From: Candidatus Woesebacteria bacterium
GTDB lineage: Bacteria > Patescibacteriota > Microgenomatia > UBA8517
Direction of reading: 5' to 3'
Assembly (NCBI GenBank): GCA_016700095.1
Contig: CP065002.1
Span: forward strand, 780,175-844,174
Length of the DNA stretch: 64,000 nt
Shown here: positions 1 through 64,000 of the stretch, one piece after another
Position numbering within the stretch: the stretch's first letter is position 1
Layout: the number at the start of each line of letters is the position of its first letter
The notes under the pieces: model-generated
The model's database searches: none
What the model was told of the DNA's origin: nothing
What the model saw: only the letters and a program-made list of their open reading frames with translations
Translations under genes and position numbers: made by a program

Positions 1-410
1 TTTAAACTAAAAATCAATCACCAGAAAGTAGCTAGTTTACTTAATTCTCATTAATCATTTAGTATCATTCTTTCTTGACTCCTCGTCTCTATGGTTTAGA
101 TCAACCAGGTGTGGACACCCAATTGACAAGTAGTATGTATTTATTTTTGTTTGATCAGGTTGTTTAGAACCTTTGGGGTAAGCACAAAAATAACTAGGCT
201 CGATAGGAACATCTCTTTTAATTTCGTTCTTCATTTAATAAACCTAGTAGCAATTCCTTATTCAATTATTAGTACTTAATATCCCATATTACACAAGTAT
301 TATATTTTTATAATTACCGAATAATGTAATTTTTTCCTGTCAACTTTTCACCCAAGTTTATTATCTTGGCGTAGGTGAAATTAATATACAACTATTGTTT
401 TTTTAAAGTT

Positions 411-1760
411 TTATCCAATAACAAAATAATTGTCTTTTTTGTTTTCTAATACAATTGGATAATCAGAATCATCACCTAGTATATAATTATCATATGCAAG
501 TTTTAGTCTACTCCACGTAGTCCAATCAACTTCTTGTTCACTATAAAAACGCATATTCTCAACTCCTTCTGGGTTGACGGTCTGTGCGGCTTTTTGGGCA
601 TAAAAATTCATATGTTCCAACTCATGCATCGCAACAAAGTAAGGATCTTTGGTAGCTGGATCTACCCCTGCTAAAACCTTCCACTCGAAAGTACCTTCCC
701 CATGTGAAGCGAGTCTGGTATATTTTTTTGGATCGGTATAACTTTGGGTCGGATCAAGGTAAATTGGTCTTGTAGGGGCAAACATTTCATCTAAATCTAC
801 TTGATGCAAACTGACATTAAAACCTGCGTCGCTCCAATTTTCCGGACCAACCAATATTTGAATGCATTTAATACTTTGCGGTTTTGCCTGCTTTTCACTT
901 ATCGCAAGAAATAAATAATCCGTATCCACTGAGCCTCCCTCATCCCCACATCCTTTAGCAATCCCAACTCCACCAACTAAACCCCACTTCACAATCTCAT
1001 CTGTTGTAATAAATGGCAACAATTGCTCGTGACGCTCAAGCTGTTCATTATCCCCAGGTTTCCAATTTACCTGAAAACGATGTTTTGCCTCGTCTGCCGA
1101 AATTAGTGTTTGTAAAATTACTTTATGGTCTACATTTTGTAAACCCAAAAAAGCTTCTTGGGTTAAAGTAGGATTAGTTGTTAATAAAATTTTTAATTTT
1201 CTTTCTCCACCTTTTTTATATCGCTCCATTAATCCACCTTCACTAAATGCTGATTGCCTTATATGAAATCCTACATTGGGAGTATCAAATATTTCAATCC
1301 CTCGGTCAGCTAGATCTTTTCTACTAACTACATCCTTTGGTAATTTTTTTATTCCTTCGTTTGCAGATACTTCCTTTGGCGTAGGTGTAGAGACTACCTC
1401 GTTACCTTGCACACGTACAACCTGAGCAACCATGTGTTCATTTTTTTCATCCGCTTGTCTTTGAATCTCCAAAAGTTTTTCTCTATCAAATTCGCCTTTG
1501 TTGTTATTGTCTTCCCAGCTAACGGGAATGCCGTCTATGTACCATACCTTCACTCCATTCTCGTTAAAAACTAATTGTTCGGTTGGAGTAGCTTTTTTGT
1601 CTGGAGCAATTGGCGTTGTTGGCAGATTATTATGACCCTCGGCTACTTTATTTAGGTTAATCCCTTTTGTAGCTGCGGCTGCAGCTGCGCTACCAAACAA
1701 AATTGTCCCACTAATAATCTTCATAGCAGTTCTTCTATCCATTCCCTTTTCTTCAGCCAT
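411..1760 (-). CDS. Secreted protein with Tat-like N-terminus (DRRTAMKII...AAAAAA) and C-terminal HExxH motif (HELEHMNF); putative zinc metallopeptidase, family unknown
   Basis: 449-aa ORF with an N-terminal twin-arginine-like signal followed by a hydrophobic/Ala stretch and an HELEH motif. No family match recalled. Confidence 0.4.
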   Translation of the reverse strand: MAEEKGMDRRTAMKIISGTILFGSAAAAAATKGINLNKVAEGHNNLPTTPIAPDKKATPTEQLVFNENGVKVWYIDGIPVSWEDNNNKGEFDREKLLEIQRQADEKNEHMVAQVVRVQGNEVVSTPTPKEVSANEGIKKLPKDVVSRKDLADRGIEIFDTPNVGFHIRQSAFSEGGLMERYKKGGERKLKILLTTNPTLTQEAFLGLQNVDHKVILQTLISADEAKHRFQVNWKPGDNEQLERHEQLLPFITTDEIVKWGLVGGVGIAKGCGDEGGSVDTDYLFLAISEKQAKPQSIKCIQILVGPENWSDAGFNVSLHQVDLDEMFAPTRPIYLDPTQSYTDPKKYTRLASHGEGTFEWKVLAGVDPATKDPYFVAMHELEHMNFYAQKAAQTVNPEGVENMRFYSEQEVDWTTWSRLKLAYDNYILGDDSDYPIVLENKKDNYFVIG

Positions 1761-2194
1761 AAACTTATTATCTCATATAATATTTTGAGAAAAAAATTAT
1801 TACGTGAATAGCCATAATAATTATTGTTAAAACCACAATCGATACCACAGTATGTTTACATAGACCGAAGGCTTATTTGAGAAACGTAATGAAAATTACC
1901 ACTTATACAAATAAACACCATTGTCCATGAAGAAATGTTGGTTAACGAAATCTGACTTTCATCTAATGTAAATATGCCAAGGTCAGAATTGTTACCCCAT
2001 TTTGTTGTGTTATAAACATCTTTGGATAATTAAGCGCTGTCTCCATACCAACCATAGTGGTATTTACATTATTTCTCCAATCTTCGTTCATTTCAGTCTT
2101 TCATCTAATATCCTATATTGTTTTCAATCTCACAATCTGACAAAAAACATCCAGTTTTACTAAACAACTTTATAACAGTAGAATTATTTATAAC

Positions 2195-3379
2195 ATGTAT
2201 TGGGATAGATTCCGTAAATATATAATCCGCAAAAGATATCTAAAATTCGCGCTATTGGGCATTTTGATCATTACTGTATTGCTATTTATTATAACTGCAA
2301 ATAATTTTTCCACTTTTGTTTTCAAGGAACCGACAAAAGGTGTGCCATCCATGAACCCAATTACATCCCCAACCGTGCCATCAAGCACACCAAAACAAAA
2401 TAGTAGTTATATAAATATCGATCCGGTTGAAAGTCCAAACGGCAAGTACGTCGCGCTTCTTTATTTTTCCCGAACTGATATGCACGAAAACTGGACAGCC
2501 TCACTTAACATACAACCTCGTTCACGCGATTATTATACCGCCGACTCATCAGGAAAAGAACCGATCAGATGGTCGTTTGAAGTAAATGAAAACGATCCTT
2601 ACATAGATATTCTCACAAAGGAAATTAACACCCTTGGCAAACTAAGAAGCAGTTCCGATCTCACGGGAATAATTACCTGGAACGACTCGAATAATGTGAT
2701 GGCACTTCTTACTCCCGATAAAGTTGTTATATTTTACTTTGATGTGACAAGTCCATATAGCACACGCTTACAACCGGCTGACAGTAATTCAATCGACTAC
2801 AAAGAGGCATTGGTATTAAAAAACATTGAAACATTTCAACAACCAGAACTCGGTGAACGCGATAATCAGTCATACCGGATGTTCTTTTCCGGTGACAGTA
2901 AGTATTTTTATTTTGGGCCAACCCCAAAACAATCTATATTTAAACTTCATCTTGCAAGCGGTGAAATTACCGAGTACCAAAGTAAGTTCAATCAATATCC
3001 AATCCCCAACCAAAGCGGCACAGCGGAATGGAAAGAAAGCGCCAATCTAGACAAAACGCTGGTACTTAATTCAGATAAAGAAACAAAAACTTTCGCTATT
3101 CCCGGTAGCGCCCAAATTGATTATCTTGGAAATATCTTGTTATCACCAGATCTCAAACATGCCTGCATTGAATGGGGTAGTTCGGGTTACTGGGGATATG
3201 AAATAGTAACTTTGACTCCCGTTAGCAAACTTAAATCCGGTCAACAATATTCTTTCTGCAGAAAATGGATTAATGAAAATGAAGTCATTGTTGCTGAAAG
3301 ACCTTATCACTTTGGTGGTACTTACTTTTTTAACTATAACGTAATTTCAAAAAAAGAATTGTTTATCGACAGTTTGTAG
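2195..3379 (+). CDS. Hypothetical membrane-anchored/secreted protein
   Basis: 394-aa ORF with a single N-terminal TM helix (LLGILIITVLLFIIT) and a large soluble domain. No recognisable motifs. Confidence 0.45.
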   Translation: MYWDRFRKYIIRKRYLKFALLGILIITVLLFIITANNFSTFVFKEPTKGVPSMNPITSPTVPSSTPKQNSSYINIDPVESPNGKYVALLYFSRTDMHENWTASLNIQPRSRDYYTADSSGKEPIRWSFEVNENDPYIDILTKEINTLGKLRSSSDLTGIITWNDSNNVMALLTPDKVVIFYFDVTSPYSTRLQPADSNSIDYKEALVLKNIETFQQPELGERDNQSYRMFFSGDSKYFYFGPTPKQSIFKLHLASGEITEYQSKFNQYPIPNQSGTAEWKESANLDKTLVLNSDKETKTFAIPGSAQIDYLGNILLSPDLKHACIEWGSSGYWGYEIVTLTPVSKLKSGQQYSFCRKWINENEVIVAERPYHFGGTYFFNYNVISKKELFIDSL

Positions 3380-3669
3380 GTTGATTTAATAAATTGAAGT
3401 AGTATTAACAAACCAGGAAGATACCGTTATCACAATGTAAAAAATATTTACCTATGTTTCGAATGCAGATTGGCAAGACTGGCAAATTATAACTATTGTT
3501 ACAATTTAATAAATATTAATATTGTCGTGTCCTTTGAATCTATTAGTGTATATTTTTCGGCGTTTTTCATCGGACGGAAACAAATTTACTTGGCAAGTGG
3601 GATCAATCGTCTTCAAAAAAGTAGACATATTGACCATGAAATCAACCGCGTCTATTGTTGGCGGTTTGT

Positions 3670-4065
3670 CTAAATCCCTGACGGTTCGGGTATACATGCC
3701 ATCGAAATTAATTTTTTATGACCTTGTTGAATCTTGTCTGAGATTTTGTTTACCGATTCCTCAAAATGCATAATCGGCTCTACGCTTTTTTCACCTGATT
3801 TTGCCAGCGAAGTAAACAAAACAATTTCCCTTTCACCATAGGTAACTACATAATCCATTTTTCGCGGGTACCATCTGTCGAATAATTTTCTTAAAGGTCG
3901 TCTTTCGCCAACATGAACGTCATCATACAGACCAACACTTGCTCCAATTTTCTCCAAAAATAGAACTGCATCCGCACCAATTATACTAGTTAAGTAAGCG
4001 ATATCTTTTTCGTTGGCAGGAGTTCGTTCAAATTTGTTTTGGTTTGGGGTAACTTCTTCCGACAT
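3670..4065 (-). CDS. Hypothetical protein (131 aa)
   Basis: Clean ORF in an AT-rich context. Function unknown. Confidence 0.35.
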   Translation of the reverse strand: MSEEVTPNQNKFERTPANEKDIAYLTSIIGADAVLFLEKIGASVGLYDDVHVGERRPLRKLFDRWYPRKMDYVVTYGEREIVLFTSLAKSGEKSVEPIMHFEESVNKISDKIQQGHKKLISMACIPEPSGI

Positions 4066-4729
4066 TAATTAATTATAGCGAATTTATAAGGTGCATTTAT
4101 ATGCAACTGGATTGTTTAAGTCTGTCATATTTTTGACGTTAATGAGGTGTATCGAATTAAAAACACATATATTACCGAAAAGATAATAATATGTGTATCT
4201 TGAATACTATTAATATAGATAAATTATTGATTAAGCTTATTGACGGTATAGCCTTTGTCAAAAATAAGCAGTAACAATGAAACACTCACCAAACTGGTCA
4301 CTATACCAATAACAATTTTGTTACTAGAAATGGCGTATGGTGAAATCGAAGCCAAAGTAATTATTAAAAAGACAATTAGCAATCTAACACTTTTTTGTTT
4401 GCTAACTACTACCTCATCGGCCAAAAAATACATGGGGATGATAACTAAATCTCGAATCTGAGTGCTCGGTTGTCATAAGTAAAATTATACTCAAGAGATC
4501 AATTAATGTTGACTAGCCTTACGGCAAAGGTCGGACATTGTATGGAAAAAGTTAAACTTCCAGAATTTCTATCAATGCTTAATTATAACTATGCAGAAAA
4601 CGTGTTTAGTTTAAGGGATACTTTGTCATCTCATAAATCAATAATGGACCTAATTCTTACTATTTTTTTGCGACTTGTGTAATGTAAACTTAAGTATTCA
4701 AATTAAAAGAAAATTTGTATACTTACAAT

Positions 4730-5209
4730 GTGGCATTACCAAGTCAAAACACTAAAGCTCCCAAATTCTCCTTACCCGATGAGAATGGTCGGATTAACAC
4801 TTTAAACAAGTATCGCGGAAAGTGGGTTCTTTTATACTTTTATCCCAAAGACGATACACCTGGTTGCACCAAAGAGGCTTGCAAAATCCGTGACAATTTT
4901 TCAGAATTTGAAAAACTCAATGCTGTAGTTTTAGGTGTAAGTGCAGATAGCATTGCGATTCATAAAAAGTTCAAAGAAAAGTATACTTTACCGTTTATAC
5001 TTCTTTCCGATATTGATAAAAAAGTAATTAACGCTTATGGAGTCTGGCAAGAAAAGAACATGTTGGGTAAAAAATATTTTGGCATTGCCAGAACTTCGTT
5101 TTTGATTAATCCAAAAGGTAATATCGCGAAAGTTTATGAAAACGTAAATCCAGTTACGCATGCTTTTCTAGTCATAAAGGATTTAATAAAGTTGAAAGAT
5201 AATTTATGA
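4730..5209 (+). CDS. bcp: Thiol peroxidase / peroxiredoxin Bcp (bacterioferritin comigratory protein family)
   Basis: Canonical FYPKDDTPGCTKEAC peroxidatic/resolving Cys motif and AhpC/TSA fold pattern. The likely true start is GTG at 4730 (TATACT -10 box then 6 nt), rather than the TTG at 4715 used by the ORF track. Confidence 0.85.
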   Translation: MALPSQNTKAPKFSLPDENGRINTLNKYRGKWVLLYFYPKDDTPGCTKEACKIRDNFSEFEKLNAVVLGVSADSIAIHKKFKEKYTLPFILLSDIDKKVINAYGVWQEKNMLGKKYFGIARTSFLINPKGNIAKVYENVNPVTHAFLVIKDLIKLKDNL

Positions 5210-5280
5210 CAGAATGGTCGGACAATGCACGCTAAGAATCGCAAAATTATGAAATAATCATCTTATGCTATAAATAATCA

Positions 5281-5667
5281 ATGCATGTTGGAATAAACCA
5301 TGTAACCATTGTCGTAAACGACAAAAGTAAAGCTCAATATTTTTATTGCGATTTACTGGGTTTAGAGAAAAAAGTAATTGGAAAATCTTTGTGGGTGAAA
5401 GTTGGAAATCAATATATCCATATTAACGAAAATCCAAATCAAATACGAAAGAATACTTTTCACCATTTTGCCATAACAATAGAAGGCTTAATCCCATTTT
5501 TACAAAATCTAATCAGTAAAGGTGTTCGAGTCTTTGACACCGACGATGGCACTTCCATGAAAGACACCAATACTAATTTAGATTGTCCCAAACGTAATTA
5601 CTTTGCTTATGACCCTTCGGGTAATTTAGTGGAGTTTATAGATTCCACTAACAATTTTTTCAAGTAA
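5281..5667 (+). CDS. VOC (glyoxalase/bleomycin-resistance/dioxygenase) family protein
   Basis: N-terminal INHVTIVVNDKSKAQYFYCDLLGLE matches the glyoxalase-fold signature. The ATG is preceded by TATAAA then 6 nt. Confidence 0.7.
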   Translation: MHVGINHVTIVVNDKSKAQYFYCDLLGLEKKVIGKSLWVKVGNQYIHINENPNQIRKNTFHHFAITIEGLIPFLQNLISKGVRVFDTDDGTSMKDTNTNLDCPKRNYFAYDPSGNLVEFIDSTNNFFK

Positions 5668-5722
5668 ACGCGATAACTCTAAAAAAATATAATCGTGAGA
5701 AGAAATATTTGCAATAGGTCTA

Positions 5723-5956
5723 TTGCAATCTGAGGATGAATTAAATTCAACATCAACAAAAACCATTAATGAGAAGCTTGTTCAAATATTGTCCGTAACA
5801 AATAAAATTACTCGAGACGGTAGAAAGATATACATCTTGAGGTTAGATAATGGCACAATTATCGAAATATTGCCTTCATTTTTTACAACGCACAGTAGCA
5901 CCGAAGAAGTTCACCAAAACATCGAAGAAGTCATATCAAACATAGAAAGCATTTGA
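5723..5956 (+). CDS. Small hypothetical protein (77 aa)
   Basis: ORF only. No motifs. Confidence 0.3.
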   Translation: MQSEDELNSTSTKTINEKLVQILSVTNKITRDGRKIYILRLDNGTIIEILPSFFTTHSSTEEVHQNIEEVISNIESI

Positions 5957-6164
5957 TTAGAAAATAATCATAATTAAGAAGTTACTGTTTCTACTTTGTA
6001 TCCAGTCAAGACAATCATTTATCTAAAAATATTTTGTGAACTTAAAGAAATCCAATTTTACAAGTAACCAAGAAGCCTTCAAAGACGGGCAAAATGCCGC
6101 ATTAGTGTGAAAAAACAAGATGTGGATAAGTGCAGGACTTATTTAGCCAAAGCTCCCAAGCTAT

Positions 6165-6713
6165 TCAATAATATTTTCCTAGTACTTCAAAATCGTGTTT
6201 ATCTTGAATCCTGAGGTCTTGACCTTCTTTAAAGTGCCTTTTCTTTTGATCTAATACTCTTAACGGATTTTCTATTCTAATTTTTATACCTTCAAACTCA
6301 ACTGTCTCATTTTCATACCATTTTCTATGTGCATCAACATATTTCCCTTCTTTATTTATTTCCAGAACACCATTTGTTAATTTGAACGGCCACATATCAA
6401 CAATTTCCTGACAGTCTTTGTCAAGCACTTTACACGTTTCGGGATAACTATCAGAGGCAGGCTCATCAATTTTGTATCCGTTTTCCACGAACCAACTTTT
6501 CCACCATTCATAGTCATCTAACATCGGATGAAAATCAATATCATGATGATTTCTAGTTACTTTACCTACATATAAATCAATCGCCAATCCTCCACCTATG
6601 AAATACTCCTTGGTATAGTTTTCAGCCGTCTTTGAAATCTTTTTTGCCAACTCAAACAAACTAAATGTATATGTATCTATTTTTGTATTTTTTGCAAATC
6701 TTGTATTTGGCAT
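6165..6713 (-). CDS. ANT(2'')-Ia-like nucleotidyltransferase (aminoglycoside-2''-adenylyltransferase family fold)
   Basis: The motif FIGGGLAIDLYVGKVTRNHHDIDF closely matches the GGGWAID...RxHxDID active-site region of the ANT(2'') family (recalled from memory). The -10 box TGATATACT lies 6 nt before the ATG. Confidence 0.6.
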   Translation of the reverse strand: MPNTRFAKNTKIDTYTFSLFELAKKISKTAENYTKEYFIGGGLAIDLYVGKVTRNHHDIDFHPMLDDYEWWKSWFVENGYKIDEPASDSYPETCKVLDKDCQEIVDMWPFKLTNGVLEINKEGKYVDAHRKWYENETVEFEGIKIRIENPLRVLDQKKRHFKEGQDLRIQDKHDFEVLGKYY

Positions 6714-6745
6714 ATATGAAGTATATCAGAGGTGAATAACATGAC

Positions 6746-6802
6746 GGGTAAAATATCCTGCCATTCTGAAATTTCAATGTAAGGTGGGAATGAGTTTAGA
6801 AC
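6746..6802 (+). repeat. R-A intergenic repeat, copy 1 (variant ...cctgccattctgaaatttcaatgtaaggtgggaatgagtttagaac)
   Basis: Near-identical to copy 5 at 12435-12491. Related to the ...gctaaatgcattgtcctgagcattgccgaagggggatgagtttagaac variant at 7128, 11115 and 18926. Confidence 0.8.
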
Positions 6803-6874
6803 CGGATTCGCCATTTAGACATACTACTGCCCATTCATCTTGACCGAAAAGATTTCATATGGGAATATGGGATT
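6803..6874 (+). promoter_or_regulatory. Conserved leader/promoter of the small coiled-coil gene family (cggattcgccatttagacatactactgcccattcatcTTGACC-N17-GAATAT-N6-ATG)
   Basis: About 72 nt conserved nearly verbatim upstream of the ATG at 6875, 11236 and 12564. A 45-nt truncated copy lies before 7862. TTGACC is a consensus-like -35, there is a 17-nt spacer, and the -10 box sits 6 nt from the ATG, which predicts a leaderless mRNA. Confidence 0.55.
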
Positions 6875-7093
6875 ATGAGTGATACAAAAATACTTCAAGC
6901 AATTCTTGATGGACAAAAATCTATTCGAGACGATATTAAAAAAGTAGAAAAGAAAGTGGATAACAATGGGATGAGAATAGATAAGCTAGGATTGCAAATC
7001 GCAGATTTGGAAGACGACGCACCTACAATTGAAGAGTTTGATAAACTTGAAAAAAGACTAGAAAAGGTGGAAGAAAAAGTCGCTTCTTTGTAA
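6875..7093 (+). CDS. Small coiled-coil protein, paralog A1 (MSDTKILQ... family)
   Basis: 72-aa ORF. One of four paralogs sharing the N-terminus MSDTKILQAILDGQ and the C-terminus LEDDAPT(I/V)(E/D)EFD.L(E/V).R..KVE.KVA. No homolog recognised. Confidence 0.6.
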   Translation: MSDTKILQAILDGQKSIRDDIKKVEKKVDNNGMRIDKLGLQIADLEDDAPTIEEFDKLEKRLEKVEEKVASL

Positions 7094-7127
7094 AAGTATT
7101 TCATTGCTTCAGATTGATAATTGTAGT

Positions 7128-7177
7128 GGGCTAAATGCATTGTCCTGAGCATTGCCGAAGGTGGATGAGTTTAGAAC
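7128..7177 (+). repeat. R-A intergenic repeat, copy 2 (gggctaaatgcattgtcctgagcattgccgaaggtggatgagtttagaac)
   Basis: Lies between the convergent 3' ends of A1 and the C39-like gene. Same element as 11115-11164 and 18926-18974. Confidence 0.8.
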
Positions 7178-7221
7178 ATATTTGAAATCATGATCCACAC
7201 ACCCACAATAAACACTGGATA

Positions 7222-7731
7222 TTATTTATAAATCGCAATTATTTGCCTGATGATTAAATCTTCCCATTTTTCAATGAAGTTAGAGGTGTAATCAAACCAA
7301 ACTCTATAGAAATCTTCTCGTTTTATTTTTCGCACTCTCCCCACTTCCGGGTCTTGTAAATAAATACTCGTTTCATCCAAACCAATTATGACTGAATAGT
7401 GTCCATCTGCAACTTCATCTTCTGGGTAATAATATCGACCCCTAGTAAACCAGTTAACTATTACAGGTACTCCTTTCTTAAGCCAACCCAAGATATCATC
7501 AAAATTAGACTCATTTTTTATTTCTACCCTAAATCCAAGTGATTCAGCAGCTTTCTTCATAGATTTGTCATCTGTACCCAAGTCAGCATCTCTATTGCAC
7601 AATTTTGCTAATTCTTTCTCGCTTTTTTTCATACCGTAATAATTTAGTACGATCTTCAGCGAAGCTGGACCACAGTAACCACCTCCAAGAGTTTCTTGAA
7701 ATGATTTAACATCTAACATTATATTTTTCAT
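7222..7731 (-). CDS. Peptidase C39-like (papain-fold cysteine peptidase) domain protein
   Basis: GGGYCGPASLKIVLNYYG carries the catalytic Cys and DGHYSVIIG the catalytic His, the signature of C39/C39-like domains. No ABC-transporter domain is attached. Confidence 0.6.
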   Translation of the reverse strand: MKNIMLDVKSFQETLGGGYCGPASLKIVLNYYGMKKSEKELAKLCNRDADLGTDDKSMKKAAESLGFRVEIKNESNFDDILGWLKKGVPVIVNWFTRGRYYYPEDEVADGHYSVIIGLDETSIYLQDPEVGRVRKIKREDFYRVWFDYTSNFIEKWEDLIIRQIIAIYK

Positions 7732-7816
7732 AATTTCTTTATCATTATATCTTTAAACACCTCCTGAAGTTTAAGTTCTTTACAACTTTTACTGGCAACG
7801 ATCCTGGATCCTGTTA

Positions 7817-7861
7817 CCCATTCATCTTGACCGAAAAGATTTCATATGGGAATATGGGATT
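7817..7861 (+). promoter_or_regulatory. Truncated copy of the A-gene leader/promoter (TTGACC-N17-GAATAT-N6-ATG)
   Basis: The last 45 nt of the conserved leader are identical to those at 6830-6874. Confidence 0.5.
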
Positions 7862-8074
7862 ATGAGTGATACAAAAATACTTCAAACTCTTATCGATGGA
7901 CAAGTAAAACTTCAAAAACAAATTGAAGATGGATTCAAACAGGTAAATACAAGACTTGACATAATCGGTTCCGATGTTGCACATCTTCAGGATGATGCAC
8001 CAACGGTTGACGAATTTGATCAGCTTGTCGAGAGAGTATATAAGGTTGAGAAAAAAGTAGCTACATTTCAGTAA
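7862..8074 (+). CDS. Small coiled-coil protein, paralog A2
   Basis: 70 aa. Conserved termini with a divergent middle relative to A1 and A4. Confidence 0.6.
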   Translation: MSDTKILQTLIDGQVKLQKQIEDGFKQVNTRLDIIGSDVAHLQDDAPTVDEFDQLVERVYKVEKKVATFQ

Positions 8075-8140
8075 ACCCTCATTTATTTATAAAAGTTGTG
8101 GCAGATAAAATTTCGTGCCACATCATGGCTCTGGCAAAGT

Positions 8141-8196
8141 ATGGGGGTGAGTAGAAAACCGGTTTGGCTATATAATCCCCACTCTTACTCACTTTT
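8141..8196 (+). repeat. R-C repeat copy 1 (atgggggtgagtagaaaaccggtttggctatataatccccactcttactcactttt)
   Basis: A second copy at 12867-12922 differs by 1-2 nt. Both abut the 3' end of a minus-strand gene downstream of an A gene. The element has an embedded TATAAT and crossing inverted segments (gggg/cccc and tgagta/tactca). Confidence 0.75.
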
Positions 8197-8828
8197 TATA
8201 AAATGATATTTAATCTTAGGATTGCCATAGTGAGTGATAGAAGACCAAACAGTACTAGCTCTAGGAAATTATATTTGAAGTATTTCCAGAGCAGCGGATC
8301 ATTCCTCAATGAAAATACTTTGGCTATATATCTCCAATAATAGAAATCGACAATTAATAATACAGAGTAAATAATTAAACCACCGCTGGATAAGCTGTTA
8401 AAATAATCTAGCACGATTGCAAATACCAATATCAGCAATCCTCTTGAGAAGAAATATGAGGGTACCAAAAGTACAAAGCTCATAACTTTCATTAAACCCG
8501 ATAACTGATTCCATTCAGTAGAGTTGTCTTTTGTTTTTGCAAGCCTTAGCGTAGGAATGAGTATTATAGAAATTGATAACAAGATAGAGTAAATTTGGTT
8601 CAATCCCCTACTAACACTTAAACTGTAGTAAGAAAGTACGAGTATATAGTCTAAGAATATAAAAAATCCTAACACTGCAATAAACGAAGGAACCAACAAT
8701 ATTATTATGAAACGTTCACGTTTTTTCTTCTGTTTTTTCGTGAGCCAGTTGTTTATATTGGTATTTTTTGCTAAATAAAAAGCTAAATATAAAGTAAAAA
8801 ATGCCCCAAGTATAAGAACAGCATCCAT
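8196..8828 (-). CDS. Polytopic membrane protein (about 6 TM), unknown function
   Basis: Hydrophobic helices throughout. The -10 box TGGTATACT lies 6 nt upstream of the ATG. Confidence 0.5.
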   Translation of the reverse strand: MDAVLILGAFFTLYLAFYLAKNTNINNWLTKKQKKKRERFIIILLVPSFIAVLGFFIFLDYILVLSYYSLSVSRGLNQIYSILLSISIILIPTLRLAKTKDNSTEWNQLSGLMKVMSFVLLVPSYFFSRGLLILVFAIVLDYFNSLSSGGLIIYSVLLIVDFYYWRYIAKVFSLRNDPLLWKYFKYNFLELVLFGLLSLTMAILRLNIIL

Positions 8829-8846
8829 AAAGGAAGTATACCAGAA

Positions 8847-8904
8847 GTTCGAACCAACACAGGTGTCTATACAATTTTATGTAATTTCTGAAGCTAAAAA
8901 CGAA
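8847..8904 (+). repeat. Shared 58-nt segment (gttcgaaccaacac..gtctatacaatttt..gaagctaaaaacgaagcggg) that precedes the R-B or tRNA-3' element
   Basis: A second copy at 23161-23218 is about 85% identical. A partial copy (gaggctaaaaatcgaggcggg) lies at 22105-22126. Confidence 0.6.
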
Positions 8905-8951
8905 GCGGGACTTAGTGCCTGCCCGCTTTTAGAGGGAACGATGTTCGAACC
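8905..8951 (+). repeat. R-B repeat copy 1 (gcgggacttagtgcctgcccgcttttagagggaacgatgttcgaacc); left end of the 1.47-kb duplication
   Basis: The family has eight copies, long form about 47 nt. It has an internal gcggg/cccgc inverted repeat and a palindromic gttcgaac. Confidence 0.85.
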
Positions 8952-8965
8952 TATTTACATAAGTA

Positions 8966-9451
8966 TTAGCAAAAACCTCTCAGATATTTTTCGATTGTAC
9001 CTAATCCCATTTCTTTTCGAAGTCTATTTAATTTCTTCTTATCTGTTACTTGATATAATTCCCATCTATTAGTCTTTTTGTCAAATGACACTTGTGTACC
9101 ATAAATCTGCCTTTTCCCTTCATACATTAAAATTCTATCAGTTAAAAATGCTATATTTTTTAGGGCAATGTCATTTTTGTGTTTCAGCATCATTTTGAGA
9201 TAAGCTTTTTGGAATTTCAAATCGGGTGAGTGTTGTACCAAAAGCCATGCATTACACGAAGCCTTCTTGCCCACTTTTGAGATAGTTGGCAGTCCGATAT
9301 CTGCGACTATGCTCTTTAATCTTTTGGTGTTTTCTCTATCAACTTTATTTATTTTATCCCAAAGTGTTTTTGAATCTTCGCTTTCCAACTTTTTTCTCAG
9401 CTCTTGGTCAATTTTAGCCAAATCATTTATTTCAGCAGCATGCCATTTCAT
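8966..9451 (-). CDS. Hypothetical protein (161 aa), duplicated gene copy 1
   Basis: 100% identical in protein to 15399..15884. The promoter TTTTGATATACT lies 6 nt before the ATG. Confidence 0.5.
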   Translation of the reverse strand: MKWHAAEINDLAKIDQELRKKLESEDSKTLWDKINKVDRENTKRLKSIVADIGLPTISKVGKKASCNAWLLVQHSPDLKFQKAYLKMMLKHKNDIALKNIAFLTDRILMYEGKRQIYGTQVSFDKKTNRWELYQVTDKKKLNRLRKEMGLGTIEKYLRGFC

Positions 9452-9579
9452 ACTTGAAGTATATCAAAAGCAATTAAGAGCGGAACTCATCACACAAGCA
9501 ACTTGAGAGCGTAGTTGTTGTTTGCAAATAAACAGTGAGGTTTTTGTTTATCCGGCAAACAGTGCTACACTGAATAACA

Positions 9580-10244
9580 ATGAGGAAGGGCTTTGTCCAT
9601 CTTTTGACACCAATTGTTCTTGTTTTGATTGTTGTAGGTGCACTTTTTATCTTAACAGAAATAAATCTAATCCAGATAAATTAACTGATATTCAAAACGA
9701 TACTGAGATGGTTGTTGAGAAAACGGACATTGACCCACAACCCGAAACCACTACGCCAACTGGTCAAAGTGTCAAGTTACCAAAAACAGTTAAACCATCA
9801 CCAACCGCTGCACAGAACTCATCAAACAGTAATACTAACACAAAACAAAATCCAACTAGCACTAGCACCCCAGCACCTACTTCTACACAAATAATTACTA
9901 GTTCGCCAGCAACACCACCCACGACTGCCCCAAAGAATCAGATGGGATATGTATTTAGTAAAAACTCGATTGACACTGTCGTAAATAACACCGGTCAAGT
10001 GTATGGAGTACTTTCATTCACTTCTACAGGATCCACAAGTTTTCTGTTTTCAGGTACACCACAGTATCAGGGAGGCATAAATTGGCGTCCAGCCTCAGGA
10101 GCAAACTATGCAGGCCAAACAATACAACTAGAGATACAAGTGTTTAGCAACGTTCCTGAAGGTGTTTATGAAGGAACAATGACCTTTACTGACAAAACTA
10201 CGGGAATAACAAAAGATTTCTCTACGAAACTCACCGTTCTGTAG
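9580..10244 (+). pseudogene. Frameshifted copy of the Thr/Pro-rich surface-protein gene (intact copy at 16013..16678)
   Basis: The ATG at 9580 runs into a T5 tract at 9644-9648 (T6 in the intact copy), giving a stop after 34 codons. The remaining 206 codons are identical to the intact copy but in another frame. Confidence 0.6.
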
Positions 10245-10325
10245 CCAGTCTGATATTCGCACCGCAGTCGAACAAACAAGATGTAAAACCTTCCTCAAAT
10301 TTTGGCAAATCGTGAACTAAAGTTG

Positions 10326-10372
10326 GCATGGCTTAGTGCCTGTCCGCCCTTGGATGGAACGATGTTTGAAAC
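10326..10372 (+). repeat. R-B repeat copy 2 (gcatggcttagtgcctgtccgcccttggatggaacgatgtttgaaac); right end of the duplication
   Basis: Same family as copy 1 at 8905. Confidence 0.8.
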
Positions 10373-10381
10373 TGGTATTTA

Positions 10382-10984
10382 TTATCTGAGAAGTAAACTT
10401 GGAACTCTAAAACTCCATTTACTAACCCCGAATCTGCAGCTTGAAATTTTCTTTTTTGCTGATTTTAAGTCTACAAGATTTTCCAACGCTAATAAGTCAT
10501 TCATCCTTTGTGCTTCTTTAAACTTTACTATCCGTCCAATTGTATTATTTAATATTTTCTTTATTCCCCAGAGAACGTCTATATTTAATGTACTAAAAGA
10601 TACATTTTCAAAGTTAGATTTCGATAAGTACTTTGCAGGGATTTTAACCCAAATTTTAGGATACAAATCAAATTTTAATGTATCTCCCTCGTATTCAAAA
10701 TATGTAGACAATATCTCTATGGCAATACCGTCTTTCGAAAAGCGGAGATATCTCGACTTTGATTTTTTAACTAACGCTTTATAGAATGGCATTCTTTTAT
10801 CTATAAATGTACTCAACTTGAACCCAAGTCTTAACAAAGATTTTTTTACGTTCAAAACTTGTTCTTTGTCCATAATAATATCAATATCGTGTATTTGTCT
10901 TGTATAATTAATCTCATTTGTATAAGAGAGAGTTGCTACAGAACCCAATACCAAATACTTTTCTGATGGAATGTTGGAAATCAC
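10382..10984 (-). CDS. Nucleotidyltransferase-fold protein (pol-beta superfamily), unknown specificity
   Basis: LVLGSVATLSYTNEINYTRQIHDIDIIM fits the G[SG]-x(9-13)-DxD NTase signature. The cassette promoter TTTTGATATACT-N6 is followed by ATA rather than ATG. The ORF reads in frame from that ATA, and the first conventional start (GTG) is 13 codons downstream. This suggests a start-codon mutation or a GTG start. Confidence 0.4.
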   Translation of the reverse strand: MISNIPSEKYLVLGSVATLSYTNEINYTRQIHDIDIIMDKEQVLNVKKSLLRLGFKLSTFIDKRMPFYKALVKKSKSRYLRFSKDGIAIEILSTYFEYEGDTLKFDLYPKIWVKIPAKYLSKSNFENVSFSTLNIDVLWGIKKILNNTIGRIVKFKEAQRMNDLLALENLVDLKSAKKKISSCRFGVSKWSFRVPSLLLR

Positions 10985-11114
10985 TAGTTTTAAAACGTTT
11001 GCATAATCAGAGTTGTCTATTAGCGAAGTATATCAAAACTAAAGCATTGAGATAAGTTTGAGCTAGAACTAGTTATACAATAAACCATTAATTTCTGAGA
11101 CTAAAAATTGAAGC

Positions 11115-11164
11115 GGGCTAAATGCATTGTCCTGAGCATTGCCGAAGGGGGATGGGTTTAGAAC
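11115..11164 (+). repeat. R-A repeat copy 4 (gggctaaatgcattgtcctgagcattgccgaagggggatgggtttagaac)
   Basis: Followed by the conserved A-gene leader at 11165-11235. Confidence 0.8.
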
Positions 11165-11235
11165 CGGATTCGCCATTTAGACATACTACTTACCGATTTA
11201 TCTTGACCGAAAAGTTTTCATATGGGAATATGGGA

Positions 11236-11507
11236 TTATGAGTGATACAAAAATACTTCAAGCAATTCTTGATGGACAAGTTCAAATTCGTAAAGATATA
11301 AAGTATGTTGAAGAAAAACTTTCCAAAAAGATAGACGAGAATGGATCGAGAATAGATAAACTCGGATTACAGATTGCCGAGTTAGAAGATGACCTGCCCG
11401 CAATGCTAAAAGCATAGCTTCTGCAGGCGGGTGCTCCAACAATCGAGGAATTTGATGAACTGGAAAAAAGAGTAGAAAAAGTGGAAAAGAAAATCGCTTC
11501 TTTGTAA
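11236..11507 (+). pseudogene. Small coiled-coil paralog A3, disrupted by a 39-nt palindromic insertion
   Basis: Identical to A4 for 33 codons. An insertion (ctgcccgcaatgctaaaagcatagcttctgcaggcgggt) introduces a TAG codon. The C-terminal part APTIEEFDELEKRVEKVEKKIASL continues in frame with the N-terminal segment downstream of the TAG. Confidence 0.6.
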
Positions 11508-11573
11508 AAGTATTTCTTTACTTCAGATTGATAATTACAAAGTGACTTAGTGAACTATCTTAAGATCTTCCTT

Positions 11574-12401
11574 TTAATATTTCTCAAATGAAAGCGTATC
11601 AAAAAAATGTTCTAATTCAACAAACGCCGCTTCGAGTCTCATGTTTAATTCTTTCTCGTCTATATCAAAATAATCTACTTCTTTACTAAGTGTAAAAAAA
11701 ACTTGCCTATTACTTTCGCTGTTAATTGTATGAAACTCCATTCTTACGCCACATACAGACTTTGGACACGCTTTATATTTTTTGATTACATTTATACCAA
11801 CATCATTTATATATGTTTTATCAGGTGAGATGTTTTCTGGGATTCTCCAAGAAACATATTTTTCACCAGACACGAAAGGTCCACCCTCGTAGCCATCTAA
11901 AATTGGGAAATCATAATAAACACCTGAAGGTGATCTTGTGTTTAGTAATCTATTGGGCAATAGGGGAAGTTCCACTTCATTTTTACTTGGATCAATACCG
12001 ATAGTCCAACTATTAACGCTTATATTACTCTTTAAATATATTTGCCTTTTTGTAATTATTGCTCCGCTATATTTATATTCAGTTTTCTCCATACTTACAT
12101 CCACAAATTGTGGCGAATAAATTCCGAAGTCTGTGAAACTATATATTTGTTCATGAGGTTGACTCATCTCAGCAAGATTTCTAGGCATAATCGCTGATGG
12201 TTGGTTGATTGTTTGCTCATCATTGTCCCAAGGTCGTCTGGAAAATGTAGAACTTTTTAGTGTATTCTCCACTTTTTGAAGAAATATATATGAAACTAAA
12301 ACAAACGTAAATACTCCCATAGTCAATAAAATAATAGGTATCAAGTGAATATTTTTAGATTTAGACTTTGATAGCCTGAATAATTTGTTAACTTTCGGCA
12401 T
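11574..12401 (-). CDS. Hypothetical secreted/membrane-anchored protein (275 aa)
   Basis: N-terminal TM/signal (IHLIPIILLTMGVFTFVLV). TTTTGATATACT-N6-ATG promoter. Confidence 0.5.
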   Translation of the reverse strand: MPKVNKLFRLSKSKSKNIHLIPIILLTMGVFTFVLVSYIFLQKVENTLKSSTFSRRPWDNDEQTINQPSAIMPRNLAEMSQPHEQIYSFTDFGIYSPQFVDVSMEKTEYKYSGAIITKRQIYLKSNISVNSWTIGIDPSKNEVELPLLPNRLLNTRSPSGVYYDFPILDGYEGGPFVSGEKYVSWRIPENISPDKTYINDVGINVIKKYKACPKSVCGVRMEFHTINSESNRQVFFTLSKEVDYFDIDEKELNMRLEAAFVELEHFFDTLSFEKY

Positions 12402-12434
12402 TTTTATAGTATATCAAAAGCGAAAAATCATGGC

Positions 12435-12491
12435 GTGCTAAATGCCCTGCCATTCTGAAATTTCAATGTAAGGTGGGAATGAGTTTAGAAC
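12435..12491 (+). repeat. R-A repeat copy 5 (gtgctaaatgccctgccattctgaaatttcaatgtaaggtgggaatgagtttagaac)
   Basis: Followed by the A-gene leader at 12492-12563. Confidence 0.8.
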
Positions 12492-12563
12492 CGGATTCGC
12501 CATTTAGACATACTACTGCCCATTCATCTTGACCGAAAAGTTTTCATATGGGAATATGGGATT

Positions 12564-12797
12564 ATGAGTGATACAAAAATACTTCAAGCAATTCTTGATG
12601 GACAAGTTCAAATTCGTAAAGATATAAAGTATGTTGAAGAAAAACTTTCCAAAAAGATTGACAAAAATGGATCAAGAATAAATAAACTTGGATTACAGAT
12701 TGCTGAGCTAGAAGACGGTGCACCAACGGTTGACGAATTTGATCAGCTTGTCGAGAGAGTAGATAAGGTTGAGAAAAAAGTAGCTACATTTCAGTAA
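12564..12797 (+). CDS. Small coiled-coil protein, paralog A4
   Basis: 77 aa. Intact counterpart of A3. Confidence 0.6.
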   Translation: MSDTKILQAILDGQVQIRKDIKYVEEKLSKKIDKNGSRINKLGLQIAELEDGAPTVDEFDQLVERVDKVEKKVATFQ

Positions 12798-12827
12798 ACT
12801 CTAATTTATCTTTTATAAAAATCATGA

Positions 12828-12922
12828 CGGGTAAAATACCCTGCCATTCTGAAATTCTAATGAAAGATGGGGGTGAGTAAAAAACCGGTTTGGCTATATA
12901 ATCCCCACTCTTACTCACTTTT
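12828..12922 (+). repeat. Composite repeat: R-A-like fragment (gggtaaaataccctgccattctgaaattctaatgaaag) plus R-C copy 2
   Basis: The R-C part (12867-12922) is near-identical to 8141-8196 and overlaps the stop codon of the 12915..13862 gene. Confidence 0.7.
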
Positions 12923-13862
12923 TGTGTTTTATTAAAGAATGTACTTTCGATAGATCTCGACCTGGCAACATGAGAGTTAGATCATATTCACCAGCTTTTA
13001 GAGTATTAGAATTTTCAAGCAATCTATCACCATATGGTGATTTTTGTGTTTCAATTGCTACCGGTTCTGTTACACCAAGGTCAGCTAAGCCCTGTAAAAA
13101 TCCAGTGTCAACAAGCTTTACGCGACTATCACTGTTTTCCACGCATTCTGTTGTTAAAGAATTAACAGTCAAAACATTGCCTGCATATCTTTTTTCAAGA
13201 AGACCTGCAACGCTGGTTTTTATTGGACCGGGTATCTCTGGTTGACCAACGAAGTGTGGTTTTACTGTCTGCATCGGCATTCTGTATGCATGTGCTCGAC
13301 CTGCGATTAATATATGCACCCCTTCCACTTTGTTTCCGAGTATGTTTTCTACTCTAGTAATCCAATCTGCGTCTCTGTCAGTTTTTGATTTATCATCAAT
13401 AAAAACGACCTCAACACCGAGTTCGTAACACTTACTTACGAGTTGTAGCTTATAGTTGTGTCCGATAGAGTCTTTACGTAGACTATCTCTAGTTAGGTAG
13501 TCTTTTAAGGATTCTGGCATTACTCCTGTTTTGAGATAAGCTCTCAAATTTTCTGATTGGCTTTCGTCTTCTTCTAAAAAAACTGTTTTAAGGTCATGTT
13601 TTTTCGCAACACTTTCAACAAGTTCCACTTCATGCATCAGCGTTCCCTCGCCGTGATGATGTGCTTCTCCATATACAACAATTCCATTCCCGTCATGCAC
13701 ATCTATCCAATTCACAATTGCATCTGTCGGATTTTGCAGTACTTCTCTTCGGAGTGGAGGGTATGGAATTGAATTTTCTTTAGCAGTGACTAATTGTCTA
13801 ACTATTTCAGGTATTACAATTGCGTACTGAAGTTGTGGTTCTAAATCAGTTACTTCGTTCAT
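12915..13862 (-). CDS. Hypothetical protein, possibly ChaN/TraB/Tiki-like (GxxH motifs: YGEAHHHGEG, IAGRAHAY)
   Basis: 315 aa. The two His-containing glycine motifs resemble the haem-binding-uptake/Tiki superfamily. The assignment is weak. TTTTTGATATAAT-N6-ATG promoter. Confidence 0.3.
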   Translation of the reverse strand: MNEVTDLEPQLQYAIVIPEIVRQLVTAKENSIPYPPLRREVLQNPTDAIVNWIDVHDGNGIVVYGEAHHHGEGTLMHEVELVESVAKKHDLKTVFLEEDESQSENLRAYLKTGVMPESLKDYLTRDSLRKDSIGHNYKLQLVSKCYELGVEVVFIDDKSKTDRDADWITRVENILGNKVEGVHILIAGRAHAYRMPMQTVKPHFVGQPEIPGPIKTSVAGLLEKRYAGNVLTVNSLTTECVENSDSRVKLVDTGFLQGLADLGVTEPVAIETQKSPYGDRLLENSNTLKAGEYDLTLMLPGRDLSKVHSLIKHKK

Positions 13863-13884
13863 AACTAAATTATATCAAAAAGGG

Positions 13885-13931
13885 GCTGGACTTAGTGCCT
13901 GCCCGCCACTGGAGGGAACGATGTTTGAAAC
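13885..13931 (+). repeat. R-B repeat copy 3 (gctggacttagtgcctgcccgccactggagggaacgatgtttgaaac)
   Basis: Separates the ChaN-like cassette from the ahcY cassette. Confidence 0.8.
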
Positions 13932-13994
13932 TGTTATTCTTCAGTGACATACACAAGTTTTGTACAATTATAGGTAAAATGTGTAAAATACCTC

Positions 13995-15302
13995 ATGGAC
14001 TATTACGTTAAAGACATTTCACTTGCAGAAAAAGGTAAAAAGGCTGTTGAGATCTCATTGATGGACATGCCAGGTTTAGAGGAGTTGGCTAGATTGTATG
14101 AAGATAAAAAACCACTAAACGGAATTAAAATCACAGGTTGTGTAATAGTAACCTATGAAACGGCAGCATTTATACTGCTTCTAAAAAAATTAGGTGCAGA
14201 TCTCCGTTGGTGCTCAGATAATAAGTATGCCTCACTAGACGATGCCTGTGCTTTTGTTGCTTCAAAAGGTATACCTATCTTTGCAACAAGCGAACTAACA
14301 GATGAAAAATATGAGTGGTGCTTTGAACAAGCTGCTAAATTTAAAGACAAAAACGGGAATACAGTTTGGCCAGATATCACAATTGATGATGGATGCGATA
14401 TCACTCGATTCTTACACGAAAAGTACCCAGAAGCATATGAAACAATATTGGGCACTTGCGAACAGACAACCTGTGGAGTTAACGCCCATTATAATTTAAA
14501 AGGGGAAAAAAGACTGAATACGGCAGTTATAAACGTGAATGAATCTGTTACTAAATCTAAGTTCGACAATATCTATGGAAGTAGAGAGTCGTTAATTGAG
14601 GGTCTTCAGTCAAGTATAAATTTACAGATTGGCGGAAAAAAGACTGTAATTTATGGATATGGTGAAGTAGGAAAAGGGTGTGCAAAAGTACTTCGAGGTT
14701 TGGGGGCAAACGTTCACATCGTGGAAATTGATCCCATAATTGCCATGCAGGCATATATGGAAGGTTTTAGTGTAGTAAATAGAAACGAGGCTGCTGAGAT
14801 TGGAGAGATATTCGTGACCGCAACAGGATGTGTTAAGACAGTTGCAAGAGAAGATCTTCAAAAAATGAATGACGGAGCTGTACTTATGAATATGGGTCAT
14901 GGAAATATGGAAATAGATACAGATTACCTTCTTCGATCTAGGGAACATATTGTCGAAAAAATAAGCGATAATTTACAAAAGATAACGTTAAGTCCAGACA
15001 AACGACTTTATTTACTTGCGGAGGGGTATTTAGTAAACCTCGTTGGTGGTGACGGGCATCCACCAAGAGTAATGAGTATTACATATACCAATCATATTCT
15101 TGCAATATTGGATTTATTAGGTAACAAAGGGAAATATAAAAAGGGAGAAATATATCGTTTACCAAGAGAATTAGACGAGAAGGCAGCCAGACTCAACTTC
15201 CCTGGCATTAGTGGCAAGTTGACTATACTTACTGACGAACAGGAAAAGTATCTCGGCGTTAAGAAAACAGGACCTTATAAACGAGAAGATTACAGATACT
15301 AA
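13995..15302 (+). CDS. ahcY: Adenosylhomocysteinase (S-adenosyl-L-homocysteine hydrolase)
   Basis: Full-length match to the AHCY architecture. The NAD-binding motif GYGEVGKGCA and the substrate domain (KPLNGIKITGC) are present. Confidence 0.9.
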   Translation: MDYYVKDISLAEKGKKAVEISLMDMPGLEELARLYEDKKPLNGIKITGCVIVTYETAAFILLLKKLGADLRWCSDNKYASLDDACAFVASKGIPIFATSELTDEKYEWCFEQAAKFKDKNGNTVWPDITIDDGCDITRFLHEKYPEAYETILGTCEQTTCGVNAHYNLKGEKRLNTAVINVNESVTKSKFDNIYGSRESLIEGLQSSINLQIGGKKTVIYGYGEVGKGCAKVLRGLGANVHIVEIDPIIAMQAYMEGFSVVNRNEAAEIGEIFVTATGCVKTVAREDLQKMNDGAVLMNMGHGNMEIDTDYLLRSREHIVEKISDNLQKITLSPDKRLYLLAEGYLVNLVGGDGHPPRVMSITYTNHILAILDLLGNKGKYKKGEIYRLPRELDEKAARLNFPGISGKLTILTDEQEKYLGVKKTGPYKREDYRY

Positions 15303-15337
15303 TACAAGACAATAAAAAGTTCGTAATTATGACCTTT

Positions 15338-15384
15338 GCGGGACTTAGTGCCTGCCCGCTTTTAGAGGGAACGATGTTCGAACC
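15338..15384 (+). repeat. R-B repeat copy 4; left end of duplication copy 2 (15338-16811)
   Basis: Identical to copy 1 at 8905. Confidence 0.85.
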
Positions 15385-15398
15385 TATTTACATAAGTA

Positions 15399-15884
15399 TT
15401 AGCAAAAACCTCTCAGATATTTTTCGATTGTACCTAATCCCATTTCTTTTCGAAGTCTATTTAATTTCTTCTTATCTGTTACTTGATATAATTCCCATCT
15501 ATTAGTCTTTTTGTCAAATGACACTTGTGTACCATAAATCTGCCTTTTCCCTTCATACATTAAAATTCTATCAGTTAAAAATGCTATATTTTTTAGGGCA
15601 ATGTCATTTTTGTGTTTCAGCATCATTTTGAGATAAGCTTTTTGGAATTTCAAATCGGGTGAGTGTTGTACCAAAAGCCATGCATTACACGAAGCCTTCT
15701 TGCCCACTTTTGAGATAGTTGGCAGTCCGATATCTGCGACTATGCTCTTTAATCTTTTGGTGTTTTCTCTATCAACTTTATTTATTTTATCCCAAAGTGT
15801 TTTTGAATCTTCGCTTTCCAACTTTTTTCTCAGCTCTTGGTCAATTTTAGCCAAATCATTTATTTCAGCAGCATGCCATTTCAT
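15399..15884 (-). CDS. Hypothetical protein (161 aa), duplicated gene copy 2
   Basis: Identical to 8966..9451. Confidence 0.5.
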   Translation of the reverse strand: MKWHAAEINDLAKIDQELRKKLESEDSKTLWDKINKVDRENTKRLKSIVADIGLPTISKVGKKASCNAWLLVQHSPDLKFQKAYLKMMLKHKNDIALKNIAFLTDRILMYEGKRQIYGTQVSFDKKTNRWELYQVTDKKKLNRLRKEMGLGTIEKYLRGFC

Positions 15885-16012
15885 ACTTGAAGTATATCAA
15901 AAGCAATTAAGAGCGGAACTCATCACACAAGCAACTTGAGAGCGTAGTTGTTGTTTGCAAATAAACAGTGAGGTTTTTGTTTATCCGGCAAACAGTGCTA
16001 CACTGAATAACA

Positions 16013-16678
16013 ATGAGGAAGGGCTTTGTCCATCTTTTGACACCAATTGTTCTTGTTTTGATTGTTGTAGGTGCACTTTTTTATCTTAACAGAAATAAAT
16101 CTAATCCAGATAAATTAACTGATATTCAAAACGATACTGAGATGGTTGTTGAGAAAACGGACATTGACCCACAACCCGAAACCACTACGCCAACTGGTCA
16201 AAGTGTCAAGTTACCAAAAACAGTTAAACCATCACCAACCGCTGCACAGAACTCATCAAACAGTAATACTAACACAAAACAAAATCCAACTAGCACTAGC
16301 ACCCCAGCACCTACTTCTACACAAATAATTACTAGTTCGCCAGCAACACCACCCACGACTGCCCCAAAGAATCAGATGGGATATGTATTTAGTAAAAACT
16401 CGATTGACACTGTCGTAAATAACACCGGTCAAGTGTATGGAGTACTTTCATTCACTTCTACAGGATCCACAAGTTTTCTGTTTTCAGGTACACCACAGTA
16501 TCAGGGAGGCATAAATTGGCGTCCAGCCTCAGGAGCAAACTATGCAGGCCAAACAATACAACTAGAGATACAAGTGTTTAGCAACGTTCCTGAAGGTGTT
16601 TATGAAGGAACAATGACCTTTACTGACAAAACTACGGGAATAACAAAAGATTTCTCTACGAAACTCACCGTTCTGTAG
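16013..16678 (+). CDS. Thr/Pro/Ser-rich cell-surface protein (N-terminal TM anchor, low-complexity stalk, about 100-aa C-terminal globular domain)
   Basis: MRKGFVHLLTPIVLVLIVVGALF forms the anchor. The linker is of the form TTTPTGQSV...PATPPTTAPK. The intact copy has T6 at 16077-16082. Confidence 0.55.
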   Translation: MRKGFVHLLTPIVLVLIVVGALFYLNRNKSNPDKLTDIQNDTEMVVEKTDIDPQPETTTPTGQSVKLPKTVKPSPTAAQNSSNSNTNTKQNPTSTSTPAPTSTQIITSSPATPPTTAPKNQMGYVFSKNSIDTVVNNTGQVYGVLSFTSTGSTSFLFSGTPQYQGGINWRPASGANYAGQTIQLEIQVFSNVPEGVYEGTMTFTDKTTGITKDFSTKLTVL

Positions 16679-16759
16679 CCAGTCTGATATTCGCACCGCA
16701 GTCGAACAAACAAGATGTAAAACCTTCCTCATATTTTGGCAAATCGTGAACTAAAGTTG

Positions 16760-16806
16760 GCATGGCTTAGTGCCTGTCCGCCTTTGGATGGAACGATGTT
16801 TGAAAC
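16760..16806 (+). repeat. R-B repeat copy 5 (right end of duplication copy 2)
   Basis: Same family as 10326-10372. Confidence 0.8.
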
Positions 16807-16820
16807 TGGTATGTCCAGAA

Positions 16821-17084
16821 CTAGTAACCAAAGAGTAATATACTTTTTGCTTTGAAGTGTCTCTTTACTTCCTTACGGGTGAAAAAGTATAACTCAAAGG
16901 AATTAAAGAGTAGGATAAATACTTTTACAATTAATTCCTTAATATTTTCTGGGAAGGTGAATAATTGGCTAATTAACCCAAGTGAAGCTAAAAAGAATAT
17001 TACAGAAACAACCCAAGGCTTTCTCTGATTGAGTCCCATATATATTGATCCTCCCATAATTATTCCCAATACGCCCGTCAACAA
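16821..17084 (-). CDS. Small membrane protein (87 aa)
   Basis: Two or three hydrophobic helices. Low information. Confidence 0.3.
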   Translation of the reverse strand: MLTGVLGIIMGGSIYMGLNQRKPWVVSVIFFLASLGLISQLFTFPENIKELIVKVFILLFNSFELYFFTRKEVKRHFKAKSILLFGY

Positions 17085-17321
17085 ACTAATTCCGAAGTAG
17101 AATGAGCTGCAATAGAAATAATACCAAAACAGAACATGAACAGGTAGAATGCACGTATAACTTTTAATAACTTATCAATAGCATTTTCAGAGAGTTTCAT
17201 AACTCGTATTTCGTATATCAAGAATAATTGGTCCCAACAAGATATACATTCCTGAGACTAATAATCGAAACAGGCTTTAGTAGATCAGATTGATAACCTT
17301 TATTTTTTGCCATACCTAAAT

Positions 17322-18029
17322 TTAAGTATATTTAGTCCCAAGCAATGCGATTATCGAAACTAATAGTGATACAAGCAGAACGAATCTGGTAAACTCCCAG
17401 AGGTATATTGGCATTGACTTTATTTTCTTCCAAATAAAATAAAACAGACCAGCTATTAATCCTACGCCAACTGAGAAGACCATACCTCCAATTATTTGTG
17501 CAAAAAATATATATATGCAGAAAATCAACTCTCTCTCACAAATTAGGATTGATCTGACACTTACCTCAGTAACAAGGACTCCTATTAGAGCAACCATAAG
17601 TAGCAAAAACAATGATTGCCCTTTATAGACATTATCTCGTTCAGTTCTTTTAAATTTTAATGTACTACCAGCTTTATCATGATTTATTGTAATATGATAT
17701 GAATATACAGTAAGCGGGATATTAAAAAGTAATACTGGTATGATGTCGATTCCATACCCATCTACAAAACTTAATATACTGCTAAACCATAAGAAAACTA
17801 CTACTAGAGTTATATAAACTTTCGATAGTTTATATTTTGAGAACCTTAGAGCAGCAACTAAAATTATAAATATAAAAGACCCTACGAGAGAATAAAGCAC
17901 AAATATAGAGTCTTGATCTAATATATTTAAAGAAAAATAACTACCGAGAAATAATATGACAGAAAGTATAGAAGAAAAATATGAAAGATTCTTAGATGAT
18001 TTTTCTAAATCCATATAAAAGAATAACAC
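17322..18029 (-). CDS. Polytopic membrane protein (about 7 TM), unknown function
   Basis: Hydrophobic helices throughout. The annotated start is GTG, and the internal ATG at 18014 is a possible alternative. Confidence 0.45.
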   Translation of the reverse strand: MLFFYMDLEKSSKNLSYFSSILSVILFLGSYFSLNILDQDSIFVLYSLVGSFIFIILVAALRFSKYKLSKVYITLVVVFLWFSSILSFVDGYGIDIIPVLLFNIPLTVYSYHITINHDKAGSTLKFKRTERDNVYKGQSLFLLLMVALIGVLVTEVSVRSILICERELIFCIYIFFAQIIGGMVFSVGVGLIAGLFYFIWKKIKSMPIYLWEFTRFVLLVSLLVSIIALLGTKYT

Positions 18030-18074
18030 ATTTTCTTTATTTGGTACTATAAAATAGAAGATAAAAAATCTTAG

Positions 18075-18120
18075 CGGGACTTAGTGGATGCCCGCCTCTG
18101 GAGGGAACGATGTTCGAACC
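18075..18120 (+). repeat. R-B repeat copy 6 (gcgggacttagtggatgcccgcctctggagggaacgatgttcgaacc)
   Basis: Same family as 8905-8951. Confidence 0.8.
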
Positions 18121-18156
18121 TGTTTTATGTGAATTAATACACAGCAAAAAAAAGCT

Positions 18157-18891
18157 TCATTTCTTTTCAAACACAAGCATTTGAGATAAAGTTACATTCT
18201 TTTCTTTTAGCTTTTGGTGTTTTTCGTAAGCTTCTGTTAAATACTTACTCGGTTTCATGTTAATCTGATTTTTAAGAATGAATCCATTTTTATTAGCAGA
18301 GTCGATATATGCTTTTGGATCTCTTACAATGTCAGCTATGGTCCCTGTCTTTCTGTAAGCTCTGATTATAAAAGTGTTATATTTATCACCCTTTAGATAT
18401 TCAATGTCTTTTCTCACACCTTCTTTGGGTCGTTTAGCATATTCAGGATCCGAAATAATTGCGATAAACATTCCACCACTTTTTAGATATTCTGAGATCT
18501 TCTCAAACGCACCATCTAAATCTTCAACGTGGGTCAAAACATAAAGTGCAATAGCAGTATCAAAAGATTCTTTCTCGGGATAAAAAAAATCTTGTAAACT
18601 AGATTCTATTAACTCAATATCAAAATTTTCTTTAGCTAGCTTTACGTTGTTTGATGAAGGATCAAAACCAACAGCCTCTCTTGCCCCCTTTTCTTTTACA
18701 TATTTAACTAACCACCCACTGCCAGCACCTATGTCTAAAACTGTTTTGTCTTTCCATTTGGGGTGTACTTTTTCAATCCAATAAAGAAAATGTTTTCGGT
18801 GGGGATCATCTAGACCTTTCACTCCTTCATATTTAACATCCTTGCGATCATACTGCTTAGGGTCAGTGGCAATATTCAACAACTTTGTCAT
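18157..18891 (-). CDS. Class I SAM-dependent methyltransferase (small-molecule type)
   Basis: Motif I (VLDIGAGSGWL), motif II (AVGFDPS) and post-I residues are present. TTCTGATATAAT-N6-ATG promoter. Confidence 0.7.
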   Translation of the reverse strand: MTKLLNIATDPKQYDRKDVKYEGVKGLDDPHRKHFLYWIEKVHPKWKDKTVLDIGAGSGWLVKYVKEKGAREAVGFDPSSNNVKLAKENFDIELIESSLQDFFYPEKESFDTAIALYVLTHVEDLDGAFEKISEYLKSGGMFIAIISDPEYAKRPKEGVRKDIEYLKGDKYNTFIIRAYRKTGTIADIVRDPKAYIDSANKNGFILKNQINMKPSKYLTEAYEKHQKLKEKNVTLSQMLVFEKK

Positions 18892-18925
18892 GAATAAATT
18901 ATATCAGAAGTAAAAAATCGTGGCA

Positions 18926-18974
18926 GGCTAAATGCATTGTCCTGAGCATTGCCGAAGGGGGATGAGTTTAGAAC
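18926..18974 (+). repeat. R-A repeat copy 8 (ggctaaatgcattgtcctgagcattgccgaagggggatgagtttagaac)
   Basis: Upstream of the methyltransferase start. No A gene is attached. Confidence 0.8.
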
Positions 18975-19060
18975 TTCACACTTTATTTAATCCTTGTATT
19001 ATTTCACCTTTACTATCATATTAAATATAGAATTAGGGTATATAGTAAATAGGAATTAAT

Positions 19061-20341
19061 ATGAAAAAAGTATTAAGTAGTTTTTTTGTAATCGGTATTA
19101 TTGGGATATTAGTCGTTTATTCAACAAATGCTTTCTTCAGTGACACAGAAACTTCAAAAGGTAATGTGTTTGAGGCGGGAAAGGTGGATTTACTTGTCGG
19201 TAGTGAATGTACGTATAATGGACAGGCTTCAACGGAGTGTGGCACATGGGACTCAACTAATTTAGCGCTCGAGAAATTATTCAATTTTTCCGATATCAAA
19301 CCAGGTGATTACGGAGAAAACACTATAAATCTAAGAGTAGAAGATAATCCGTCTTGGCTGTGTATGGCAATTGTTTCAACCTCAAATGATGATACGAGTT
19401 CGACTGAACCTGAATTGCAGGAATTGGGAGAAACTCAGGAAGATGCAGCTAATCTCTGGGATGGTGAATTAAGGCAAAATATGACCTTCCATGTTTGGGC
19501 TGATGTTTGCGATTTATTTCCTGCAGTTCCCGGAGATAATATTTATAAAGAAGACTGTGATGAGAATATAACTGAAAACGTAAATAATGAATCAGCGACT
19601 TTTGCACTTGCCGATAGTACAAGCAACATCTTTACTGGAATATCTGGTCAATCTTTAAACGGAAATGAGAGCTATTATTTAGGATTTGGATGGTCATTAC
19701 CGAGTGATGTTGGGAACATTGCACAAACAGATAGTTTCACAGCAAACATTTCGTTTTACGCAGAACAAGAAAGAAATAATGCTAGTTTTATATGCCCTAA
19801 TTCTTCAGTAGTGTTCTCAGGTGATTTTAATGACGGCAACATAGACAACTGGGAAATCATTGGTTCACATAAAGTACATTCTGATCTAGGTAGCTGGAGA
19901 GTTGAAAATGGAGAATTGCTTCAAACCAACGGAGGTGATGGGTATATGATTTTTGCCGATAACCTTAACTTAAGTACACAAACACTTGAAGTAGATATGA
20001 AGCACAATGATCCTGCTGGATATGGCGGTTTTGTTATTTGGTTTCAAGATTATGACAACCTAATTTATATAAGAATGTATCCTGGTTATGCAGAAATATG
20101 GGTAGAACAATGGGAGAATGGAGTCTCAAGTGTAACCAAGTATCCATATTTGTCAGCCTATTCCACTTGGTACACTTTTAAAACCTTTGCTGATAGTGAT
20201 AGTGGAAATATAGATGTTTATGTAAATGGAGTAAAATTGTTTACTCATCATGCTACGACAACCAAACGCGATGGCAAGTCTGGATTAATGAATGGAAATA
20301 GTGGAAGCTTTTTTGATAATTTTAGATTAACGGCGAATTAA
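19061..20341 (+). CDS. TasA/camelysin (CalY)-like secreted protein with SipW-cognate-class signal peptide and a C-terminal lectin/LamG-like domain
   Basis: The N-terminus (...STNAFFSDTETSKGNVFEAGKVDL, then NFSDIKPGDYGENTINL) parallels B. subtilis TasA (TWAAFNDIKSKDATFASGTLDL...NLKPGDKLTKDFQF). A classic RBS (AGGA) precedes it, unlike its neighbours. Confidence 0.55.
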   Translation: MKKVLSSFFVIGIIGILVVYSTNAFFSDTETSKGNVFEAGKVDLLVGSECTYNGQASTECGTWDSTNLALEKLFNFSDIKPGDYGENTINLRVEDNPSWLCMAIVSTSNDDTSSTEPELQELGETQEDAANLWDGELRQNMTFHVWADVCDLFPAVPGDNIYKEDCDENITENVNNESATFALADSTSNIFTGISGQSLNGNESYYLGFGWSLPSDVGNIAQTDSFTANISFYAEQERNNASFICPNSSVVFSGDFNDGNIDNWEIIGSHKVHSDLGSWRVENGELLQTNGGDGYMIFADNLNLSTQTLEVDMKHNDPAGYGGFVIWFQDYDNLIYIRMYPGYAEIWVEQWENGVSSVTKYPYLSAYSTWYTFKTFADSDSGNIDVYVNGVKLFTHHATTTKRDGKSGLMNGNSGSFFDNFRLTAN

Positions 20342-20380
20342 ACCATAACTTGGGAACTGTAAAAAAATCCAACTTCCCAA

Positions 20381-20800
20381 TCACTGTTTCTTATTCTTCG
20401 ATCCTTTATAGTAGTAATAAGCTAAACCACTCGTAAGAAGCGCTGTATATACCCAACCAGAGTCATCATTAGTATCATCGTCAGCTTCTTGATTATAGTT
20501 ATTTTCAGAGTCCGAAATTAAGTTATTATATTGATTGTAGTTTTGTTTGGGAGTAGAAGTAACGTAAACAGGCTTTGAAGTTGGTACCCTTGTTGGCATT
20601 TTTGTAGGATAAACATATACAGGCGCTGAGCAATTAGGATAATATGGAGCACATGTACTAGATAATGATGTCCCATCGCAACATCCACAACCACACACTC
20701 CGCCATGGTGAGAACAGCAACCCGAGCGAGCATTAATATAATCTGTTGACAATAAAAATAAGAAGAGAACAATGGCAGGTATATAAAATATATACCGCAT
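20381..20800 (-). CDS. Cys-rich secreted protein with C-terminal TM anchor (CCSHHGGVCGCGCCDG motif)
   Basis: Signal peptide, a 12-Cys cluster, a Pro/Thr/Tyr-rich stalk, and a C-terminal hydrophobic helix followed by KNKKQ. Confidence 0.4.
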   Translation of the reverse strand: MRYIFYIPAIVLFLFLLSTDYINARSGCCSHHGGVCGCGCCDGTSLSSTCAPYYPNCSAPVYVYPTKMPTRVPTSKPVYVTSTPKQNYNQYNNLISDSENNYNQEADDDTNDDSGWVYTALLTSGLAYYYYKGSKNKKQ

Positions 20801-20924
20801 AATTTAATTTAGTTGTTATTTGGCTCTTTATACTACTAATTAGTGACAAAGTAAAATGCTGATACCATCGGTTAATAACGAGATTTGTGAATATGAAGTT
20901 TGTGGATTATGCTATTGAAGCAAT

Positions 20925-21449
20925 CTAATCAATAAACTCTAATATTTTACCCACCAACACATTCCTATCCCACAATTCCACTCCATTAACTCGTGCTAAT
21001 CTTTTAGCTTGACGTGTAAAATAACTATTTGTCACAACCATTGCTCCATTACACTTATACATTTTGATTGATCCTAGCGCTTCTCTAACTGCATCCACAC
21101 CAATATATGACTTATGCCGTTTTACTTGAACAGCAATAGTTTTTCCATTCTTTGAAACAATTAAATCAGCACCATAATCACCGTGATATGAACCTACATG
21201 TCTTACTGAATATCCCATATTCCTAAACAAATTAGTTAGGTATTCTTCGAATGCCTGACCATCCATTTTGTCAATCTCATTCATTCCTGCCTTCGATAAT
21301 CTTTTTAGTTTGTATATTTTGTAGACAATTCTTACCACCAGAGATACAAACAAAAATACCCAAATCGGCCAAGTAATTTTCAATGCATTGGGGATACTGG
21401 CAAGAAATGATTCAAGAAGCATCGAAGGCATATCAATTTCAGATGTCAT
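20925..21449 (-). CDS. Membrane-anchored Mrr-cat (restriction-endonuclease-like, PD-(D/E)xK) domain protein
   Basis: FEEYLTNLFRNMGYSVRHVGSYHGDYGADLIVSKNGKTIAVQVKRHK matches the Mrr N-terminal nuclease-domain signature (D...D/E.K). It is preceded by a TM helix (ITWPIWVFLFVSLVVRIVY). TATAAT-N6-ATG promoter. Confidence 0.65.
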   Translation of the reverse strand: MTSEIDMPSMLLESFLASIPNALKITWPIWVFLFVSLVVRIVYKIYKLKRLSKAGMNEIDKMDGQAFEEYLTNLFRNMGYSVRHVGSYHGDYGADLIVSKNGKTIAVQVKRHKSYIGVDAVREALGSIKMYKCNGAMVVTNSYFTRQAKRLARVNGVELWDRNVLVGKILEFID

Positions 21450-21498
21450 TACATTATTATAGCTATTAATCCAACACCCGAATACGACAAAAGGTGTG

Positions 21499-21515
21499 CG
21501 GGGTAGACGGGACTT
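21499..21515 (+). repeat. tRNA-Asp 3'-end fragment copy (gcggggtagacgggact), att-like
   Basis: Identical to the 3' 17 nt of the tRNA-Asp gene at 24654-24670. It heads a roughly 100-nt module that contains a hairpin and ends in the R-B short form at 21597-21624. Confidence 0.75.
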
Positions 21516-21596
21516 AGTTCGACAAGCTCACTCTAAACTTCTCGTCCCGATCTATAAAACAAAAAACCTCACACTTTGGTAAGGATTTTCTTGTTT

Positions 21597-21624
21597 GCGG
21601 GACTTAGTGAACGAAGTTCGAACC
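21597..21624 (+). repeat. R-B repeat copy 7, short form (gcgggacttagtgaacgaagttcgaacc)
   Basis: Lacks the 19-nt internal cctgcccgc...ggg segment of the long form. Confidence 0.7.
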
Positions 21625-21626
21625 TA

Positions 21627-22064
21627 TTATTTGTACAGAGAAAACTTACCTGTAAATTCTCTAAGTTCTTCAGTTGACCCAAACAAAACGATTCCGTAAT
21701 ATTCAAGATCTTCTTCTGGTGTTTCACTTGTTGCATTTTGCTGTTCCTGTGATGTTCCTATTGTCATGGTACTGGTAAAGTCAGAAAAGGGAATATTTCT
21801 TTCAATTGCCTCTTTTCTTACTTTTCTGATTTTATTGGAGTTATCAGCTTTTAATACAATGAATGGGTAGTGTGAAATGTTTGGATGTGTACCGCCATCC
21901 TTATCCCTGTATTGCAGAAAGTACATCTCACTATTTTTTCCAGACCCACCAGCCAATCCAGCTGTTATGTGTCCGAGTGCATTAAGTAGTTTACCCGTTT
22001 CTACTTTTTTATTAAGAATAGCCATAAAGCGCTTAGAATTTTCATCTGGAAGACTTTCTGTCAT
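21627..22064 (-). CDS. Hypothetical protein, possibly DUF2000-like
   Basis: The pattern KRFMAILNKKVETGKLLNALGHITAGLA...DGGTHPNIS...YYGIVLFGSTEEL resembles my recollection of DUF2000, with low certainty. The likely start is the ATG at 22064 (TGTATAAT-N6-ATG), not the TTG at 22079. Confidence 0.3.
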   Translation of the reverse strand: MTESLPDENSKRFMAILNKKVETGKLLNALGHITAGLAGGSGKNSEMYFLQYRDKDGGTHPNISHYPFIVLKADNSNKIRKVRKEAIERNIPFSDFTSTMTIGTSQEQQNATSETPEEDLEYYGIVLFGSTEELREFTGKFSLYK

Positions 22065-22123
22065 AGTTGGATTATACAAGAATATGCTGATATCACAAAC
22101 AACAATTGAGGCTAAAAATCGAG

Positions 22124-22151
22124 GCGGGACTTAGTGAACGATGTTCGAACC
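22124..22151 (+). repeat. R-B repeat copy 8, short form (gcgggacttagtgaacgatgttcgaacc)
   Basis: Preceded by gaggctaaaaatcgag, a partial copy of the 58-nt shared segment. Confidence 0.7.
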
Positions 22152-22157
22152 TATTAT

Positions 22158-23141
22158 TTAAACAACTGCTGCTTCTAGAAATGCCATCGTTAGCTTTTCG
22201 CTATCTATTGAAGTTTTTATTCCGATAGGCATCGGAAGTTGAACCATCTTATGACCAAAGTCGACATCCGCGAGAATAGGAAAATTATATTCATTTGTGC
22301 ATCTTAAGACAATTTCTTTAAAGGAAGGTTCAGTCATTCCATTTATTGATGTCTGTTTCATGTCAACTAACTTACCCACCAACATACCAGATATTACGTC
22401 GAATAGCCCAACGTATTTTAGATGTGTTAATACTCGTTCAACTCTATATGAAGGTGAGTTATCCAACTCCCAAAAGAAAATAGAATCTCTAAGTGAAGAA
22501 ATTGTTGGAAAATATTCCGTACCCATAAGTGAGTCTATCATACTCAAATTGCCTCCAAAGAGGAGTCCTTCAGCTTTTCCTGACCTCCAACTGTGCCATT
22601 TAGTTAGTCGTTTTACCTCCCCGATAGCAGTGTCTGATGTGAGAACCTGCTTAAAGTAAGTTGAACCTTTATCTTTATTGTTCGGTGCAAATTGGTTCCA
22701 TACCCATCCTAACTCATACGAAAGCAAACCCATATGAAAACCCACTAAATTAGCTTTGGTGTAAAAAGCACTGTGAATATTGGTCATATTACTAAAACCA
22801 ATAAATGGTTTGGGGTTTTTCTTAACTAATTCGTAATCTAAATGCTCTAGTACAGTGATGCAATCATTTCCGCCGTCATGAGCAATAACAGCTTTAACTT
22901 CTGGATCTGCATACATAGCATTTATATCATCTGCTCTTTCCTGTGGGGAACCTGCCCTCCACCATTCTCTTTTCCTTAGGTTTTTTGATTCCTTTAATCT
23001 AAAACCCATATTTTCGATCTCTTTTCGTCCAAGCATATATTGTTCCAGATATTCTTTATTATCGTTATTGGGGAACGGATGGGCTGGAGCAACTACACCA
23101 ATCGTATCTCCAGCATTTAGTTTTGGTGGTTTAAGTGCCAT
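22158..23141 (-). CDS. LD-carboxypeptidase (peptidase S66; LdcA/MccF-like)
   Basis: LKPPKLNAGDTIGVVAPAHP... followed by a downstream Ser/His/Glu-containing core typical of S66. The likely start is the ATG at 23141 (TTTGATTATACT-N6-ATG) rather than the GTG at 23174. Confidence 0.7.
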   Translation of the reverse strand: MALKPPKLNAGDTIGVVAPAHPFPNNDNKEYLEQYMLGRKEIENMGFRLKESKNLRKREWWRAGSPQERADDINAMYADPEVKAVIAHDGGNDCITVLEHLDYELVKKNPKPFIGFSNMTNIHSAFYTKANLVGFHMGLLSYELGWVWNQFAPNNKDKGSTYFKQVLTSDTAIGEVKRLTKWHSWRSGKAEGLLFGGNLSMIDSLMGTEYFPTISSLRDSIFFWELDNSPSYRVERVLTHLKYVGLFDVISGMLVGKLVDMKQTSINGMTEPSFKEIVLRCTNEYNFPILADVDFGHKMVQLPMPIGIKTSIDSEKLTMAFLEAAVV

Positions 23142-23218
23142 ATAGTTAGTATAATCAAAGGTTCGAACCAACACTACTGTCTATACAATTTTGGTTAATC
23201 ATTGAAGCTAAAAACGAA

Positions 23219-23332
23219 GCGGGGTAGACGGGACTTGGTTCGACAAGCTCACTATAAACTTCTCGTCCCGATCCATAAAACAAAAAACCTCACACTTTGG
23301 TGAGGATTTTCGTTTGCGGGGTAGACGGGACT
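23219..23332 (+). repeat. att-like module: tRNA-Asp 3' fragment, then 80-nt spacer with hairpin (cctcacactttggtgagg), then a second tRNA-Asp 3' fragment
   Basis: gcggggtagacgggact at 23219-23235 and again at 23316-23332. The spacer is about 90% identical to 24570-24653 and 21516-21596. Confidence 0.75.
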
Positions 23333-23493
23333 CCATCTAGAATCATTCGTAATTACTATTATAAAATTACTGAAAGAATATCATGACTTTGTGTATGCTT
23401 AAACGACTAATTTTTAGGTTATTTAATCAAATCGGGTACAAACAATTTCCTTGTCTGTGTTTATATATTTAGCTTTGCTAGAATAAAGATATT

Positions 23494-24144
23494 ATGTTTA
23501 ACTCAAAGTCAATAATGAATCATAAAGAAATTGAGCAAGCTAGATCTGATTTTAAAACTCATATTGAAAAAACTACGAGCCAAGAAGAACGTAAAGCTGT
23601 TCAAGAAGCCATTCAACAATGCGAAAAAGATAAAAAACCAAACAAATATCAAAAGTCTGCTTATGTAAGTGAAATTCCTGTTTCAAATAACAACTTAAGT
23701 TCAGTCCAAAGTAAGCTTCCTATACTGATCAAGAATAAGTTCATTAAAACTTTACTAATACTTGGGTTTATTGTTCCTCTAATATTGCTTTGGGTAATTA
23801 CTAATATTTTAAAAATCGATCGAACAAATAATGTTTTCATTTATATTTTAGTTCCTATTTTCTTTTTATCAGTAACACTTATTCCATTTACGGGAATAAT
23901 TAAATATATTGCTAAAATATTGCCATCTAATTTTTTCAGTCTACTATGTCGAAACCAATTTAACATAAATAAATATCGAAAAGATAAGATAAATCCAACA
24001 GGGAAAGAATTGAAATTGGAAAAGCATATCTACGAACTATATACTTTCGGTTTTGTAACCTGTTTGGAATGGTTCATGATAATTTTTGGGGGCATTTGTG
24101 CATTGATTTCAATAAGTGTACCTTTCATTATCGGTCATTATTAA
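23494..24144 (+). CDS. Membrane protein (about 4 TM), unknown
   Basis: The N-terminal soluble region is Lys/Glu-rich, followed by hydrophobic helices. Confidence 0.4.
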   Translation: MFNSKSIMNHKEIEQARSDFKTHIEKTTSQEERKAVQEAIQQCEKDKKPNKYQKSAYVSEIPVSNNNLSSVQSKLPILIKNKFIKTLLILGFIVPLILLWVITNILKIDRTNNVFIYILVPIFFLSVTLIPFTGIIKYIAKILPSNFFSLLCRNQFNINKYRKDKINPTGKELKLEKHIYELYTFGFVTCLEWFMIIFGGICALISISVPFIIGHY

Positions 24145-24234
24145 ATTTAAAGTTTGATGCAAATACAAAGACACAGAGGCATGCATTAGGATGCAGATAA
24201 ACTATAAATGCTAAATCGCGTTATATATATAAAA

Positions 24235-24534
24235 TCAAACACGACGAATTCTTCCATTTTCGACCGTACAACCATTTTTCTTATAGAATTCCTCTAGCTC
24301 TGAATCGCTCATTCCCTGAGGTCTAAAATCTGCAGTAATTCCACCTGTATGACTTTCAAAACCTTGCAACAATTCGCTTCCTACACCTTTTCTTCTGTAA
24401 TCTTTGTCAACTTGAATATTGTCCAAATGGCCATCAGCCCCCCTACAGCACTTCCAACTATTTTTGGTCCTTCTTCTGCAGTTAGATAAACTACGTCATC
24501 TGCTGTTTTATTTCGTCTTATTCTAACCATCGTA
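24235..24534 (-). pseudogene. GNAT acetyltransferase fragment, frameshifted at a G5 run near 24426
   Basis: The C-terminal ORF carries GNAT motif A (VDKDYRRKGVGSELL). A 31-codon N-terminal piece lies in another frame. The total length is too short for an intact GNAT. Confidence 0.35.
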
Positions 24535-24555
24535 CTACACAGATTTAACTGTTCC

Positions 24556-24569
24556 TGGGTAGACGGGAC
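24556..24569 (+). repeat. tRNA-Asp 3'-end fragment (gggtagacgggact), about 85 nt downstream of the tRNA gene
   Basis: Forms a direct repeat with the tRNA 3' end at 24654-24670. The intervening spacer carries the hairpin cctcacactctggtgagg (24623-24640) followed by a T-rich run. Confidence 0.75.
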
Positions 24570-24653
24570 TTAGCCCGACAAGCTCACTATAAACTTCTCG
24601 TCCCGATCCATAAAACAATAATCCTCACACTCTGGTGAGGATTTTCTTGTTTG

Positions 24654-24728
24654 CGGGGTAGACGGGACTCGAACCCGCGACCTTCCGCGTGACAGGCGGA
24701 CACTCTGATCCAACTGAGCTACTACCCC
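24654..24728 (-). tRNA. tRNA-Asp (anticodon GTC)
   Basis: Hand-folded cloverleaf. Acceptor stem ggggtag/ctacccc, anticodon loop cTGTCAc, T-arm gcgggTTCGAGTcccgt. Length 75 nt. CCA is not fully encoded. Confidence 0.9.
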
Positions 24729-25271
24729 ACAAATTAGCCAAGCTAATTATGCATGAGAATTATAACTCAGAATTAGTTAGTCGACAAGGTTAAACAAATA
24801 ACTACAACAAAGTATCGGCCACTTCAATTGATTAAATTATCTAGTATTCCGTTATTAGTAAACAAATTTATATCACTGAGTAATTATTAATATCTCTACT
24901 ATAAATAAATTAATACAAAGTTGCCTGTCAATATTTTTCTTATCGTGATACATTTTAGTAAGTATTAGCCTTCGTGTATGTACGTGAAATATTAATGAGT
25001 ATAAATATTACTCTTATTGCCATATCGTGTTAATGCGTGAAAATATTACTTTACTTATATTTATCGCGATAACGAAAGAGAACCAGTCGAATTGTGTCGT
25101 TTTTTCGCACAAATCTACTTGACAACAGACACCTTATAGTTTACATTCGGCGTAGTAGAATATAATAAGTTTACTAACCTATATCTACATACTTGGTAGA
25201 CAAATTTACCAATTCTGTTCTTCTGCCTACGTAAATTTATAAAACAATTATAAAATTGGGGGTGATACACA

Positions 25272-25985
25272 TTGAAATCATTTTTAAAGAAAATTAAATT
25301 AAATGAATCCACGATTAGCATGGGGTTAGGTACTATTGTGATAATTATCGTTGGCGTATTAGTAGTAAATTATTTCAAGACGATAGAAACACCTTCCGTT
25401 CTTCCTCAAGACGAATTGGAAATTACAACTAACGAATTGGAAACACCAACAAATCAACATACAGTAGTTGCCGGTGAAGATCTGTGGAAAATATCAGAAA
25501 ACTACTACGGAACCGGATATAACTGGACCGATATTGCACAAGCTAATAATCTTACAAGTCCTGGTAGCATCAAGGAAGGACAAGTGCTTACACTTCCTAA
25601 CACAGAACCGAAATTAATCGGGTCAGAGTTAGCCGACAATCAAAATGTGACCGTAATACCAACAAATACTATGGAAACGCAACCTTTGGTTACCCTAGTG
25701 GAAATAACACCCACAAACGAGCCTGATCGCGGAACTCTTTTGTCTGAAGCCGCAAGCGATGAAGTCGTAGATACAACTATCAATGCAGACGAAACAGGCG
25801 AGAGTGACATGCCAAGCGATAAAATTGAAGGAGAAACCTATACCGTCGTTAGAGGCGATAATCTTTGGAAAATCGCCGAAAGAGCATATGGGGACGGTTA
25901 TAAATGGGTTGATATTGCCAAAGCCAACAAACTGGTTAATCCTAGTATTATTCACGCAGGAAACGTGTTTGTAATACCTCGATAA
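25272..25985 (+). CDS. LysM-domain peptidoglycan-binding protein (N-terminal TM plus two LysM domains)
   Basis: Two LysM repeats (HTVVAGEDLWKISENYYGTGYNWTDIAQANNL... and YTVVRGDNLWKIAERAYGDGYKWVDIAKANKL...). TTG start with a strong SD (GGGGGTGA) 7 nt upstream. Confidence 0.8.
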   Translation: MKSFLKKIKLNESTISMGLGTIVIIIVGVLVVNYFKTIETPSVLPQDELEITTNELETPTNQHTVVAGEDLWKISENYYGTGYNWTDIAQANNLTSPGSIKEGQVLTLPNTEPKLIGSELADNQNVTVIPTNTMETQPLVTLVEITPTNEPDRGTLLSEAASDEVVDTTINADETGESDMPSDKIEGETYTVVRGDNLWKIAERAYGDGYKWVDIAKANKLVNPSIIHAGNVFVIPR

Positions 25986-26223
25986 GTGCACGTGTTATAC
26001 TGGTTGATATACTACTCGTAGCAAACGAGTTTTGGTTTATTTGATTCTTTTATGAGCCAAGATATACGTTTTGGTGGATTGAATAAAATTGAATAAACAA
26101 CTACGGCTTAAATCCCGTGGTTTTCTTAAAAAAACTCGAAAAGTTTGTTCACAGCTTCGCTTGAGACGCGGGCTAATTGCCAACGGTTTTTAGCGAATTA
26201 TGAATAAATTTAATATCGTATAT

Positions 26224-26296
26224 GCGATGGTAGCTCAGCTGGTAGAGCGTCTGCTTCCCAAGCAGAAGGTCGCGGGTTCGACTCCCGTCCATCGCT
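26224..26296 (+). tRNA. tRNA-Gly (anticodon CCC)
   Basis: Acceptor gcgatgg/ccatcgc, anticodon loop ttCCCaa, T-arm gcgggTTCGACTcccgt. Confidence 0.85.
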
Positions 26297-26394
26297 CACA
26301 GTTCATTAACGTTTTATTTAGTTAAACATAGGTATACCAAATTGTTGAGATCACTTGTTTTGACTATCATTATTTTTGCGTGATATAGTAAATT

Positions 26395-26634
26395 ATGCAG
26401 GGACAATCTAAAACCAAGGATAGGTTTTATATGGCTATTCTTGTCGGGTATGCTTTCGCTCTCGGTTTGCTTTTTTGGAACCAGTATCGACCAAATGTAA
26501 TTCTTGCCAGGTGTAGCGATATTGCCATGAAATCTTCCCAGGCATATCAACGCAATGAACTCGTTTTGGACGATACAACTATCAAGGGTTATGAGGAATT
26601 GCTTCATGAATGTTTAAATGACTTTGGTTATTAA
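26395..26634 (+). CDS. Small hypothetical membrane protein (79 aa)
   Basis: One TM helix (MAILVGYAFALGLLFW). Lies between the two tRNAs. An antisense ORF overlaps it, so the strand is uncertain. Confidence 0.25.
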   Translation: MQGQSKTKDRFYMAILVGYAFALGLLFWNQYRPNVILARCSDIAMKSSQAYQRNELVLDDTTIKGYEELLHECLNDFGY

Positions 26635-26692
26635 ATTAATTTACTCTCCACATCTCACGTAGTAAAATTGCATTGTGTTTTGTGTTAGGCAT

Positions 26693-26766
26693 GCCAAGGT
26701 AGCTCAGTTGGATAGAGCACTGCTTTCGTAAAGCAGGGGTCGCGGGTTCGACTCCCGCCCTTGGCT
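26693..26766 (+). tRNA. tRNA-Thr (anticodon CGT)
   Basis: Acceptor gccaagg/ccttggc, anticodon loop ttCGTaa, T-arm gcgggTTCGACTcccgc. Confidence 0.85.
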
Positions 26767-26921
26767 CAGACATGGCATATCTAAAAACTCGTTGCTTAAA
26801 AAAATAAAGACTAAATTCAAAAAAATATTAAATCAGTTGAGTGTAAATCGTAAATAATCTGCCATTTTGTTCCAAAGTTTGCTATAGTTTGTTTTATACG
26901 TGTAAGTACGATTAGAATTTA

Positions 26922-27641
26922 ATGATGAGAAGAAGATACAGCCGCAAAAACGCTATTGATCAGAAAAAAAATATCAGATCGGCATTGCTTTTAATTTTTC
27001 TTACTATTTCTCTAATTCTAGTAATAATATTTTTGGGAGTACCGTTGGTGGTTAAGTACGCAGGCTTAATTACCGACCTTACCCAAAGCAATTCTCCGGT
27101 TGAACAGTCAGACACCACACCCCCACCCCCTCCGCGAATCGACGACCTACCTCAGTCGACCAATCAACTAACAATTGACGTAAATGGATCGACAGAACCC
27201 GGTGCAACGGTTGTTGTCACAATTAATGGTAAAGAGAGTGACGTTTTGGCAAATAAGTCAGGTAGATTTTCTCTAACGGTAAATCTCAATAATGGTGAAA
27301 ACACAATTAAAGCTTACGCCAAAGATGTGTACGGAAACGCCAGCACAACAACGCATTCCGCAACGGTTCTTTTTGACAACACCCCGCCGAGTATTGAAAT
27401 CTCAAATCCACCCAGCAATTCATCATTCTATGGGACTAAGTGGCGTCAGATTTCAATTGAGGGGTCAACAGAGCACAATGCACGGGTTACAGTGAACGAG
27501 AGATTTGTGGTTGTAGGCAATGACGGGAAATTCAAAACTACCACCAATTTAGAAAACGGGGAAAATACCTTCATCATTAAAGCAGAAGATGATTCGGGCA
27601 ACGCCAGCGAGGTAACGCTGAAAATAAACTACAGCGAATAA
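26922..27641 (+). CDS. Surface protein with N-terminal TM anchor, poly-Pro linker and two tandem Ig-like (Big-type) repeats
   Basis: PPPPPRIDDL linker. Two about 85-aa repeats share G(K/N)..(S/T)...N(L)(N/E)NGENT..(K/I)A.D..GNAS. Confidence 0.5.
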   Translation: MMRRRYSRKNAIDQKKNIRSALLLIFLTISLILVIIFLGVPLVVKYAGLITDLTQSNSPVEQSDTTPPPPPRIDDLPQSTNQLTIDVNGSTEPGATVVVTINGKESDVLANKSGRFSLTVNLNNGENTIKAYAKDVYGNASTTTHSATVLFDNTPPSIEISNPPSNSSFYGTKWRQISIEGSTEHNARVTVNERFVVVGNDGKFKTTTNLENGENTFIIKAEDDSGNASEVTLKINYSE

Positions 27642-27708
27642 CCGTTCATGTACTTAATTTAAATTAGAAAACCTGGTTGTAGAGTATCAACTACTTTTTT
27701 ATCTTAAC

Positions 27709-28905
27709 TTATACGTGACGTGTCGTAAGTGTTTGCTGAAGTTTCGTAACACAAGCAATAAGTCCAATCCAACCCATTGTCCAGGAATAGAACATACTAT
27801 TCACAAATAAGCTGTGGACGAAAAGTGAAAAAAGCGTGGCTGTAAATAGAGCATTTTTCGTAAACATGCTTGCTTTTATTATCTTTAAGGCGTCGTTGAC
27901 AAAGGCACATGCTCCAATTACACCCGTAGTTGCCAGAAGTAAAAGTAGACTTGAATCTGCACCCGAACATGAATGTTCACCCACATCAGTTCTTTTTAAT
28001 ATTTCTTTTTTATAAGCACACAACGTGTTATATCCGACACCAAAAACAGGATTATTTCGCCATATACTGATCGTTTCGTCGTAATTATTTATTCGATGAA
28101 CCACAGTCCCAGTCCTTTCAAGTTTAACGCCAATACTATTGGGACGTGGAAGCAATGGAATACTAATCATAAAAATAAAAGCATAAACAGCCGTAATTTT
28201 TCTGAGATTGGAATTAGCAACAAACAATGCGGCAAGCCCCGCAAGTAAGGCTAAGTAAGAGGCTCTCGAGTAAGTTAATAGTAATGCTATAACCATAACA
28301 CCTATGATCCAGACAAATCTTCGATCCTTCGTTATTGATTGCATGTAAACACCAACCAAAATCGCAAAGGCCAAAAATAAACCCGTGAAACCAGGGTCGA
28401 TAAACGATCCTACCAACCTGTATAAATGATTGTCCCATCCCAATGCCACAATTCCCGTAAGATCCGGGTAAATGACATATTGAATAAGCCCCAATAAAGC
28501 TATGACTAAACCAATAAATACTAAAGTTTTGATAATAATCTCGCGCAATTGAGTATCATCCGAGACGTTTTCACGCAAAAAGAGATAGAAAAAATAATAA
28601 GTCAGTGCTCTGACAAAATACATGGCTCCGACAATCACACCTCCCAATGAGACTACATTAAGGGACAAAAGAAGGGAAAAAAACGCAACATAAAAAACAG
28701 AGGGGATTTTTACAAGAATGTCAATTTTTCTTTTCGGCAGAACATATATTAATGAGGCAATACACGCCAATACATCGATCGGGGCGATTCCGAGTGTTGC
28801 GCCTCCGACGTCAATATTTAACTTGATAAGCTGTCCAAGTGCAAAGATCGACAAAAACGAAAATATGATTATTGTTGAGATGTTATATTTTTTTGATTTA
28901 GCCAT
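27709..28905 (-). CDS. O-antigen ligase/polymerase family (Wzy_C-type) membrane protein
   Basis: About 10 TM helices plus a periplasmic loop with WDNHLYRLVGSFIDPGFTG, typical of the O-antigen ligase family. Confidence 0.6.
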   Translation of the reverse strand: MAKSKKYNISTIIIFSFLSIFALGQLIKLNIDVGGATLGIAPIDVLACIASLIYVLPKRKIDILVKIPSVFYVAFFSLLLSLNVVSLGGVIVGAMYFVRALTYYFFYLFLRENVSDDTQLREIIIKTLVFIGLVIALLGLIQYVIYPDLTGIVALGWDNHLYRLVGSFIDPGFTGLFLAFAILVGVYMQSITKDRRFVWIIGVMVIALLLTYSRASYLALLAGLAALFVANSNLRKITAVYAFIFMISIPLLPRPNSIGVKLERTGTVVHRINNYDETISIWRNNPVFGVGYNTLCAYKKEILKRTDVGEHSCSGADSSLLLLLATTGVIGACAFVNDALKIIKASMFTKNALFTATLFSLFVHSLFVNSMFYSWTMGWIGLIACVTKLQQTLTTRHV

Positions 28906-29624
28906 AATCTACTCCAAGATAAAAAAGAATGAAAACTCATGGTATAGCAAATTATAAATCCTTCAATTCCATCTAAAAACCCCAATTTAAAAAAATAATT
29001 GTTGATAAATTTTACAAGCGGAAAAATCACAATCTTAGTTAAACTAGAGGTTTTCCCTTCTTTTTTATTCGCTTGTGCATGTAAAGATGAATACTTATCT
29101 ATCTTAGCAAGGGTACTTGAAATCGAGTAATCCGGGTAATGCAAAATCGGATATTTCAAAATGCCGACTTCTCCTTGTATTTCCCAAGTTTCATGAACAT
29201 TTCGTGTCCATTTTCCTTTATTCTTTTTTGCCAATCTGACAAAACATGCATTTCCCACTTCGCCGTGAAGCATTTTTTTGTTGCCAAAAAAGTTTACGCG
29301 TTTGATAAGATAACCGTCGTATGGTTTACACAAACTATCGAGAATCTCGTGTCGAAGACGTTTATCAACTACTTCGTCTGCGTCAACAAAAAGTATCCAC
29401 TCTCCCTTGGCTTTGCTCAAACCATAATTTCGTTGGCTGGAAAAATTATTATTTAGAGCCCTTTCGTAGACAATACCTCCCATTTTTCTCGCAAGGTTGA
29501 CGGACTGATCGCTTGAAAAATCATCAATAACAATTATTTCATCACAAAACGACACACTAGCCAGACAATCTTTTAGGGTGGTATAGCTATTATTGGTTAA
29601 TATGATTGCCGATAGGTTCGTCAT
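28869..29624 (-). CDS. Family 2 glycosyltransferase
   Basis: Typical GT2 pattern ILTNNSYTTLKDCLASV...IVIDDFSSD...FVDADE (DxD). Confidence 0.8.
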   Translation of the reverse strand: MTNLSAIILTNNSYTTLKDCLASVSFCDEIIVIDDFSSDQSVNLARKMGGIVYERALNNNFSSQRNYGLSKAKGEWILFVDADEVVDKRLRHEILDSLCKPYDGYLIKRVNFFGNKKMLHGEVGNACFVRLAKKNKGKWTRNVHETWEIQGEVGILKYPILHYPDYSISSTLAKIDKYSSLHAQANKKEGKTSSLTKIVIFPLVKFINNYFFKLGFLDGIEGFIICYTMSFHSFLSWSRLWLNQKNITSQQ

Positions 29625-30882
29625 GTAATATTTTTGCGCAATAGTATACCGCCAATGGTAAAGTCAGGATGCTGGCGAAAATTACGGCGTAAACGGTACC
29701 CATCAAAGCATAAGCATTAATAAAAGGAACAATGCCACAAGCAAGCAGTATCGTACCTAGTGTAGTAATTCCTGTCACATAGTTTTGTTTTTTGACAGCC
29801 AAAAAAAGCGGATTGAATGAAGCAACAAGTGCCTGAATTACACCAAATACAATAAGAATCCTTACAATCGGAATTACCTCCATCCAACCGGATCCTAAAA
29901 CAATCATTACAATTTCCTGTGCAAATAAATAGATAATACTTCCCAATACCAATGCACCCATGCCGGTTGCAAACATGGTTGTTAAAAATGCGGATTTCAG
30001 TTTCTTTTTGTCGTGGGATATTTTCACAAACACGGGAAAGGTTACTTTTCCAATAACATCCGCGACTTCCGAAACAGGAAGAGTCGATAATCGATACGCC
30101 GCCTGATAAATTCCCAAGGACGTCGTACCCAATATTTTACCCACCACAACATCATCTCCCTGGCTAAATAAATAGTGTGAAATTCCCGAACCAGTAATCC
30201 ATTTTCCACGCGATAAAATAATTTTGAGATATTTTGTATCCAATTTAAATTGTGGAATCGGACGGATAATTAAGTAAGAAAGTAGTGTCTCAAGAAGTGC
30301 TCCCGCGATAAATCCCCATATTAAACCAATCGGATGTTTTAATAAGTAGGTCACCCAAACACCCACCAAAGCATCAAAGATAAAAATCGATAATCGGAAA
30401 ACAAACTCTTTTTTGAAAAGGAGTTCCTTTTGCAACTTCACAATTGCCGGATTGATAAATCCTCTAATTATCGGAACCAATACAATTAGTTCCAAAACAC
30501 CTCTACTTTCCTGAGACTTAAAAAAAATCGACAGAGGATAAGACATTACAAGTAAAAGTCCCCCAATGATACATCCTCGAAAAATAGATACTATCCAAGC
30601 TGTGTCGATATAATTATCGATATTTTTTTTCTCTTGAATCAAAACAGTATTAATTCCCGTTTCGGTAAATATTTCAAGAAATGCCAAAGCCAGAGTTGCT
30701 ATCGCATAAACACCAAACTGTTCCGGGTTAAGAATCCTGGCAATTATTGCCAACTTCGCATAGGCAACTATCCTACTCGACAGTCTGAAACCGCCGGTCC
30801 AAGTAATCCCTATGGTGGTCTTTCTAAGTAATCTCACGTAAGATGATTTTAATACGAAAGGAAGATAAGATAAACTATCCAC
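29590..30882 (-). CDS. Polysaccharide biosynthesis flippase (Wzx-like, MOP superfamily)
   Basis: 430 aa with 12-14 TM helices and the characteristic N-terminal ...KLAIIARILNPEQFGVYAIATLALAFLE. Confidence 0.65.
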   Translation of the reverse strand: MDSLSYLPFVLKSSYVRLLRKTTIGITWTGGFRLSSRIVAYAKLAIIARILNPEQFGVYAIATLALAFLEIFTETGINTVLIQEKKNIDNYIDTAWIVSIFRGCIIGGLLLVMSYPLSIFFKSQESRGVLELIVLVPIIRGFINPAIVKLQKELLFKKEFVFRLSIFIFDALVGVWVTYLLKHPIGLIWGFIAGALLETLLSYLIIRPIPQFKLDTKYLKIILSRGKWITGSGISHYLFSQGDDVVVGKILGTTSLGIYQAAYRLSTLPVSEVADVIGKVTFPVFVKISHDKKKLKSAFLTTMFATGMGALVLGSIIYLFAQEIVMIVLGSGWMEVIPIVRILIVFGVIQALVASFNPLFLAVKKQNYVTGITTLGTILLACGIVPFINAYALMGTVYAVIFASILTLPLAVYYCAKILHDEPIGNHINQ

Positions 30883-31056
30883 ACCTTACAGTAGGCGCAT
30901 TAGACTATAATTACAAAGCAAATTTGAAACTATTTAGTTCATTTTTACGATAGAACGCCTACGGATTTTTGAACAATAATACAAGCAGTCTTACTATCAC
31001 AAGACTCATATAACGAAGATCGGATGGTTTTAGTAATCCCTGCAAGATGTATTTTA

Positions 31057-31788
31057 TTATCCGACTTTTGTGAAGTTTACCTCGTTTTGATAGAGCGTTT
31101 GTTTGAAAGCACCTCCTGAGTCGCCAAGCTCTTCTTCGTAATGCTCTACGTTGGCATTGGGAATTTTTGCGTTAAGAAGTATGTGTTGCAATTGCTCGAT
31201 CGTAAATCTACTGCGCAATTGACCCGCCTCGATATAAACACCTTCTTCGTAAACAACAGCGCTACGCTCGAGACGAAGCATTTCTTTTTCATCCGCGGGA
31301 GATTTGAAAGTTAGGTAAGCACTGCCTCCGATTTTCAAACTACGGTAAATGTCTTGAAGTATTTTTGCGGTGTGTCGGTGGCCGAAGTAATTTAGGGAGA
31401 TTCTGGAGTACGCTACGTCAATGGAGTTATCCTTAAGAGGCAAAGCGTGTAATCCAAAATCAATCATATGTGTTACCAGATTTTGATCAAGTTTTGCATT
31501 TCTGGCACGCTCTTCGGCTACTTGAAGAGCAAAAGAGGAAATATCAAGCAATATGACACTGTGACCGTTTTTCAAAAAATGCAACACGTCACTTCCACTA
31601 CCACCACCCAGATCACACACTATACTACCCCTGCGAAAAAGTTTTTCGCGTTCGACTGCAAATCGCGACGGCTGGGTATGTTCTTTGTGGATTTTTTGGT
31701 GAACCAAATCCCATCTGGTAGAGTCATTTCCCATCAATTCTGTTGCTGCTAACGTATTCATATGATAGTCGAAACTTGTAGGCATCAT
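31057..31788 (-). CDS. Class I SAM-dependent methyltransferase
   Basis: Motif I VCDLGGGSGSDVL. Post-I acidic residue LLDIS. Confidence 0.7.
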   Translation of the reverse strand: MMPTSFDYHMNTLAATELMGNDSTRWDLVHQKIHKEHTQPSRFAVEREKLFRRGSIVCDLGGGSGSDVLHFLKNGHSVILLDISSFALQVAEERARNAKLDQNLVTHMIDFGLHALPLKDNSIDVAYSRISLNYFGHRHTAKILQDIYRSLKIGGSAYLTFKSPADEKEMLRLERSAVVYEEGVYIEAGQLRSRFTIEQLQHILLNAKIPNANVEHYEEELGDSGGAFKQTLYQNEVNFTKVG

Positions 31789-32094
31789 TATTCGCCCACC
31801 AACTACTTCAAGATTTCAGTTTCATTATATTTAATTGTTACGAAAATTACCAGATGATGTAATAGCCTTTTTGGAATTTATATAATAGCTTTTCCAATAC
31901 GTCCGACAACAAACACCGCTTGACTAAAAAAACTAACTACTAAATAGTATTTAACCGATGGGTATGTAATTTTCCCTGTGTGACAAGACTTAATTTAACT
32001 ACACTTTTTTAGCTTTCAAGAATTATATCGTCAACGAAGGCAATGCCGCAAAAATGACTTGGTGCCTAAAAATAATAAGGGGTAAGCTATTAAT

Positions 32095-33171
32095 CTAACT
32101 AAATTTGGTTTGCCCTTCCGAGTTTAATTGTTTAACAATTTCAAGTGCAATAAATGTCAAGGCTATTACGACAGGTCCTAAAATCATTCCGGATAAGCCA
32201 AATTGTTGAATACCACCAAAAACGGAAAACATAACTATCAATTGATGTAAGTTAGTACTTTTGCCAATAATTTTTGGTGCAATCAGATTTTCCACAACAA
32301 AACCTAATCCCAAAAACCAAATTGCCAAAAGTATAGCGGATAACGTATTACCACCAATTACTTGCCATAAAACAAGTGGGATCCAAAGTAAAAATCCGCC
32401 TACCAGAGGCAGTAACGAGGACAACCCGTATATTACCCCCAAAAGAAATGCTGAAGGAATCCCAAAAACCAGAAAACCAATAATTCCCACTAAAGATTGA
32501 AGGAGAATAATTAACAAATTACCTCTGACGGTACCGTTCACTATTTCTATCGTCCGTTTTGTCAACAAAACATAGTATTTTTGGGGAAATATCGAAAGCC
32601 CTTCGATATATTTATTTATACCCTGCCAATTCACCAATAGAAAATATACTGTAAGCAAAGTAAAAAACAAACTTAACACCATACTCCCCGACTGCAAAGC
32701 TAGCCCCCCCACATTGCGCACCATAAACGAAAGTACTTGAGATATGTAATTATTAAAATTTGAAAGGCTTACATCAAATGGAATTTGCAGTTGAGTCAAC
32801 AAACGATTTAAATCCGCGTGAAAGTTCACTACTCGACCTGGATTTTTTTGAATGTCTGTTGCCACCGTGACTAATTCGGAAACCAGATTGCCTATTAAAA
32901 AACCCAGGGGGACAACAACAAACAATAGTGCGGCAAGAACAGTCAAAAGACCTGCTAATGAATTATTGCGGGTTATAGTGAGGAGCTTTTTAAAAAAAGG
33001 CCTTAAAAATATTGCAAATATCATACCCGACGAAAGAATTCCCAAGAAAGGTTGCAACACAAGATATGCCAACCACAGTATTCCAATAATCACGATATAC
33101 GTTACTCCCTTTGATATATACATTTCTTGTTTATTTTTCATGGTGTTTGCGTTTATAGTAGGACAAGGCAA
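32095..33171 (-). CDS. AI-2E family transporter (UPF0118/PerM-like)
   Basis: 8-TM topology with the characteristic ...LQPFLGILSSGMIFAIFLRP... N-terminus and a C-terminal GxxxG-rich region. Confidence 0.7.
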   Translation of the reverse strand: MPCPTINANTMKNKQEMYISKGVTYIVIIGILWLAYLVLQPFLGILSSGMIFAIFLRPFFKKLLTITRNNSLAGLLTVLAALLFVVVPLGFLIGNLVSELVTVATDIQKNPGRVVNFHADLNRLLTQLQIPFDVSLSNFNNYISQVLSFMVRNVGGLALQSGSMVLSLFFTLLTVYFLLVNWQGINKYIEGLSIFPQKYYVLLTKRTIEIVNGTVRGNLLIILLQSLVGIIGFLVFGIPSAFLLGVIYGLSSLLPLVGGFLLWIPLVLWQVIGGNTLSAILLAIWFLGLGFVVENLIAPKIIGKSTNLHQLIVMFSVFGGIQQFGLSGMILGPVVIALTFIALEIVKQLNSEGQTKFS

Positions 33172-33775
33172 TAATTAACGCTACTATACCAAAAAGTAAA
33201 AACTGACCAATTGACTCAACTCCCTCAAAACCGCTAGTAATCTGCTTGTAATTACCCAATCCCGCATATCCAAGATAGAGATAAAGCATGTTTCGAATAT
33301 AGGTGCCTATAAAAGTTGATGTTAAAAACGTTTTGCGATTGATTTTAATAATACCGCACGCTATGGATATTGGTGCACTTGGAATTACCGGTATAGCGCG
33401 TGCAATCAACAAAAATACATTGTCCCGCCATCCTCCGTTTAACCGTTTGCCTATATTTTCAATTTCCTTATGTGTTACGCCTACGAATTTTCCAATTTTA
33501 ACAATCACAATATCTTCCAGTTTATCGGCAATAATATACAATACCCAGGCTCCAAGTGTTTTCCCTAAAGCTCCAAAAAGAGACAAAAATCCAAGATACC
33601 AAAGCGGTTGACCCTGTGCACCCGCAAGCGATCCGGCAAGTGCCATAACAAAGGGAGAGGGTATTGGGGCAACGACTTCTTCGATGATTGAGCCAACCAA
33701 AGTAAATAATTCAAGTGGAACTTTATGAGAAAAAGTTTCCAATAATACTATCAACGAACTAAATATACTCATCAA
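33131..33775 (-). CDS. DedA/VTT-domain (SNARE-associated) membrane protein
   Basis: Core motif ...ARAIPVIPSAPISIACGIIKINRKTFL... and a G-rich reentrant segment. Confidence 0.6.
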   Translation of the reverse strand: MMSIFSSLIVLLETFSHKVPLELFTLVGSIIEEVVAPIPSPFVMALAGSLAGAQGQPLWYLGFLSLFGALGKTLGAWVLYIIADKLEDIVIVKIGKFVGVTHKEIENIGKRLNGGWRDNVFLLIARAIPVIPSAPISIACGIIKINRKTFLTSTFIGTYIRNMLYLYLGYAGLGNYKQITSGFEGVESIGQFLLFGIVALIIALSYYKRKHHEK

Positions 33776-34184
33776 ATTACTCCAAACTTTAATATCTTAG
33801 TAAATACGGGCAAAAAGTGCAATTGTTTAAATGCAATTTCCGATTTCAAACGATCGTTTTTTGGTCGGTGGGGTAGTTTCATTATATAAACTAAATAATC
33901 TCACTATCTAATTCAATCACAATTCACGAATAATGAGTTCTTAAAAAGTATAATTCTTTCTCTTAATATTGGAATCAAGTGTATGTTACAACTTCTTTGT
34001 GGTTTTGTGAAAACATAGAATATTTATGTATTTGTTTACCACTGGTGACCCCAATGCAATTGATTTGAACCATTTTTAGCTCATTTTGAGCAACTTTACC
34101 GAATATACAACCTTTAGATAAAGTCATTAGATAGAATATGTATATTTTGAAATCTATTCATCATATAATTATATAAATCATTTT

Positions 34185-35084
34185 ATGTTAAAAGTTAATT
34201 TAAAAAGAAGAAAGAAAAAAATTGTATTCGTTTTTAGTATGATATCGTTTTTATTAATGGTACATGTTATCTTGACGGTAGTTCATTCAGGTTATAAAGA
34301 AAACTTTGTATGCAGCTTCTTTAATCAGGCGATTTGTCAAAAAGTACCTTTTTGTCGACCTGTTTTTGACACAAACCCTTGTGTGGGTGGGGAGTTATGT
34401 CTTACAGTAGCTTATCCCGAGCTATTCCAGAATTGTTCCTTAAAGAGGGAAACCGATAATACAAAATCAATTATCAACAAACCAACTAGCCCGATACAAA
34501 CTTATATAAAGCCAGAGAATGGATGTAGTGCGGTGTGGTCTAACTGCAACTGTAAATACATTGCAATTAGGACTGTGGATCTGCAAGAGCCTAGGTCTGA
34601 TTGTGCGAGAGATTGCATAAACGAATCGATCACCCAAACTCCACCAGTATTCTACACATATGGAAATTGTGTTATCGCTCCAGAAAAAGATCGATTTAGC
34701 TGCGCGAATTACGACCAATTGAATTGCCCCTCTATTAGTACAAATGGAACTGGTTGCTATATTGGTAGTGGTACAGATTCTATACCAGGAACTGATTTTG
34801 GCTGCGTAGGTACAATTAAATATACAAGTGTAATAATTGAACTAGACATTCCATTTGAGGTAGAAGGGACCCTATCTACAGAACAAATTAAAAAACAACG
34901 AAACTTAATTGAGTCAACACAAAAAGAACTTATAGCCCAAATTCCAGGAATATTTGAAGTCTATAAACAGTATACGCTAACTCCCAGTTTAGCAATTAAA
35001 GCGAATAAGGAAGCACTAGAGTTTCTTCAAGATAGTAATTTAGTACAACATATACAAGAAGATAAGCCAGATCGCGCGTTTTAG
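34185..35084 (+). CDS. Cys-rich secreted protein (299 aa), unknown function
   Basis: Lys-rich N-terminus plus TM/signal. More than 20 Cys in CxxC/CxC-like spacing. No family recognised. Confidence 0.4.
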   Translation: MLKVNLKRRKKKIVFVFSMISFLLMVHVILTVVHSGYKENFVCSFFNQAICQKVPFCRPVFDTNPCVGGELCLTVAYPELFQNCSLKRETDNTKSIINKPTSPIQTYIKPENGCSAVWSNCNCKYIAIRTVDLQEPRSDCARDCINESITQTPPVFYTYGNCVIAPEKDRFSCANYDQLNCPSISTNGTGCYIGSGTDSIPGTDFGCVGTIKYTSVIIELDIPFEVEGTLSTEQIKKQRNLIESTQKELIAQIPGIFEVYKQYTLTPSLAIKANKEALEFLQDSNLVQHIQEDKPDRAF

Positions 35085-35299
35085 CGTCCATATGTCTTAA
35101 TTTTTTAGGCAACAATACCCAGCATATTTTTTCTTTAACACTACTTTATGTTTTCTATATTATTATGATGAAGACGGATATATAAGTTGTACTAAAATAT
35201 TATGTTTAATTAGAGATTATTATAATTTCTGATGGCAATTCGTCGCTACGCTCCTATTGCACCCCAGTTGACTAAACTCGTTTCACTCATTAAGTCATC

Positions 35300-35376
35300 T
35301 GGTGACCGCTGAGGGACTCGAACCCCCGGCCTCCGCAATGTGAATGCAGCGCTCTAACCAACTGAGCTAAGCGGTC
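35300..35376 (-). tRNA. tRNA-Val (anticodon CAC), CCA encoded
   Basis: Acceptor gaccgct/agcggtc, anticodon loop ttCACat, T-arm gggggTTCGAGTccctc, 3' ACCA. Confidence 0.9.
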
Positions 35377-35537
35377 AATTTACCTAGTGGATTTTAACAT
35401 GCAAAACTCAAAACATCCAAAACGTAAATCCATTTTCTGGCGTTACTGCCTTTTGTGTGTATTATCTATTTGTCGTGAAATGTCATGAATGACGATCTCT
35501 ACCGACAAAAGTCGGTAGTATCCGTTTTCTCAATAAG

Positions 35538-35580
35538 GATTCGGTCTAAAACCACTGATTGAAATCAGTGGTTTTAGACT
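35538..35580. promoter_or_regulatory. Perfect 17-bp inverted repeat (gtctaaaaccactgatt / aatcagtggttttagac) forming a strong hairpin or operator-like palindrome
   Basis: Read directly from the sequence. Located between tRNA-Val (minus strand) and lepB (plus strand). Confidence 0.5.
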
Positions 35581-35723
35581 TAACGAGAATAAAGAAAATA
35601 TTATCATGGTGCATTCCAACATTACGTGGTAATACTTTGTTGACAAATTCTTGCACGTATTTATCGTCGTCTCATTAAATTGAGAGCTTGTTTTTAAAAA
35701 GCTTTTAAACTTATAATAGCTGG

Positions 35724-36278
35724 ATGGATAAATTAAGCAGTTTTTTTCTTGACACGCTTGAAGTTGTGGTTTTTGCAGTGGCGATTTTTTTGTTCGTATA
35801 TCTTATCGTCCTACAACCCCACAAAATCAAAGGAGCTTCGATGTTACCCAATTTCCAAGATGGAGAATACATTTTGTCTGATAAATTGTCTTACCGTTTC
35901 GGTGAACCCAAAAGAGGCGATGTGATTATTTTTGAAGCTCCAGGAGCAAACGGCGATGAGTTTATTAAAAGGATTATTGGTTTACCGGGCGAAAAGGTTG
36001 CCATCAAAGAAAATAAATTATACATAAATGGTAACGAATTGAAAGAGAGCTATCTTCCTTCTACTTTTGACACGTTACCGGGTGCATTTTTACAAGAAAA
36101 TGAGGAAAAAGTAATTCCCGAAAATAGCTACTTCGTTTTGGGAGACAATAGACGTCATTCTTCGGATTCCAGATCATGGGGTTTTATCGAAAAAGACGTG
36201 ATAACAGGTAGAGCATGGATTATATATTGGCCGACTGACGAACTCGGAAAAATTGAAGACGTAAGTTACTCGCTTTGA
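35724..36278 (+). CDS. lepB: Signal peptidase I (S26, LepB-type)
   Basis: N-terminal TM, catalytic Ser (GASMLPNF), Lys region (KRIIGLPGE), and C-terminal GDNRRHSSDSR box. Confidence 0.85.
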   Translation: MDKLSSFFLDTLEVVVFAVAIFLFVYLIVLQPHKIKGASMLPNFQDGEYILSDKLSYRFGEPKRGDVIIFEAPGANGDEFIKRIIGLPGEKVAIKENKLYINGNELKESYLPSTFDTLPGAFLQENEEKVIPENSYFVLGDNRRHSSDSRSWGFIEKDVITGRAWIIYWPTDELGKIEDVSYSL

Positions 36279-37135
36279 TTACCTTGATTATTGCCGGTTA
36301 AAGCTTTATATACTCTTTGGAGAATTGCATCCGTTTCTTCAACCCCACCTTTAAATATCATCTGAATTTTTGTCTCGCGTCTTGATCGGATTAATTTAAC
36401 GAGAGTTTTTTTGGTTTCCTCACCTTCACTTGGTGAAAGCGCTCGCTGTAAATCTTCCTGCATTCTGTCGATCTCCTCGGAGACAATTCGTAACTGATCA
36501 CGTCTTACACCCTGTCTGTGCATAGATTGTTTAGACTTTGCTTTCATACGACGTGCCAATTCTTCCGCACGTCTTACTGACCCTGACTCGCGCAGAATTA
36601 TTTTGTATGCTTCGACCATCAGATTTTGATCGTCGATAGCCGCCAATGCGCGTGCGTGCCCTTCCGAAATTAATCCGGAAAGTAAACCGTCTTTAAGCGC
36701 ATCGGGTAGTGAAAGTAAACGAATAGAGTTGGATACATAGGCGACAGATTTACCTATCCTTACGGCAACTTCCGAAGTGGAAAGTCCGAATTCATTCATT
36801 AAGCGCTCAAAACCCTTGGCGCGATCAATAGGATTTAGATCAGATCGTTGAACATTTTCAACCAATGCCATTTCGAGCATGCCTTTGGGAGTAGTTTCCC
36901 GAATCACAGCAGGTACATGTGTGAGACCGGCTAGTTTTGAGGCTCTCCAACGCCTTTCTCCCGCAATTATCTGGAATCCGGCTGGAGTTTTGGCAATTAC
37001 CAATGGTTCTAAAACACCATGCTGTTTAATCGAATCAACTAAATCAACTAAACTTTCGGGGGTTATGGCACCACGAGGTTGAAGTGGATTTGGTTGGAGC
37101 TGACCTACTTCGACTTGAATTACTTCTTCTGCCAT
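36266..37135 (-). CDS. parB: Chromosome partitioning protein ParB/Spo0J
   Basis: ParB box (GERRWRAS), HTH (LSTSEVAVRIGKSVAYVSNSIRLL) and C-terminal dimerisation region. Confidence 0.85.
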   Translation of the reverse strand: MAEEVIQVEVGQLQPNPLQPRGAITPESLVDLVDSIKQHGVLEPLVIAKTPAGFQIIAGERRWRASKLAGLTHVPAVIRETTPKGMLEMALVENVQRSDLNPIDRAKGFERLMNEFGLSTSEVAVRIGKSVAYVSNSIRLLSLPDALKDGLLSGLISEGHARALAAIDDQNLMVEAYKIILRESGSVRRAEELARRMKAKSKQSMHRQGVRRDQLRIVSEEIDRMQEDLQRALSPSEGEETKKTLVKLIRSRRETKIQMIFKGGVEETDAILQRVYKALTGNNQGNQSE

Positions 37136-37139
37136 GTAT

Positions 37140-37388
37140 TTAAGATACTATTGAAACCTTCTTTTTTCCCAATCGTTGGCCATATTTTACTTTTCCACCC
37201 ATAAGTGCAAACAAAGTATGATCCCGTCCTACACCGACACCCTCACCTGCTTGGTATTTTGTACCCCGTTGTCTGATAAGAATTGCACCCGCGTCAACAT
37301 TCTCTCCATCCGACACTTTAACACCAAGGAACTTTGGCTGAGTTCTTTTTTGTTGTCTTGTTTTACCTGCTGCTTTATGTTTTGACAT
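37140..37388 (-). CDS. rpmA: 50S ribosomal protein L27
   Basis: MSKHKAAGKTRQQKRTQPKFLGVK...GTKYQAGEGVGVGRDHTLFAL. Confidence 0.9.
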   Translation of the reverse strand: MSKHKAAGKTRQQKRTQPKFLGVKVSDGENVDAGAILIRQRGTKYQAGEGVGVGRDHTLFALMGGKVKYGQRLGKKKVSIVS

Positions 37389-37476
37389 ATCTTTTTATCT
37401 AATGTTCACTATAAGAAATATTTTCACGGTTGTCAATATAGATGTGTACGATCTACATTGATATACTTATTTAGTA

Positions 37477-37788
37477 TTAAGCAATTTTTTCAATCAGAAG
37501 GCGGGTATATTTGGGTCTGAAACCAAGTGTTTTTCGATATCGTGATTTAGACTTGTATTTCACAATTCTAACCTTCTTGCCTTTTTCATCACCGAGAATT
37601 TTTGTTGTAATTTTAGCGTCTTTAAGTACCGGTGTTCCCAAACTAACTTTACCTTCTTTAACCATAAGTAATACCTCAGGCTCGACAGACTTAGTATCAA
37701 TTTTAGATACTAACACTTCCTGCCCTTCGGTTACTTTTAACTGTTGTCCTTGTATTCTAACTACTGCGTATGTATTCATTGTAGACAA
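37477..37788 (-). CDS. rplU: 50S ribosomal protein L21
   Basis: MNTYAVVRIQGQQLKVTEGQ... is a canonical L21 N-terminus. Confidence 0.9.
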   Translation of the reverse strand: MSTMNTYAVVRIQGQQLKVTEGQEVLVSKIDTKSVEPEVLLMVKEGKVSLGTPVLKDAKITTKILGDEKGKKVRIVKYKSKSRYRKTLGFRPKYTRLLIEKIA

Positions 37789-37824
37789 ACTGTATTGTAT
37801 ATATAAACAGCCTTAAAAACAAGT

Positions 37825-38880
37825 TCAATTACTTTTCCTTCGTGTATTGTTGGCTATTCCAAGAGCTGTCATCGTAGCTAAAAACGATGAACCACCCGCA
37901 CTAACCAATGGCAATGGTATTCCGGTTATCGGAAACAATCCCATATTCATCCCAATATTAAAAAATACCTGAAAAAAGAGAACTAGAAATATTCCGGACA
38001 CATATGATCGAGCAATAGGGTTTTGCGCAATTTCTAAAAAAACAGTCAATCTCCATAGTAGTGCAAAAAAGGATAGGACGAGAAGTGTTGTTCCGACAAA
38101 ACCGAGTTCTTCCGCAACCGAAGCCAATATGAAATCGTTATGTTTTTCGGGTAAAAAAGCAAGTTGAGTTTGTACGCCTTTACCCAAACCGCGACCAATC
38201 ACTCTTCCCGACCCTACGGAAATGATAGATTGAATACTGTTATACCCACTACCAAGAGGGTCGGTTGAAGGATTAATAAAAGTAAGTATGCGCACTTTTT
38301 GATAAGGTGCCATCACAAACCACAAAAGCGGAACGATAGCAATAAAAAATGCACCGAGTGTAAAGATATATTTTTTATTTATCGAGGAAGAAAGTAAAAC
38401 TCCCAAAAATGCAACCGTAGTTAAAACGGCAACCCCAAGCGAAGGCTGAACGATGATCAAGAAAACAGGTAACACAAGTGACAAACCGGATTTAATTAAC
38501 CTCGTGAAAGTCAATGTTCCTTGATTAAGATATACTGCAAAAAATAAAACCAGGAAGGGCCTGACAATTTCCGATGGTTGAATAGCAACCGCACCAAGCG
38601 GTATCCAGCGGACTGCACCTCGTGTTATCTCTCCAATAAGAAGCGGTAGTAAAAGCAAAATTATCGAAAAAACGTAAATATGTTTATAAAACACAACCAA
38701 AATATTGAAATCGAATTTACTAAACATGAAATAAATCGCAAAGCCGGTTAAAATGTAGATAAAATAAACGGGGAAAATGCTTTGCGATATCGATCTTAAA
38801 ACTCCAATACTAATCGCAACTAAAAAAAAGATAGCTAAAGAAAGAACAACATCAACAAAAGATTGTCTGGTTTTGTGCAT
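37825..38880 (-). CDS. rodA: SEDS-family peptidoglycan glycosyltransferase (FtsW/RodA/SpoVE), probably RodA
   Basis: 10-TM SEDS pattern. Conserved periplasmic loop ...QSIISVGSGRVIGRGLGKGVQTQLAFLPEKHNDFI. The start was reassigned to the ATG at 38880, which overlaps the ileS stop (TAATG). Confidence 0.65.
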   Translation of the reverse strand: MHKTRQSFVDVVLSLAIFFLVAISIGVLRSISQSIFPVYFIYILTGFAIYFMFSKFDFNILVVFYKHIYVFSIILLLLPLLIGEITRGAVRWIPLGAVAIQPSEIVRPFLVLFFAVYLNQGTLTFTRLIKSGLSLVLPVFLIIVQPSLGVAVLTTVAFLGVLLSSSINKKYIFTLGAFFIAIVPLLWFVMAPYQKVRILTFINPSTDPLGSGYNSIQSIISVGSGRVIGRGLGKGVQTQLAFLPEKHNDFILASVAEELGFVGTTLLVLSFFALLWRLTVFLEIAQNPIARSYVSGIFLVLFFQVFFNIGMNMGLFPITGIPLPLVSAGGSSFLATMTALGIANNTRRKSN

Positions 38881-41819
38881 TAAGATTCTAATCTTACTCT
38901 GAATTCTCCGTGTGATAAACTTGCGACAAGCGCTTTGTTTTTTAACTGCAAAATCGCTTTTTCGTCTTCGGGAATCCACGGACTGGTTACCCTAACCAAT
39001 TGCTCGAGACCAATACCAAGTTTTTTGCGTTCATTTTGAATATTGCGCAGTAATTCACGTGCTTTCATTTCGTTTTCGAGGTCTTGGGTTAAAGTTGTAT
39101 CAAGTTGTATTTCGAGTTTCTCGGATTTACTCCACACAATATTTTTTACATTTAATTCATCTTTTGCCAAAGTTAGTAATTGTTCATCCGGCTTTAATGC
39201 CGGAGAAAATACTTCCAGTTTGATAAGTGGCCGTCTAACCGGCAAGTCATTTTCTTTTCTCGACGAATGTGCCGCCTCGACTACAGAGCGAATTATGTCC
39301 ATATGTAAAATTAAGTCTTTGTCGTTTTCAGCAAGTTTATTGGATTTTGGCCAATCGGCGAGATGAACCGACTCGTTACCGGTTAAGTTTTTATACATCG
39401 AGTCGGTGAGAAATGGTGTAAAAGGAGCCATCAGAAGACATATATGAATCAGCGTATCATAAAGCGTCTGGAAAAATGCCGTTTTATCGGAATCTGAATC
39501 ATCAGCCCAAATTCGATCTCTGGATCTTCGCACATACCAATTCGATAAATCGTCGACGAATTTTTCAATAACTGAGGTTGCATGAAAAGCATCATAGGCG
39601 TCTAGTTGGTTGGTAACTTCTTCAATCACCTTATTTAATCGTGCTGTTATCCACACATCAAGAACGTTTGTCGATTCGGTGGAAGTTGTTGCCGGGGACC
39701 AATTTTCTTTATTTGCATATGTCACAAAGTAGTTGTAAACATTCCATATTTTTAATATGAACTGGCGCCTGACTTCATCTGCGTATTTATAGCCGAAAAG
39801 CAAATTCTCCATTGGATTTTGTCTGGCGTAAATCCAACGGATTACATCCGCTCCCATTTTGTCCGCACCTTCTTCAAACTCAATCGAATTTCCCCAACTT
39901 TTATGCATTGCGCGTCCGGATTCATCCAGAAGTGTCGCAAACCCGAGAACTGATTTGAAAGGTCTTTCATTCTCCAAAACGGTGCTCATGGCGATCATGG
40001 AATAAAACCAATTTTTAAATTGTCCCGGAAAACTTTCGGTTATGAAATCAACCGGAAACCATTTGCGCCACATTTTTTTGTCATGATGATAAAGTGGTTT
40101 TTCTTTGTTGTCTTGAGCAATTGTCGAATACATAACTATGCCGGCATCGAGCCACGGATTGCCAACCGGTTCAATCCGAGACATCACTTCACCGCATTTG
40201 CTACAAATAATTTTTATTTCATCAATTTGCGGTTTATGTGGTGATTTACCCGTAAATTTATCCCAACCTTTACATGCCTTTTTTTCCAACTCATCCTTAC
40301 CCCCGATTACTTCAAAATGCTTACATGACTTACATTCCCAAATGGGCAAGCTCAATCCCCAGTACCGGTTTTTCTTGCTAATTAACCAGTCGTGCATATT
40401 GGTTAGCCAATCCAGTTCTCTTTTTAGTCCAAAATCGGGAATCCATGTAATCAACTTGGTTACATCGATCATGCGTTCCCGAAGCGTTTTACCACCTTCA
40501 ATACTAGAAGGCTTGTCCATTGCTATATACCACTCATCGGTTACTTTCCAGACAAGTTCGGTTTTACACCTCCAACACCCGGGGTAACGGTGTTTAATTT
40601 TTTCAATTTTAAACACCCAATCAACACCCTCTTTTTTATCTTCACTTGTAAGATAGTCAAGAATTATCTCGGGATGTTTTTTTGCGTTTTTACCACTGAG
40701 GAAACCGAAACCATCCAGATAACTTGCATCGTCTTTGATAACCGGTATCATAGGAAGACCCAGTTGCTTACCTAATTTGAAATCTTCTGTTCCCGCACTT
40801 ACGGCAGTGTGTACTATGCCAGTCCCTTCGAGTTGGGATATGGGCATAATCCGACTATCTGTAGCTACTACGATATGAAATTTATCACCATTTTCAGTCA
40901 TTACTTTAGTAACGGCGGGTAAAGTGTCAAATGGAGCACGATATTTTTTGCCAACCAAGAATTTGCCTTTGACGGTTGTAAGTATTTTGTAATTATCCAG
41001 GAAAACTCTTTCTACCGCCTCGCTTGCCAACCAGAACTTATCTTTCGTTTTTCCCTCAACCAAAGAATAATCAAGCTTGGCGTCAACGGCCAATGCAATA
41101 TTTGCAGGAATTGTCCAAGGTGTCGTTGTCCAAACCAAGAAAAATTCCCTGTTCTCGCCGACCAATGGAAGTTCAAAATATATCGAATCGTGAACCACTT
41201 CTTTGTAATCTTCGGTTAGCATTTCATGTTGGCTAATCGCCGTTTCACATCGCGGGCACCATGGAACCGAATCGTTTCCTTTATATAACCACCCATTGTC
41301 ATTACACACTTTCAAAAAATGCCAAATCATGTAATTATTTTCGTCACTCATCGTATAATATGAGTTTTCCCAATCCATAAAATAACCCAACCGCTTGCTT
41401 TGATCGGTTTGAATTTTTGAATACTTCATTACGCGTTCTTTGCACTTTTGTACAAATTTATCTATTCCATATTTTTCAATATCTTTTTTTGTCGTAAAGC
41501 CCAATTCTTTCTCTACTTCTACTTCCACCCATAACCCCTGCGAATCAAATCCGTTCTGAAATCTCTGTTTGAACCCCTGCATGTTTTTGTAGCGTTGCCA
41601 TAAATCTTTATATGTTCTTCCCCAAGCATGATGTACACCCATCGGATTATTCGCTGTAATTGGTCCATCCTGAAAAGAGAAGGTTTTTGGGGAAGCAGAA
41701 TTCTTTGCTAAATATTTATCGACAATTCCATCGTTATACCACTGGTCGAGAAGTTTCTTTTCCAATTCTACAAAATTAACGTTAAGGTCAACTGGAGAAT
41801 AGCGTTTATTTTTTGTCAT
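38880..41819 (-). CDS. ileS: Isoleucine--tRNA ligase
   Basis: 979-aa class I aaRS with an editing domain. HIGH-region analogue (GVHHAWGRTYKDL), a KMSKS-like motif (GRAMHKSWGN), and a zinc-finger Cys cluster. Confidence 0.9.
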   Translation of the reverse strand: MTKNKRYSPVDLNVNFVELEKKLLDQWYNDGIVDKYLAKNSASPKTFSFQDGPITANNPMGVHHAWGRTYKDLWQRYKNMQGFKQRFQNGFDSQGLWVEVEVEKELGFTTKKDIEKYGIDKFVQKCKERVMKYSKIQTDQSKRLGYFMDWENSYYTMSDENNYMIWHFLKVCNDNGWLYKGNDSVPWCPRCETAISQHEMLTEDYKEVVHDSIYFELPLVGENREFFLVWTTTPWTIPANIALAVDAKLDYSLVEGKTKDKFWLASEAVERVFLDNYKILTTVKGKFLVGKKYRAPFDTLPAVTKVMTENGDKFHIVVATDSRIMPISQLEGTGIVHTAVSAGTEDFKLGKQLGLPMIPVIKDDASYLDGFGFLSGKNAKKHPEIILDYLTSEDKKEGVDWVFKIEKIKHRYPGCWRCKTELVWKVTDEWYIAMDKPSSIEGGKTLRERMIDVTKLITWIPDFGLKRELDWLTNMHDWLISKKNRYWGLSLPIWECKSCKHFEVIGGKDELEKKACKGWDKFTGKSPHKPQIDEIKIICSKCGEVMSRIEPVGNPWLDAGIVMYSTIAQDNKEKPLYHHDKKMWRKWFPVDFITESFPGQFKNWFYSMIAMSTVLENERPFKSVLGFATLLDESGRAMHKSWGNSIEFEEGADKMGADVIRWIYARQNPMENLLFGYKYADEVRRQFILKIWNVYNYFVTYANKENWSPATTSTESTNVLDVWITARLNKVIEEVTNQLDAYDAFHATSVIEKFVDDLSNWYVRRSRDRIWADDSDSDKTAFFQTLYDTLIHICLLMAPFTPFLTDSMYKNLTGNESVHLADWPKSNKLAENDKDLILHMDIIRSVVEAAHSSRKENDLPVRRPLIKLEVFSPALKPDEQLLTLAKDELNVKNIVWSKSEKLEIQLDTTLTQDLENEMKARELLRNIQNERKKLGIGLEQLVRVTSPWIPEDEKAILQLKNKALVASLSHGEFRVRLES

Positions 41820-42306
41820 AAGTTATATCGCCAATTGTACTACAATCTGAGCTTAAAATGATACTAATAGTACGTAACTGCCACAACATGCTTTGCAGGA
41901 CAACTCTCTACATTCTACACCCGAGAGGTTACCAAAGACTTTGGTTTGTTAACAAAAGTATAACTTATAAATTCCTCCTACTACTAAACTTACCGGTTTC
42001 TGAAATATAAGATTGGTAGTTTTTGTCGGGAAATAAGAAACTGGACAAGTGTATAAGGAATTATTACGAAACGTTGTTTTGAGTGAAAAATATTTTCCAC
42101 GTCTCATCTAATTCGACTTTCAGATTTAATGAAACAGTGTATCACCATAAATTACTAAACATATTGAAAGTGAAATTTAGTAAGTTGAAAACATTAACTA
42201 TATCATTTGGAAGTTATGTCAATGTTCGCTATAACCGTGGTTAATAAAAACTCGTGCACAGCAAAATATCAAGAAGACGTGATAGTGTGTAAAATAGCTT
42301 AGAGCC

Positions 42307-43494
42307 TCATTGAATCTTGCGTAAAAAGGCGGGTATCTCAAATGCCTCACCAAACTCATCCTCGTCATCCGATGAGTTACTTTTTGTATTATTTTCTTCA
42401 TCCGATTTATCAAAATCGGTTTTCTCACTATTGGTATCTTCGGTTGAATTATCTTTCGTAGACGTGGTTTTATCACTAACTATACCGGAAATTTTTGGAG
42501 AATCTGACAGCTTGCCGAAATTTGCAAGTCTAGCTTGAGCTTCATCAAAACCAGTCGCAATAACGGTAATTTTTATTTGATCGGCAAGGTCCGGCTTAAC
42601 TACGGCCCCAAAAATAATATTTGCATCGGTGTCAACAGAACTTGATATTGCGCGTGCGGCTTCGTCAACCTCAAACATTGTCATATCGTTTCCTCCGGTT
42701 ATATTAAAAAGAACTCCGGTTGCTCCATCGATAGAAAGATCTAGAAGTGGAGATGCAATTGCCGCTCGTGCCGCCATCTGAGCACGGTTTTCACCTACCC
42801 CGCTACCAATACCAAGCAGGGCTGTACCCGCATTAGACATAATTGATTTTACGTCCGCAAAATCAACGTTAATAAGCCCCGGCGTAGTTATGATATCTGC
42901 AATTCCGCCCACCGCTTGTCCGAGTACTGAGTCAGCAACTTTAAACGCCTCGACGAGGGTCATCTTGCGGTCTATCACATCCATTAGTCGCTGATTCGGA
43001 ATCACGATCAAGGTATCAACTTCTTCACGCAACTCCTCAATGCCTTCTTCAGCTACTACACCTCGTCTTGTTCCCTCGAAAGCAAACGGTCTGGTAACTA
43101 CACCCACTGTCAACGCACCCGCTTCTTTTGCGAGCTTAGCAACAATCGGAGATGCACCCGTCCCCGTACCCCCACCCATTCCGGCGGTAACAAAAACCAT
43201 ATCGGAATCGATTAATAATTCTTTTATTTTTTCTTGTGATTCCTCGGCTGCTTGAGCGCCTATCTCAGGTCTTCCTCCCGCACCCAATCCTTTGGTTAAC
43301 TTCTCACCGATTTGAAGTTTCGTTGGTGATTTATTCGATAAAAGTACCTGTGCATCGGTGTTTACTACAATAAACTCGACTCCCTGAATATCATTACTCT
43401 CCACCATTGAAGCTACTGCGTTACCACCACCTCCACCAAGACCAATTACCTTGATTTTTGCTATTCTTGCAGAGTCCGGTTTTACTAATGCCAT
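42307..43494 (-). CDS. ftsZ: Cell division GTPase FtsZ
   Basis: GGGTGTG tubulin signature ([13 protein letters not shown]), T7 loop, and an acidic C-terminal tail ...[19 protein letters not shown]. Confidence 0.95.
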
Positions 43495-43594
43495 GGCGTT
43501 ATAAATTAAATAAGTCTATCAGTTTGGGCACATTCTATATTGGGCAGAATACAATTACAAGGGGCAGCTCTTTAGGGATATCTGGTTTACAATA

Positions 43595-44869
43595 TTAAGG
43601 GAGCAGATCTCTAACTGTATCAAATATTTTACCAAATATACCACTTGTAGGTACTTTGATTTTCTTTGTAATTGAGGATATCCCAGTAGCTTGTTCTTGT
43701 CTAGCCCCATATAGGACAAGACCGACACTTGACGAAAACGACGGTTGCATAACATCATCAACCAAACCGCCGATACCCTTAGGCTTACCGAGTCTAATTG
43801 GCAACGACAGCATTCTCTTGCCCGAATCAAGAGCACCCACAACTTCAGAACCACCGCCTGTTATGATGACACCCGAAGGAACGCGATTGTTTAGTTTTTC
43901 TTTCTCAAGTTGGAGTCTGACCATCGAAAATATTTCGTTGAGTCGTGGCCTGATTATGCCTTCTGTCAGTGTTTTCCTTGAAACTTTTCGATTGAGCTCA
44001 ACACCAAGTTTTGACAAATCTATTTGGTCTTCTTCGCTGGAAAGTTTCTGTTTTGTACTTTTTGTATTCTCGGATAACCAGAGTTTAATCTTTTCGGCAT
44101 TATCAAGTGAAACTCTCAAACCAATCGCCAAATCATTAGTCACATTTCTTGATCCTATGGGAATAACACCGGAATATGCCAAGGCGCCATCAATATAGGC
44201 AACAATCGACGTCATCCCCCCACCAATATCGACAAGTACACAACCAAGTTCTTTTTCCGTTTTAGTTAACGTAGATCTGGCTGCCGACAAACCGGTGAAA
44301 ACCAAACCATCAATTTCAATACCCACTTCATTGATCGCTTTGCGTAAATTTTTTACGGCAGCACTGGAAGCTGTGACGAGGTGGGTATGAACTTCAAGAC
44401 GAACTCCGCTCATACCTATCGGATCTTTGACGCCGGATTCACCGTCTACGACAAATTCACGCGGGATAACGTGAATTACTTCGCGCGAGGAAGGAAGTGA
44501 TACGGCACTTGCCGCTTCAATCACACGATCGACATCAGCTTCATTAACCTCGCCATCCGGGTCTGATATTGCAACCACACCATGTGAATTTTGTGAAGAA
44601 ATATGAGCTCCACCAAGAGCAATATACGCGCTATCGAGATTATACCCCGCCATGCGTTCCGCTTTCTCAACACTTTGAATTGTCGCCTCGACAGCTTCAT
44701 CTATATCGACTATTTGCCCTTTTCGAATTCCACTTGATTCAACAGAAGATGCACCAACGATATTTACCGCAGTTTCAAAACTAACCGGATCTTCTGTTAC
44801 TTGCGCAATAAGCGTTACTATTTTTGAGGACCCCAATTCGATTCCAGCTACTATTTTTGATTTTGACAT
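43595..44869 (-). CDS. ftsA: Cell division protein FtsA
   Basis: Actin-fold ATPase. N-terminal ...VAGIELGSSKIV... and its position next to ftsZ. Confidence 0.9.
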   Translation of the reverse strand: MSKSKIVAGIELGSSKIVTLIAQVTEDPVSFETAVNIVGASSVESSGIRKGQIVDIDEAVEATIQSVEKAERMAGYNLDSAYIALGGAHISSQNSHGVVAISDPDGEVNEADVDRVIEAASAVSLPSSREVIHVIPREFVVDGESGVKDPIGMSGVRLEVHTHLVTASSAAVKNLRKAINEVGIEIDGLVFTGLSAARSTLTKTEKELGCVLVDIGGGMTSIVAYIDGALAYSGVIPIGSRNVTNDLAIGLRVSLDNAEKIKLWLSENTKSTKQKLSSEEDQIDLSKLGVELNRKVSRKTLTEGIIRPRLNEIFSMVRLQLEKEKLNNRVPSGVIITGGGSEVVGALDSGKRMLSLPIRLGKPKGIGGLVDDVMQPSFSSSVGLVLYGARQEQATGISSITKKIKVPTSGIFGKIFDTVRDLLP

Positions 44870-44875
44870 ATATTT

Positions 44876-45571
44876 CTATCTTAACACCAGATTTTTAAAA
44901 CGGAAGTCGATTTCCGATATATTTAATACTTCTTCAATTCTAAAGTCTTCACCTTCTTGTTTCAAGCGGCTTAAAACAAGAACCGTCGAACCCAAAAGTA
45001 CATCAATGTCTCCTTGAGTCGGATAAACAAGGTCAGGTTTGTCTTTAATTTTGACAACCAGTTTATCGGTATCCAGTTTTGCGTTATCGATTTCATATGA
45101 TTGCTTTAGTCGAGCAACCAAACTACTGCAAAAAAGAATTTCTTTATTTACATTTGCGCCAATCTCCGGAACTCCACCTAATATTTCGAGAACCGGAAGT
45201 GCGGTTAAATCAGTATACGACAATACTCTCCCCGATTCGTCAATAAGAATAAAAATGTTTTTTTCTTTTTCGTATAATGCGAATCTTGTGGTATTTTCGA
45301 TAATCGAAACATCAAGTGTCGACGGTAGTTTATATCTTATAGCATAATCTTGAATTAAGTAATTGGCACTTAGCACTTCATTTGCTTTTCTTTTGGCAGC
45401 TTTTAGATGTAAAGACTTACTTGTATCAAGAGAGCTTAAAATGTGTTCTCCGCACGCTCCAAACTGCGTTTTGCAATTTATGTTATCAATAACAATACTC
45501 CTGGGTACAAAGTACAAGGAAGAAAAAAATATTATCAAGACGATAACAAAGTAAACGTAATTTGTTTTCAC
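44876..45571 (-). CDS. FtsQ/DivIB-like cell division protein (single TM plus POTRA-like region)
   Basis: Assigned from architecture and conserved position between murG and ftsA. Sequence similarity is not independently recognised. Confidence 0.5.
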   Translation of the reverse strand: MKTNYVYFVIVLIIFFSSLYFVPRSIVIDNINCKTQFGACGEHILSSLDTSKSLHLKAAKRKANEVLSANYLIQDYAIRYKLPSTLDVSIIENTTRFALYEKEKNIFILIDESGRVLSYTDLTALPVLEILGGVPEIGANVNKEILFCSSLVARLKQSYEIDNAKLDTDKLVVKIKDKPDLVYPTQGDIDVLLGSTVLVLSRLKQEGEDFRIEEVLNISEIDFRFKNLVLR

Positions 45572-46737
45572 TTCATGACCTCCGTTATCACATCAATTAG
45601 CTTGTGTGAAGCATGCATGTCTAAAGTAGCAAGATCGCGTACCTGCGATTGTATTTTTCTATACCATGTACTTTTCGTGTGATCGATTGCATGATTAAGT
45701 TTTTCCGTTGTTAAATCTTTTGGCAGTATAACTTCTACCAGATTTCTTTTTTGGGCATCGTTTGCATTTAATACCTGCTCTTGATAATTGGTCCACGTCA
45801 AAGGAATAAGAATCGCCGGAATTCCGACAATCATAATTTCTGAAACTGTATTGGCACCGGCTCTACCTATGAGAATATCCGATTTTTCATAAAATCCCGG
45901 TACATCAATGGGGTCAATAAATTGATACACATGGTAACGTTTTCGTACTTTGATTGATAGTTTTTCTTTAACTTGTCGAAACTTGCCGTAATCCAAATCA
46001 CCCGTATGATGATAAACGGTATAGTTAGCTAGAAGGTTGGGCAACAATTTTTCTATAACCGCATTTATCATTTGTGAACCTCTTGATCCGGCAAAGATAA
46101 AAATTGCCGGCGGGGTGTGCATTTTTTTCTTCGCGTCAAGTTGTATTATTTCGGAGTTAACCGGATTGCCGATTAATACGCCTTTACCCTTGGCGTATTT
46201 TAGTCCTTCTTTCCTTGCCAACGCGACCCTGTCGGCAAATGGTAAAGACATGCGATTGGCAAAACCTAGTCCCGTTATTTGTTCTTGTATAACCACGGGA
46301 ACACGTAACAAAAATGCTGCCACTACAACAGGAAAACCCGCATATCCTCCGAAAGACAATACAAGGCTCGGTTTAATATTTTTTAATAACAAAAAAGCAT
46401 GGACGAAACCGAATGGAATTTTTGCTAAAGAAACTAGCGTATATCTCGACCATTTACGTTGTAATTTTCCCGCTATCAAACCATGAAATTTAACATCAAT
46501 TTGGGGCATTGTTTTTGCTTCGATTGTTAACGTCTTTTTACCCTCAACCGCATATTTTGTTCCAATCCAATGAAGCTGCCAATTCAGCTTGCTTTTTTTT
46601 ATTTCTTTTATGACTGCAAGTGCGGTCGTGCCGGCATGTCCACCCGTTGCAACAATTACTTTTTCGCGGCTTACTTTGTCTGTGCGAGAGTTGTGTATTT
46701 TTCGAAATGACATCCCAATTTTATTTTTTTTGTTCAT
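45568..46737 (-). CDS. murG: Undecaprenyldiphospho-muramoylpentapeptide beta-N-acetylglucosaminyltransferase MurG
   Basis: Glycine-rich N-terminus (ATGGHAGT) and a C-terminal UDP-sugar binding region ...RAGANTVSEIMIVGIPAILIP. The start is probably internal to the ORF-track call. Confidence 0.8.
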   Translation of the reverse strand: MNKKNKIGMSFRKIHNSRTDKVSREKVIVATGGHAGTTALAVIKEIKKSKLNWQLHWIGTKYAVEGKKTLTIEAKTMPQIDVKFHGLIAGKLQRKWSRYTLVSLAKIPFGFVHAFLLLKNIKPSLVLSFGGYAGFPVVVAAFLLRVPVVIQEQITGLGFANRMSLPFADRVALARKEGLKYAKGKGVLIGNPVNSEIIQLDAKKKMHTPPAIFIFAGSRGSQMINAVIEKLLPNLLANYTVYHHTGDLDYGKFRQVKEKLSIKVRKRYHVYQFIDPIDVPGFYEKSDILIGRAGANTVSEIMIVGIPAILIPLTWTNYQEQVLNANDAQKRNLVEVILPKDLTTEKLNHAIDHTKSTWYRKIQSQVRDLATLDMHASHKLIDVITEVMK

Positions 46738-46779
46738 ACATACTTAAGTTTTTATTCATCGAAAATATTTGAGCAAGTG

Positions 46780-47964
46780 TTATTTTATACGTCTTTTTTG
46801 CGTTTTTACATTTGCAAACTTGGAAATATTTAACAGTATACCAGTTCCGGTCAGCACTGCCGTCAATGAAGACCCACCATATGAAATAAACGGCAATGGT
46901 ATGCCCGTCAAGGGAACCAGAGAAACCATGGCGGCAATATTAACAAACGCTTGTCCACCGATCCAGGCAACAATTCCGATTGCAAGTACTCTTGAAAAAA
47001 TGTCGGGGGCTTCATAGGCAATTTTTATTCCACGAATTACAAAATACACAATTATACTAATTAATATAAGAGCACCCACAAATCCTACTTCTTCGGCAAT
47101 CACGGCAAATATCGAATCATTTGCGGCTTCGGGAAGAAACAGATACTTCTGGCGTGATTGACCCAATCCCACACCAAACATGCCACCAGACCCGAGAGCG
47201 TACAAAATTTGTCTGATGTGATAACCCTTACCCAGAGGATCGGCTGTTTGTTCGAGAAATGTAACCAGTCTGTCTTTTCGGTATGGTGACATTACAATAA
47301 GGAGTAACCCCATACAAAAGGCAACAACACCAGTGATAAATATTTTTATTAAATCCTGTCCCGCAATAAATATCTGAGAAAATCCGATAATTACAAGCAC
47401 GATTGTGGTACCCAAATCAGGTTCAAGCATAATTAAACCCGCAACTAAACCAATGGGGACAAAATAAGACATCGCTTTTTTGTTACTTTCAGCAACTTTA
47501 GCCAAATACATAATTAACGTAATTTTTGCCAACTCCGATGGTTGAAAAGTAAATCCGCCAATGACAATCCAGCGTCGTGCGCCAAGTAAATTCGGGGCAA
47601 AATATGGAATTAATACCATAATTAGGAGTATTACTGTAATGCCAAAAAGAGGCGTTGCCACCTTTGACCATAATTTATAATTTAGGTGAGACGTGACAAT
47701 TAGTCCGCCAATTCCGATGACACTCCAGACGGCTTGTTGTTTTAGAAAATAATATTTGTCGGAAAATGTCGAAAGAGCACTGGGAGCTGAAGCATCGGCA
47801 ACCGCAACAAGTCCGATCAAAGTAAGTGTTAAGGCAGAAAACAGTAATTTACGATCCATTTTCCCCACCGCCAATTTTACTTTTTTTGTTTTTCTATGCA
47901 TTTTCAATTCTAAATAATTATAGCAAGTATTACGCAACCAATTAACCGACTTGGCAATATACAT
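46780..47964 (-). CDS. ftsW: Lipid II flippase/peptidoglycan polymerase FtsW (SEDS)
   Basis: SEDS fold. Lies between mraY and murG as in canonical dcw clusters. The start is likely at a downstream Met (MDRKLLF). Confidence 0.8.
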   Translation of the reverse strand: MYIAKSVNWLRNTCYNYLELKMHRKTKKVKLAVGKMDRKLLFSALTLTLIGLVAVADASAPSALSTFSDKYYFLKQQAVWSVIGIGGLIVTSHLNYKLWSKVATPLFGITVILLIMVLIPYFAPNLLGARRWIVIGGFTFQPSELAKITLIMYLAKVAESNKKAMSYFVPIGLVAGLIMLEPDLGTTIVLVIIGFSQIFIAGQDLIKIFITGVVAFCMGLLLIVMSPYRKDRLVTFLEQTADPLGKGYHIRQILYALGSGGMFGVGLGQSRQKYLFLPEAANDSIFAVIAEEVGFVGALILISIIVYFVIRGIKIAYEAPDIFSRVLAIGIVAWIGGQAFVNIAAMVSLVPLTGIPLPFISYGGSSLTAVLTGTGILLNISKFANVKTQKRRIK

Positions 47965-48043
47965 GATAGGCGTTCAAGTAATAAGCTCTTGAAAGATTTG
48001 TGAGAAACGTTAAAAAAGAAGTCGCAAGCTGGTTTGTTTAAAT

Positions 48044-49102
48044 TTAAATTGTCGCAAGCCATACTCCAAATATTGCCAAGACAAGTCCTGCAAGCCAGGC
48101 TCGCATAACTATCTTTGGTTCCTCCCATCCTTTTGCCAAAAAAGCATGATGTATCGGAGCCAGTGGAAATATTGGTCTTTTCAATACTTTCCAACCGACA
48201 ATTTGAATAGCCGAAGAAGCCGCCTCCATTACAAAAATCCCACCTATCACAACAAGAGCAACAATACTTCCCGTAAGTAAGCCAATCAGTCCCAACATTG
48301 CACCAAACGCCAGCGCTCCGGTATCGCCAAGCATAATACGTGCCGGCCAAACATTGAAATACAAAAATGCAACCAGTGAGCCGATCGACAAAGCCATAAA
48401 AAGAGAAAGTGGCGTATCTAAACTATCGGCGGCAATTGCCGCGAAAGCGCTCAGGCAAATAACTAGTAAACCCGATGACAATCCGTCCAAACCATCGGTA
48501 ATGTTAAATGCATTCGAAAACGCAACAATAACGAAAGCGGCAAAAGGAATATATAAAAGTCCAAACGATATTTGCTCCTCTATTATGGGAAGGTAAACGT
48601 TATGAATTCCCAGGTGCGAATAAAGGACGTATCCGATTATCAGTGCGAATATTCCCTGCAAACCAAACTTAAATTTTCTACCTAAGCCGACCCACATTCC
48701 CAAAGCACCTTTTCTCATTTTGCCAAACATTTTTACCAAATCGTCCAATAATCCAAGTAAACCGAATGAAATAAAAGTGAAATAAATCACAAATAATTCG
48801 GCATTGATATTTTGATGAGCGGTTTTAATATGCACGCCCATATGATTCGCAAAAGGAAACATGCAATAAAAAATTACCGTGATAATAGTAACAAGTAATA
48901 TCCCTCCTCCAACCGGTGTTCCGGCTTTTTTGTCATGCAATTTATCAAAAAGTGGAATTTTACCTATATTTGGAGCTTCCTTCCTGCGGGTTAGTTTGAG
49001 CTTATAAAGTAAATCGATAAATGGAACGACTAAAGATCCTGTTATAAAAAACGAAAAAAGAATTAAACCCAAAGCCAAGGGCAATGTGTCGTATGGATTC
49101 AT
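48044..49102 (-). CDS. mraY: Phospho-N-acetylmuramoyl-pentapeptide transferase MraY
   Basis: NAFNITDGLDGLSSG and HHAFLAKGWEE motifs. 10 TM helices. Confidence 0.9.
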   Translation of the reverse strand: MNPYDTLPLALGLILFSFFITGSLVVPFIDLLYKLKLTRRKEAPNIGKIPLFDKLHDKKAGTPVGGGILLVTIITVIFYCMFPFANHMGVHIKTAHQNINAELFVIYFTFISFGLLGLLDDLVKMFGKMRKGALGMWVGLGRKFKFGLQGIFALIIGYVLYSHLGIHNVYLPIIEEQISFGLLYIPFAAFVIVAFSNAFNITDGLDGLSSGLLVICLSAFAAIAADSLDTPLSLFMALSIGSLVAFLYFNVWPARIMLGDTGALAFGAMLGLIGLLTGSIVALVVIGGIFVMEAASSAIQIVGWKVLKRPIFPLAPIHHAFLAKGWEEPKIVMRAWLAGLVLAIFGVWLATI

Positions 49103-49363
49103 GTTTAGTATTATAACTAATAATTCTTATTAATTACACTTAACGTTGGGTACCAATATCACAAATGTGTAAAATTAAACAAGGTGCTACACATACCGCT
49201 TATGACCCCACGGCTTACCTTTTCCTCACTACTTGGAAGACCTTTACTATCACCTTTTACACAATCGTCGTCTTGGGAATTCTCCCGAAGTTAGTTAGAT
49301 CAATCGGAATAATGGGAAAAAATGACTCAAGCTTACACATAATTACGTTAATATATTTATAGA

Positions 49364-50383
49364 CTATAAACCTCTTAACAGTTTTCGGGCCGTTTCAAAT
49401 ACAAAGGTTAGATAGTAATTACGCGATACCGGCAAGTCGTGAGCATGGAGCCAATCAATTCTTTCACCACCAAACCCTGTTTTAAAAGTTGTCACTCCGG
49501 CAAAACGATGTTTTTTCCTGCCCAATGGTGCTATGCCCCAAAAATTATACCCTTTTAAATTTCGTTTTTTGACTTCTTGTATGACGTTCCATTGAAGAAA
49601 GTACGATGAAGGAATTTGCTGGAATTTTGTCGTCGACCCGCTATGATGATAATAACCGTAATTACCGTAATAAATAATAATCGCAGCAACAAGTGGAACT
49701 TTTTTCTTCCAAACTATGTAGAGTCTCGCCTGATTATCTTTACCAAAAGTAGCCAACTGTGCTTTAAACAATCTATCCGAAAAGCCCACAAATCCATGTC
49801 TCTCAACTGTTTCCTTTTGTAGATTGGATAGAATTTGCGTACTTTTTTCATCTAGAGTATCAGTAATTGTAAGTCCAAACCCAGTGCTCTTTTTCACAAT
49901 ATAGCGGGTGTTTTTTCTCATACCGGCAAGGATATCTTCGCTTGTTTTAGTGGTATCTAAAATCCATGTATTCTCGGCATGTAAATGCATGGGTGCAAAT
50001 ATAAAACCAAGGGATGTAAACAATTTACGGTTAACCGGGGAATCTTCTAATTCTGGCCTCACTCTTACAAACCATACTTTTTCGTCCCTAGCCAGTTTTT
50101 TAATGTGACCAAGAAACGATGCTACTAGTTGTTTATTATGCCAATCAATTAACGGGCCTCCGGGAATCAAAAAATGCGGACCCCTTCTGGCTTTTTGTTT
50201 GATCACAAGGCAAGTACCGACAAGCTTACTCTTATTATAATATCCAAATCTAAATATCTTATCTCCCATAACGCGGTGCGACTCACCCCAATTCCATGAT
50301 TGTAAAAATGATTTTGGGTTTTGACATAAGACAAATTCTTCCCAGATTTCTTTGCTTTGAATTTCTTTAACTTCGTAGTGCAT
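49364..50383 (-). CDS. FemAB-family aminoacyltransferase (peptidoglycan interpeptide-bridge formation, FemX-like)
   Basis: About 340 aa with the FemABX N-terminal pattern ...KEIWEEFVLCQNPKSFLQSWNWGESH... and a two-GNAT-like-lobe architecture. Confidence 0.7.
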   Translation of the reverse strand: MHYEVKEIQSKEIWEEFVLCQNPKSFLQSWNWGESHRVMGDKIFRFGYYNKSKLVGTCLVIKQKARRGPHFLIPGGPLIDWHNKQLVASFLGHIKKLARDEKVWFVRVRPELEDSPVNRKLFTSLGFIFAPMHLHAENTWILDTTKTSEDILAGMRKNTRYIVKKSTGFGLTITDTLDEKSTQILSNLQKETVERHGFVGFSDRLFKAQLATFGKDNQARLYIVWKKKVPLVAAIIIYYGNYGYYHHSGSTTKFQQIPSSYFLQWNVIQEVKKRNLKGYNFWGIAPLGRKKHRFAGVTTFKTGFGGERIDWLHAHDLPVSRNYYLTFVFETARKLLRGL

Positions 50384-51614
50384 GTTTTATAAGTGAAATA
50401 ACTTGGTGAACTTGCTTTTCGTCTAAATTGGGATAAGTTGGTAAATTTACGACTCTTTTTGATAAATACTCGGCGTGCGGGCAATCACCCAAACGATAAC
50501 CGACATTTTCCAAATCGCATTTCGGATCGATTATATTTGTATACCAATTGCCAAGCAGTATTTTTTTTTCTTTGGCGATCTCCAATATTCGTTTCGGGTC
50601 ATCAACCAATATCGGAAATCTTAACCAAATCGCCTCGGTATTTTTGGGAGGAAGTGTGACTTTTTTCATTTTCAGGTTGTCAAAATACATATTAGCAATT
50701 GTCATTCGATGTGCGTTAAAATTGTCCAATTTAGCAAATTGCCGACTGGCCAGGGTAGCCAAAGGTGTAGACATTTTTCGTGGAAATAGATCAATTTGTT
50801 GTGTATGTAATTCCTGCCTATACACGGGTTTTGATAATATCTTAGCTTTCTGAAAAACAAACAATAATATTTTTCCAACACTCACCTTACCGACACCAAA
50901 ATGATATAACGGCAATATTACTAGATTAAATAGAATCGGATGAAGTAATTGCTGGACAGCAAAAAATATTGTTGACTTTTTTAGAGTATCAATGTTGTGT
51001 GATATGGCGCTTCCTAATTTGACATTTTTGGTCAGAATCATTCCCCCAAAAACACTTGAGACTATTTTATCACGCCCGAAACTAAAAAAGGCTGCGTCGG
51101 AATATGTACCTAAAGGCTGGTGTTTAAATTTTGCACCCAAAGAATGCGCACAGTCCTCAATCAGGAAAATGTTATGCTTTTGGGCAATATTTTTAATAAT
51201 ATCAATTCTTGCTGGTATCCCGAAAGTATGTTGAACAATAATTGCTTTGGTTTTTTTGGTAATCTTTTTATCCAAATCGACAGGATCCAGGTTAAAAGTA
51301 TCATCAATGTCAACAAATACAGGTTTAGCCTTTAGCCATTTAATCGAATTGGGGACTGCAATACACGTAAACGCTTGCACGAGAACTTCGTCTCCCTTCT
51401 TTATTCCCAGTGATTTGAGAATTACGTATTCTGCACTTCTTCCGCTATTTACAGCATATGCCCGATAATCTTTTCCGAATCTTTTTTCAAATTGCGATTC
51501 TAAATTCTTTATATTTTTTTCCAGCCAATTAAAAGGATTAAATAATGTTTTTAGGGCAATTGCCAAGTCGTCTTTTTGTGTATTTGGGGATAGCGAAATA
51601 AATATTGGTTTCAT
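50367..51614 (-). CDS. DegT/DnrJ/EryC1/StrS-family PLP-dependent (sugar) aminotransferase
   Basis: ...NSGRSAEYVILKSLGIKKGDEVLVQAFTCIAVPN... and the Lys-containing ...FSFGRDKIVSS motif. Confidence 0.75.
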   Translation of the reverse strand: MKPIFISLSPNTQKDDLAIALKTLFNPFNWLEKNIKNLESQFEKRFGKDYRAYAVNSGRSAEYVILKSLGIKKGDEVLVQAFTCIAVPNSIKWLKAKPVFVDIDDTFNLDPVDLDKKITKKTKAIIVQHTFGIPARIDIIKNIAQKHNIFLIEDCAHSLGAKFKHQPLGTYSDAAFFSFGRDKIVSSVFGGMILTKNVKLGSAISHNIDTLKKSTIFFAVQQLLHPILFNLVILPLYHFGVGKVSVGKILLFVFQKAKILSKPVYRQELHTQQIDLFPRKMSTPLATLASRQFAKLDNFNAHRMTIANMYFDNLKMKKVTLPPKNTEAIWLRFPILVDDPKRILEIAKEKKILLGNWYTNIIDPKCDLENVGYRLGDCPHAEYLSKRVVNLPTYPNLDEKQVHQVISLIKHALRS

Positions 51615-53200
51615 GTATAAAGGGATTGAATGTGTTTAGTTACTTTAGCCGGTAATCTGCCTTCAAATAAAAATACGCTATCTTTTTGGTTCAATCTGTC
51701 AATTATACCAATAATCTCATCGGGGTTTGTCGTTATGAGTAATTTTTCCGGTTTTTCTTCAAAACTGTTTTTAAAGTCATTTATATAATCGGCATTGGTT
51801 AGCACCAATATATCGGCACTTTTTTCGATTAACAGCCCTAAATTTCTATGCACCGTATGCGAGGCATTTGCCAGCTCAATTATTCCGGGTGTGACAACAA
51901 TCTTAACACCCGTGTACTTCGACAGCGATTTAACCGCAGCCTCAAACCCCTTTGGTGTCGAATTGTAGGTATCATCTATAGCAACCGCATGCGACTTGAA
52001 TATGTTTTTAGTCATTGTACCCGTTTGCGTAATCATGGTTAAACACGCCTTCTCGATAGCTTTCCATGAAACACCCAGTAACCTTGCGATTAGAATTGCA
52101 CCTGTAAGATTTTCGATAAAATGTTCATCGGTAATATTGGTATGTAGTTTTCTAATAACACCTGCTAGGCTAATTTCAAAAGATATCCCGTCTCTTTTAT
52201 TTTTTGTAATTTTTGCAACGGCACACTTTTTAGTCGATTTTCCCGATCCCACTTTGTATCGATACACATCAAGTTTCTTGTGTTTTTCGGCTCTTTGAGC
52301 AAGTTCCTCGCAGATTGTATTTGATGTATTAAATACCGCCATACCCTTGTCGGGTAATGCATCAATAAGCTCGTATTTGGCAGTTTTTATATTTTCTAAA
52401 CTTCCAAAAAGCTCAAGATGCTGCTCCTCGATACCGGTTATAACCCCAATTGAAGGATGTGTGAAATCAGCAATCGCGGCGATTTCACCGATTTTGTAAG
52501 CACCCATTTCCGCGATAAATACTTGTGTTTGTTCACTAAAATCACTAAGTATCTTTCTGGCAACACCGAATTCGTTATTCTGGTTTTTATATGTTTTTTC
52601 AACTACAAAGGAATCTTCAAGAAGATGACAAAGGAATTCTTTTGTTGTTGTTTTTCCATAGCTACCGGTTATTCCGATCACTTTGGGCTTAATCTTGGCA
52701 AGCTTTGTTCTCGCCTTGTGCACATCTTCTTTTTTAGCTTTTTCTACCAACGGTTTTGTAACGATAACCCCGACAGCAATGCCAATTATTAAATTTAGTT
52801 CAGCCAACAAAAGCGCTGTTTCAAATCGTATAATATCAAGGACTTGGATTAGCACAATAACGACAAACCCCACCAATACAGTTTTAAAAATATTGGATAT
52901 TCGCTTTGTTATAACTGGCTTAGGTATTTGTCTTCTCAATAATTTACTAAACAAATAAATATCCAAGACAACAAACAATCCAATCGGAATTAAGGAAACA
53001 GGACTAATAAAAATAAGTACTATTTTCAAAATAATCTGAGTTAACAATAACTTTTCGACTCCGGAACTACTTTTCAATAATATTTTAAATTTATCGAGCC
53101 TATACTCTTTCTCCTGTACCCGATACATCCAAACCACCAATTGCAGAAAAGCCTGTGGAAACCAGATTGCTAAAACTATTAGTTTGAAAGTATTATCCAT
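51611..53200 (-). CDS. murF: UDP-N-acetylmuramoyl-tripeptide--D-alanyl-D-alanine ligase MurF with an about 150-aa polytopic membrane N-terminus
   Basis: The Mur ligase P-loop VIGITGSYGKTTTKEFL starts near residue 165. Residues 1-150 form about 4 predicted TM helices in place of the usual MurF N-domain. Confidence 0.8.
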   Translation of the reverse strand: MDNTFKLIVLAIWFPQAFLQLVVWMYRVQEKEYRLDKFKILLKSSSGVEKLLLTQIILKIVLIFISPVSLIPIGLFVVLDIYLFSKLLRRQIPKPVITKRISNIFKTVLVGFVVIVLIQVLDIIRFETALLLAELNLIIGIAVGVIVTKPLVEKAKKEDVHKARTKLAKIKPKVIGITGSYGKTTTKEFLCHLLEDSFVVEKTYKNQNNEFGVARKILSDFSEQTQVFIAEMGAYKIGEIAAIADFTHPSIGVITGIEEQHLELFGSLENIKTAKYELIDALPDKGMAVFNTSNTICEELAQRAEKHKKLDVYRYKVGSGKSTKKCAVAKITKNKRDGISFEISLAGVIRKLHTNITDEHFIENLTGAILIARLLGVSWKAIEKACLTMITQTGTMTKNIFKSHAVAIDDTYNSTPKGFEAAVKSLSKYTGVKIVVTPGIIELANASHTVHRNLGLLIEKSADILVLTNADYINDFKNSFEEKPEKLLITTNPDEIIGIIDRLNQKDSVFLFEGRLPAKVTKHIQSLYT

Positions 53201-53439
53201 ATTTTTTTCTAAATATTTACAACAGATCTTAAGGTCATATTAAATAGTATAATTCGGGGTTAACAAAATCCTTCTTAACCCCCTCTTTAAACACGCTTAA
53301 AAGTAATTTCAACAGAAAAGTTTGCCTTCGTGGCAAATTAGCCTTCTCCAATCTTACTCTAAACAAGCTTTCATAAACTTGAGACCAAGCGTTTATTAAT
53401 ATCCAACGTTAAGTATAAAATTCCTTTCATTGGCGCAAA

Positions 53440-54141
53440 TTATTTAAAATAGTTGTCAATTTTACAGGCAATACTTTTTGATAAATTGTAAGGCAATTTA
53501 TGACCTTGGTTTTTATAAATAAACATCTGTGAATAAGCGCTATTGCGTTTAATAAATCTTGCGTCACCAATGGGCGTCATTTTGTCTTCCAAACCCCACA
53601 GAATCAAGATAGGTACTTTAACTTTGTGTATTACTTTTCGCAAATCTTCATTGATTACATTTTGAAATGTTTTTTTCATAGTAAATCCCAATTTTTCATA
53701 ATCGTGTTCGCGTGCCACTTTATACAAACCCTTGCGAAACATTTTAGAAAAAATCGGAATGACTAAAAATATCTTTCCTGCTTTCGCGGCGATAAAAAAT
53801 ACCATGCGCTTAACCTTACTTGCCCTGGAAAAACCTCCGCTCGCGCATAGTACCAAACCTGAAACACGGTTACTTCGCAAACCCATCTTTACAGCGATGC
53901 GCCCGCCAAACGAGTGACCAAAAACGATATATTTATCATTATCAAAATGCTTGACGGCAATCTTTGTTACATACGTCGAATAGCGATCTAAATCCCATAC
54001 GCTTGTTACGGGTTTTTCAAATCCCGCCAGTTTGGGAATCACTACCTTCCACCCCAGATGCACCAATTCTTTTTCAAGCGGTTTTAGCTTTTTAGAACTT
54101 GCTCCCCAACCATGCAGAAGAATGATGTTTTTAGAAGCCAT
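53440..54141 (-). CDS. Alpha/beta-hydrolase fold protein
   Basis: Oxyanion HGWG plus nucleophile elbow GHSFGG. A catalytic His lies near the C-terminus. Confidence 0.65.
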   Translation of the reverse strand: MASKNIILLHGWGASSKKLKPLEKELVHLGWKVVIPKLAGFEKPVTSVWDLDRYSTYVTKIAVKHFDNDKYIVFGHSFGGRIAVKMGLRSNRVSGLVLCASGGFSRASKVKRMVFFIAAKAGKIFLVIPIFSKMFRKGLYKVAREHDYEKLGFTMKKTFQNVINEDLRKVIHKVKVPILILWGLEDKMTPIGDARFIKRNSAYSQMFIYKNQGHKLPYNLSKSIACKIDNYFK

Positions 54142-54156
54142 ATATATATTCTACAT

Positions 54157-54942
54157 TTAAAGTGAAATTTTTTGCACTTTTTTCAACTTTTCTTTCAAAA
54201 ACCAACTTGCAACATTTACAAAGTTGTCAGTTAAATCCGTAACAAAGTATTCGTGAAAAGGTTGACGGGAATTATTTTGCATGTTTTTGTCTTTCAATAC
54301 TTGCCCGAGTGAAATTGCCACCGTCTTTCCTGCATCCAGTAAACTCACATCTTTCCCCATGTAATTACGAATTTTATTTGCCAACATGGGGTAATGCGTA
54401 CAACCTAAAACAAGGGTGTCTACTTTATTTCTTCTCATATCACTTAGGTAATTATCTATTAGCATATCTATTAACTTACCCTTAACGATACCTTCCTCAA
54501 TAAACGGTACAAACAAGGGACACTCTTTCTCAATAACTAGTGCGTGTGGATTAATTTTTTTTATACCGTTTGTGTAAGCATGACTATTTACTGTACCGCG
54601 CGTTGCAATTACACCGATTTTTTTTATGTTGACAAGCGACATCATGCACGATGATACGACATCCAAAACCGGAATTGTCATACTTTGCCGTACTTCGTTG
54701 GCAGCCCAAGAAGATGCGGTATTGCAGGCAATAACTACACACTTAACGTTCTTTCCTACCAAAAATTGCGCATCCTGTTTGGCAAATTTAACAACCACTT
54801 CTTTACTCCGGGTACCATACGGAACTCTGGCCGTATCGCCCAGATAGACTATGCTTTCGTTGGGTAATAGTGCGCGAATCTGAGAAACTACGGTTAAACC
54901 ACCGAGTCCCGAATCAAATACACCAATGGGTCTTGTGTCCAT
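54157..54942 (-). CDS. murI: Glutamate racemase
   Basis: IGVFDSGLGGLTV..., catalytic Cys motifs (VIACNTAS, LGCTHYP). Confidence 0.85.
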   Translation of the reverse strand: MDTRPIGVFDSGLGGLTVVSQIRALLPNESIVYLGDTARVPYGTRSKEVVVKFAKQDAQFLVGKNVKCVVIACNTASSWAANEVRQSMTIPVLDVVSSCMMSLVNIKKIGVIATRGTVNSHAYTNGIKKINPHALVIEKECPLFVPFIEEGIVKGKLIDMLIDNYLSDMRRNKVDTLVLGCTHYPMLANKIRNYMGKDVSLLDAGKTVAISLGQVLKDKNMQNNSRQPFHEYFVTDLTDNFVNVASWFLKEKLKKVQKISL

Positions 54943-54954
54943 ATTTTTTAGTAC

Positions 54955-56319
54955 TCATTGAAGCCTTTCAACACATGCTTTGAATAAAGCACCCCTTTGT
55001 TTGTAGCTTGTGAACATATCAAAACTTGCGGCACCCGGCGACAATAAAACCACTCCACCAGATTTCGTAACTTGTCTTGCTTTATCAACTATTATTTTCA
55101 TATCGGTTTTTCCTAGATTATCAACATTTACTTTTATATTTTCCTTTGTAATTAATGTCATTAGTTTTTGAGAAATCTGGCCAATGAGCAATATATTTTT
55201 TACACTACTTAACTTAATCTGTTTAATCATTTCTTCATAATTTAACAATTTATCATAACCGCCCAGTATCAACGTAATCGGTTCCGTAAACGACTTAATC
55301 GCTGCAATAACCGGATCGGGTCCGGTGGAAAATGAATCATTGTAATATTTAATTCCGCCAACTTCACGGACAAGTTCCAATCTATGTTCCAGTCCGCGGA
55401 AAGAAAAAACAGCCGCTTTGATTGCATCACTTTTTATATTAAGTACTTTTGCGACTGTAAGTGCGGCAAGAACATTTTCCCAATTATGTTTCCCTCTTAA
55501 CAGCAAATCTGCCGTGTTGCCAAGAACGGTTTTTGTGTTGTTTAAATTAGTAATCAGCATATTGTCGTCAACATAGCTTCCCTCAACACTGTTTTTTATA
55601 CTGAAAGCATATTTTTTACCCTTGCCAATTTTGGAAAAACTTTTGGGTACTTCGTAATCGTTATTAATCACTGCATAATCTTTGTCATTCTGGAATTTAA
55701 CGATATTCTTTTTGGCTGCACGATACTCATTAATACTTGCATGCCAGTCTAAGTGATCTGCTGTAATATTTAAGATAACCGCAATATGTGGGCTTTTATC
55801 AAGATCCATAAGCTGAAAAGATGAAAGCTCGAGAACAACTATGGAATTCCTGTTAAGTTTGGGCAGTAATGACAAAAATGGAATCCCGATATTTCCGGCT
55901 AAATGAACATCGCAACCGGCAGTTTTTAAAATTTCGTAAATCAAGGTACTCGTTGTCCCCTTTCCCTTGGTGCCTGTCACACCTATAATTTTACAAGGGG
56001 ATTTTTCAAAAAATAGTTTTACCGCCGAGGAAACCATAACACCTTGTTTTACTGCATGTATAATTTCGTCTCTCAAGGGATATACTCCCGGTGACCGAAA
56101 TATGAAGTTGTACTGCGACAGATCACTTGTAAACGCTTTTTTTCCAAAGATATATTTGACCGACTTTTTGATTGTTGGTGGAATAGTAATATTATCCTCT
56201 TCTTTCTCATCAAGAATTGTAATCTCGGTTTTGAAATTCTGTAAGTATAATGCCAGATCAACACCTTCGACACCCAAACCCAGAATGGCAATTTTTTTAT
56301 TAGTGTATTTTGTTTCCAT
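54955..56319 (-). CDS. murD: UDP-N-acetylmuramoylalanine--D-glutamate ligase MurD
   Basis: N-terminal Rossmann-like KIAILGLGVEG and P-loop IIGVTGTKGKGTT. Confidence 0.85.
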   Translation of the reverse strand: METKYTNKKIAILGLGVEGVDLALYLQNFKTEITILDEKEEDNITIPPTIKKSVKYIFGKKAFTSDLSQYNFIFRSPGVYPLRDEIIHAVKQGVMVSSAVKLFFEKSPCKIIGVTGTKGKGTTSTLIYEILKTAGCDVHLAGNIGIPFLSLLPKLNRNSIVVLELSSFQLMDLDKSPHIAVILNITADHLDWHASINEYRAAKKNIVKFQNDKDYAVINNDYEVPKSFSKIGKGKKYAFSIKNSVEGSYVDDNMLITNLNNTKTVLGNTADLLLRGKHNWENVLAALTVAKVLNIKSDAIKAAVFSFRGLEHRLELVREVGGIKYYNDSFSTGPDPVIAAIKSFTEPITLILGGYDKLLNYEEMIKQIKLSSVKNILLIGQISQKLMTLITKENIKVNVDNLGKTDMKIIVDKARQVTKSGGVVLLSPGAASFDMFTSYKQRGALFKACVERLQ

Positions 56320-56322
56320 ATC

Positions 56323-58632
56323 CTAAATTTGTGACAATTTATGTCTCATTAGGTTGTCAGCCTTAGTTAACTGATCGGGAGTATTTATACCACACCACTG
56401 AGATGAATCCTTAATTGCATATACCAAAACCTTACGTGATTGTTTTATGGCAAGTTCAATAAAATCAGTCAACAAATATTCCTGTTGCACATTGTTATTT
56501 TTTATTTTACCGAAATTTTCCATAAACCAAGCGCGATCAAAAAGATACACCCCATCATTTACTTCGCTAATCTTTTTTTCCTCGTCGGTTGCATCTTTCT
56601 CTTCAACGATTTTTACAAAGTTATCTTTTTCGTCTCTTACAATCCGGCCAAATCCGAAAGGATTATCTAAAACCAAACTAATTAAAGTAATTGTTGCCTT
56701 ACTGTCACTATGCATTTTTATCAATTTCCTGTATGTTTCTTTGGTGTAAAAAGCATTGTCATCGCCATACATTACCAAAACATTTCTGTTCTTTGACTCA
56801 CCCACTCCACAAAATGCCGCATGGCCGGTTCCCAATTGCCGGTCTTGCTCAACGTAACGAAGCGAATTACCAAAATATGTGTGTATTACATCTAGCCTAT
56901 AACCAACGACTGCAATAATATCCACTACTCCAATCCGCCGCAAGTTATCGATAGGATAGGTTAACATTGGTTTACCTGCTAACTTATGCATTACTTTGGG
57001 TGTTTGCGATTTTAGTCTACTGCCTTTTCCGGCAGCAAGAATTACAGCATCTAGTAGCAATTTGTTAGTCAATATATCTTTCACAAATTCCCTGTCGTTC
57101 CAGGGATGCTCCACATTATCATAAGCCATCGACATTTCATGACCTTTCCCGCATATCACGACAGTGTCACCTTTTTTAGCAAGTTTTTTTATCGCATAAT
57201 AAATCGCCTCACCTCTTTCGGGCATTGTCAAATATGCGTGTTTCTCAAGTTTATTAATGTCTTCGACAGATAAATCAGTTGCATTTACCGTATCACTTCC
57301 TACTCCTGACAACATATCCTTGAATATACTAAACACATCTTCTTTGCGCGGATCCTCTGCCGTAAACACTGCAATATCAGCAAGTCTTGTTGCAACTTCG
57401 GCCATCATTGGACGCTTTGTTAAGTCTCTTTGGCTTGCACATCCAAACACACATATCACTCGGCCTTGGGACTCACTCTTAAGTTGTCGTAAAACATTTT
57501 CCAGTGAGTTCGGAGTATGTGCGAAATCAACATATATTTTTAGGTGTAAATCATTGTTGATTTCTTCTCGCCTTCCTTCCAATTGAGGGAATGATGATAG
57601 TGCGGTGTTTATTACTTTATCGGAAATAGTATAGTGTTTTGCCACACTAATTGCCGCAAGAGCATTAGAAATATTGTAGCTACCTGCCATTGATAACTTG
57701 ACTTTAAATTTTGAAGCTTTAGTTTTGACTTCAAATGTAGGTATATTTTTTGTGTGAGTTATATTTGACGCATACACATCTGCTGATTTATCGATGATAG
57801 AGTACGAAATTATTTGAGATTTGTTTTCTCTTCTTTGGGATAAGAAATTATACGCACTGTCATCTTTATTGAGAACTATCGTGTTTCCCGCTTCAAAAAG
57901 CATCGCTTTCGCGTTCAAATAATTTTCAAAAGTTTTATGATAATCAAGATGTTCGTGAGTTATGTTTGTCAAAACACTTACATCAAAATCAACCCCAATA
58001 ACCCGACCTTGATCTAAACCATGTGAAGTTACTTCGATGACTGCATATGTGCAACCGTTTGCAACCATGCGAGAAAGAAGTTTTTGTAAATCAATTGAAT
58101 CGGGATTTGTAACATGTAGCCCGGTGTCAATTGCTTCATTACCGATTTTTGCCGAAATCGTACTAATCATACCCACATTCTCACCACTACTTTTTAGTAT
58201 TTCGTAAATCATATTTACTGTAGTTGTTTTCCCGTCGGTACCAGTCACGCCAATAACTTTCATTTTTTCGCTTGGATTGTCAAACCACTGCGAAGCCAAT
58301 AGACCAAGCGCTTCACGCGAATCGGCAACTTTCACATATGCAGTAAGTGAAGACCAGCTTTTGTCAGGTAGCTTTTCCCCGACAACACATGCCGCCCCCG
58401 AATCGATAGCTTTTTGTATATAATCATGTCCGTCGCAATTTAAACCTTTTATGGCAACAAACATATCACCTTTTTTCACTTTTCTACTGTCTTGAGTAAT
58501 TCCCGAAATAAGGACATCCTTTCCCATAAATTGATAATTCGGAAGGCACTTAAGTAGTGTCAGTAGTTTATTTTTCATGTCAAAGGAATTGTACTTCGGG
58601 CTCAAGGAGGACATTAAATTTATCATAAACAT
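56323..58632 (-). CDS. murE: Fusion protein: MurE-type Mur ligase (N-terminal about 500 aa) plus GlmU-N-terminal-like sugar-1-phosphate nucleotidyltransferase domain (C-terminal about 250 aa)
   Basis: P-loop VIGVTGTDGKTTT and the Mur ligase C-domain. The C-terminal half then begins AVILAAGKGSRLKSQTPKVMHKLAGKPML, the GlmU/NTP-transferase signature. No LbH acetyltransferase repeats are present. The true start is probably an internal Met, because the ORF overlaps murB by 53 nt. Confidence 0.75.
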   Translation of the reverse strand: MFMINLMSSLSPKYNSFDMKNKLLTLLKCLPNYQFMGKDVLISGITQDSRKVKKGDMFVAIKGLNCDGHDYIQKAIDSGAACVVGEKLPDKSWSSLTAYVKVADSREALGLLASQWFDNPSEKMKVIGVTGTDGKTTTVNMIYEILKSSGENVGMISTISAKIGNEAIDTGLHVTNPDSIDLQKLLSRMVANGCTYAVIEVTSHGLDQGRVIGVDFDVSVLTNITHEHLDYHKTFENYLNAKAMLFEAGNTIVLNKDDSAYNFLSQRRENKSQIISYSIIDKSADVYASNITHTKNIPTFEVKTKASKFKVKLSMAGSYNISNALAAISVAKHYTISDKVINTALSSFPQLEGRREEINNDLHLKIYVDFAHTPNSLENVLRQLKSESQGRVICVFGCASQRDLTKRPMMAEVATRLADIAVFTAEDPRKEDVFSIFKDMLSGVGSDTVNATDLSVEDINKLEKHAYLTMPERGEAIYYAIKKLAKKGDTVVICGKGHEMSMAYDNVEHPWNDREFVKDILTNKLLLDAVILAAGKGSRLKSQTPKVMHKLAGKPMLTYPIDNLRRIGVVDIIAVVGYRLDVIHTYFGNSLRYVEQDRQLGTGHAAFCGVGESKNRNVLVMYGDDNAFYTKETYRKLIKMHSDSKATITLISLVLDNPFGFGRIVRDEKDNFVKIVEEKDATDEEKKISEVNDGVYLFDRAWFMENFGKIKNNNVQQEYLLTDFIELAIKQSRKVLVYAIKDSSQWCGINTPDQLTKADNLMRHKLSQI

Positions 58633-59605
58633 CTAACGATATTTTTTGAGCTAACTCTTTAATTTCTTTTGCAGTTCCCAATTTGTCGGGATTAGTTAAT
58701 ACAAGAGCATGCTTTGTTGAAACAGCAACATTTTTGTATTTTTTTCCCTTCCAGCCTGCTTTGTCAATCAGCCAACCCGCCGATAATTTAACTGTTGTAG
58801 CAGTGTTGGGAAAATTTGGAATATCAGGATGCAAAGTTAATAGTTTTTTCAAAACCGTTTTTTTAACAATCGGATTTTTAAAAAAAGACCCACTGTTACA
58901 AACTATTTTCGGATTCTCAAGTTTTTCCGAACGAATAGCCAAAACAGCACACCTAACTTGAGAAAGGGTTGGATTAACAATATTTTTTGCTTCCAAATAA
59001 CCTGTCAGGGATTGATATTTAATTTTCGGGACATTGATTTTTTTAAGTCTCAGAGTTACTTGATAAACGATATAGCGTCCCTTATTCCCTTTTCTTTTAA
59101 AAACACTATCCCGATAACCAAACTGGCATTCCTTTTTTGAAAAACGTTTAAATTTACCCAATTTAGTGTCGTATGCTGTTAGCGAAACGAAGGTCTCTTT
59201 AATTTCCTGTCCATATGCTCCGATATTTTGTATAGGTGCAGCACCGGTAGTCCCCGGTATTCCCGATAAGCACTCAATTCCTTGATATCCCTTCTTAACC
59301 ATTTCCCCAACCAATTCTTCCCAATTTTTACCAGCTCCGACCGTCACCAAAACACTGCTTTTTCTAAGTTTAATTTCTACATCCTTGTTCGTTAAACTTA
59401 CAACAACTCCATCTATTCCATCATCGTTAATTAGTACATTGCTACCACCACCCAATGCGACTACTTGGAGTTTATTTTCCTTGGCAAATTTGCAAATTTC
59501 TACCAATTCTGATTTAGTAGTCGCTTGTGCAAAATATTTCGCATTTCCGCCAATACTAAAAGTCGTACGATTTTTAAGGGACACTGATTCTCTAATATTT
59601 TTCAT
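58580..59605 (-). CDS. murB: UDP-N-acetylenolpyruvoylglucosamine reductase MurB
   Basis: FAD-binding domain (NRTTFSIGGNAKYF, ALGGGSNVL) and C-terminal substrate domain. Confidence 0.85.
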   Translation of the reverse strand: MKNIRESVSLKNRTTFSIGGNAKYFAQATTKSELVEICKFAKENKLQVVALGGGSNVLINDDGIDGVVVSLTNKDVEIKLRKSSVLVTVGAGKNWEELVGEMVKKGYQGIECLSGIPGTTGAAPIQNIGAYGQEIKETFVSLTAYDTKLGKFKRFSKKECQFGYRDSVFKRKGNKGRYIVYQVTLRLKKINVPKIKYQSLTGYLEAKNIVNPTLSQVRCAVLAIRSEKLENPKIVCNSGSFFKNPIVKKTVLKKLLTLHPDIPNFPNTATTVKLSAGWLIDKAGWKGKKYKNVAVSTKHALVLTNPDKLGTAKEIKELAQKISLDVYDKFNVLLEPEVQFL

Positions 59606-59612
59606 TATATTT

Positions 59613-61013
59613 TTACTTTCCCCGCAACACTTCTTTAGCCAACTGATAACTTTTCCCTGCGCCCATTACAATCACAACATCTCCTTTTCGGGCTTTACCA
59701 ATTATATAGTTTTTTATTTCATCAAATGAATCAATCGCGACAGCATTGTTGTGATTACATACTTTCACGATGGATTTATTACTTACACCAAAAGTTTTAG
59801 TGTCACGAGATTTGTATATTGGTGCAACAACCACGATATCGGCATCACTAAAGGCATCCTTGTAAGAAACAAGTAACCTTGCCGTTCGTGAAAAGGTATG
59901 AGGTTCAAAAACACACAGAATTCTTTCTTTTGGGTGTTTTTGCTTTATGGCTGAAAGAGTTGCCTTAACAGCCGTAGGATGATGGGCATAATCATCATAT
60001 ATTTTAATCGATTTTGTTTCACCGATTAATTGCAGTCGTCTTTGGGTACCGGGAAATGTTCTCAGTGTTTTTTCAATCAGTGCATCGGGGATATTATCGT
60101 GTTTGGCAAGACATATTAATCCCAATGCATTGGAGACATTGTGGATCCCATACATATTTAGATTGAAAGTGTGGCTATACTTGGTTTTCTCATTTTTGAC
60201 ACTAAATTTAACCCCCTTGGAATTCATGGATACTATTTTCGCCGTGAATGAATTGGCAAGTTTTACAAGTGGTTTTTCCGATATTGTATAACCCATGATA
60301 TTCAAATTATCTTTTTTCTCTTTGCTTAATGTTTTTACCAACTTGTTTATTCCCTTGGAGTCTTGATTGAGGATAAGTAATTTGTTTCCTTCGAGTTTAT
60401 TTAGTAATTTGCGAAAAGTATTTATGACATGATCTTCGTCTCGAAAATAGTCGGGGTGGTCGTATTCGATATTATTTATAATAAGTGTATCCGGCTTGTA
60501 GTTTAAAAAATTTCCATAAAACTCATCAGCTTCTAATATAAAAATATTGCTTTTTCCATAATGGAAATTAGCTCCCCATGGAGTAAAGTTCGCACCAACA
60601 ATTACCGACGGATCCAGTTTCGCTTTCTCATATAAAAATCCGACAAGTGTCGTAACTGTCGACTTTCCGTGTGTTCCCGAAATACACATCACCCTTTTAT
60701 TTTTAAGCAAATATCTTCCGGTAAACTGCTGCCAAGTTAGCAATGTCTTTTTTCTCCCCGCAAGAACTTCCGGGTGTTTTTTATTTGAAAATAACACTGA
60801 AGGAGAGACCGCAAGTACGTTAGCATTTACAATGTGCCGGGGATCATGGCCGAAACTAACCGGAATACCCATTTTTTTCACTTTCAGTAAATACGGGCTA
60901 TCTGCCAATTCATCACATCCATCTACCTCAAATCCTTGTTTTTTTGCAATAATTGCAGCGGCACTCATTCCACTTCCTCCAATTCCCATAAAATGAATTT
61001 TATTTTTTATCAT
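59613..61013 (-). CDS. murC: UDP-N-acetylmuramate--L-alanine ligase MurC
   Basis: IHFMGIGGSGMSAAAIIA and P-loop ISGTHGKSTVTT. Confidence 0.9.
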   Translation of the reverse strand: MIKNKIHFMGIGGSGMSAAAIIAKKQGFEVDGCDELADSPYLLKVKKMGIPVSFGHDPRHIVNANVLAVSPSVLFSNKKHPEVLAGRKKTLLTWQQFTGRYLLKNKRVMCISGTHGKSTVTTLVGFLYEKAKLDPSVIVGANFTPWGANFHYGKSNIFILEADEFYGNFLNYKPDTLIINNIEYDHPDYFRDEDHVINTFRKLLNKLEGNKLLILNQDSKGINKLVKTLSKEKKDNLNIMGYTISEKPLVKLANSFTAKIVSMNSKGVKFSVKNEKTKYSHTFNLNMYGIHNVSNALGLICLAKHDNIPDALIEKTLRTFPGTQRRLQLIGETKSIKIYDDYAHHPTAVKATLSAIKQKHPKERILCVFEPHTFSRTARLLVSYKDAFSDADIVVVAPIYKSRDTKTFGVSNKSIVKVCNHNNAVAIDSFDEIKNYIIGKARKGDVVIVMGAGKSYQLAKEVLRGK

Positions 61014-61017
61014 GAAG

Positions 61018-62319
61018 TTATCGCTTTGTTTCGGTCAGGACTTCGATTTTAGCACCAAGCTTTTTCAAATTTTCGGCAAAGTAAGGATGGCCGCGATATA
61101 GAGCATCCGCATCGAGAATTAACGTTTCACCATCGGCAACCATACCCGCAATAACAAGAGCAACCACGGCGCGAATAATGTAGGGAGCTTCCAATGTACC
61201 ACCAACTAACTTCTTTCCTCCGACTACTACCACCCGATGTGGATCACACATAATTACTTCTGCTCCCAATTTAATTAATTCGCTCGTCCAAAACAAACCC
61301 GCCTCGTACATCCAATTATGAAAAATCATATATCCATCCGGGGCGATAAGCGCAAGCGGTATCATCATGGGCAATAAATCAACGGGAAACCCGGGCCAAG
61401 GTTGCGCTCGCACGATATTGGTTTTCTTTTTGAAAGAACCTGTAAATTTAATGTGCTGTTTGGCTTCTACAATGGCGGCATTATCTTTAAAAACAATATT
61501 AATATTAAATTTGGAAAACTCATAAGCAATTTGTGAATATAGACTTGGGTCGACGTCGTGCACTTTTATCCGTCCACCCGTCGCGGCACCTAGAGCCAAG
61601 AAAGTAGTAACTTCATTGTGGTCACTTAAAATGCGGTATCTGACACTTGTTAATGTTTTTCCGCCGTGTATTTCGAGAATGTTTGATCCAACCCCGATAA
61701 TTTTGGCACCGGCTTTATTGAGAAAATTGCATAAATCCTGAATTTGCGGTTCACAAGCTGCACCTGTAATTCTGGTTGTGCCCTTTAGGGTAACAGCTAT
61801 CATAACCAAAGTACTTGTAACCGACACTGCCTGCTCAGTCATCCAGATGTTACGTGAACCTGCATTTTTCGCATCCATCACGATTCCTTTACTACTTTCA
61901 GTGACGAGAATACCCAAGTCACGGAAGGCTTTCAGAAATGGTTCAATCGGGCGAATTCCAAGTGTACAACCACCCGGTAAATCGCGCATATCGACTTTTT
62001 TAAATCTCCCCAATAAACCGCCCCACACCAAAGCTGAGCCTTTCATATTTCCGACATCTTCGCTTGTCAATTTACTAAACGTGACGTGTGTATTATCAAT
62101 TGACATCTCTTTTTTATCTTTGTTCCATGAAATTTTACTGCCAAGTTTTTCTAAAATGCTTATCAATTTATAAACATCACTAATATCGGGTATATTCTCT
62201 AAAACCACTTTGGCACGAAAAAGAAGAGTTGAAGGAAGAATGTGAACGGCTGAATTTTTACTTCCGGAGGGAAATATTTCACCTGATAAAACTTGACCAC
62301 CTTGTACTTTGATATCCAT
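61018..62319 (-). CDS. murA: UDP-N-acetylglucosamine 1-carboxyvinyltransferase MurA
   Basis: MDIKVQGGQVLSGEIFPSGSKNSAVHIL is a canonical MurA N-terminus. EPSP-synthase fold repeats. Confidence 0.9.
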   Translation of the reverse strand: MDIKVQGGQVLSGEIFPSGSKNSAVHILPSTLLFRAKVVLENIPDISDVYKLISILEKLGSKISWNKDKKEMSIDNTHVTFSKLTSEDVGNMKGSALVWGGLLGRFKKVDMRDLPGGCTLGIRPIEPFLKAFRDLGILVTESSKGIVMDAKNAGSRNIWMTEQAVSVTSTLVMIAVTLKGTTRITGAACEPQIQDLCNFLNKAGAKIIGVGSNILEIHGGKTLTSVRYRILSDHNEVTTFLALGAATGGRIKVHDVDPSLYSQIAYEFSKFNINIVFKDNAAIVEAKQHIKFTGSFKKKTNIVRAQPWPGFPVDLLPMMIPLALIAPDGYMIFHNWMYEAGLFWTSELIKLGAEVIMCDPHRVVVVGGKKLVGGTLEAPYIIRAVVALVIAGMVADGETLILDADALYRGHPYFAENLKKLGAKIEVLTETKR

Positions 62320-62350
62320 GTGTCGATAGTATTATTGTAACATCTCGTGT

Positions 62351-64000
62351 CTAGTTCGTGGGCTGAATTCCGTAGTATAGGAACAAATCCTTCGCGACCA
62401 TATACCACAATGGCGCCGCTGTTTCGGATGCCCACTGACTTGATTGAGGTTCTTTTAGGGTAATAAGCATGACAAATTTTGGATCGTCATAAGGAGCAAA
62501 ACCGACAAAACTGGCAATTGTTTTTTCTGCATCATAATGCCCCTCTATCGGAATTTGTGCAGTACCCGTTTTTCCGGCGACTTTAAACCCGGAAACATAT
62601 GTCCACTTCGATTCACCTATTCTTGCCGCTTCTACCATCATCGCCGTAATCTCATCTGCTGCTTTTTTGGAAATTACACGTCCAACTTCCTCAACTTTAA
62701 TATCTTCTTGCCATCCTTCTCCCTGTAAGCTTTTTACGACTGTTGGTTTTAATAAAATACCATCATTGGCAATGGCGCTTACGGCATTTACTATCTGTAT
62801 CGGAGTTGTTGCAATTCCTTGTCCAAAACTTGATGTTGCCAAGTCAATTTCACTCCAACGGTTTTTTTCACGAATTGCAGGCGTCACTTCACCCTGAAGA
62901 TCAATTCCTGTTAGTTTACCCATTCCAAACTTCGACAAATAATCATACATTTTGTCCTTCCCCATTTTTTGGGCTACATACACCATCCCCACATTGTCGG
63001 AATGAACTATTACATCCGTCATACTTGAATCTTTGTTATATTCATTGTTCCATGTGTTGATATAATATTTATCAATTTTTATCGGTTTATCGCAAATTTC
63101 ACATTTAGTATCGGGTTTAACTACACCCGAATCTAAACCCGCAGCCATTACTAGTACTTTAAAAATAGACCCCGGTTCAAAAGCGTTCGAAATCGTTGGA
63201 TTTTTAAATAGTTCATTTGACCAAACACTATACGTACTCGGGTCATACGAAGGGAAAGATGCCATGGCGATAACCGCTCCCGTTTTCGGATTCATAATAA
63301 TGCCCGAACCTTCGCTGGCACCGTAAATTTCCAAACCTCTTTTCAACTCACGCTCAAGAGTAATCTGGACAGCTTTGTCGATATTGGTAATTAGATCAAC
63401 TCCTTGTACGGCAAATATTTCTTTCGAGTTACCAATTAAAATCGGTATTCCGCGTGCATCCGACTCTCTTGCTTTGTAACCCGGTTTTCCTGACAATATT
63501 AAATCGTAAAATCCTTCCAGACCGAAGTAGCCAATATCTTCTCCATGATCGTTTTTACCCACAAAACCAAGTAAATGCGCTGAAGACGAACTCTCCGGAT
63601 ACAATCTGATCTCTTGAGGGTCAAAACCAATTCCCTCAATTTCGAGTGCTTCAATCGCCTCTTTCGTGGGTTTTTCAATTTTTTGTTTTAACTGTACCCA
63701 AACGACATCATTGCGGGAAAGTAATGCCGTAAGCCGGACTACTTCATCAAGTAGAATTTGTCTGTCGGAAATATCTTCAACAAAAAATGGAGCCAGTTTA
63801 TCGGCAATCCTTTGCGGATCCTCTTTAATATTGGGGAGTGATGCATAGACAAGCCACGCCTCCTGACGTGTAGCCAAACCGGTAGAGTCGCTTGCCAAAA
63901 TACTACCCCTTGGCGCTTGAACGACCTGACCAATTTCATATTGACCCCGCGCTTTAACCGACAATTCCTTGCCCTCAATTATTTGCCAGTAAAATAAACG
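62351..64000 (-). CDS. ftsI: Penicillin-binding protein (class B transpeptidase; FtsI/PBP2-like), 5' end lies beyond the window
   Basis: Transpeptidase motifs are present, including SxxK-region context, SSN-like region and KTGTAQ. The ORF is open to the window edge (...YWQIIEGKELSVKARGQ). Confidence 0.8.
   Translation of the reverse strand, partial: RLFYWQIIEGKELSVKARGQYEIGQVVQAPRGSILASDSTGLATRQEAWLVYASLPNIKEDPQRIADKLAPFFVEDISDRQILLDEVVRLTALLSRNDVVWVQLKQKIEKPTKEAIEALEIEGIGFDPQEIRLYPESSSSAHLLGFVGKNDHGEDIGYFGLEGFYDLILSGKPGYKARESDARGIPILIGNSKEIFAVQGVDLITNIDKAVQITLERELKRGLEIYGASEGSGIIMNPKTGAVIAMASFPSYDPSTYSVWSNELFKNPTISNAFEPGSIFKVLVMAAGLDSGVVKPDTKCEICDKPIKIDKYYINTWNNEYNKDSSMTDVIVHSDNVGMVYVAQKMGKDKMYDYLSKFGMGKLTGIDLQGEVTPAIREKNRWSEIDLATSSFGQGIATTPIQIVNAVSAIANDGILLKPTVVKSLQGEGWQEDIKVEEVGRVISKKAADEITAMMVEAARIGESKWTYVSGFKVAGKTGTAQIPIEGHYDAEKTIASFVGFAPYDDPKFVMLITLKEPQSSQWASETAAPLWYMVAKDLFLYYGIQPTN

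Follow-up and report, generated by a model that had tools for sequence, protein, structure and literature searches.

The DNA analysed here is a 64-kb stretch (the window) from the 1.27-Mb genome of a Candidatus Woesebacteria bacterium, in which an array of small cassettes adjoins a tRNA-Asp(GTC) gene on its 3' side. The tRNA gene, from which we take the island to have been seeded, occupies 24653..24728 on the minus strand (ARAGORN; Rfam tRNA, 68 bits). Running leftward from the tRNA 3' end, the island covers about 6.1 kb to 24.73 kb and, at about 18 kb, makes up about 1.4 % of the genome. About 20 units of 0.08-3.5 kb, most of them with a single gene, follow one another head to tail, and the repeats at the junctions between them all point in one direction. 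Domain assignments agree with the cassette gene list of the first-pass annotation: the units encode a DUF6624 protein together with a surface protein, nucleotidyltransferases, an AdoHcyase, a methyltransferase, a TasA-like protein with a camelysin-type signal peptide, Mrr, a DUF2000 protein (21627-22079, minus strand) and an LD-carboxypeptidase (22158-23174, minus strand). Nearer the tRNA, the ORF list and a core search define a unit at 23333..24553, delimited by the tRNA-derived cores F1 and F0 (see below), which carries a plus-strand gene for a membrane protein of 216 aa (23494-24144). Short-read contigs from the same sample (L001, L002, L095, L096) match the window at 100 % identity and end at repeat branch points.

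Many of the junctions are occupied by a short element, R-B, for which eight copies, six long and two short, had been proposed; pattern search, alignment and a repeat finder (families D5 and D15) all bore out this number. The long form has about 47 nt, and the short form, of 28 nt, lacks an internal 19 nt. Allowing up to 3 mismatches, the 5' half GCGGGACTTAGTGCCTGCCCGC matched at 8905, 13885, 15338 and 18074, and the 3' half GGGAACGATGTTCGAACC at 8934, 10355, 13914, 15367, 16789, 18103, 21607 and 22134, on the plus strand only, where shuffled sequences are expected to give 0.00 and 0.03 matches, respectively. The long copies lie at 8905..8951, at 10326..10372 (a variant, GCATGGCT...GTTTGAAAC), at 13885..13931 between a minus-strand ORF of 315 aa and the divergent plus-strand ahcY, from 15338 onward, at 16760..16806 where the duplicated cassette described below has its right end, and at 18074..18120; the short copies are at 21597..21624, with the DUF2000 gene next to it, and at 22124..22151 (GCGGGACTTAGTGAACGATGTTCGAACC), downstream of the LD-carboxypeptidase gene. 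All eight positions are as previously listed, except that the sixth copy begins at 18074 and not at 18075. A GCGGG/CCCGC inverted repeat had also been ascribed to the element; it is intact in the copies at 8905, 15338 and 18074 and broken in the other three of the six long copies.

The family is larger than these eight. Seven diverged members between 6741 and 18974, named after repeat-finder families D9 and D10, are present on the plus strand: four of D9 type at 6741-6803, 8097-8160, 12430-12492 and 12824-12886 (families D9 and D13), and three of D10 type (GCAGGCTAAATGC...GAGTTTAGAAC) at 7126-7177, 11113-11164 and 18923-18974. They bracket each of the four copies of a small coiled-coil gene of 70-77 aa, at 6875..7093 (plus strand), 7862-8074, 11238-11417 (truncated) and 12564-12797. 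Across the 64-kb window, the R-B/D9/D10 profile gave 17 matches from 6724 to 22160, all on the plus strand, and the motif GTTYRRAAC on the plus strand is likewise confined to the island within the window except for one copy at 162. Given these additional members and the copies of the tRNA-Asp 3' end described below, the island spans about 6.1-24.73 kb rather than the 8.8-23.3 kb assigned earlier (8847-23332). A possible degenerate element at 6084..6138 (plus strand, GACGGGCAAAATGCCGC...), weak and missed by the profile search, marks its approximate left limit.

The junction repeats derive from the tRNA. The last 17 nt of tRNA-Asp, read on the plus strand as GCGGGGTAGACGGGACT at 24653-24669, recur four times beyond the gene, also on the plus strand: exactly at 21498..21514 (F3), 23219..23235 (F2) and 23316..23332 (F1), and with 2 mismatches at 24554..24570 (F0, CCTGGGTAGACGGGACT). 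The 3'-end string GCGGGGTAGACGGGACTTAG quoted in the first-pass annotation is present at 21498-21517. Around these cores lie two further repeated sequences. One, S, is the native tRNA-Asp trailer at 24571..24652, with a terminator-like hairpin at 24620-24643, and it is found again at 23236-23315 and 21515-21596 (family D8, plus strand; 90-93 % mutual identity). The other, the T arm (GGTTCGAACC ... TGAAGCTAAAAACGAA), lies on the plus strand at 23160..23218 and, directly before an R-B, at 8847-8904 (family D12), with a diverged copy at 22069-22123. A shared 58-nt segment had been described before two R-B copies; it is complete before 8905 and diverged before 22124. The core is an intact 17 nt near the tRNA and is reduced in R-B to the 8-nt GCGGGACT by a 9-nt deletion, such that R-B starts as the tRNA-Asp 3'-end string minus GTAGACGGG. 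The junction of the S trailer with GCGGG at 21597 is identical to that at the tRNA itself, and the earlier suggestion that the 5' end of R-B is a tRNA-Asp 3' end with 9 nt deleted is thereby established. Among the three exact cores there are 0 differences at 51 sites, whereas the adjacent S copies differ by 9-10 % (P ~0.005 in a rough test that assumes independent sites).

The sequences that flank the cores form a small and conserved set: on the left, the T arm or S; on the right, the R-B arm ending in GTTCGAACC or the start of S. These arms are reassorted, with breakpoints at the core edges. The cores at 8905 and 23219 share one left flank, and those at 21597, 23316 and the tRNA share the other, while on the right all R-B copies form one group and 21498, 23219 and 24554 form the second. 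F2 joins the T arm to the start of S, F1 joins S to unique sequence, and F3 is followed by TAGTTCGAC, the start of S. Furthermore, a unit of R-B, DUF6624 gene, surface-protein gene and R-B is present twice, at 8905-10378 and 15338..16812 (plus strand; families D3 and D4), with 3 differences in 1,474 nt (99.8 % identity). The duplication, a recent one, runs from the first base of one R-B to 6 nt beyond the next. Exchange of arms exactly at the core and this R-B-bounded duplication uphold the view that R-B marks places of past DNA recombination. Since the duplicated unit contains both bounding R-Bs in their entirety, it reveals no single crossover point, and homologous recombination between the repeats fits the duplication as well as site-specific recombination does.

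Being short, intergenic, present in multiple copies of a long and a short form, and furnished with a small palindrome, R-B could be taken for a MITE- or REP-like non-autonomous element inserted into the intergenic spacers of the region, an alternative that the first-pass annotation had raised. We consider this very improbable. All 17 of 17 profile matches have the same orientation (two-sided chance ~1.5e-5) and fall in one island, no terminal inverted repeats or target-site duplications were seen at the duplicated unit, the folds of the elements are not significant, and the tRNA trailer runs directly into the 5' end of R-B. The exact R-B pattern had no match in the GTDB species representatives or the JGI metagenomes and was not above chance in IMG/VR.

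The folds were assessed for single-strand RNA and DNA, and gave z-scores between -1.85 and +1.3 against shuffles, none of them significant. Rfam covariance models returned only tRNAs above threshold and nothing overlapping the elements, even when E values up to 5 were admitted, and we infer that R-B elements are not structured RNAs. They probably also carry promoter-proximal sequence of the next gene. One could go further and propose that the elements are intergenic expression modules, each an upstream terminator with the promoter of the next gene, repeated solely through duplication of cassettes within the island and playing no part in recombination. Of the eight R-B copies, seven lie 10-37 nt past the stop codon of a minus-strand ORF, and on that strand TTCGTTTTTAGC comes after the GCGGG/CCCGC stem. 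Many start codons in the island have a promoter-like motif directly upstream, AGTATATCARAAG (family D11; on the gene strand, TGnTATACT), which seldom occurs outside the island, and one D10 copy overlaps a promoter-like site with 10/12 consensus matches. However, a terminator scan flagged only the S hairpins and never R-B, and the folds are not significant. The orientation of R-B also stays constant where the genes around it do not: the copy at 13885 lies between divergent genes, and those at 10326 and 15338 lie between convergent genes and are antisense to one. Considering that the proposal leaves the tRNA-derived core and the reassortment of arms unexplained, we regard it as improbable.

The same locus was compared in related Woesebacteria, which are distant, with orthologous proteins 38-59 % identical. 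The flanks are kept (LysM, tRNA-Gly, tRNA-Thr, Big-domain and Wzy genes) and the 3' side of tRNA-Asp varies between them, so the comparison of sister loci called for earlier does reveal differing gene content, though among distant relatives. L073 has an empty site with only about 350 nt after tRNA-Asp, and L083 has a core fragment followed by an S-like trailer. L098 and L099, collinear at 99.5 % identity, hold four other small genes in about 3 kb, together with repeats that all run in one direction (GCGGGCTCTGGTG...CGGAAC). L060 and L070 have a full core with the T motif and R-B-like arms attached. The order of T motif GARGCTAA, GCGGG(A)CT, TGGWGG and GGAAC is found again in L060, L070 and L098, and a variant of the series adjoins tRNA-Trp in L014-L019.

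No recombinase or integrase domain was detected in ORFs of at least 150 aa across the 64-kb window or in the smaller ORFs scanned in the island and its left flank, and precomputed gene annotations with a few Pfam scans gave no recombinase at the related loci. The attC-like or XerC/D-like structure attributed to R-B found no support: the element folds no better than shuffles, GTTRRRY is unmatched and no 11-6-11 site is present. For an integron attC, the R-B 3' ends (GTTCGAA, GTTTGAA or GTTTAGA) do not give GTTRRRY, there is no complementary 5' box (RYYYAAC), and neither RNA nor DNA folds yield the single-strand hairpin when set against shuffles. No IntI integrase was found next to the array in the window. 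A CALIN, a cluster of attC sites lacking an integrase, does not require IntI with attI and Pc. As for a Xer/dif site, conservation stops about 6 nt after GAACC, there is no conservation of a second arm, and every site has the same direct orientation.

These results bear on a bolder reading, that R-B is the attC analogue of an active integron-like cassette platform, composed of T motif, core and arm, in which an unlinked recombinase conserved in Woesebacteria captures, excises and reshuffles single-gene cassettes with their own promoters at R-B itself as well as at the tRNA. The truncated core in 15/15 elements implies spread as R-B, the units mostly have one gene with one orientation for all sites, and the very recent duplication has R-B at its bounds. 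The motif order recurs in lineages with 38-59 % protein identity, including the tRNA-Trp variant, and non-coding sequence is unlikely to be kept that long unless functional or mobile. On the other hand, this similarity across lineages rests on short motifs, the scanned ORFs hold no recombinase, the elements form no stable single-strand hairpin and their ends do not fit RYYYAAC / GTTRRRY. Neither a single crossover point nor excision products or presence/absence variants were seen, and L098 and L099 are collinear. We therefore hold such a platform to be unlikely. Equally tentative is its extension, by which Woesebacteria, and perhaps other candidate-phyla-radiation bacteria, might possess a chromosomal cassette platform analogous but unrelated to integrons, with sites in tRNA T-arms and 3' ends, shared arms and an unlinked conserved recombinase through which single genes would be captured, duplicated and shuffled. 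It is similarly doubtful whether that platform would use tRNA-Asp here and possibly tRNA-Trp elsewhere, with arms bearing GARGCTAA and a GGAAC/CGAAC end and genes with leaderless-type promoters.

Of the known systems, the Dehalococcoides ssrA islands, with their cis-mobilizable elements, and tycheposon islands come closest to the array. Small, mostly one-gene cassettes, same-orientation repeats of 50-120 nt, length variants and, as in CALINs, no nearby integrase recall integron arrays, but here the RYYYAAC / GTTRRRY boxes and a stable folded strand are absent, the repeat is tRNA-derived, and the cassettes bring a promoter-like motif of their own, with genes in mixed orientation. In Acinetobacter plasmids, pdif modules are also one- to few-gene units bounded by short recombination sites and served by an unlinked host recombinase; their sites are 28-bp XerC-6-XerD sequences in alternating orientation. 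No XerC-6-XerD site is recognisable here, and all elements are chromosomal and in direct orientation. The tandem ssrA islands of Dehalococcoides insert in the T-loop, have 20-bp copies of the 3' end of ssrA as their boundary repeats, with a conserved motif next to these, and include 15 that carry no integration module (PMC3146451). Our array likewise lies downstream of a tRNA-like gene, with 3'-end direct repeats (17 nt here, 20 bp there), an extra conserved motif by the repeat, an identity block that begins inside the T-loop, many units without integration genes, and strain-specific content between kept flanks. It differs in that its units are 10-50 times smaller and mostly single-gene, with no integrase in the window, at most junctions the core is truncated to 8 nt and its conserved arms are long, the tRNA trailer is present three times as a unit, and the host, with its 1.27-Mb genome, belongs to the candidate phyla radiation. 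Tycheposon islands of Prochlorococcus contain scattered partial tRNAs that separate elements and remnants, newer insertions displacing older ones, and tycheposons are several kb long with a tyrosine recombinase and replication genes (bioRxiv 10.1101/2020.12.28.424599). They share with our locus a streamlined genome, a tRNA-adjacent island and partial tRNA copies between elements, but the array here has none of the hallmark genes, and the tRNA end is present in its repeats in a derived form.

Set against tRNA islands in general, the locus has a tRNA gene directly at the array, direct repeats of its 3' end (three exact, one with 2 mismatches, and eight R-B copies minus 9 nt) and content that differs between kept flanks in distant relatives (L073, L083, L098/L099); no integrase was found among the units in the 64-kb window or at the related loci inspected. 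The array belongs to a known type of genomic island, of which it is a miniature version without an integrase. We favour, with some reserve, the reading that it is a tRNA-Asp integration hotspot, built up as integrase-less mini-islands inserted one after another in a site-specific manner and accreted. The array would have grown by repeated site-specific recombination in the tRNA T-loop/3' end, through an integrase that may be encoded elsewhere or may have been lost. Younger units would have pushed older ones outward as cis-mobilizable mini-islands accreted, and later recombination between junction repeats may have duplicated and shuffled them. R-B elements would then be derived junction sites of this accretion, still guiding rearrangements. 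The core in D9 and D10 elements is more decayed than the 8-nt core of R-B, and all 15 R-B/D9/D10 elements have it truncated; they are therefore not each an independent insertion into an intact tRNA, and must have spread in the truncated form by duplication or mutual recombination. This shared truncation counts against accretion, as do the integrase-less window, the distance of the relatives compared and a distribution known for 64 kb of 1.27 Mb. Of the cassette-capture system at tRNA-Asp-derived sites first suggested, the tRNA origin, recombination at R-B and variable content stand, and the attC/Xer-like structure does not.

How genes are gained and lost in candidate-phyla-radiation bacteria is poorly understood, since their genomes are tiny and few mobile elements have been recognised in them. 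Since short-read contigs end at the junction repeats, islands of this kind may be under-represented in short-read metagenome-assembled genomes. Several Woesebacteria lineages have members of this junction-sequence family at the same tRNA. If these junctions still recombined, they would provide a compact route of gene flux in candidate-phyla-radiation bacteria, as well as a handle for recombinase discovery and for reading strain-level variation in metagenomes.

The first-pass annotation had placed eight copies of R-B, a repeat of about 47 nt, between small gene units, and these copies were borne out by our searches, with matches far above shuffle expectation. Searching the window with the 5' half of R-B (three or fewer mismatches) gave matches at 8905, 13885, 15338 and 18074, and the 3' half gave eight matches, which correspond to copies starting at 8905, 10326, 13885, 15338, 16760, 18074, 21597 and 22124; all were on the + strand, and the numbers expected from shuffles were 0.00 and 0.03, respectively. 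Based on the alignment and the repeat finder, six copies are long (~47 nt) and two are short (28 nt), the latter being without the internal 19 nt. The annotated list of cassette genes likewise agrees with the ORFs and Pfam matches. Since Logan short-read contigs from the same sample (SRR11674018) are 100 % identical to the window, ending where the repeat copies diverge, a long-read assembly artefact was ruled out. When the contexts of the cassette proteins were compared among other assemblies, same-sample contigs alone were recovered and no other arrangement was seen.

The sequence derives from a 1,274,238-bp contig of a Candidatus Woesebacteria bacterium (locus tags IPM62_040xx), and in G+C content the island hardly differs from the adjoining DNA. 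The DNA on the island's right side carries tRNA-Asp (24653-24728, minus strand), the gene of a LysM protein, tRNA-Gly, tRNA-Thr, genes of the cell envelope, IleRS and the dcw cell-division cluster. Within this cluster, a 769-aa ORF (56323-58632) is a fusion of a three-domain Mur ligase with a C-terminal nucleotidyltransferase domain. In the island itself, the S-adenosylhomocysteine hydrolase gene (13995-15302) is the lone gene between two R-B elements, and this housekeeping-type enzyme is unusual as island cargo.

To trace the 5' end of R-B, we compared its junctions with the 17-nt 3' end of tRNA-Asp, denoted as the core, which reads GCGGGGTAGACGGGACT on the + strand. At the tRNA gene, the trailer ...TTTCTTGTTT directly abuts GCGGGGTAGACGGGACT, and at 21597 the same trailer end abuts GCGGGACT, the 8-nt form of the core. 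Similarly, a segment whose end is ...GAAGCTAAAAACGAA lies directly against the full core at 23219 and against GCGGGACT at 8905, and the bases next after GCGGGACT in R-B (TAGT) are those after the full core at 21498. Because the trailer and T-segment junctions as well as TAGT match full-core sites, the earlier derivation of the R-B 5' end from the tRNA-Asp end by loss of 9 nt is correct; the lost bases are GTAGACGGG, between two CGGG repeats. In a relative (L060), a full 17-nt core is joined to an R-B-like arm (...CTTTGGTGGACGAAG...GGGAAC), and therefore the arm predates the 9-nt deletion. The R-B 3' arm TGGAGGGAAcgatgtTCGAACC (18099-18120 and 13910-13931) resembles, with 6 extra bases, a Woesebacteria tRNA-Trp at its 3' end, read in antisense (TGGAGGGAATCGAACC); the tRNA compared is that of another lineage (L014, 5579-5650). 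On this likeness, R-B may be a composite of two tRNA ends.

The repeat finder, together with a scan for motifs and a profile search, brought in seven further members that are diverged but laid out and oriented like R-B; we named them D9 and D10 after their repeat-finder families. D9 elements lie at 6741-6803, 8097-8160, 12430-12492 and 12824-12886, and D10 elements at 7126-7177, 11113-11164 and 18923-18974, all on the + strand. The profile matches in the window, between 6724 and 22160, were on the + strand in 17 of 17 cases. Exact extra copies of GCGGGGTAGACGGGACT are present at 21498, 23219 and 23316, and a copy with two mismatches at 24554. When all junctions are counted, the island (~6.1 to 24.7 kb) consists of about 20 chained units, most of which hold a single gene.

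Against all fetched loci, the profile built from the 15 elements matched same-sample copies only, and the elements of relatives are recognisable through short motifs only. The exact R-B pattern had no match in GTDB species representatives or in JGI metagenomes, nor did the 33-nt tRNA-Asp 3' half in GTDB species representatives. In IMG/VR, the 3' motif had 13 matches, fewer than a rough chance estimate; the core match (L027) sits in a high-GC coding region and was attributed to chance, and the matches to the T-arm pattern, the segment left of some cores, are ordinary antisense tRNA genes of giant viruses. Further core matches (L051, L063 and L080) are coding sequence of an unrelated organism.

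We then scored the arms of all 13 core-bearing sites, over 60 nt on the left side and 45 nt on the right. The left flanks fall into T (8905 and 23219), S (21597, 23316 and the tRNA) and a remainder of unique sequences, where T starts with GGTTCGAACC and ends with GAAGCTAAAAACGAA, and S is the 80-82-nt tRNA trailer including its hairpin. The right flanks form five groups, among them the R-B arm, the start of S (21498, 23219 and 24554), the tRNA body and unique sequence. Among the pairings of a left with a right arm, T occurs with R-B and with the start of S, and S occurs with R-B, with unique sequence and with the tRNA; the breakpoints are exactly at the core edges. Such reassortment is the pattern expected from partner exchange at the core; for example, a circle carrying T-core-RB that inserted into S-core-tRNA would give S-core-RB as a predicted product. 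ARAGORN found no pseudo-tRNA re-formed by the T arm and R-B arm in ten joined constructs, and such re-formation stays speculation.

The three full cores show 0 differences in 51 sites, while the neighbouring three S copies differ by 7-10 % (P ~0.005 in a rough test that assumes independent sites). Since the cores are invariant beside diverged S copies, they are maintained or repeatedly renewed. The diverged elements also show partner swapping: the cassette start CGGATTCGCCATTTAGAC... follows D10 at 11164 and D9 at 6802 and 12491, and the left part of D10 stands before three different sequences. Furthermore, 8905-10378 is identical to 15338-16812 except for 3 differences in 1,474 nt, and the identity runs from the first base of one R-B to 6 nt beyond the next. 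This R-B-bounded duplication is recent, and because the copy contains both bounding R-Bs, it is accounted for equally well by homologous recombination between repeats and by a site-specific event. The two copies of the surface-protein gene differ by one base in a T run: copy 1 (9644) has a TTG start, a different N-terminus and 240 aa, and copy 2 (16077), which is matched by a same-sample short-read contig (L001), has a signal-like N-terminus and 221 aa. The one-base difference would reflect a frameshift or else a homopolymer error in the long reads.

The first-pass annotation had read R-B as a tRNA-derived recombinogenic boundary with attC- or Xer-like structure, or alternatively as a MITE; the boundary reading stood, and the others did not. 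The ends of R-B do not fit the attC boxes RYYYAAC / GTTRRRY and its folds are not significant, conservation ends ~6 nt past GAACC in disagreement with a Xer/dif-like site, and a MITE is unlikely given one orientation, one island, no terminal inverted repeats and no target-site duplications. None of the ORFs scanned in the 64 kb showed a recombinase domain, and for the unannotated ORFs this held up to E = 1. We regard an integron-like active platform as less likely, though possible. A known RNA family was rejected (no Rfam overlap with the elements at the gathering threshold or at E up to 5), as was a structured element (z from -1.85 to +1.3 in RNA and DNA folds of 18 sequences) and a terminator, with the scan flagging the S hairpins only and never R-B. 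Neighbouring genes do not set the orientation, which is constant although R-B 13885 lies between divergent genes and R-B 10326 and 15338 between convergent ones. A Prochlorococcus origin and a named Prochlorococcus repeat were both excluded by the host, Candidatus Woesebacteria.

Sister loci were taken from distant relatives, whose orthologous proteins are 38-59 % identical. The gene order LysM, tRNA-Gly, tRNA-Thr, Big-domain protein and Wzy is kept in L073, L083 and L098/L099. On the tRNA-Asp 3' side, L073 has ~350 nt and then LysM, effectively an empty site, and in L083 a partial tRNA-Asp end, with an S-like trailer behind it, adjoins core genes including Obg. In L098/L099 (RIFCSPHIGHO2_01_FULL_38_26-like), ~3 kb between PolX and tRNA-Asp hold four unrelated small genes, which encode MazG and three proteins of 92, 145 and 204 aa. 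Repeats GCGGGCTCTGGTG...CGGAACTTCT, all in the same direction, separate these genes, and one of the repeats has CTGAGGCTAA, the T motif, before it. L070 contains two elements 1 kb apart, each with the T motif, the core and TAGYTAGAACC. In another lineage (L014-L019), five same-direction repeats at the tRNA-Trp 3' side begin ...CAGCAGCCCTGGATGGAA, the antisense tRNA-Trp end being ...CAGCAGGGGTGGAGGGAA, and one is preceded by GGTTCGAACC, ~33 nt and GAAGCTAAAA, as in the T arm; the likeness of this array to the R-B family is suggestive only. No integrase was seen in L070, L073, L083, L098/L099 or L014-L019.

In this genome (24653-24728) and in L098, tRNA-Asp is directed away from LysM, tRNA-Gly and tRNA-Thr, and in L073 and, judged from the core fragment, L083 it has the same direction as these; therefore the tRNA, with the island where present, was inverted in some lineages. 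In L014, 21 nt of the tRNA-Trp 5' end recur ~300 nt away (5631-5651 and 5938-5958), bracketing a small GIY-YIG endonuclease gene, an arrangement that looks like a separate insertion at the tRNA-Trp 5' side.

A conserved coiled-coil protein of 70-86 aa (MSDTKILQAILDGQ...RIDKLGLQIA.LEDDAPT), with a central segment of variable length, is encoded at 6875-7093, 7862-8074, 11238-11417 and 12564-12797 in the island, and its gene is also multi-copy in the tRNA-Trp-linked array (four copies each in L014, L015 and L016). In the AlphaFold model (mean pLDDT 89) the protein forms two helices; it belongs to no confident family in Pfam, PHROG or PADLOC and has neither a phage match nor a fold match. Among island proteins, PADLOC gave domain-level matches only, to the Mrr nuclease and the methyltransferase. 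In another Woesebacteria contig (L020, 848-1385), a homologue of this gene has beside it a HEPN and nucleotidyltransferase pair as well as a C39 peptidase flanked by two ATP-grasp ligases, and this accessory content is similar to that of the island.

Many minus-strand island genes share a promoter-like motif, AGTATATCARAAG, which reads TGnTATACT in the sense of the gene and lies no more than ~10 nt from the start codon, at 6711-6739, 8826-8846, 9449-9477, 12399-12427, 15882-15910, 18889-18917 and 23141-23160. This shared motif points to an extended -10 promoter used in common and to leaderless transcripts; in the window outside the island it is rare. The junctions probably also serve to express the gene that follows.

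Integrases targeting the T-loop or 3' end of tRNA genes are established. Taken all together, the island is best read as a hotspot for integration into the T-loop/3' end of tRNA-Asp, which probably grew by serial site-specific insertion and accretion of small integrase-less units, with later rearrangement by recombination between junction repeats. The truncated core is common to all 15 R-B, D9 and D10 elements, which therefore spread as the truncated form, and R-B may still be a recombination substrate for some enzyme. The closest published cases are the ssrA islands of Dehalococcoides and the tycheposon islands. In the former, 20 bp of the ssrA 3' end are repeated next to a conserved motif, insertion is in the T-loop, and 15 islands that lack an integration module were read by the authors as cis-mobilizable elements (PMC3146451); in the latter, partial tRNAs are scattered among elements and remnants (bioRxiv 10.1101/2020.12.28.424599). 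The island described here is unusual in its very small units, the complete absence of integration genes, the truncated core in all 15 elements and the long arms conserved across lineages. It is a miniature version of an already recognised class of genomic island, in a phylum that has been little studied.

Follow-up and report, generated by a model that had tools for sequence, protein, structure and literature searches.

The DNA analyzed here, referred to as the window, is a 64,000-nucleotide stretch of a Candidatus Woesebacteria chromosome. It harbors an intact tRNA-Asp(GTC) gene on the minus strand (24653-24728; Rfam, 68 bits) and a promoter-like TTGTCG-17-TATAAT element at 24787-24759. The 3' end of this gene (...GGGTTCGAGTCCCGTCTACCCCGC, 24676-24653), designated site A0, anchors an array of ~18.6 kb that extends downstream of the tRNA, on the tRNA strand, from 24669 to ~6084. 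Specifically, the 17-mer GCGGGGTAGACGGGACT, the reverse complement of the tRNA-Asp 3' end, is present in exact form at 21498-21514, 23219-23235, 23316-23332, and 24653-24669, the last of which is tRNA-Asp itself, and in inexact form (15/17) at 24554-24570. Five matches are thus observed versus 0.00 expected in shuffled sequences. An earlier reading of the sequence alone had reported that the tRNA-Asp tail recurs four times. The recurrence is upheld; however, its coordinates were 1-2 nt off, the copy that it placed at 24556 is degenerate rather than exact, and its count of four omitted the tRNA's own copy (24653).

The tRNA-proximal part of the array contains an ~80-nt spacer, S, in three copies (S1, 24571-24652; S2, 23236-23315; S3, 21515-21596) that are 92-94% identical in pairwise comparisons. 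Each S lies between two 17-mers, generating an A-S-A layout three times, all on the minus strand. S1, which comprises a terminator hairpin and a second hairpin, is followed by site A1 (AGTCCCGTCTACCCAGG, 24554-24570). Module M2 (23219-23332) consists of A2 (23316-23332), S2, and A3 (23219-23235), and module M3 (21498-21628) consists of a short L-site (21597-21628), S3, and A4 (21498-21514). In the third module, a 9-nt deletion shortens the tRNA-proximal A to GCGGGACT. Together with its own site, an S unit measures 97-99 nt. The sequence-only reading had assigned a conserved ~80-nt spacer with a hairpin and T-run to each of its four copies: the spacer is real but exists in three copies, and every S does contain a terminator-like, bidirectional hairpin followed by a T-run. 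In the genome contig collection, neither the S pattern nor a 51-mer of the tRNA had a match, and the S pattern had none in the metagenome contig collection.

Beyond the S modules, the array is divided into ~20 segments by 21 directly oriented, related sites of types A, L-short, L-long, and V, all of which are minus-strand and fall within 24669-6084. The segments span 322-2525 nt, and with the three additional S units the overall range is 0.07-2.5 kb. No A, L, or V sites exist in the 25-64 kb portion of the window (the core dcw/mur/fts region), in its first 1-6 kb, or in a 5.6-kb leftward extension that reaches obg/eno. Sites begin -2 to 45 nt past the stop codon of the same-strand upstream gene, and the next same-strand gene begins 22-127 nt past the site. 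Sites terminate in ...CCCGC, which are also the five bases that close the tRNA-Asp gene. The 17-nt tRNA copy is present in only 5 of the 21 sites; the remaining 16, of the L and V types, are not tRNA copies and share with the tRNA end only the terminal ...CCCGC, to which they add a separate conserved 20-40-nt block that also occurs in other genomes. Most of each site is not tRNA-derived. Whether a 9-nt sequence, TCTACCCCG, is present depends on what lies to the left (the tRNA, an S-end, or the c1-end, as opposed to L/V), while the right-hand contexts (S start or TTCGTTTTTAGC leader) occur both with and without it. Thus, the unit boundary falls immediately after ...CCCGC. After many sites comes GATATAAT or GATATACT, then an ATG 6-7 nt farther on, and an ~80-nt leader is common to unrelated genes. 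Several leaders to the right of sites are conserved and promoter-like, and part of that conservation may be regulatory. Site orientation is constant despite plus-strand cargo (the AdoHcyase, 426-aa, 216-aa, 221-aa, and coiled-coil genes), which argues against a purely gene-expression role.

Segment c1 (23333-24553, minus-strand array) carries two overlapping minus-strand ORFs over which a GNAT fragment is divided (24235-24530) and a plus-strand gene (23494-24144) whose product, a membrane protein of 216 aa, matches no Pfam family. Segment c2 (22156-23218, minus) consists of a conserved leader, TTCGTTTTTAGCTTCA...GGTTCGAACC...TATACT, and an LD-carboxypeptidase gene (Pfam Peptidase_S66; 22158-23141, minus), and the short L-site AATAGGTTCGAACATCGTTCACTAAGTCCCGC (22124-22155, minus) starts 2 nt past its stop codon. 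Segment c3 (21629-22123, minus) combines a promoter-like TTGTGA-16-TATAAT element (22098-22071) with a Pfam-recognized DUF2000 gene (21627-22064, minus), whose stop codon is overlapped by the short L-site of M3 (21597-21628, minus). The Pfam scan agrees with the cargo named by the sequence-only reading, namely, a membrane protein plus GNAT fragment and an LD-carboxypeptidase plus DUF2000-like gene. Segment c4 (18982-21497, minus-strand array) encodes an Mrr_cat nuclease (20925-21449, minus) and a Cys-rich protein of 139 aa (20381-20800, minus); on its plus strand lies the gene for a secreted, 3keto-disac_hyd-containing protein of 426 aa (19061-20341). A V-type site (...GGACAATGCATTTAGCCTGCC; 18901-18981, minus) follows, then GATATAAT, with the methyltransferase ATG 6 nt on (gene at 18157-18891, minus) and the long L-site AAAACAGGTTCGAACATCGTTCCCTCCAGAGGCGGGCATCCACTAAGTCCCGC (18074-18126, minus) beyond it.

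Farther from the tRNA, AdoHcy hydrolase (13995-15302, plus) is the sole gene of segment 13885-15337, which is closed by a long L-site with the terminal sequence AGTCCAGC (13885-13937, minus). Region 10326-13884 contains a 315-aa gene, a 275-aa gene, small coiled-coil genes (12564-12797 and 11238-11417, plus), and a nucleotidyltransferase-like gene (10382-10984), together with V sites at 12807-12893, 12411-12499, and 11091-11172 and a degenerate L-site at 10326-10378 (all minus). The distal cassettes (6084-8904) include a 210-aa membrane gene, further coiled-coil genes (7862-8074 and 6875-7093, plus), a C39 peptidase (7222-7731), and a nucleotidyltransferase (6165-6713). Here, V sites lie at 8091-8166, 7105-7182, and 6723-6811, and a weak V-like site at 6084-6144 is the last of the array (all minus). 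The small coiled-coil genes constitute four paralogs. Otherwise, the cargo is unrelated, accessory, and typical of cassettes (GNAT, DUF2000, nuclease, methyltransferases, nucleotidyltransferases). Apart from the broken GNAT gene, most cargo genes are intact and packed close to sites.

One site-to-site unit of 1,475 nt is duplicated within the array, with copies that are 99.8% identical. Copy 1 (15338-16812) comprises a site, a 221-aa gene (plus), a DUF6624 gene (minus), and a long L-site (15338-15389, minus), its upstream edge being a degenerate long L-site with the terminal sequence AGCCATGC (16760-16812, minus). Copy 2 (8905-10378) ends in a long L-site (8905-8956, minus) that is followed by the TTCGTTTTTAGCTTCA leader. 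Identity extends from the first base of one site to the last C of ...AAGTCCCGC in the next. Thus, the duplicated unit also takes in its upstream site, an arrangement not predicted by a simple model in which crossover occurs at the 3' edge only.

In complete integrons, an IntI tyrosine recombinase, which carries an IntI-specific extra domain, and an attI site occupy the head of the array. The attC sites of cassettes possess R'' (RYYYAAC) and R' (GTTRRRY) boxes, and one strand folds into an imperfect hairpin. Clusters of attC sites that lack an integrase are called CALINs. In the array sites, we found no R''/R' pair, no imperfect hairpin, and no GTT core at the unit boundary. Fold z-scores for the sites and for whole inter-cassette regions ranged from +0.5 to -2.1, and L- and V-sites folded no better than shuffled sequence. 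By comparison, attC strands from another CPR contig, L030, folded likewise, gave z-scores of -3.3 to -4.7 in four of five cases, with clear R''/L''-L'/R' pairing, and -1.6 in the fifth. Long L-sites carry a GCGGG-N12-CCCGC stem followed by a T-run, whereas short L-sites lack the stem. No covariation supports RNA structure in the L-site; primary sequence is what is conserved. In Rfam, only three tRNAs were matched; at E <= 5, neither S nor any L or V site gave a hit. Regarding double-stranded sites, dif-like sites are 28 bp long, with two ~11-bp arms around a 6-bp spacer. The clear dyad symmetry expected of a tyrosine-recombinase core was not seen in the array sites, and inspection of the aligned sites by eye revealed no 11-6-11 dyad of the general 28-bp dif form, which may differ in this lineage.

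Consistent with the sequence-only reading, which had noted that the window lacks an integrase, Pfam scans of nearly all ORFs of >=120 aa, every cassette gene, and a few shorter ORFs identified no recombinase domain in the window, and thus no integrase gene within the array or next to the tRNA. Likewise, no integrase or excisionase remnant was detected in any scanned ORF of the ~20 segments, and the 5.6-kb leftward extension has no recombinase on record. The head of the array is the tRNA gene, and no IntI was found in the window.

Related arrangements exist in other CPR contigs. Contig L019, from another low-GC CPR-like organism, contains 5 co-oriented sites versus 0.18 expected, which share the block AACATCG.TCCCTCCAGAGGCGGGCAGGC and have a short form parallel to that of the Woesebacteria array. 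Stop codons directly precede these sites and -10 boxes follow them; the genes that they separate encode methyltransferase, NUDIX, ParD/YafQ, and membrane proteins. The beginning of the L019 array is not the 3' end of a tRNA, and V-type sites were not found outside the Woesebacteria genome. DUF2000 genes (81-85% identical) are cassettes in the attC-type arrays of contigs L030 and L031, and the L030 array adjoins an Xer/integron-integrase-like recombinase, a family that is very common in Patescibacteria.

The locus resembles several known systems, none of them completely. As in integron arrays and CALINs, short, unrelated accessory genes are arranged in tandem, mostly in one orientation (~20 segments, 21 co-oriented sites), each followed by a recombination-type site just past the stop codon. 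Cassette size (~0.3-2.5 kb), cassette duplication inside the array, DUF2000 cargo, and, for CALINs, no integrase beside the array are further parallels. Unlike integrons, the array is anchored on a tRNA rather than on attI/intI, its sites end in the tRNA 3' end, and many cassettes seem to come with a promoter-like leader of their own. CIMEs are att-flanked segments without recombination or transfer genes of their own that are mobilized by the integrase of a related element; the segments of this array are flanked by sites, and no recombinase domain was found in their scanned ORFs. Tandem islands formed by accretion, such as the ssrA islands of Dehalococcoides (PMC3146451) and the CIMEs of Streptococcus, share further features with the locus: an intact tRNA-type gene is followed by direct 3'-end repeats between which successive foreign segments lie, the repeat adjoins a conserved motif that is not target-derived, and members without an integrase are presumed to be mobilized in trans. 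In contrast, the present array has many more units, each a single gene and ~10-fold shorter; none has an integration module, and most sites combine ...CCCGC with a separate block. Finally, Xer-dependent dif modules (Acinetobacter plasmid pdif modules, IMEXs) are also small, integrase-less, and bounded by short sites, and the enzyme that moves them is presumably a tyrosine recombinase of the housekeeping type, encoded elsewhere. However, pdif sites alternate in orientation, whereas the array sites are all direct and are linked to a tRNA 3' end, not to dif.

The best explanation, in which we place moderate confidence, is that the tRNA-Asp tail copies form the end nearest the tRNA of a chromosomal array of gene cassettes. 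The array probably grew through one site-specific insertion after another at the 3' end of the tRNA, with the recombinase encoded elsewhere and S acting as a minimal terminator-carrying cassette. We infer that the sites are recombination sites, where crossover falls, and that the enzyme acts in trans. Each unit appears to open with a short leader that resembles a promoter, continue with one to a few genes, and close with a site. The site of a circular unit would recombine with the terminal ...CCCGC of either the tRNA or a resident site, driven by a recombinase, most likely of the tyrosine type, encoded outside the window. Units could thus pile up in tandem with the tRNA undamaged. S would represent the smallest such unit, an intrinsic terminator plus a site copying the last ~24 nt of the tRNA, and the three S units could insulate the tRNA and neighboring cassettes.

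The sequence-only reading had offered decayed islands or small cassettes mobilized in trans. The latter fits best, with mobility itself something that we infer: the count is now 21 co-oriented sites in 18.6 kb instead of four copies in 3.2 kb, segments begin and end at site edges, a site-to-site unit is duplicated, and a related site family divides other cargo in another CPR contig. Decay of islands is the weaker proposal. In its classical form, conventional integrative elements, each once equipped with its own integrase, inserted serially into the tRNA-Asp 3' end and then decayed by deletion to att remnants and scraps of cargo. An intact tRNA whose 3' end recurs farther downstream as direct repeats on either side of foreign DNA is the hallmark of tDNA islands, the ssrA arrays of Dehalococcoides supply a precedent for tandem members without integrases and for a conserved motif beside the direct repeat (PMC3146451), and the broken GNAT gene and some degenerate sites are signs of decay. 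Nonetheless, ~20 segments of 0.3-2.5 kb without an integrase or excisionase remnant in scanned ORFs, mostly intact genes set tight against sites, 16 sites that share a block with other genomes rather than copying the tRNA, and the threefold recurrence of S as a discrete module make this history unlikely. We consider it quite unlikely that the repeats are non-mobile terminator/promoter modules spread by local duplication and gene conversion, with the tRNA likeness arising from copying of its terminator region. The strong bidirectional terminator in S, the stem and T-run of long L-sites, and the shared leaders with closely placed ATGs would suit such modules; uniform orientation beside opposite-strand genes, L- and V-site folding at shuffled levels without covariation, the stemless short L-sites, and duplication boundaries exactly at site edges would not, and a 21-nt block kept across genomes beside unrelated genes is unexpected of a simple terminator.

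An origin as a true integron remnant, with attC sites too divergent or truncated to recognize and an integron integrase elsewhere in the genome, draws on the integron-like organization and cargo, on the attC-flanked DUF2000 genes, on the resemblance of the short L-site to the L'-R' half of an L030 attC (GGTCGCAAC[A/T]TC... versus GGTTCGAAC[A/T]TCG...), and on the fact that CALINs are common (PMC9668308). Set against these points are the lack of an R''/R' pair or imperfect hairpin, fold scores well short of those of four of the five L030 attC strands, termini in the tRNA's ...CCCGC rather than a GTT core, and no IntI in the window, and we judge this origin very improbable. Most improbable of all is that repeats were collapsed or mis-joined in a metagenome-assembled genome. 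While other SRR11674018 short-read contigs end at the repeats, one Logan contig from that independent short-read assembly, which stems from the same sample, is identical to window positions 18935-23270 and covers M3 and both short L-sites; thus, the M3 arrangement is not an artifact of one assembly. The S copies, moreover, are distinct loci, given their 6-8% mutual differences.

Beyond this locus, we tentatively raise the possibility that CPR bacteria (Woesebacteria and relatives) own a second, hitherto undescribed gene-capture system parallel to integrons. Its double-strand, non-hairpin sites would combine a ~20-40-bp block (AACATCG..TCCCTCCAGAGGCGGGCAGGC or the short form) with a genome-specific terminal core. 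Here, the core would be the tRNA-Asp 3' end, the tRNA gene would be the primary insertion site, equivalent to attI, and the reaction would be carried out by an Xer-like recombinase encoded elsewhere.

The genomes of CPR/Patescibacteria are tiny, and little is understood of how these bacteria gain and reshuffle accessory genes. At this locus, ~20 unrelated accessory genes are arranged in a regular, site-delimited array on a tRNA anchor, an integron-like layout without integron-type sites. The analysis also points to DUF2000 and small coiled-coil proteins as cassette genes that CPR bacteria exchange widely. If the sites are indeed recombination sites, the array would be a compact gene-capture platform. 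Such a platform would unite the logic of integrons, in which single-gene cassettes are moved by an enzyme acting in trans, with that of tRNA islands, in which the target 3' end is regenerated, and it would provide a concrete set of sites for tracing the responsible recombinase.

The intact tRNA-Asp(GTC) gene (24653–24728, minus strand; ARAGORN and Rfam) is followed by repeated copies of its own 3′ end. Specifically, the 17-mer GCGGGGTAGACGGGACT, the reverse complement of that end, occurs exactly at 21498, 23219, 23316, and, within the tRNA itself, 24653; a further copy at 24554 matches at 15 of 17 positions. These five matches compare with 0.00 expected from shuffles. The repetition proposed in the sequence-only reading is thus real, with coordinates that shift by 1–2 nt. 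The reading also described an approximately 80-nt spacer with each tail copy. The spacer, here called S, exists, in three copies (24571–24652, 23236–23315, and 21515–21596; 92–94% pairwise identity), each between two tail copies (A). The actual layout is therefore three A–S–A modules, in the third of which a 9-nt deletion shortens the tRNA-proximal A to GCGGGACT. As described there, S contains a hairpin, a bidirectional intrinsic terminator; in a second S hairpin, an inverted core copy pairs with the distal A. Exact scans with the S pattern GCTCACTNTAAACTTCTCGTCCCG (genome, viral, and metagenome collections) and with a tRNA-Asp 51-mer (genome contig collection) returned 0 matches, and hence no relative or empty site.

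The tail copies are part of a larger series, so the original finding was sound but understated: 21 sites, every one on the tRNA strand, run from 24669 to approximately 6084. The tRNA-derived core AGTCCCG, in tRNA orientation, has ten minus-strand copies between 8906 and 24669, and the two plus-strand copies are unrelated. The additional core copies form part of a second repeat, L. The LD-carboxypeptidase and DUF2000 genes each have its short form, AATAGGTTCGAAC[A/T]TCGTTCACTAAGTCCCGC, at their 3′ end. The long form, AAyAGkTTCrAACATCGTTCCmTCyArrrGCGGrCAkkCACTAAGTCCCGC, occurs at 8905, 10326, 13885, 15338, 16760, and 18074. Self-BLAST and profile searches uncovered a third, more diverged type, V (consensus GGTTCTAAACyCATyCCC...GCATTTAGCCyGCC), present between 6084 and 18981 in eight copies, seven of them clear and one weak. 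Sites are absent from 1–6 kb, from 25–64 kb, and from a 5.6-kb leftward extension (to obg and eno) of the source assembly (NCBI "Candidatus Woesebacteria bacterium", one contig of 1.27 Mb with locus tags IPM62_040xx, in which the array covers roughly IPM62_0400x–0410x). Core chromosomal genes occupy the right half of the window: ParB, IleRS, ftsAZ, and the mur/dcw cluster. Thus, tRNA-Asp marks the border of an approximately 28-kb accessory region. Elsewhere in the window, a 36-nt near-perfect palindrome (35544–35579; self-BLAST inverted match, 94%) lies approximately 170 nt from tRNA-Val (35300–35376). tRNA-Gly(CCC) (26222–26298) and tRNA-Thr(CGT) (26691–26768), 470 nt apart, are approximately 81% identical over 80 nt, a likeness that is unusual for tRNAs of different identity.

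Sites punctuate genes in a regular manner. Each begins –2 to 45 nt past the stop codon of the upstream same-strand gene, and the following same-strand gene begins 22–127 nt beyond the site; site orientation is unchanged even beside plus-strand genes. Segments between sites measure 69–71 nt (S, three times) or 322–2525 nt. The sequence-only reading annotated its share of the cargo (membrane protein, GNAT fragment, LD-carboxypeptidase, DUF2000-like gene) correctly. The cargo genes are accessory and unrelated to one another: a GNAT fragment, membrane proteins, LD-carboxypeptidase, DUF2000, an Mrr_cat nuclease, a secreted 426-aa protein, a methyltransferase, two DUF6624 genes, S-adenosyl-L-homocysteine (AdoHcy) hydrolase, a C39 peptidase, and two nucleotidyltransferase-like genes. 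The GNAT acetyltransferase gene adjoining the tRNA (24235–24530, minus strand) consists of two overlapping ORFs of 49 and 63 aa, only the second of which matches Acetyltransf_7, and is probably a frameshifted pseudogene. AdoHcy hydrolase is normally a housekeeping gene; here it sits cassette-like, alone between two L-sites and opposite to the array (13995–15302, plus strand). Four further cargo genes (6875–7093, 7862–8074, 11238–11417, and 12564–12797, plus strand) encode paralogous 59–77-aa coiled-coil proteins (MSDTKILQAILDGQ...). Each lies between two V-type sites, and their upstream, promoter-containing regions are near-identical (TTGACCgaaaag...TATGGGAATATGGGATT-ATG). Homologs in other Woesebacteria occupy accessory-gene clusters, once adjoining a C39 peptidase as in the window, and no V or L sites were found around them.

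Some sequences recur on the 3′ side of the sites. Three sites share the leader TTCGTTTTTAGCyTCA..., and after many comes GATATAAT or GATATACT, 6–7 nt ahead of the cassette-gene ATG; examples lie at 18901–18925, 13865–13884, 12405–12431, and 6717–6742. This spacing suggests that cassette mRNAs may be leaderless or near-leaderless, starting directly after the sites.

Alignment of the sites at their 3′ ends shows that every type terminates in ...CCCGC, the final five bases of the tRNA-Asp gene. A 9-nt element, TCTACCCCG, distinguishes A-type from L-type sites and tracks the left context: sites preceded by the tRNA body, the S end, or the end of the GNAT-fragment segment have it, and those preceded by L arms lack it. 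On the right there is no such dependence, and the S start and the TTCGTTTTTAGC leader are each seen next to sites with and without the element. Because the element follows the left context while right-hand sequences accept either form, the boundary between units appears best placed at ...CCCGC|. An early idea, a crossover inside AGTCCCG, was dropped on the same grounds. Insertion at ...CCCGC| would leave the tRNA intact. An excised S circle is predicted to carry the junction ...GTCGAACTAAGTCCCGTCTACCCCGC|AAACAAGAAAATCC, and a DUF2000 circle the junction ...CACTAAGTCCCGC|CTCGATTTTTAGCC.

A duplication provides a second view of the unit. Specifically, 1,475 nt are present twice at 99.8% identity (8905–10378 and 15338–16812), separated by 5 kb that include the AdoHcy hydrolase gene. 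Each copy holds a plus-strand gene for a 221/240-aa secreted protein, a minus-strand DUF6624 gene, and both flanking sites; the plus-strand ORF at 9522–10244 differs at its 5′ end, with a TTG start and 240 aa. Identity begins exactly where the upstream site does and ends with the final C of ...AAGTCCCGC in the downstream one. Since it starts and stops at site edges, the duplication shows that the sites delimit a mobile or duplicated module. The simplest model of crossover does not anticipate the presence of the upstream site inside the duplicated unit.

Integrons have a comparable organization. DUF2000 proteins are 75–85% identical across several CPR phyla, and an 85%-identical homolog lies within a same-strand accessory-gene run on the CPR-like contig L030. 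There (6613–19187), tRNA-Glu adjoins a divergently oriented 270-aa tyrosine recombinase whose score of 221 bits barely passes the 220-bit threshold of the NCBIfam "XerA/integron integrase" family. Beside it begin cassettes (DUF2000, NUDIX, HTH with EcoRI-type methylase and GmrSD/HNH, GNAT) separated by 110–135-nt attC elements with R″/L″...L′/R′ pairing (GCCTAAC...GTTAGGC). A similar attC-type cluster lies between ftsK and rpoC on contig L031. The window array resembles these in organization and shares cargo with CPR arrays of the integron type. It does not, however, pass the test that defines attC: its sites and whole inter-cassette regions fold with z = +0.5 to –2.1 and form no long hairpin, whereas L030 attC strands, folded identically as a positive control, reach –3.3 to –4.7 in four of five cases (the fifth, –1.6). 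attC-like hairpins in the window were rejected on this comparison. A structured-RNA reading of the L-site was likewise discarded, with no covariation and no Rfam match. On another CPR contig (L044, 5951–6349), a DUF2000 gene is inserted between pheS fragments and pheT. Given this placement and the identity across phyla, the sequences hint that DUF2000 may have a translation- or tRNA-related role and undergo frequent transfer.

The sequence-only reading saw no recombinase, and that observation stands. No recombinase domain was found in the ORFs scanned (nearly all of at least 120 aa, plus every cassette gene), and none of the window ORFs without a Pfam family looked recombinase-like by eye. The L030 integrase family is ubiquitous in Patescibacteria (7,277 matches), and no recombinase of this genome is among the best 120 of those. 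A trans-acting recombinase is plausible.

Relatives of the site family exist elsewhere. A degenerate pattern of the L-site left block gave 11 metagenome matches, most of them high-GC and chance-like; the only exceptions that resemble the family are L019, L028, and L023, which is identical in sequence to L004/L005. L019, a low-GC 52-kb JGI contig, has five co-oriented sites versus 0.18 expected, of short (GTTCTAACATTGCTCACCAAGCGGAGC) and long (...AACATCGCTCCCTCCAGAGGCGGGCAGGCGTCAGGCGGAGC) forms. Each lies directly past a stop codon and ahead of a –10 box, and between them lie methyltransferase, NUDIX, ParD/YafQ, and membrane-protein genes. L019 is a real relative. Its array opens with a bare CACCAAGCGGAGC rather than a tRNA 3′ end, and a TTGACA/TATAAT promoter comes next. 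The L019 site terminus GGCGGAGC resembles the 3′ end (GGGGGAGC) of a tRNA gene with a group I intron (3708–4010, minus strand; Rfam RF00028, 75.7 bits; missed by ARAGORN), a lead only; this tRNA lies on the strand opposite to the array sites, 640 nt away. L028 and contigs of Woesebacteria GW2011_GWB1_38_5b also carry the 21-nt block TCCCTCCAGAGGCGGGCAGGC, and there the terminal sequences differ. Thus, the site seems to consist of a conserved block and a genome-specific end, which here matches tRNA-Asp.

The L-site pattern and a tRNA 3′ 22-mer had 0 matches in viral contigs. Matches to the 20-mer CCCTCCANNGGCGGGCAGGC in GC-rich viral contigs are uninformative, with unrelated flanks and, by rough estimate, 1–2 chance matches expected. 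A GC-rich predicted viral contig of 35.9 kb (L035/L037, IMGVR_UViG_3300037312_001873) has three copies of the 20-mer CCCTCCACAGGCGGGCAGGC, which run in both directions; this is probably an unrelated repeat matched by chance. In another Woesebacteria lineage (L014, 4255–7630; also L012, L013, and L015–L017), four co-oriented 67-nt repeats (...AAATTATTTTTCAAAATAATTACGAACTTTTTACGCTC...) sit between accessory genes (APH, AbiEii, and small proteins); the 18-mer ATAATTACGAACTTTTTA is common to these repeats and the flank of window site 15338.

Could the sites be regulatory repeats? The terminator in S and the promoter-like look of many leaders would suit such a role. However, the sites are uniformly oriented, show neither folding nor covariation, contain a sequence block conserved across genomes, and coincide exactly with the duplication boundaries, and recombination sites fit better. 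Classical decayed islands are an alternative: those at Dehalococcoides ssrA have tRNA-end-type repeats next to a conserved motif, and some members lack an integrase (PMC3146451), all features shared with the window. Yet the units here are single genes, approximately 20 of them, without integrase remnants. An assembly artefact is excluded for 18935–23270, which an independent short-read assembly of SRR11674018 reproduces exactly, breaking elsewhere at repeats.

We therefore lean, by a modest margin of belief, toward a tRNA-Asp-anchored cassette array that site-specific insertion would have built and in which S would be a minimal cassette, a terminator plus a copy of the tRNA end; its mobility, crossover position, and enzyme are what we infer. 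The searchable literature yielded no account of arrays of this kind in CPR. Most likely, this Woesebacteria array combines features of integrons/CALINs with those of tandem tDNA islands.
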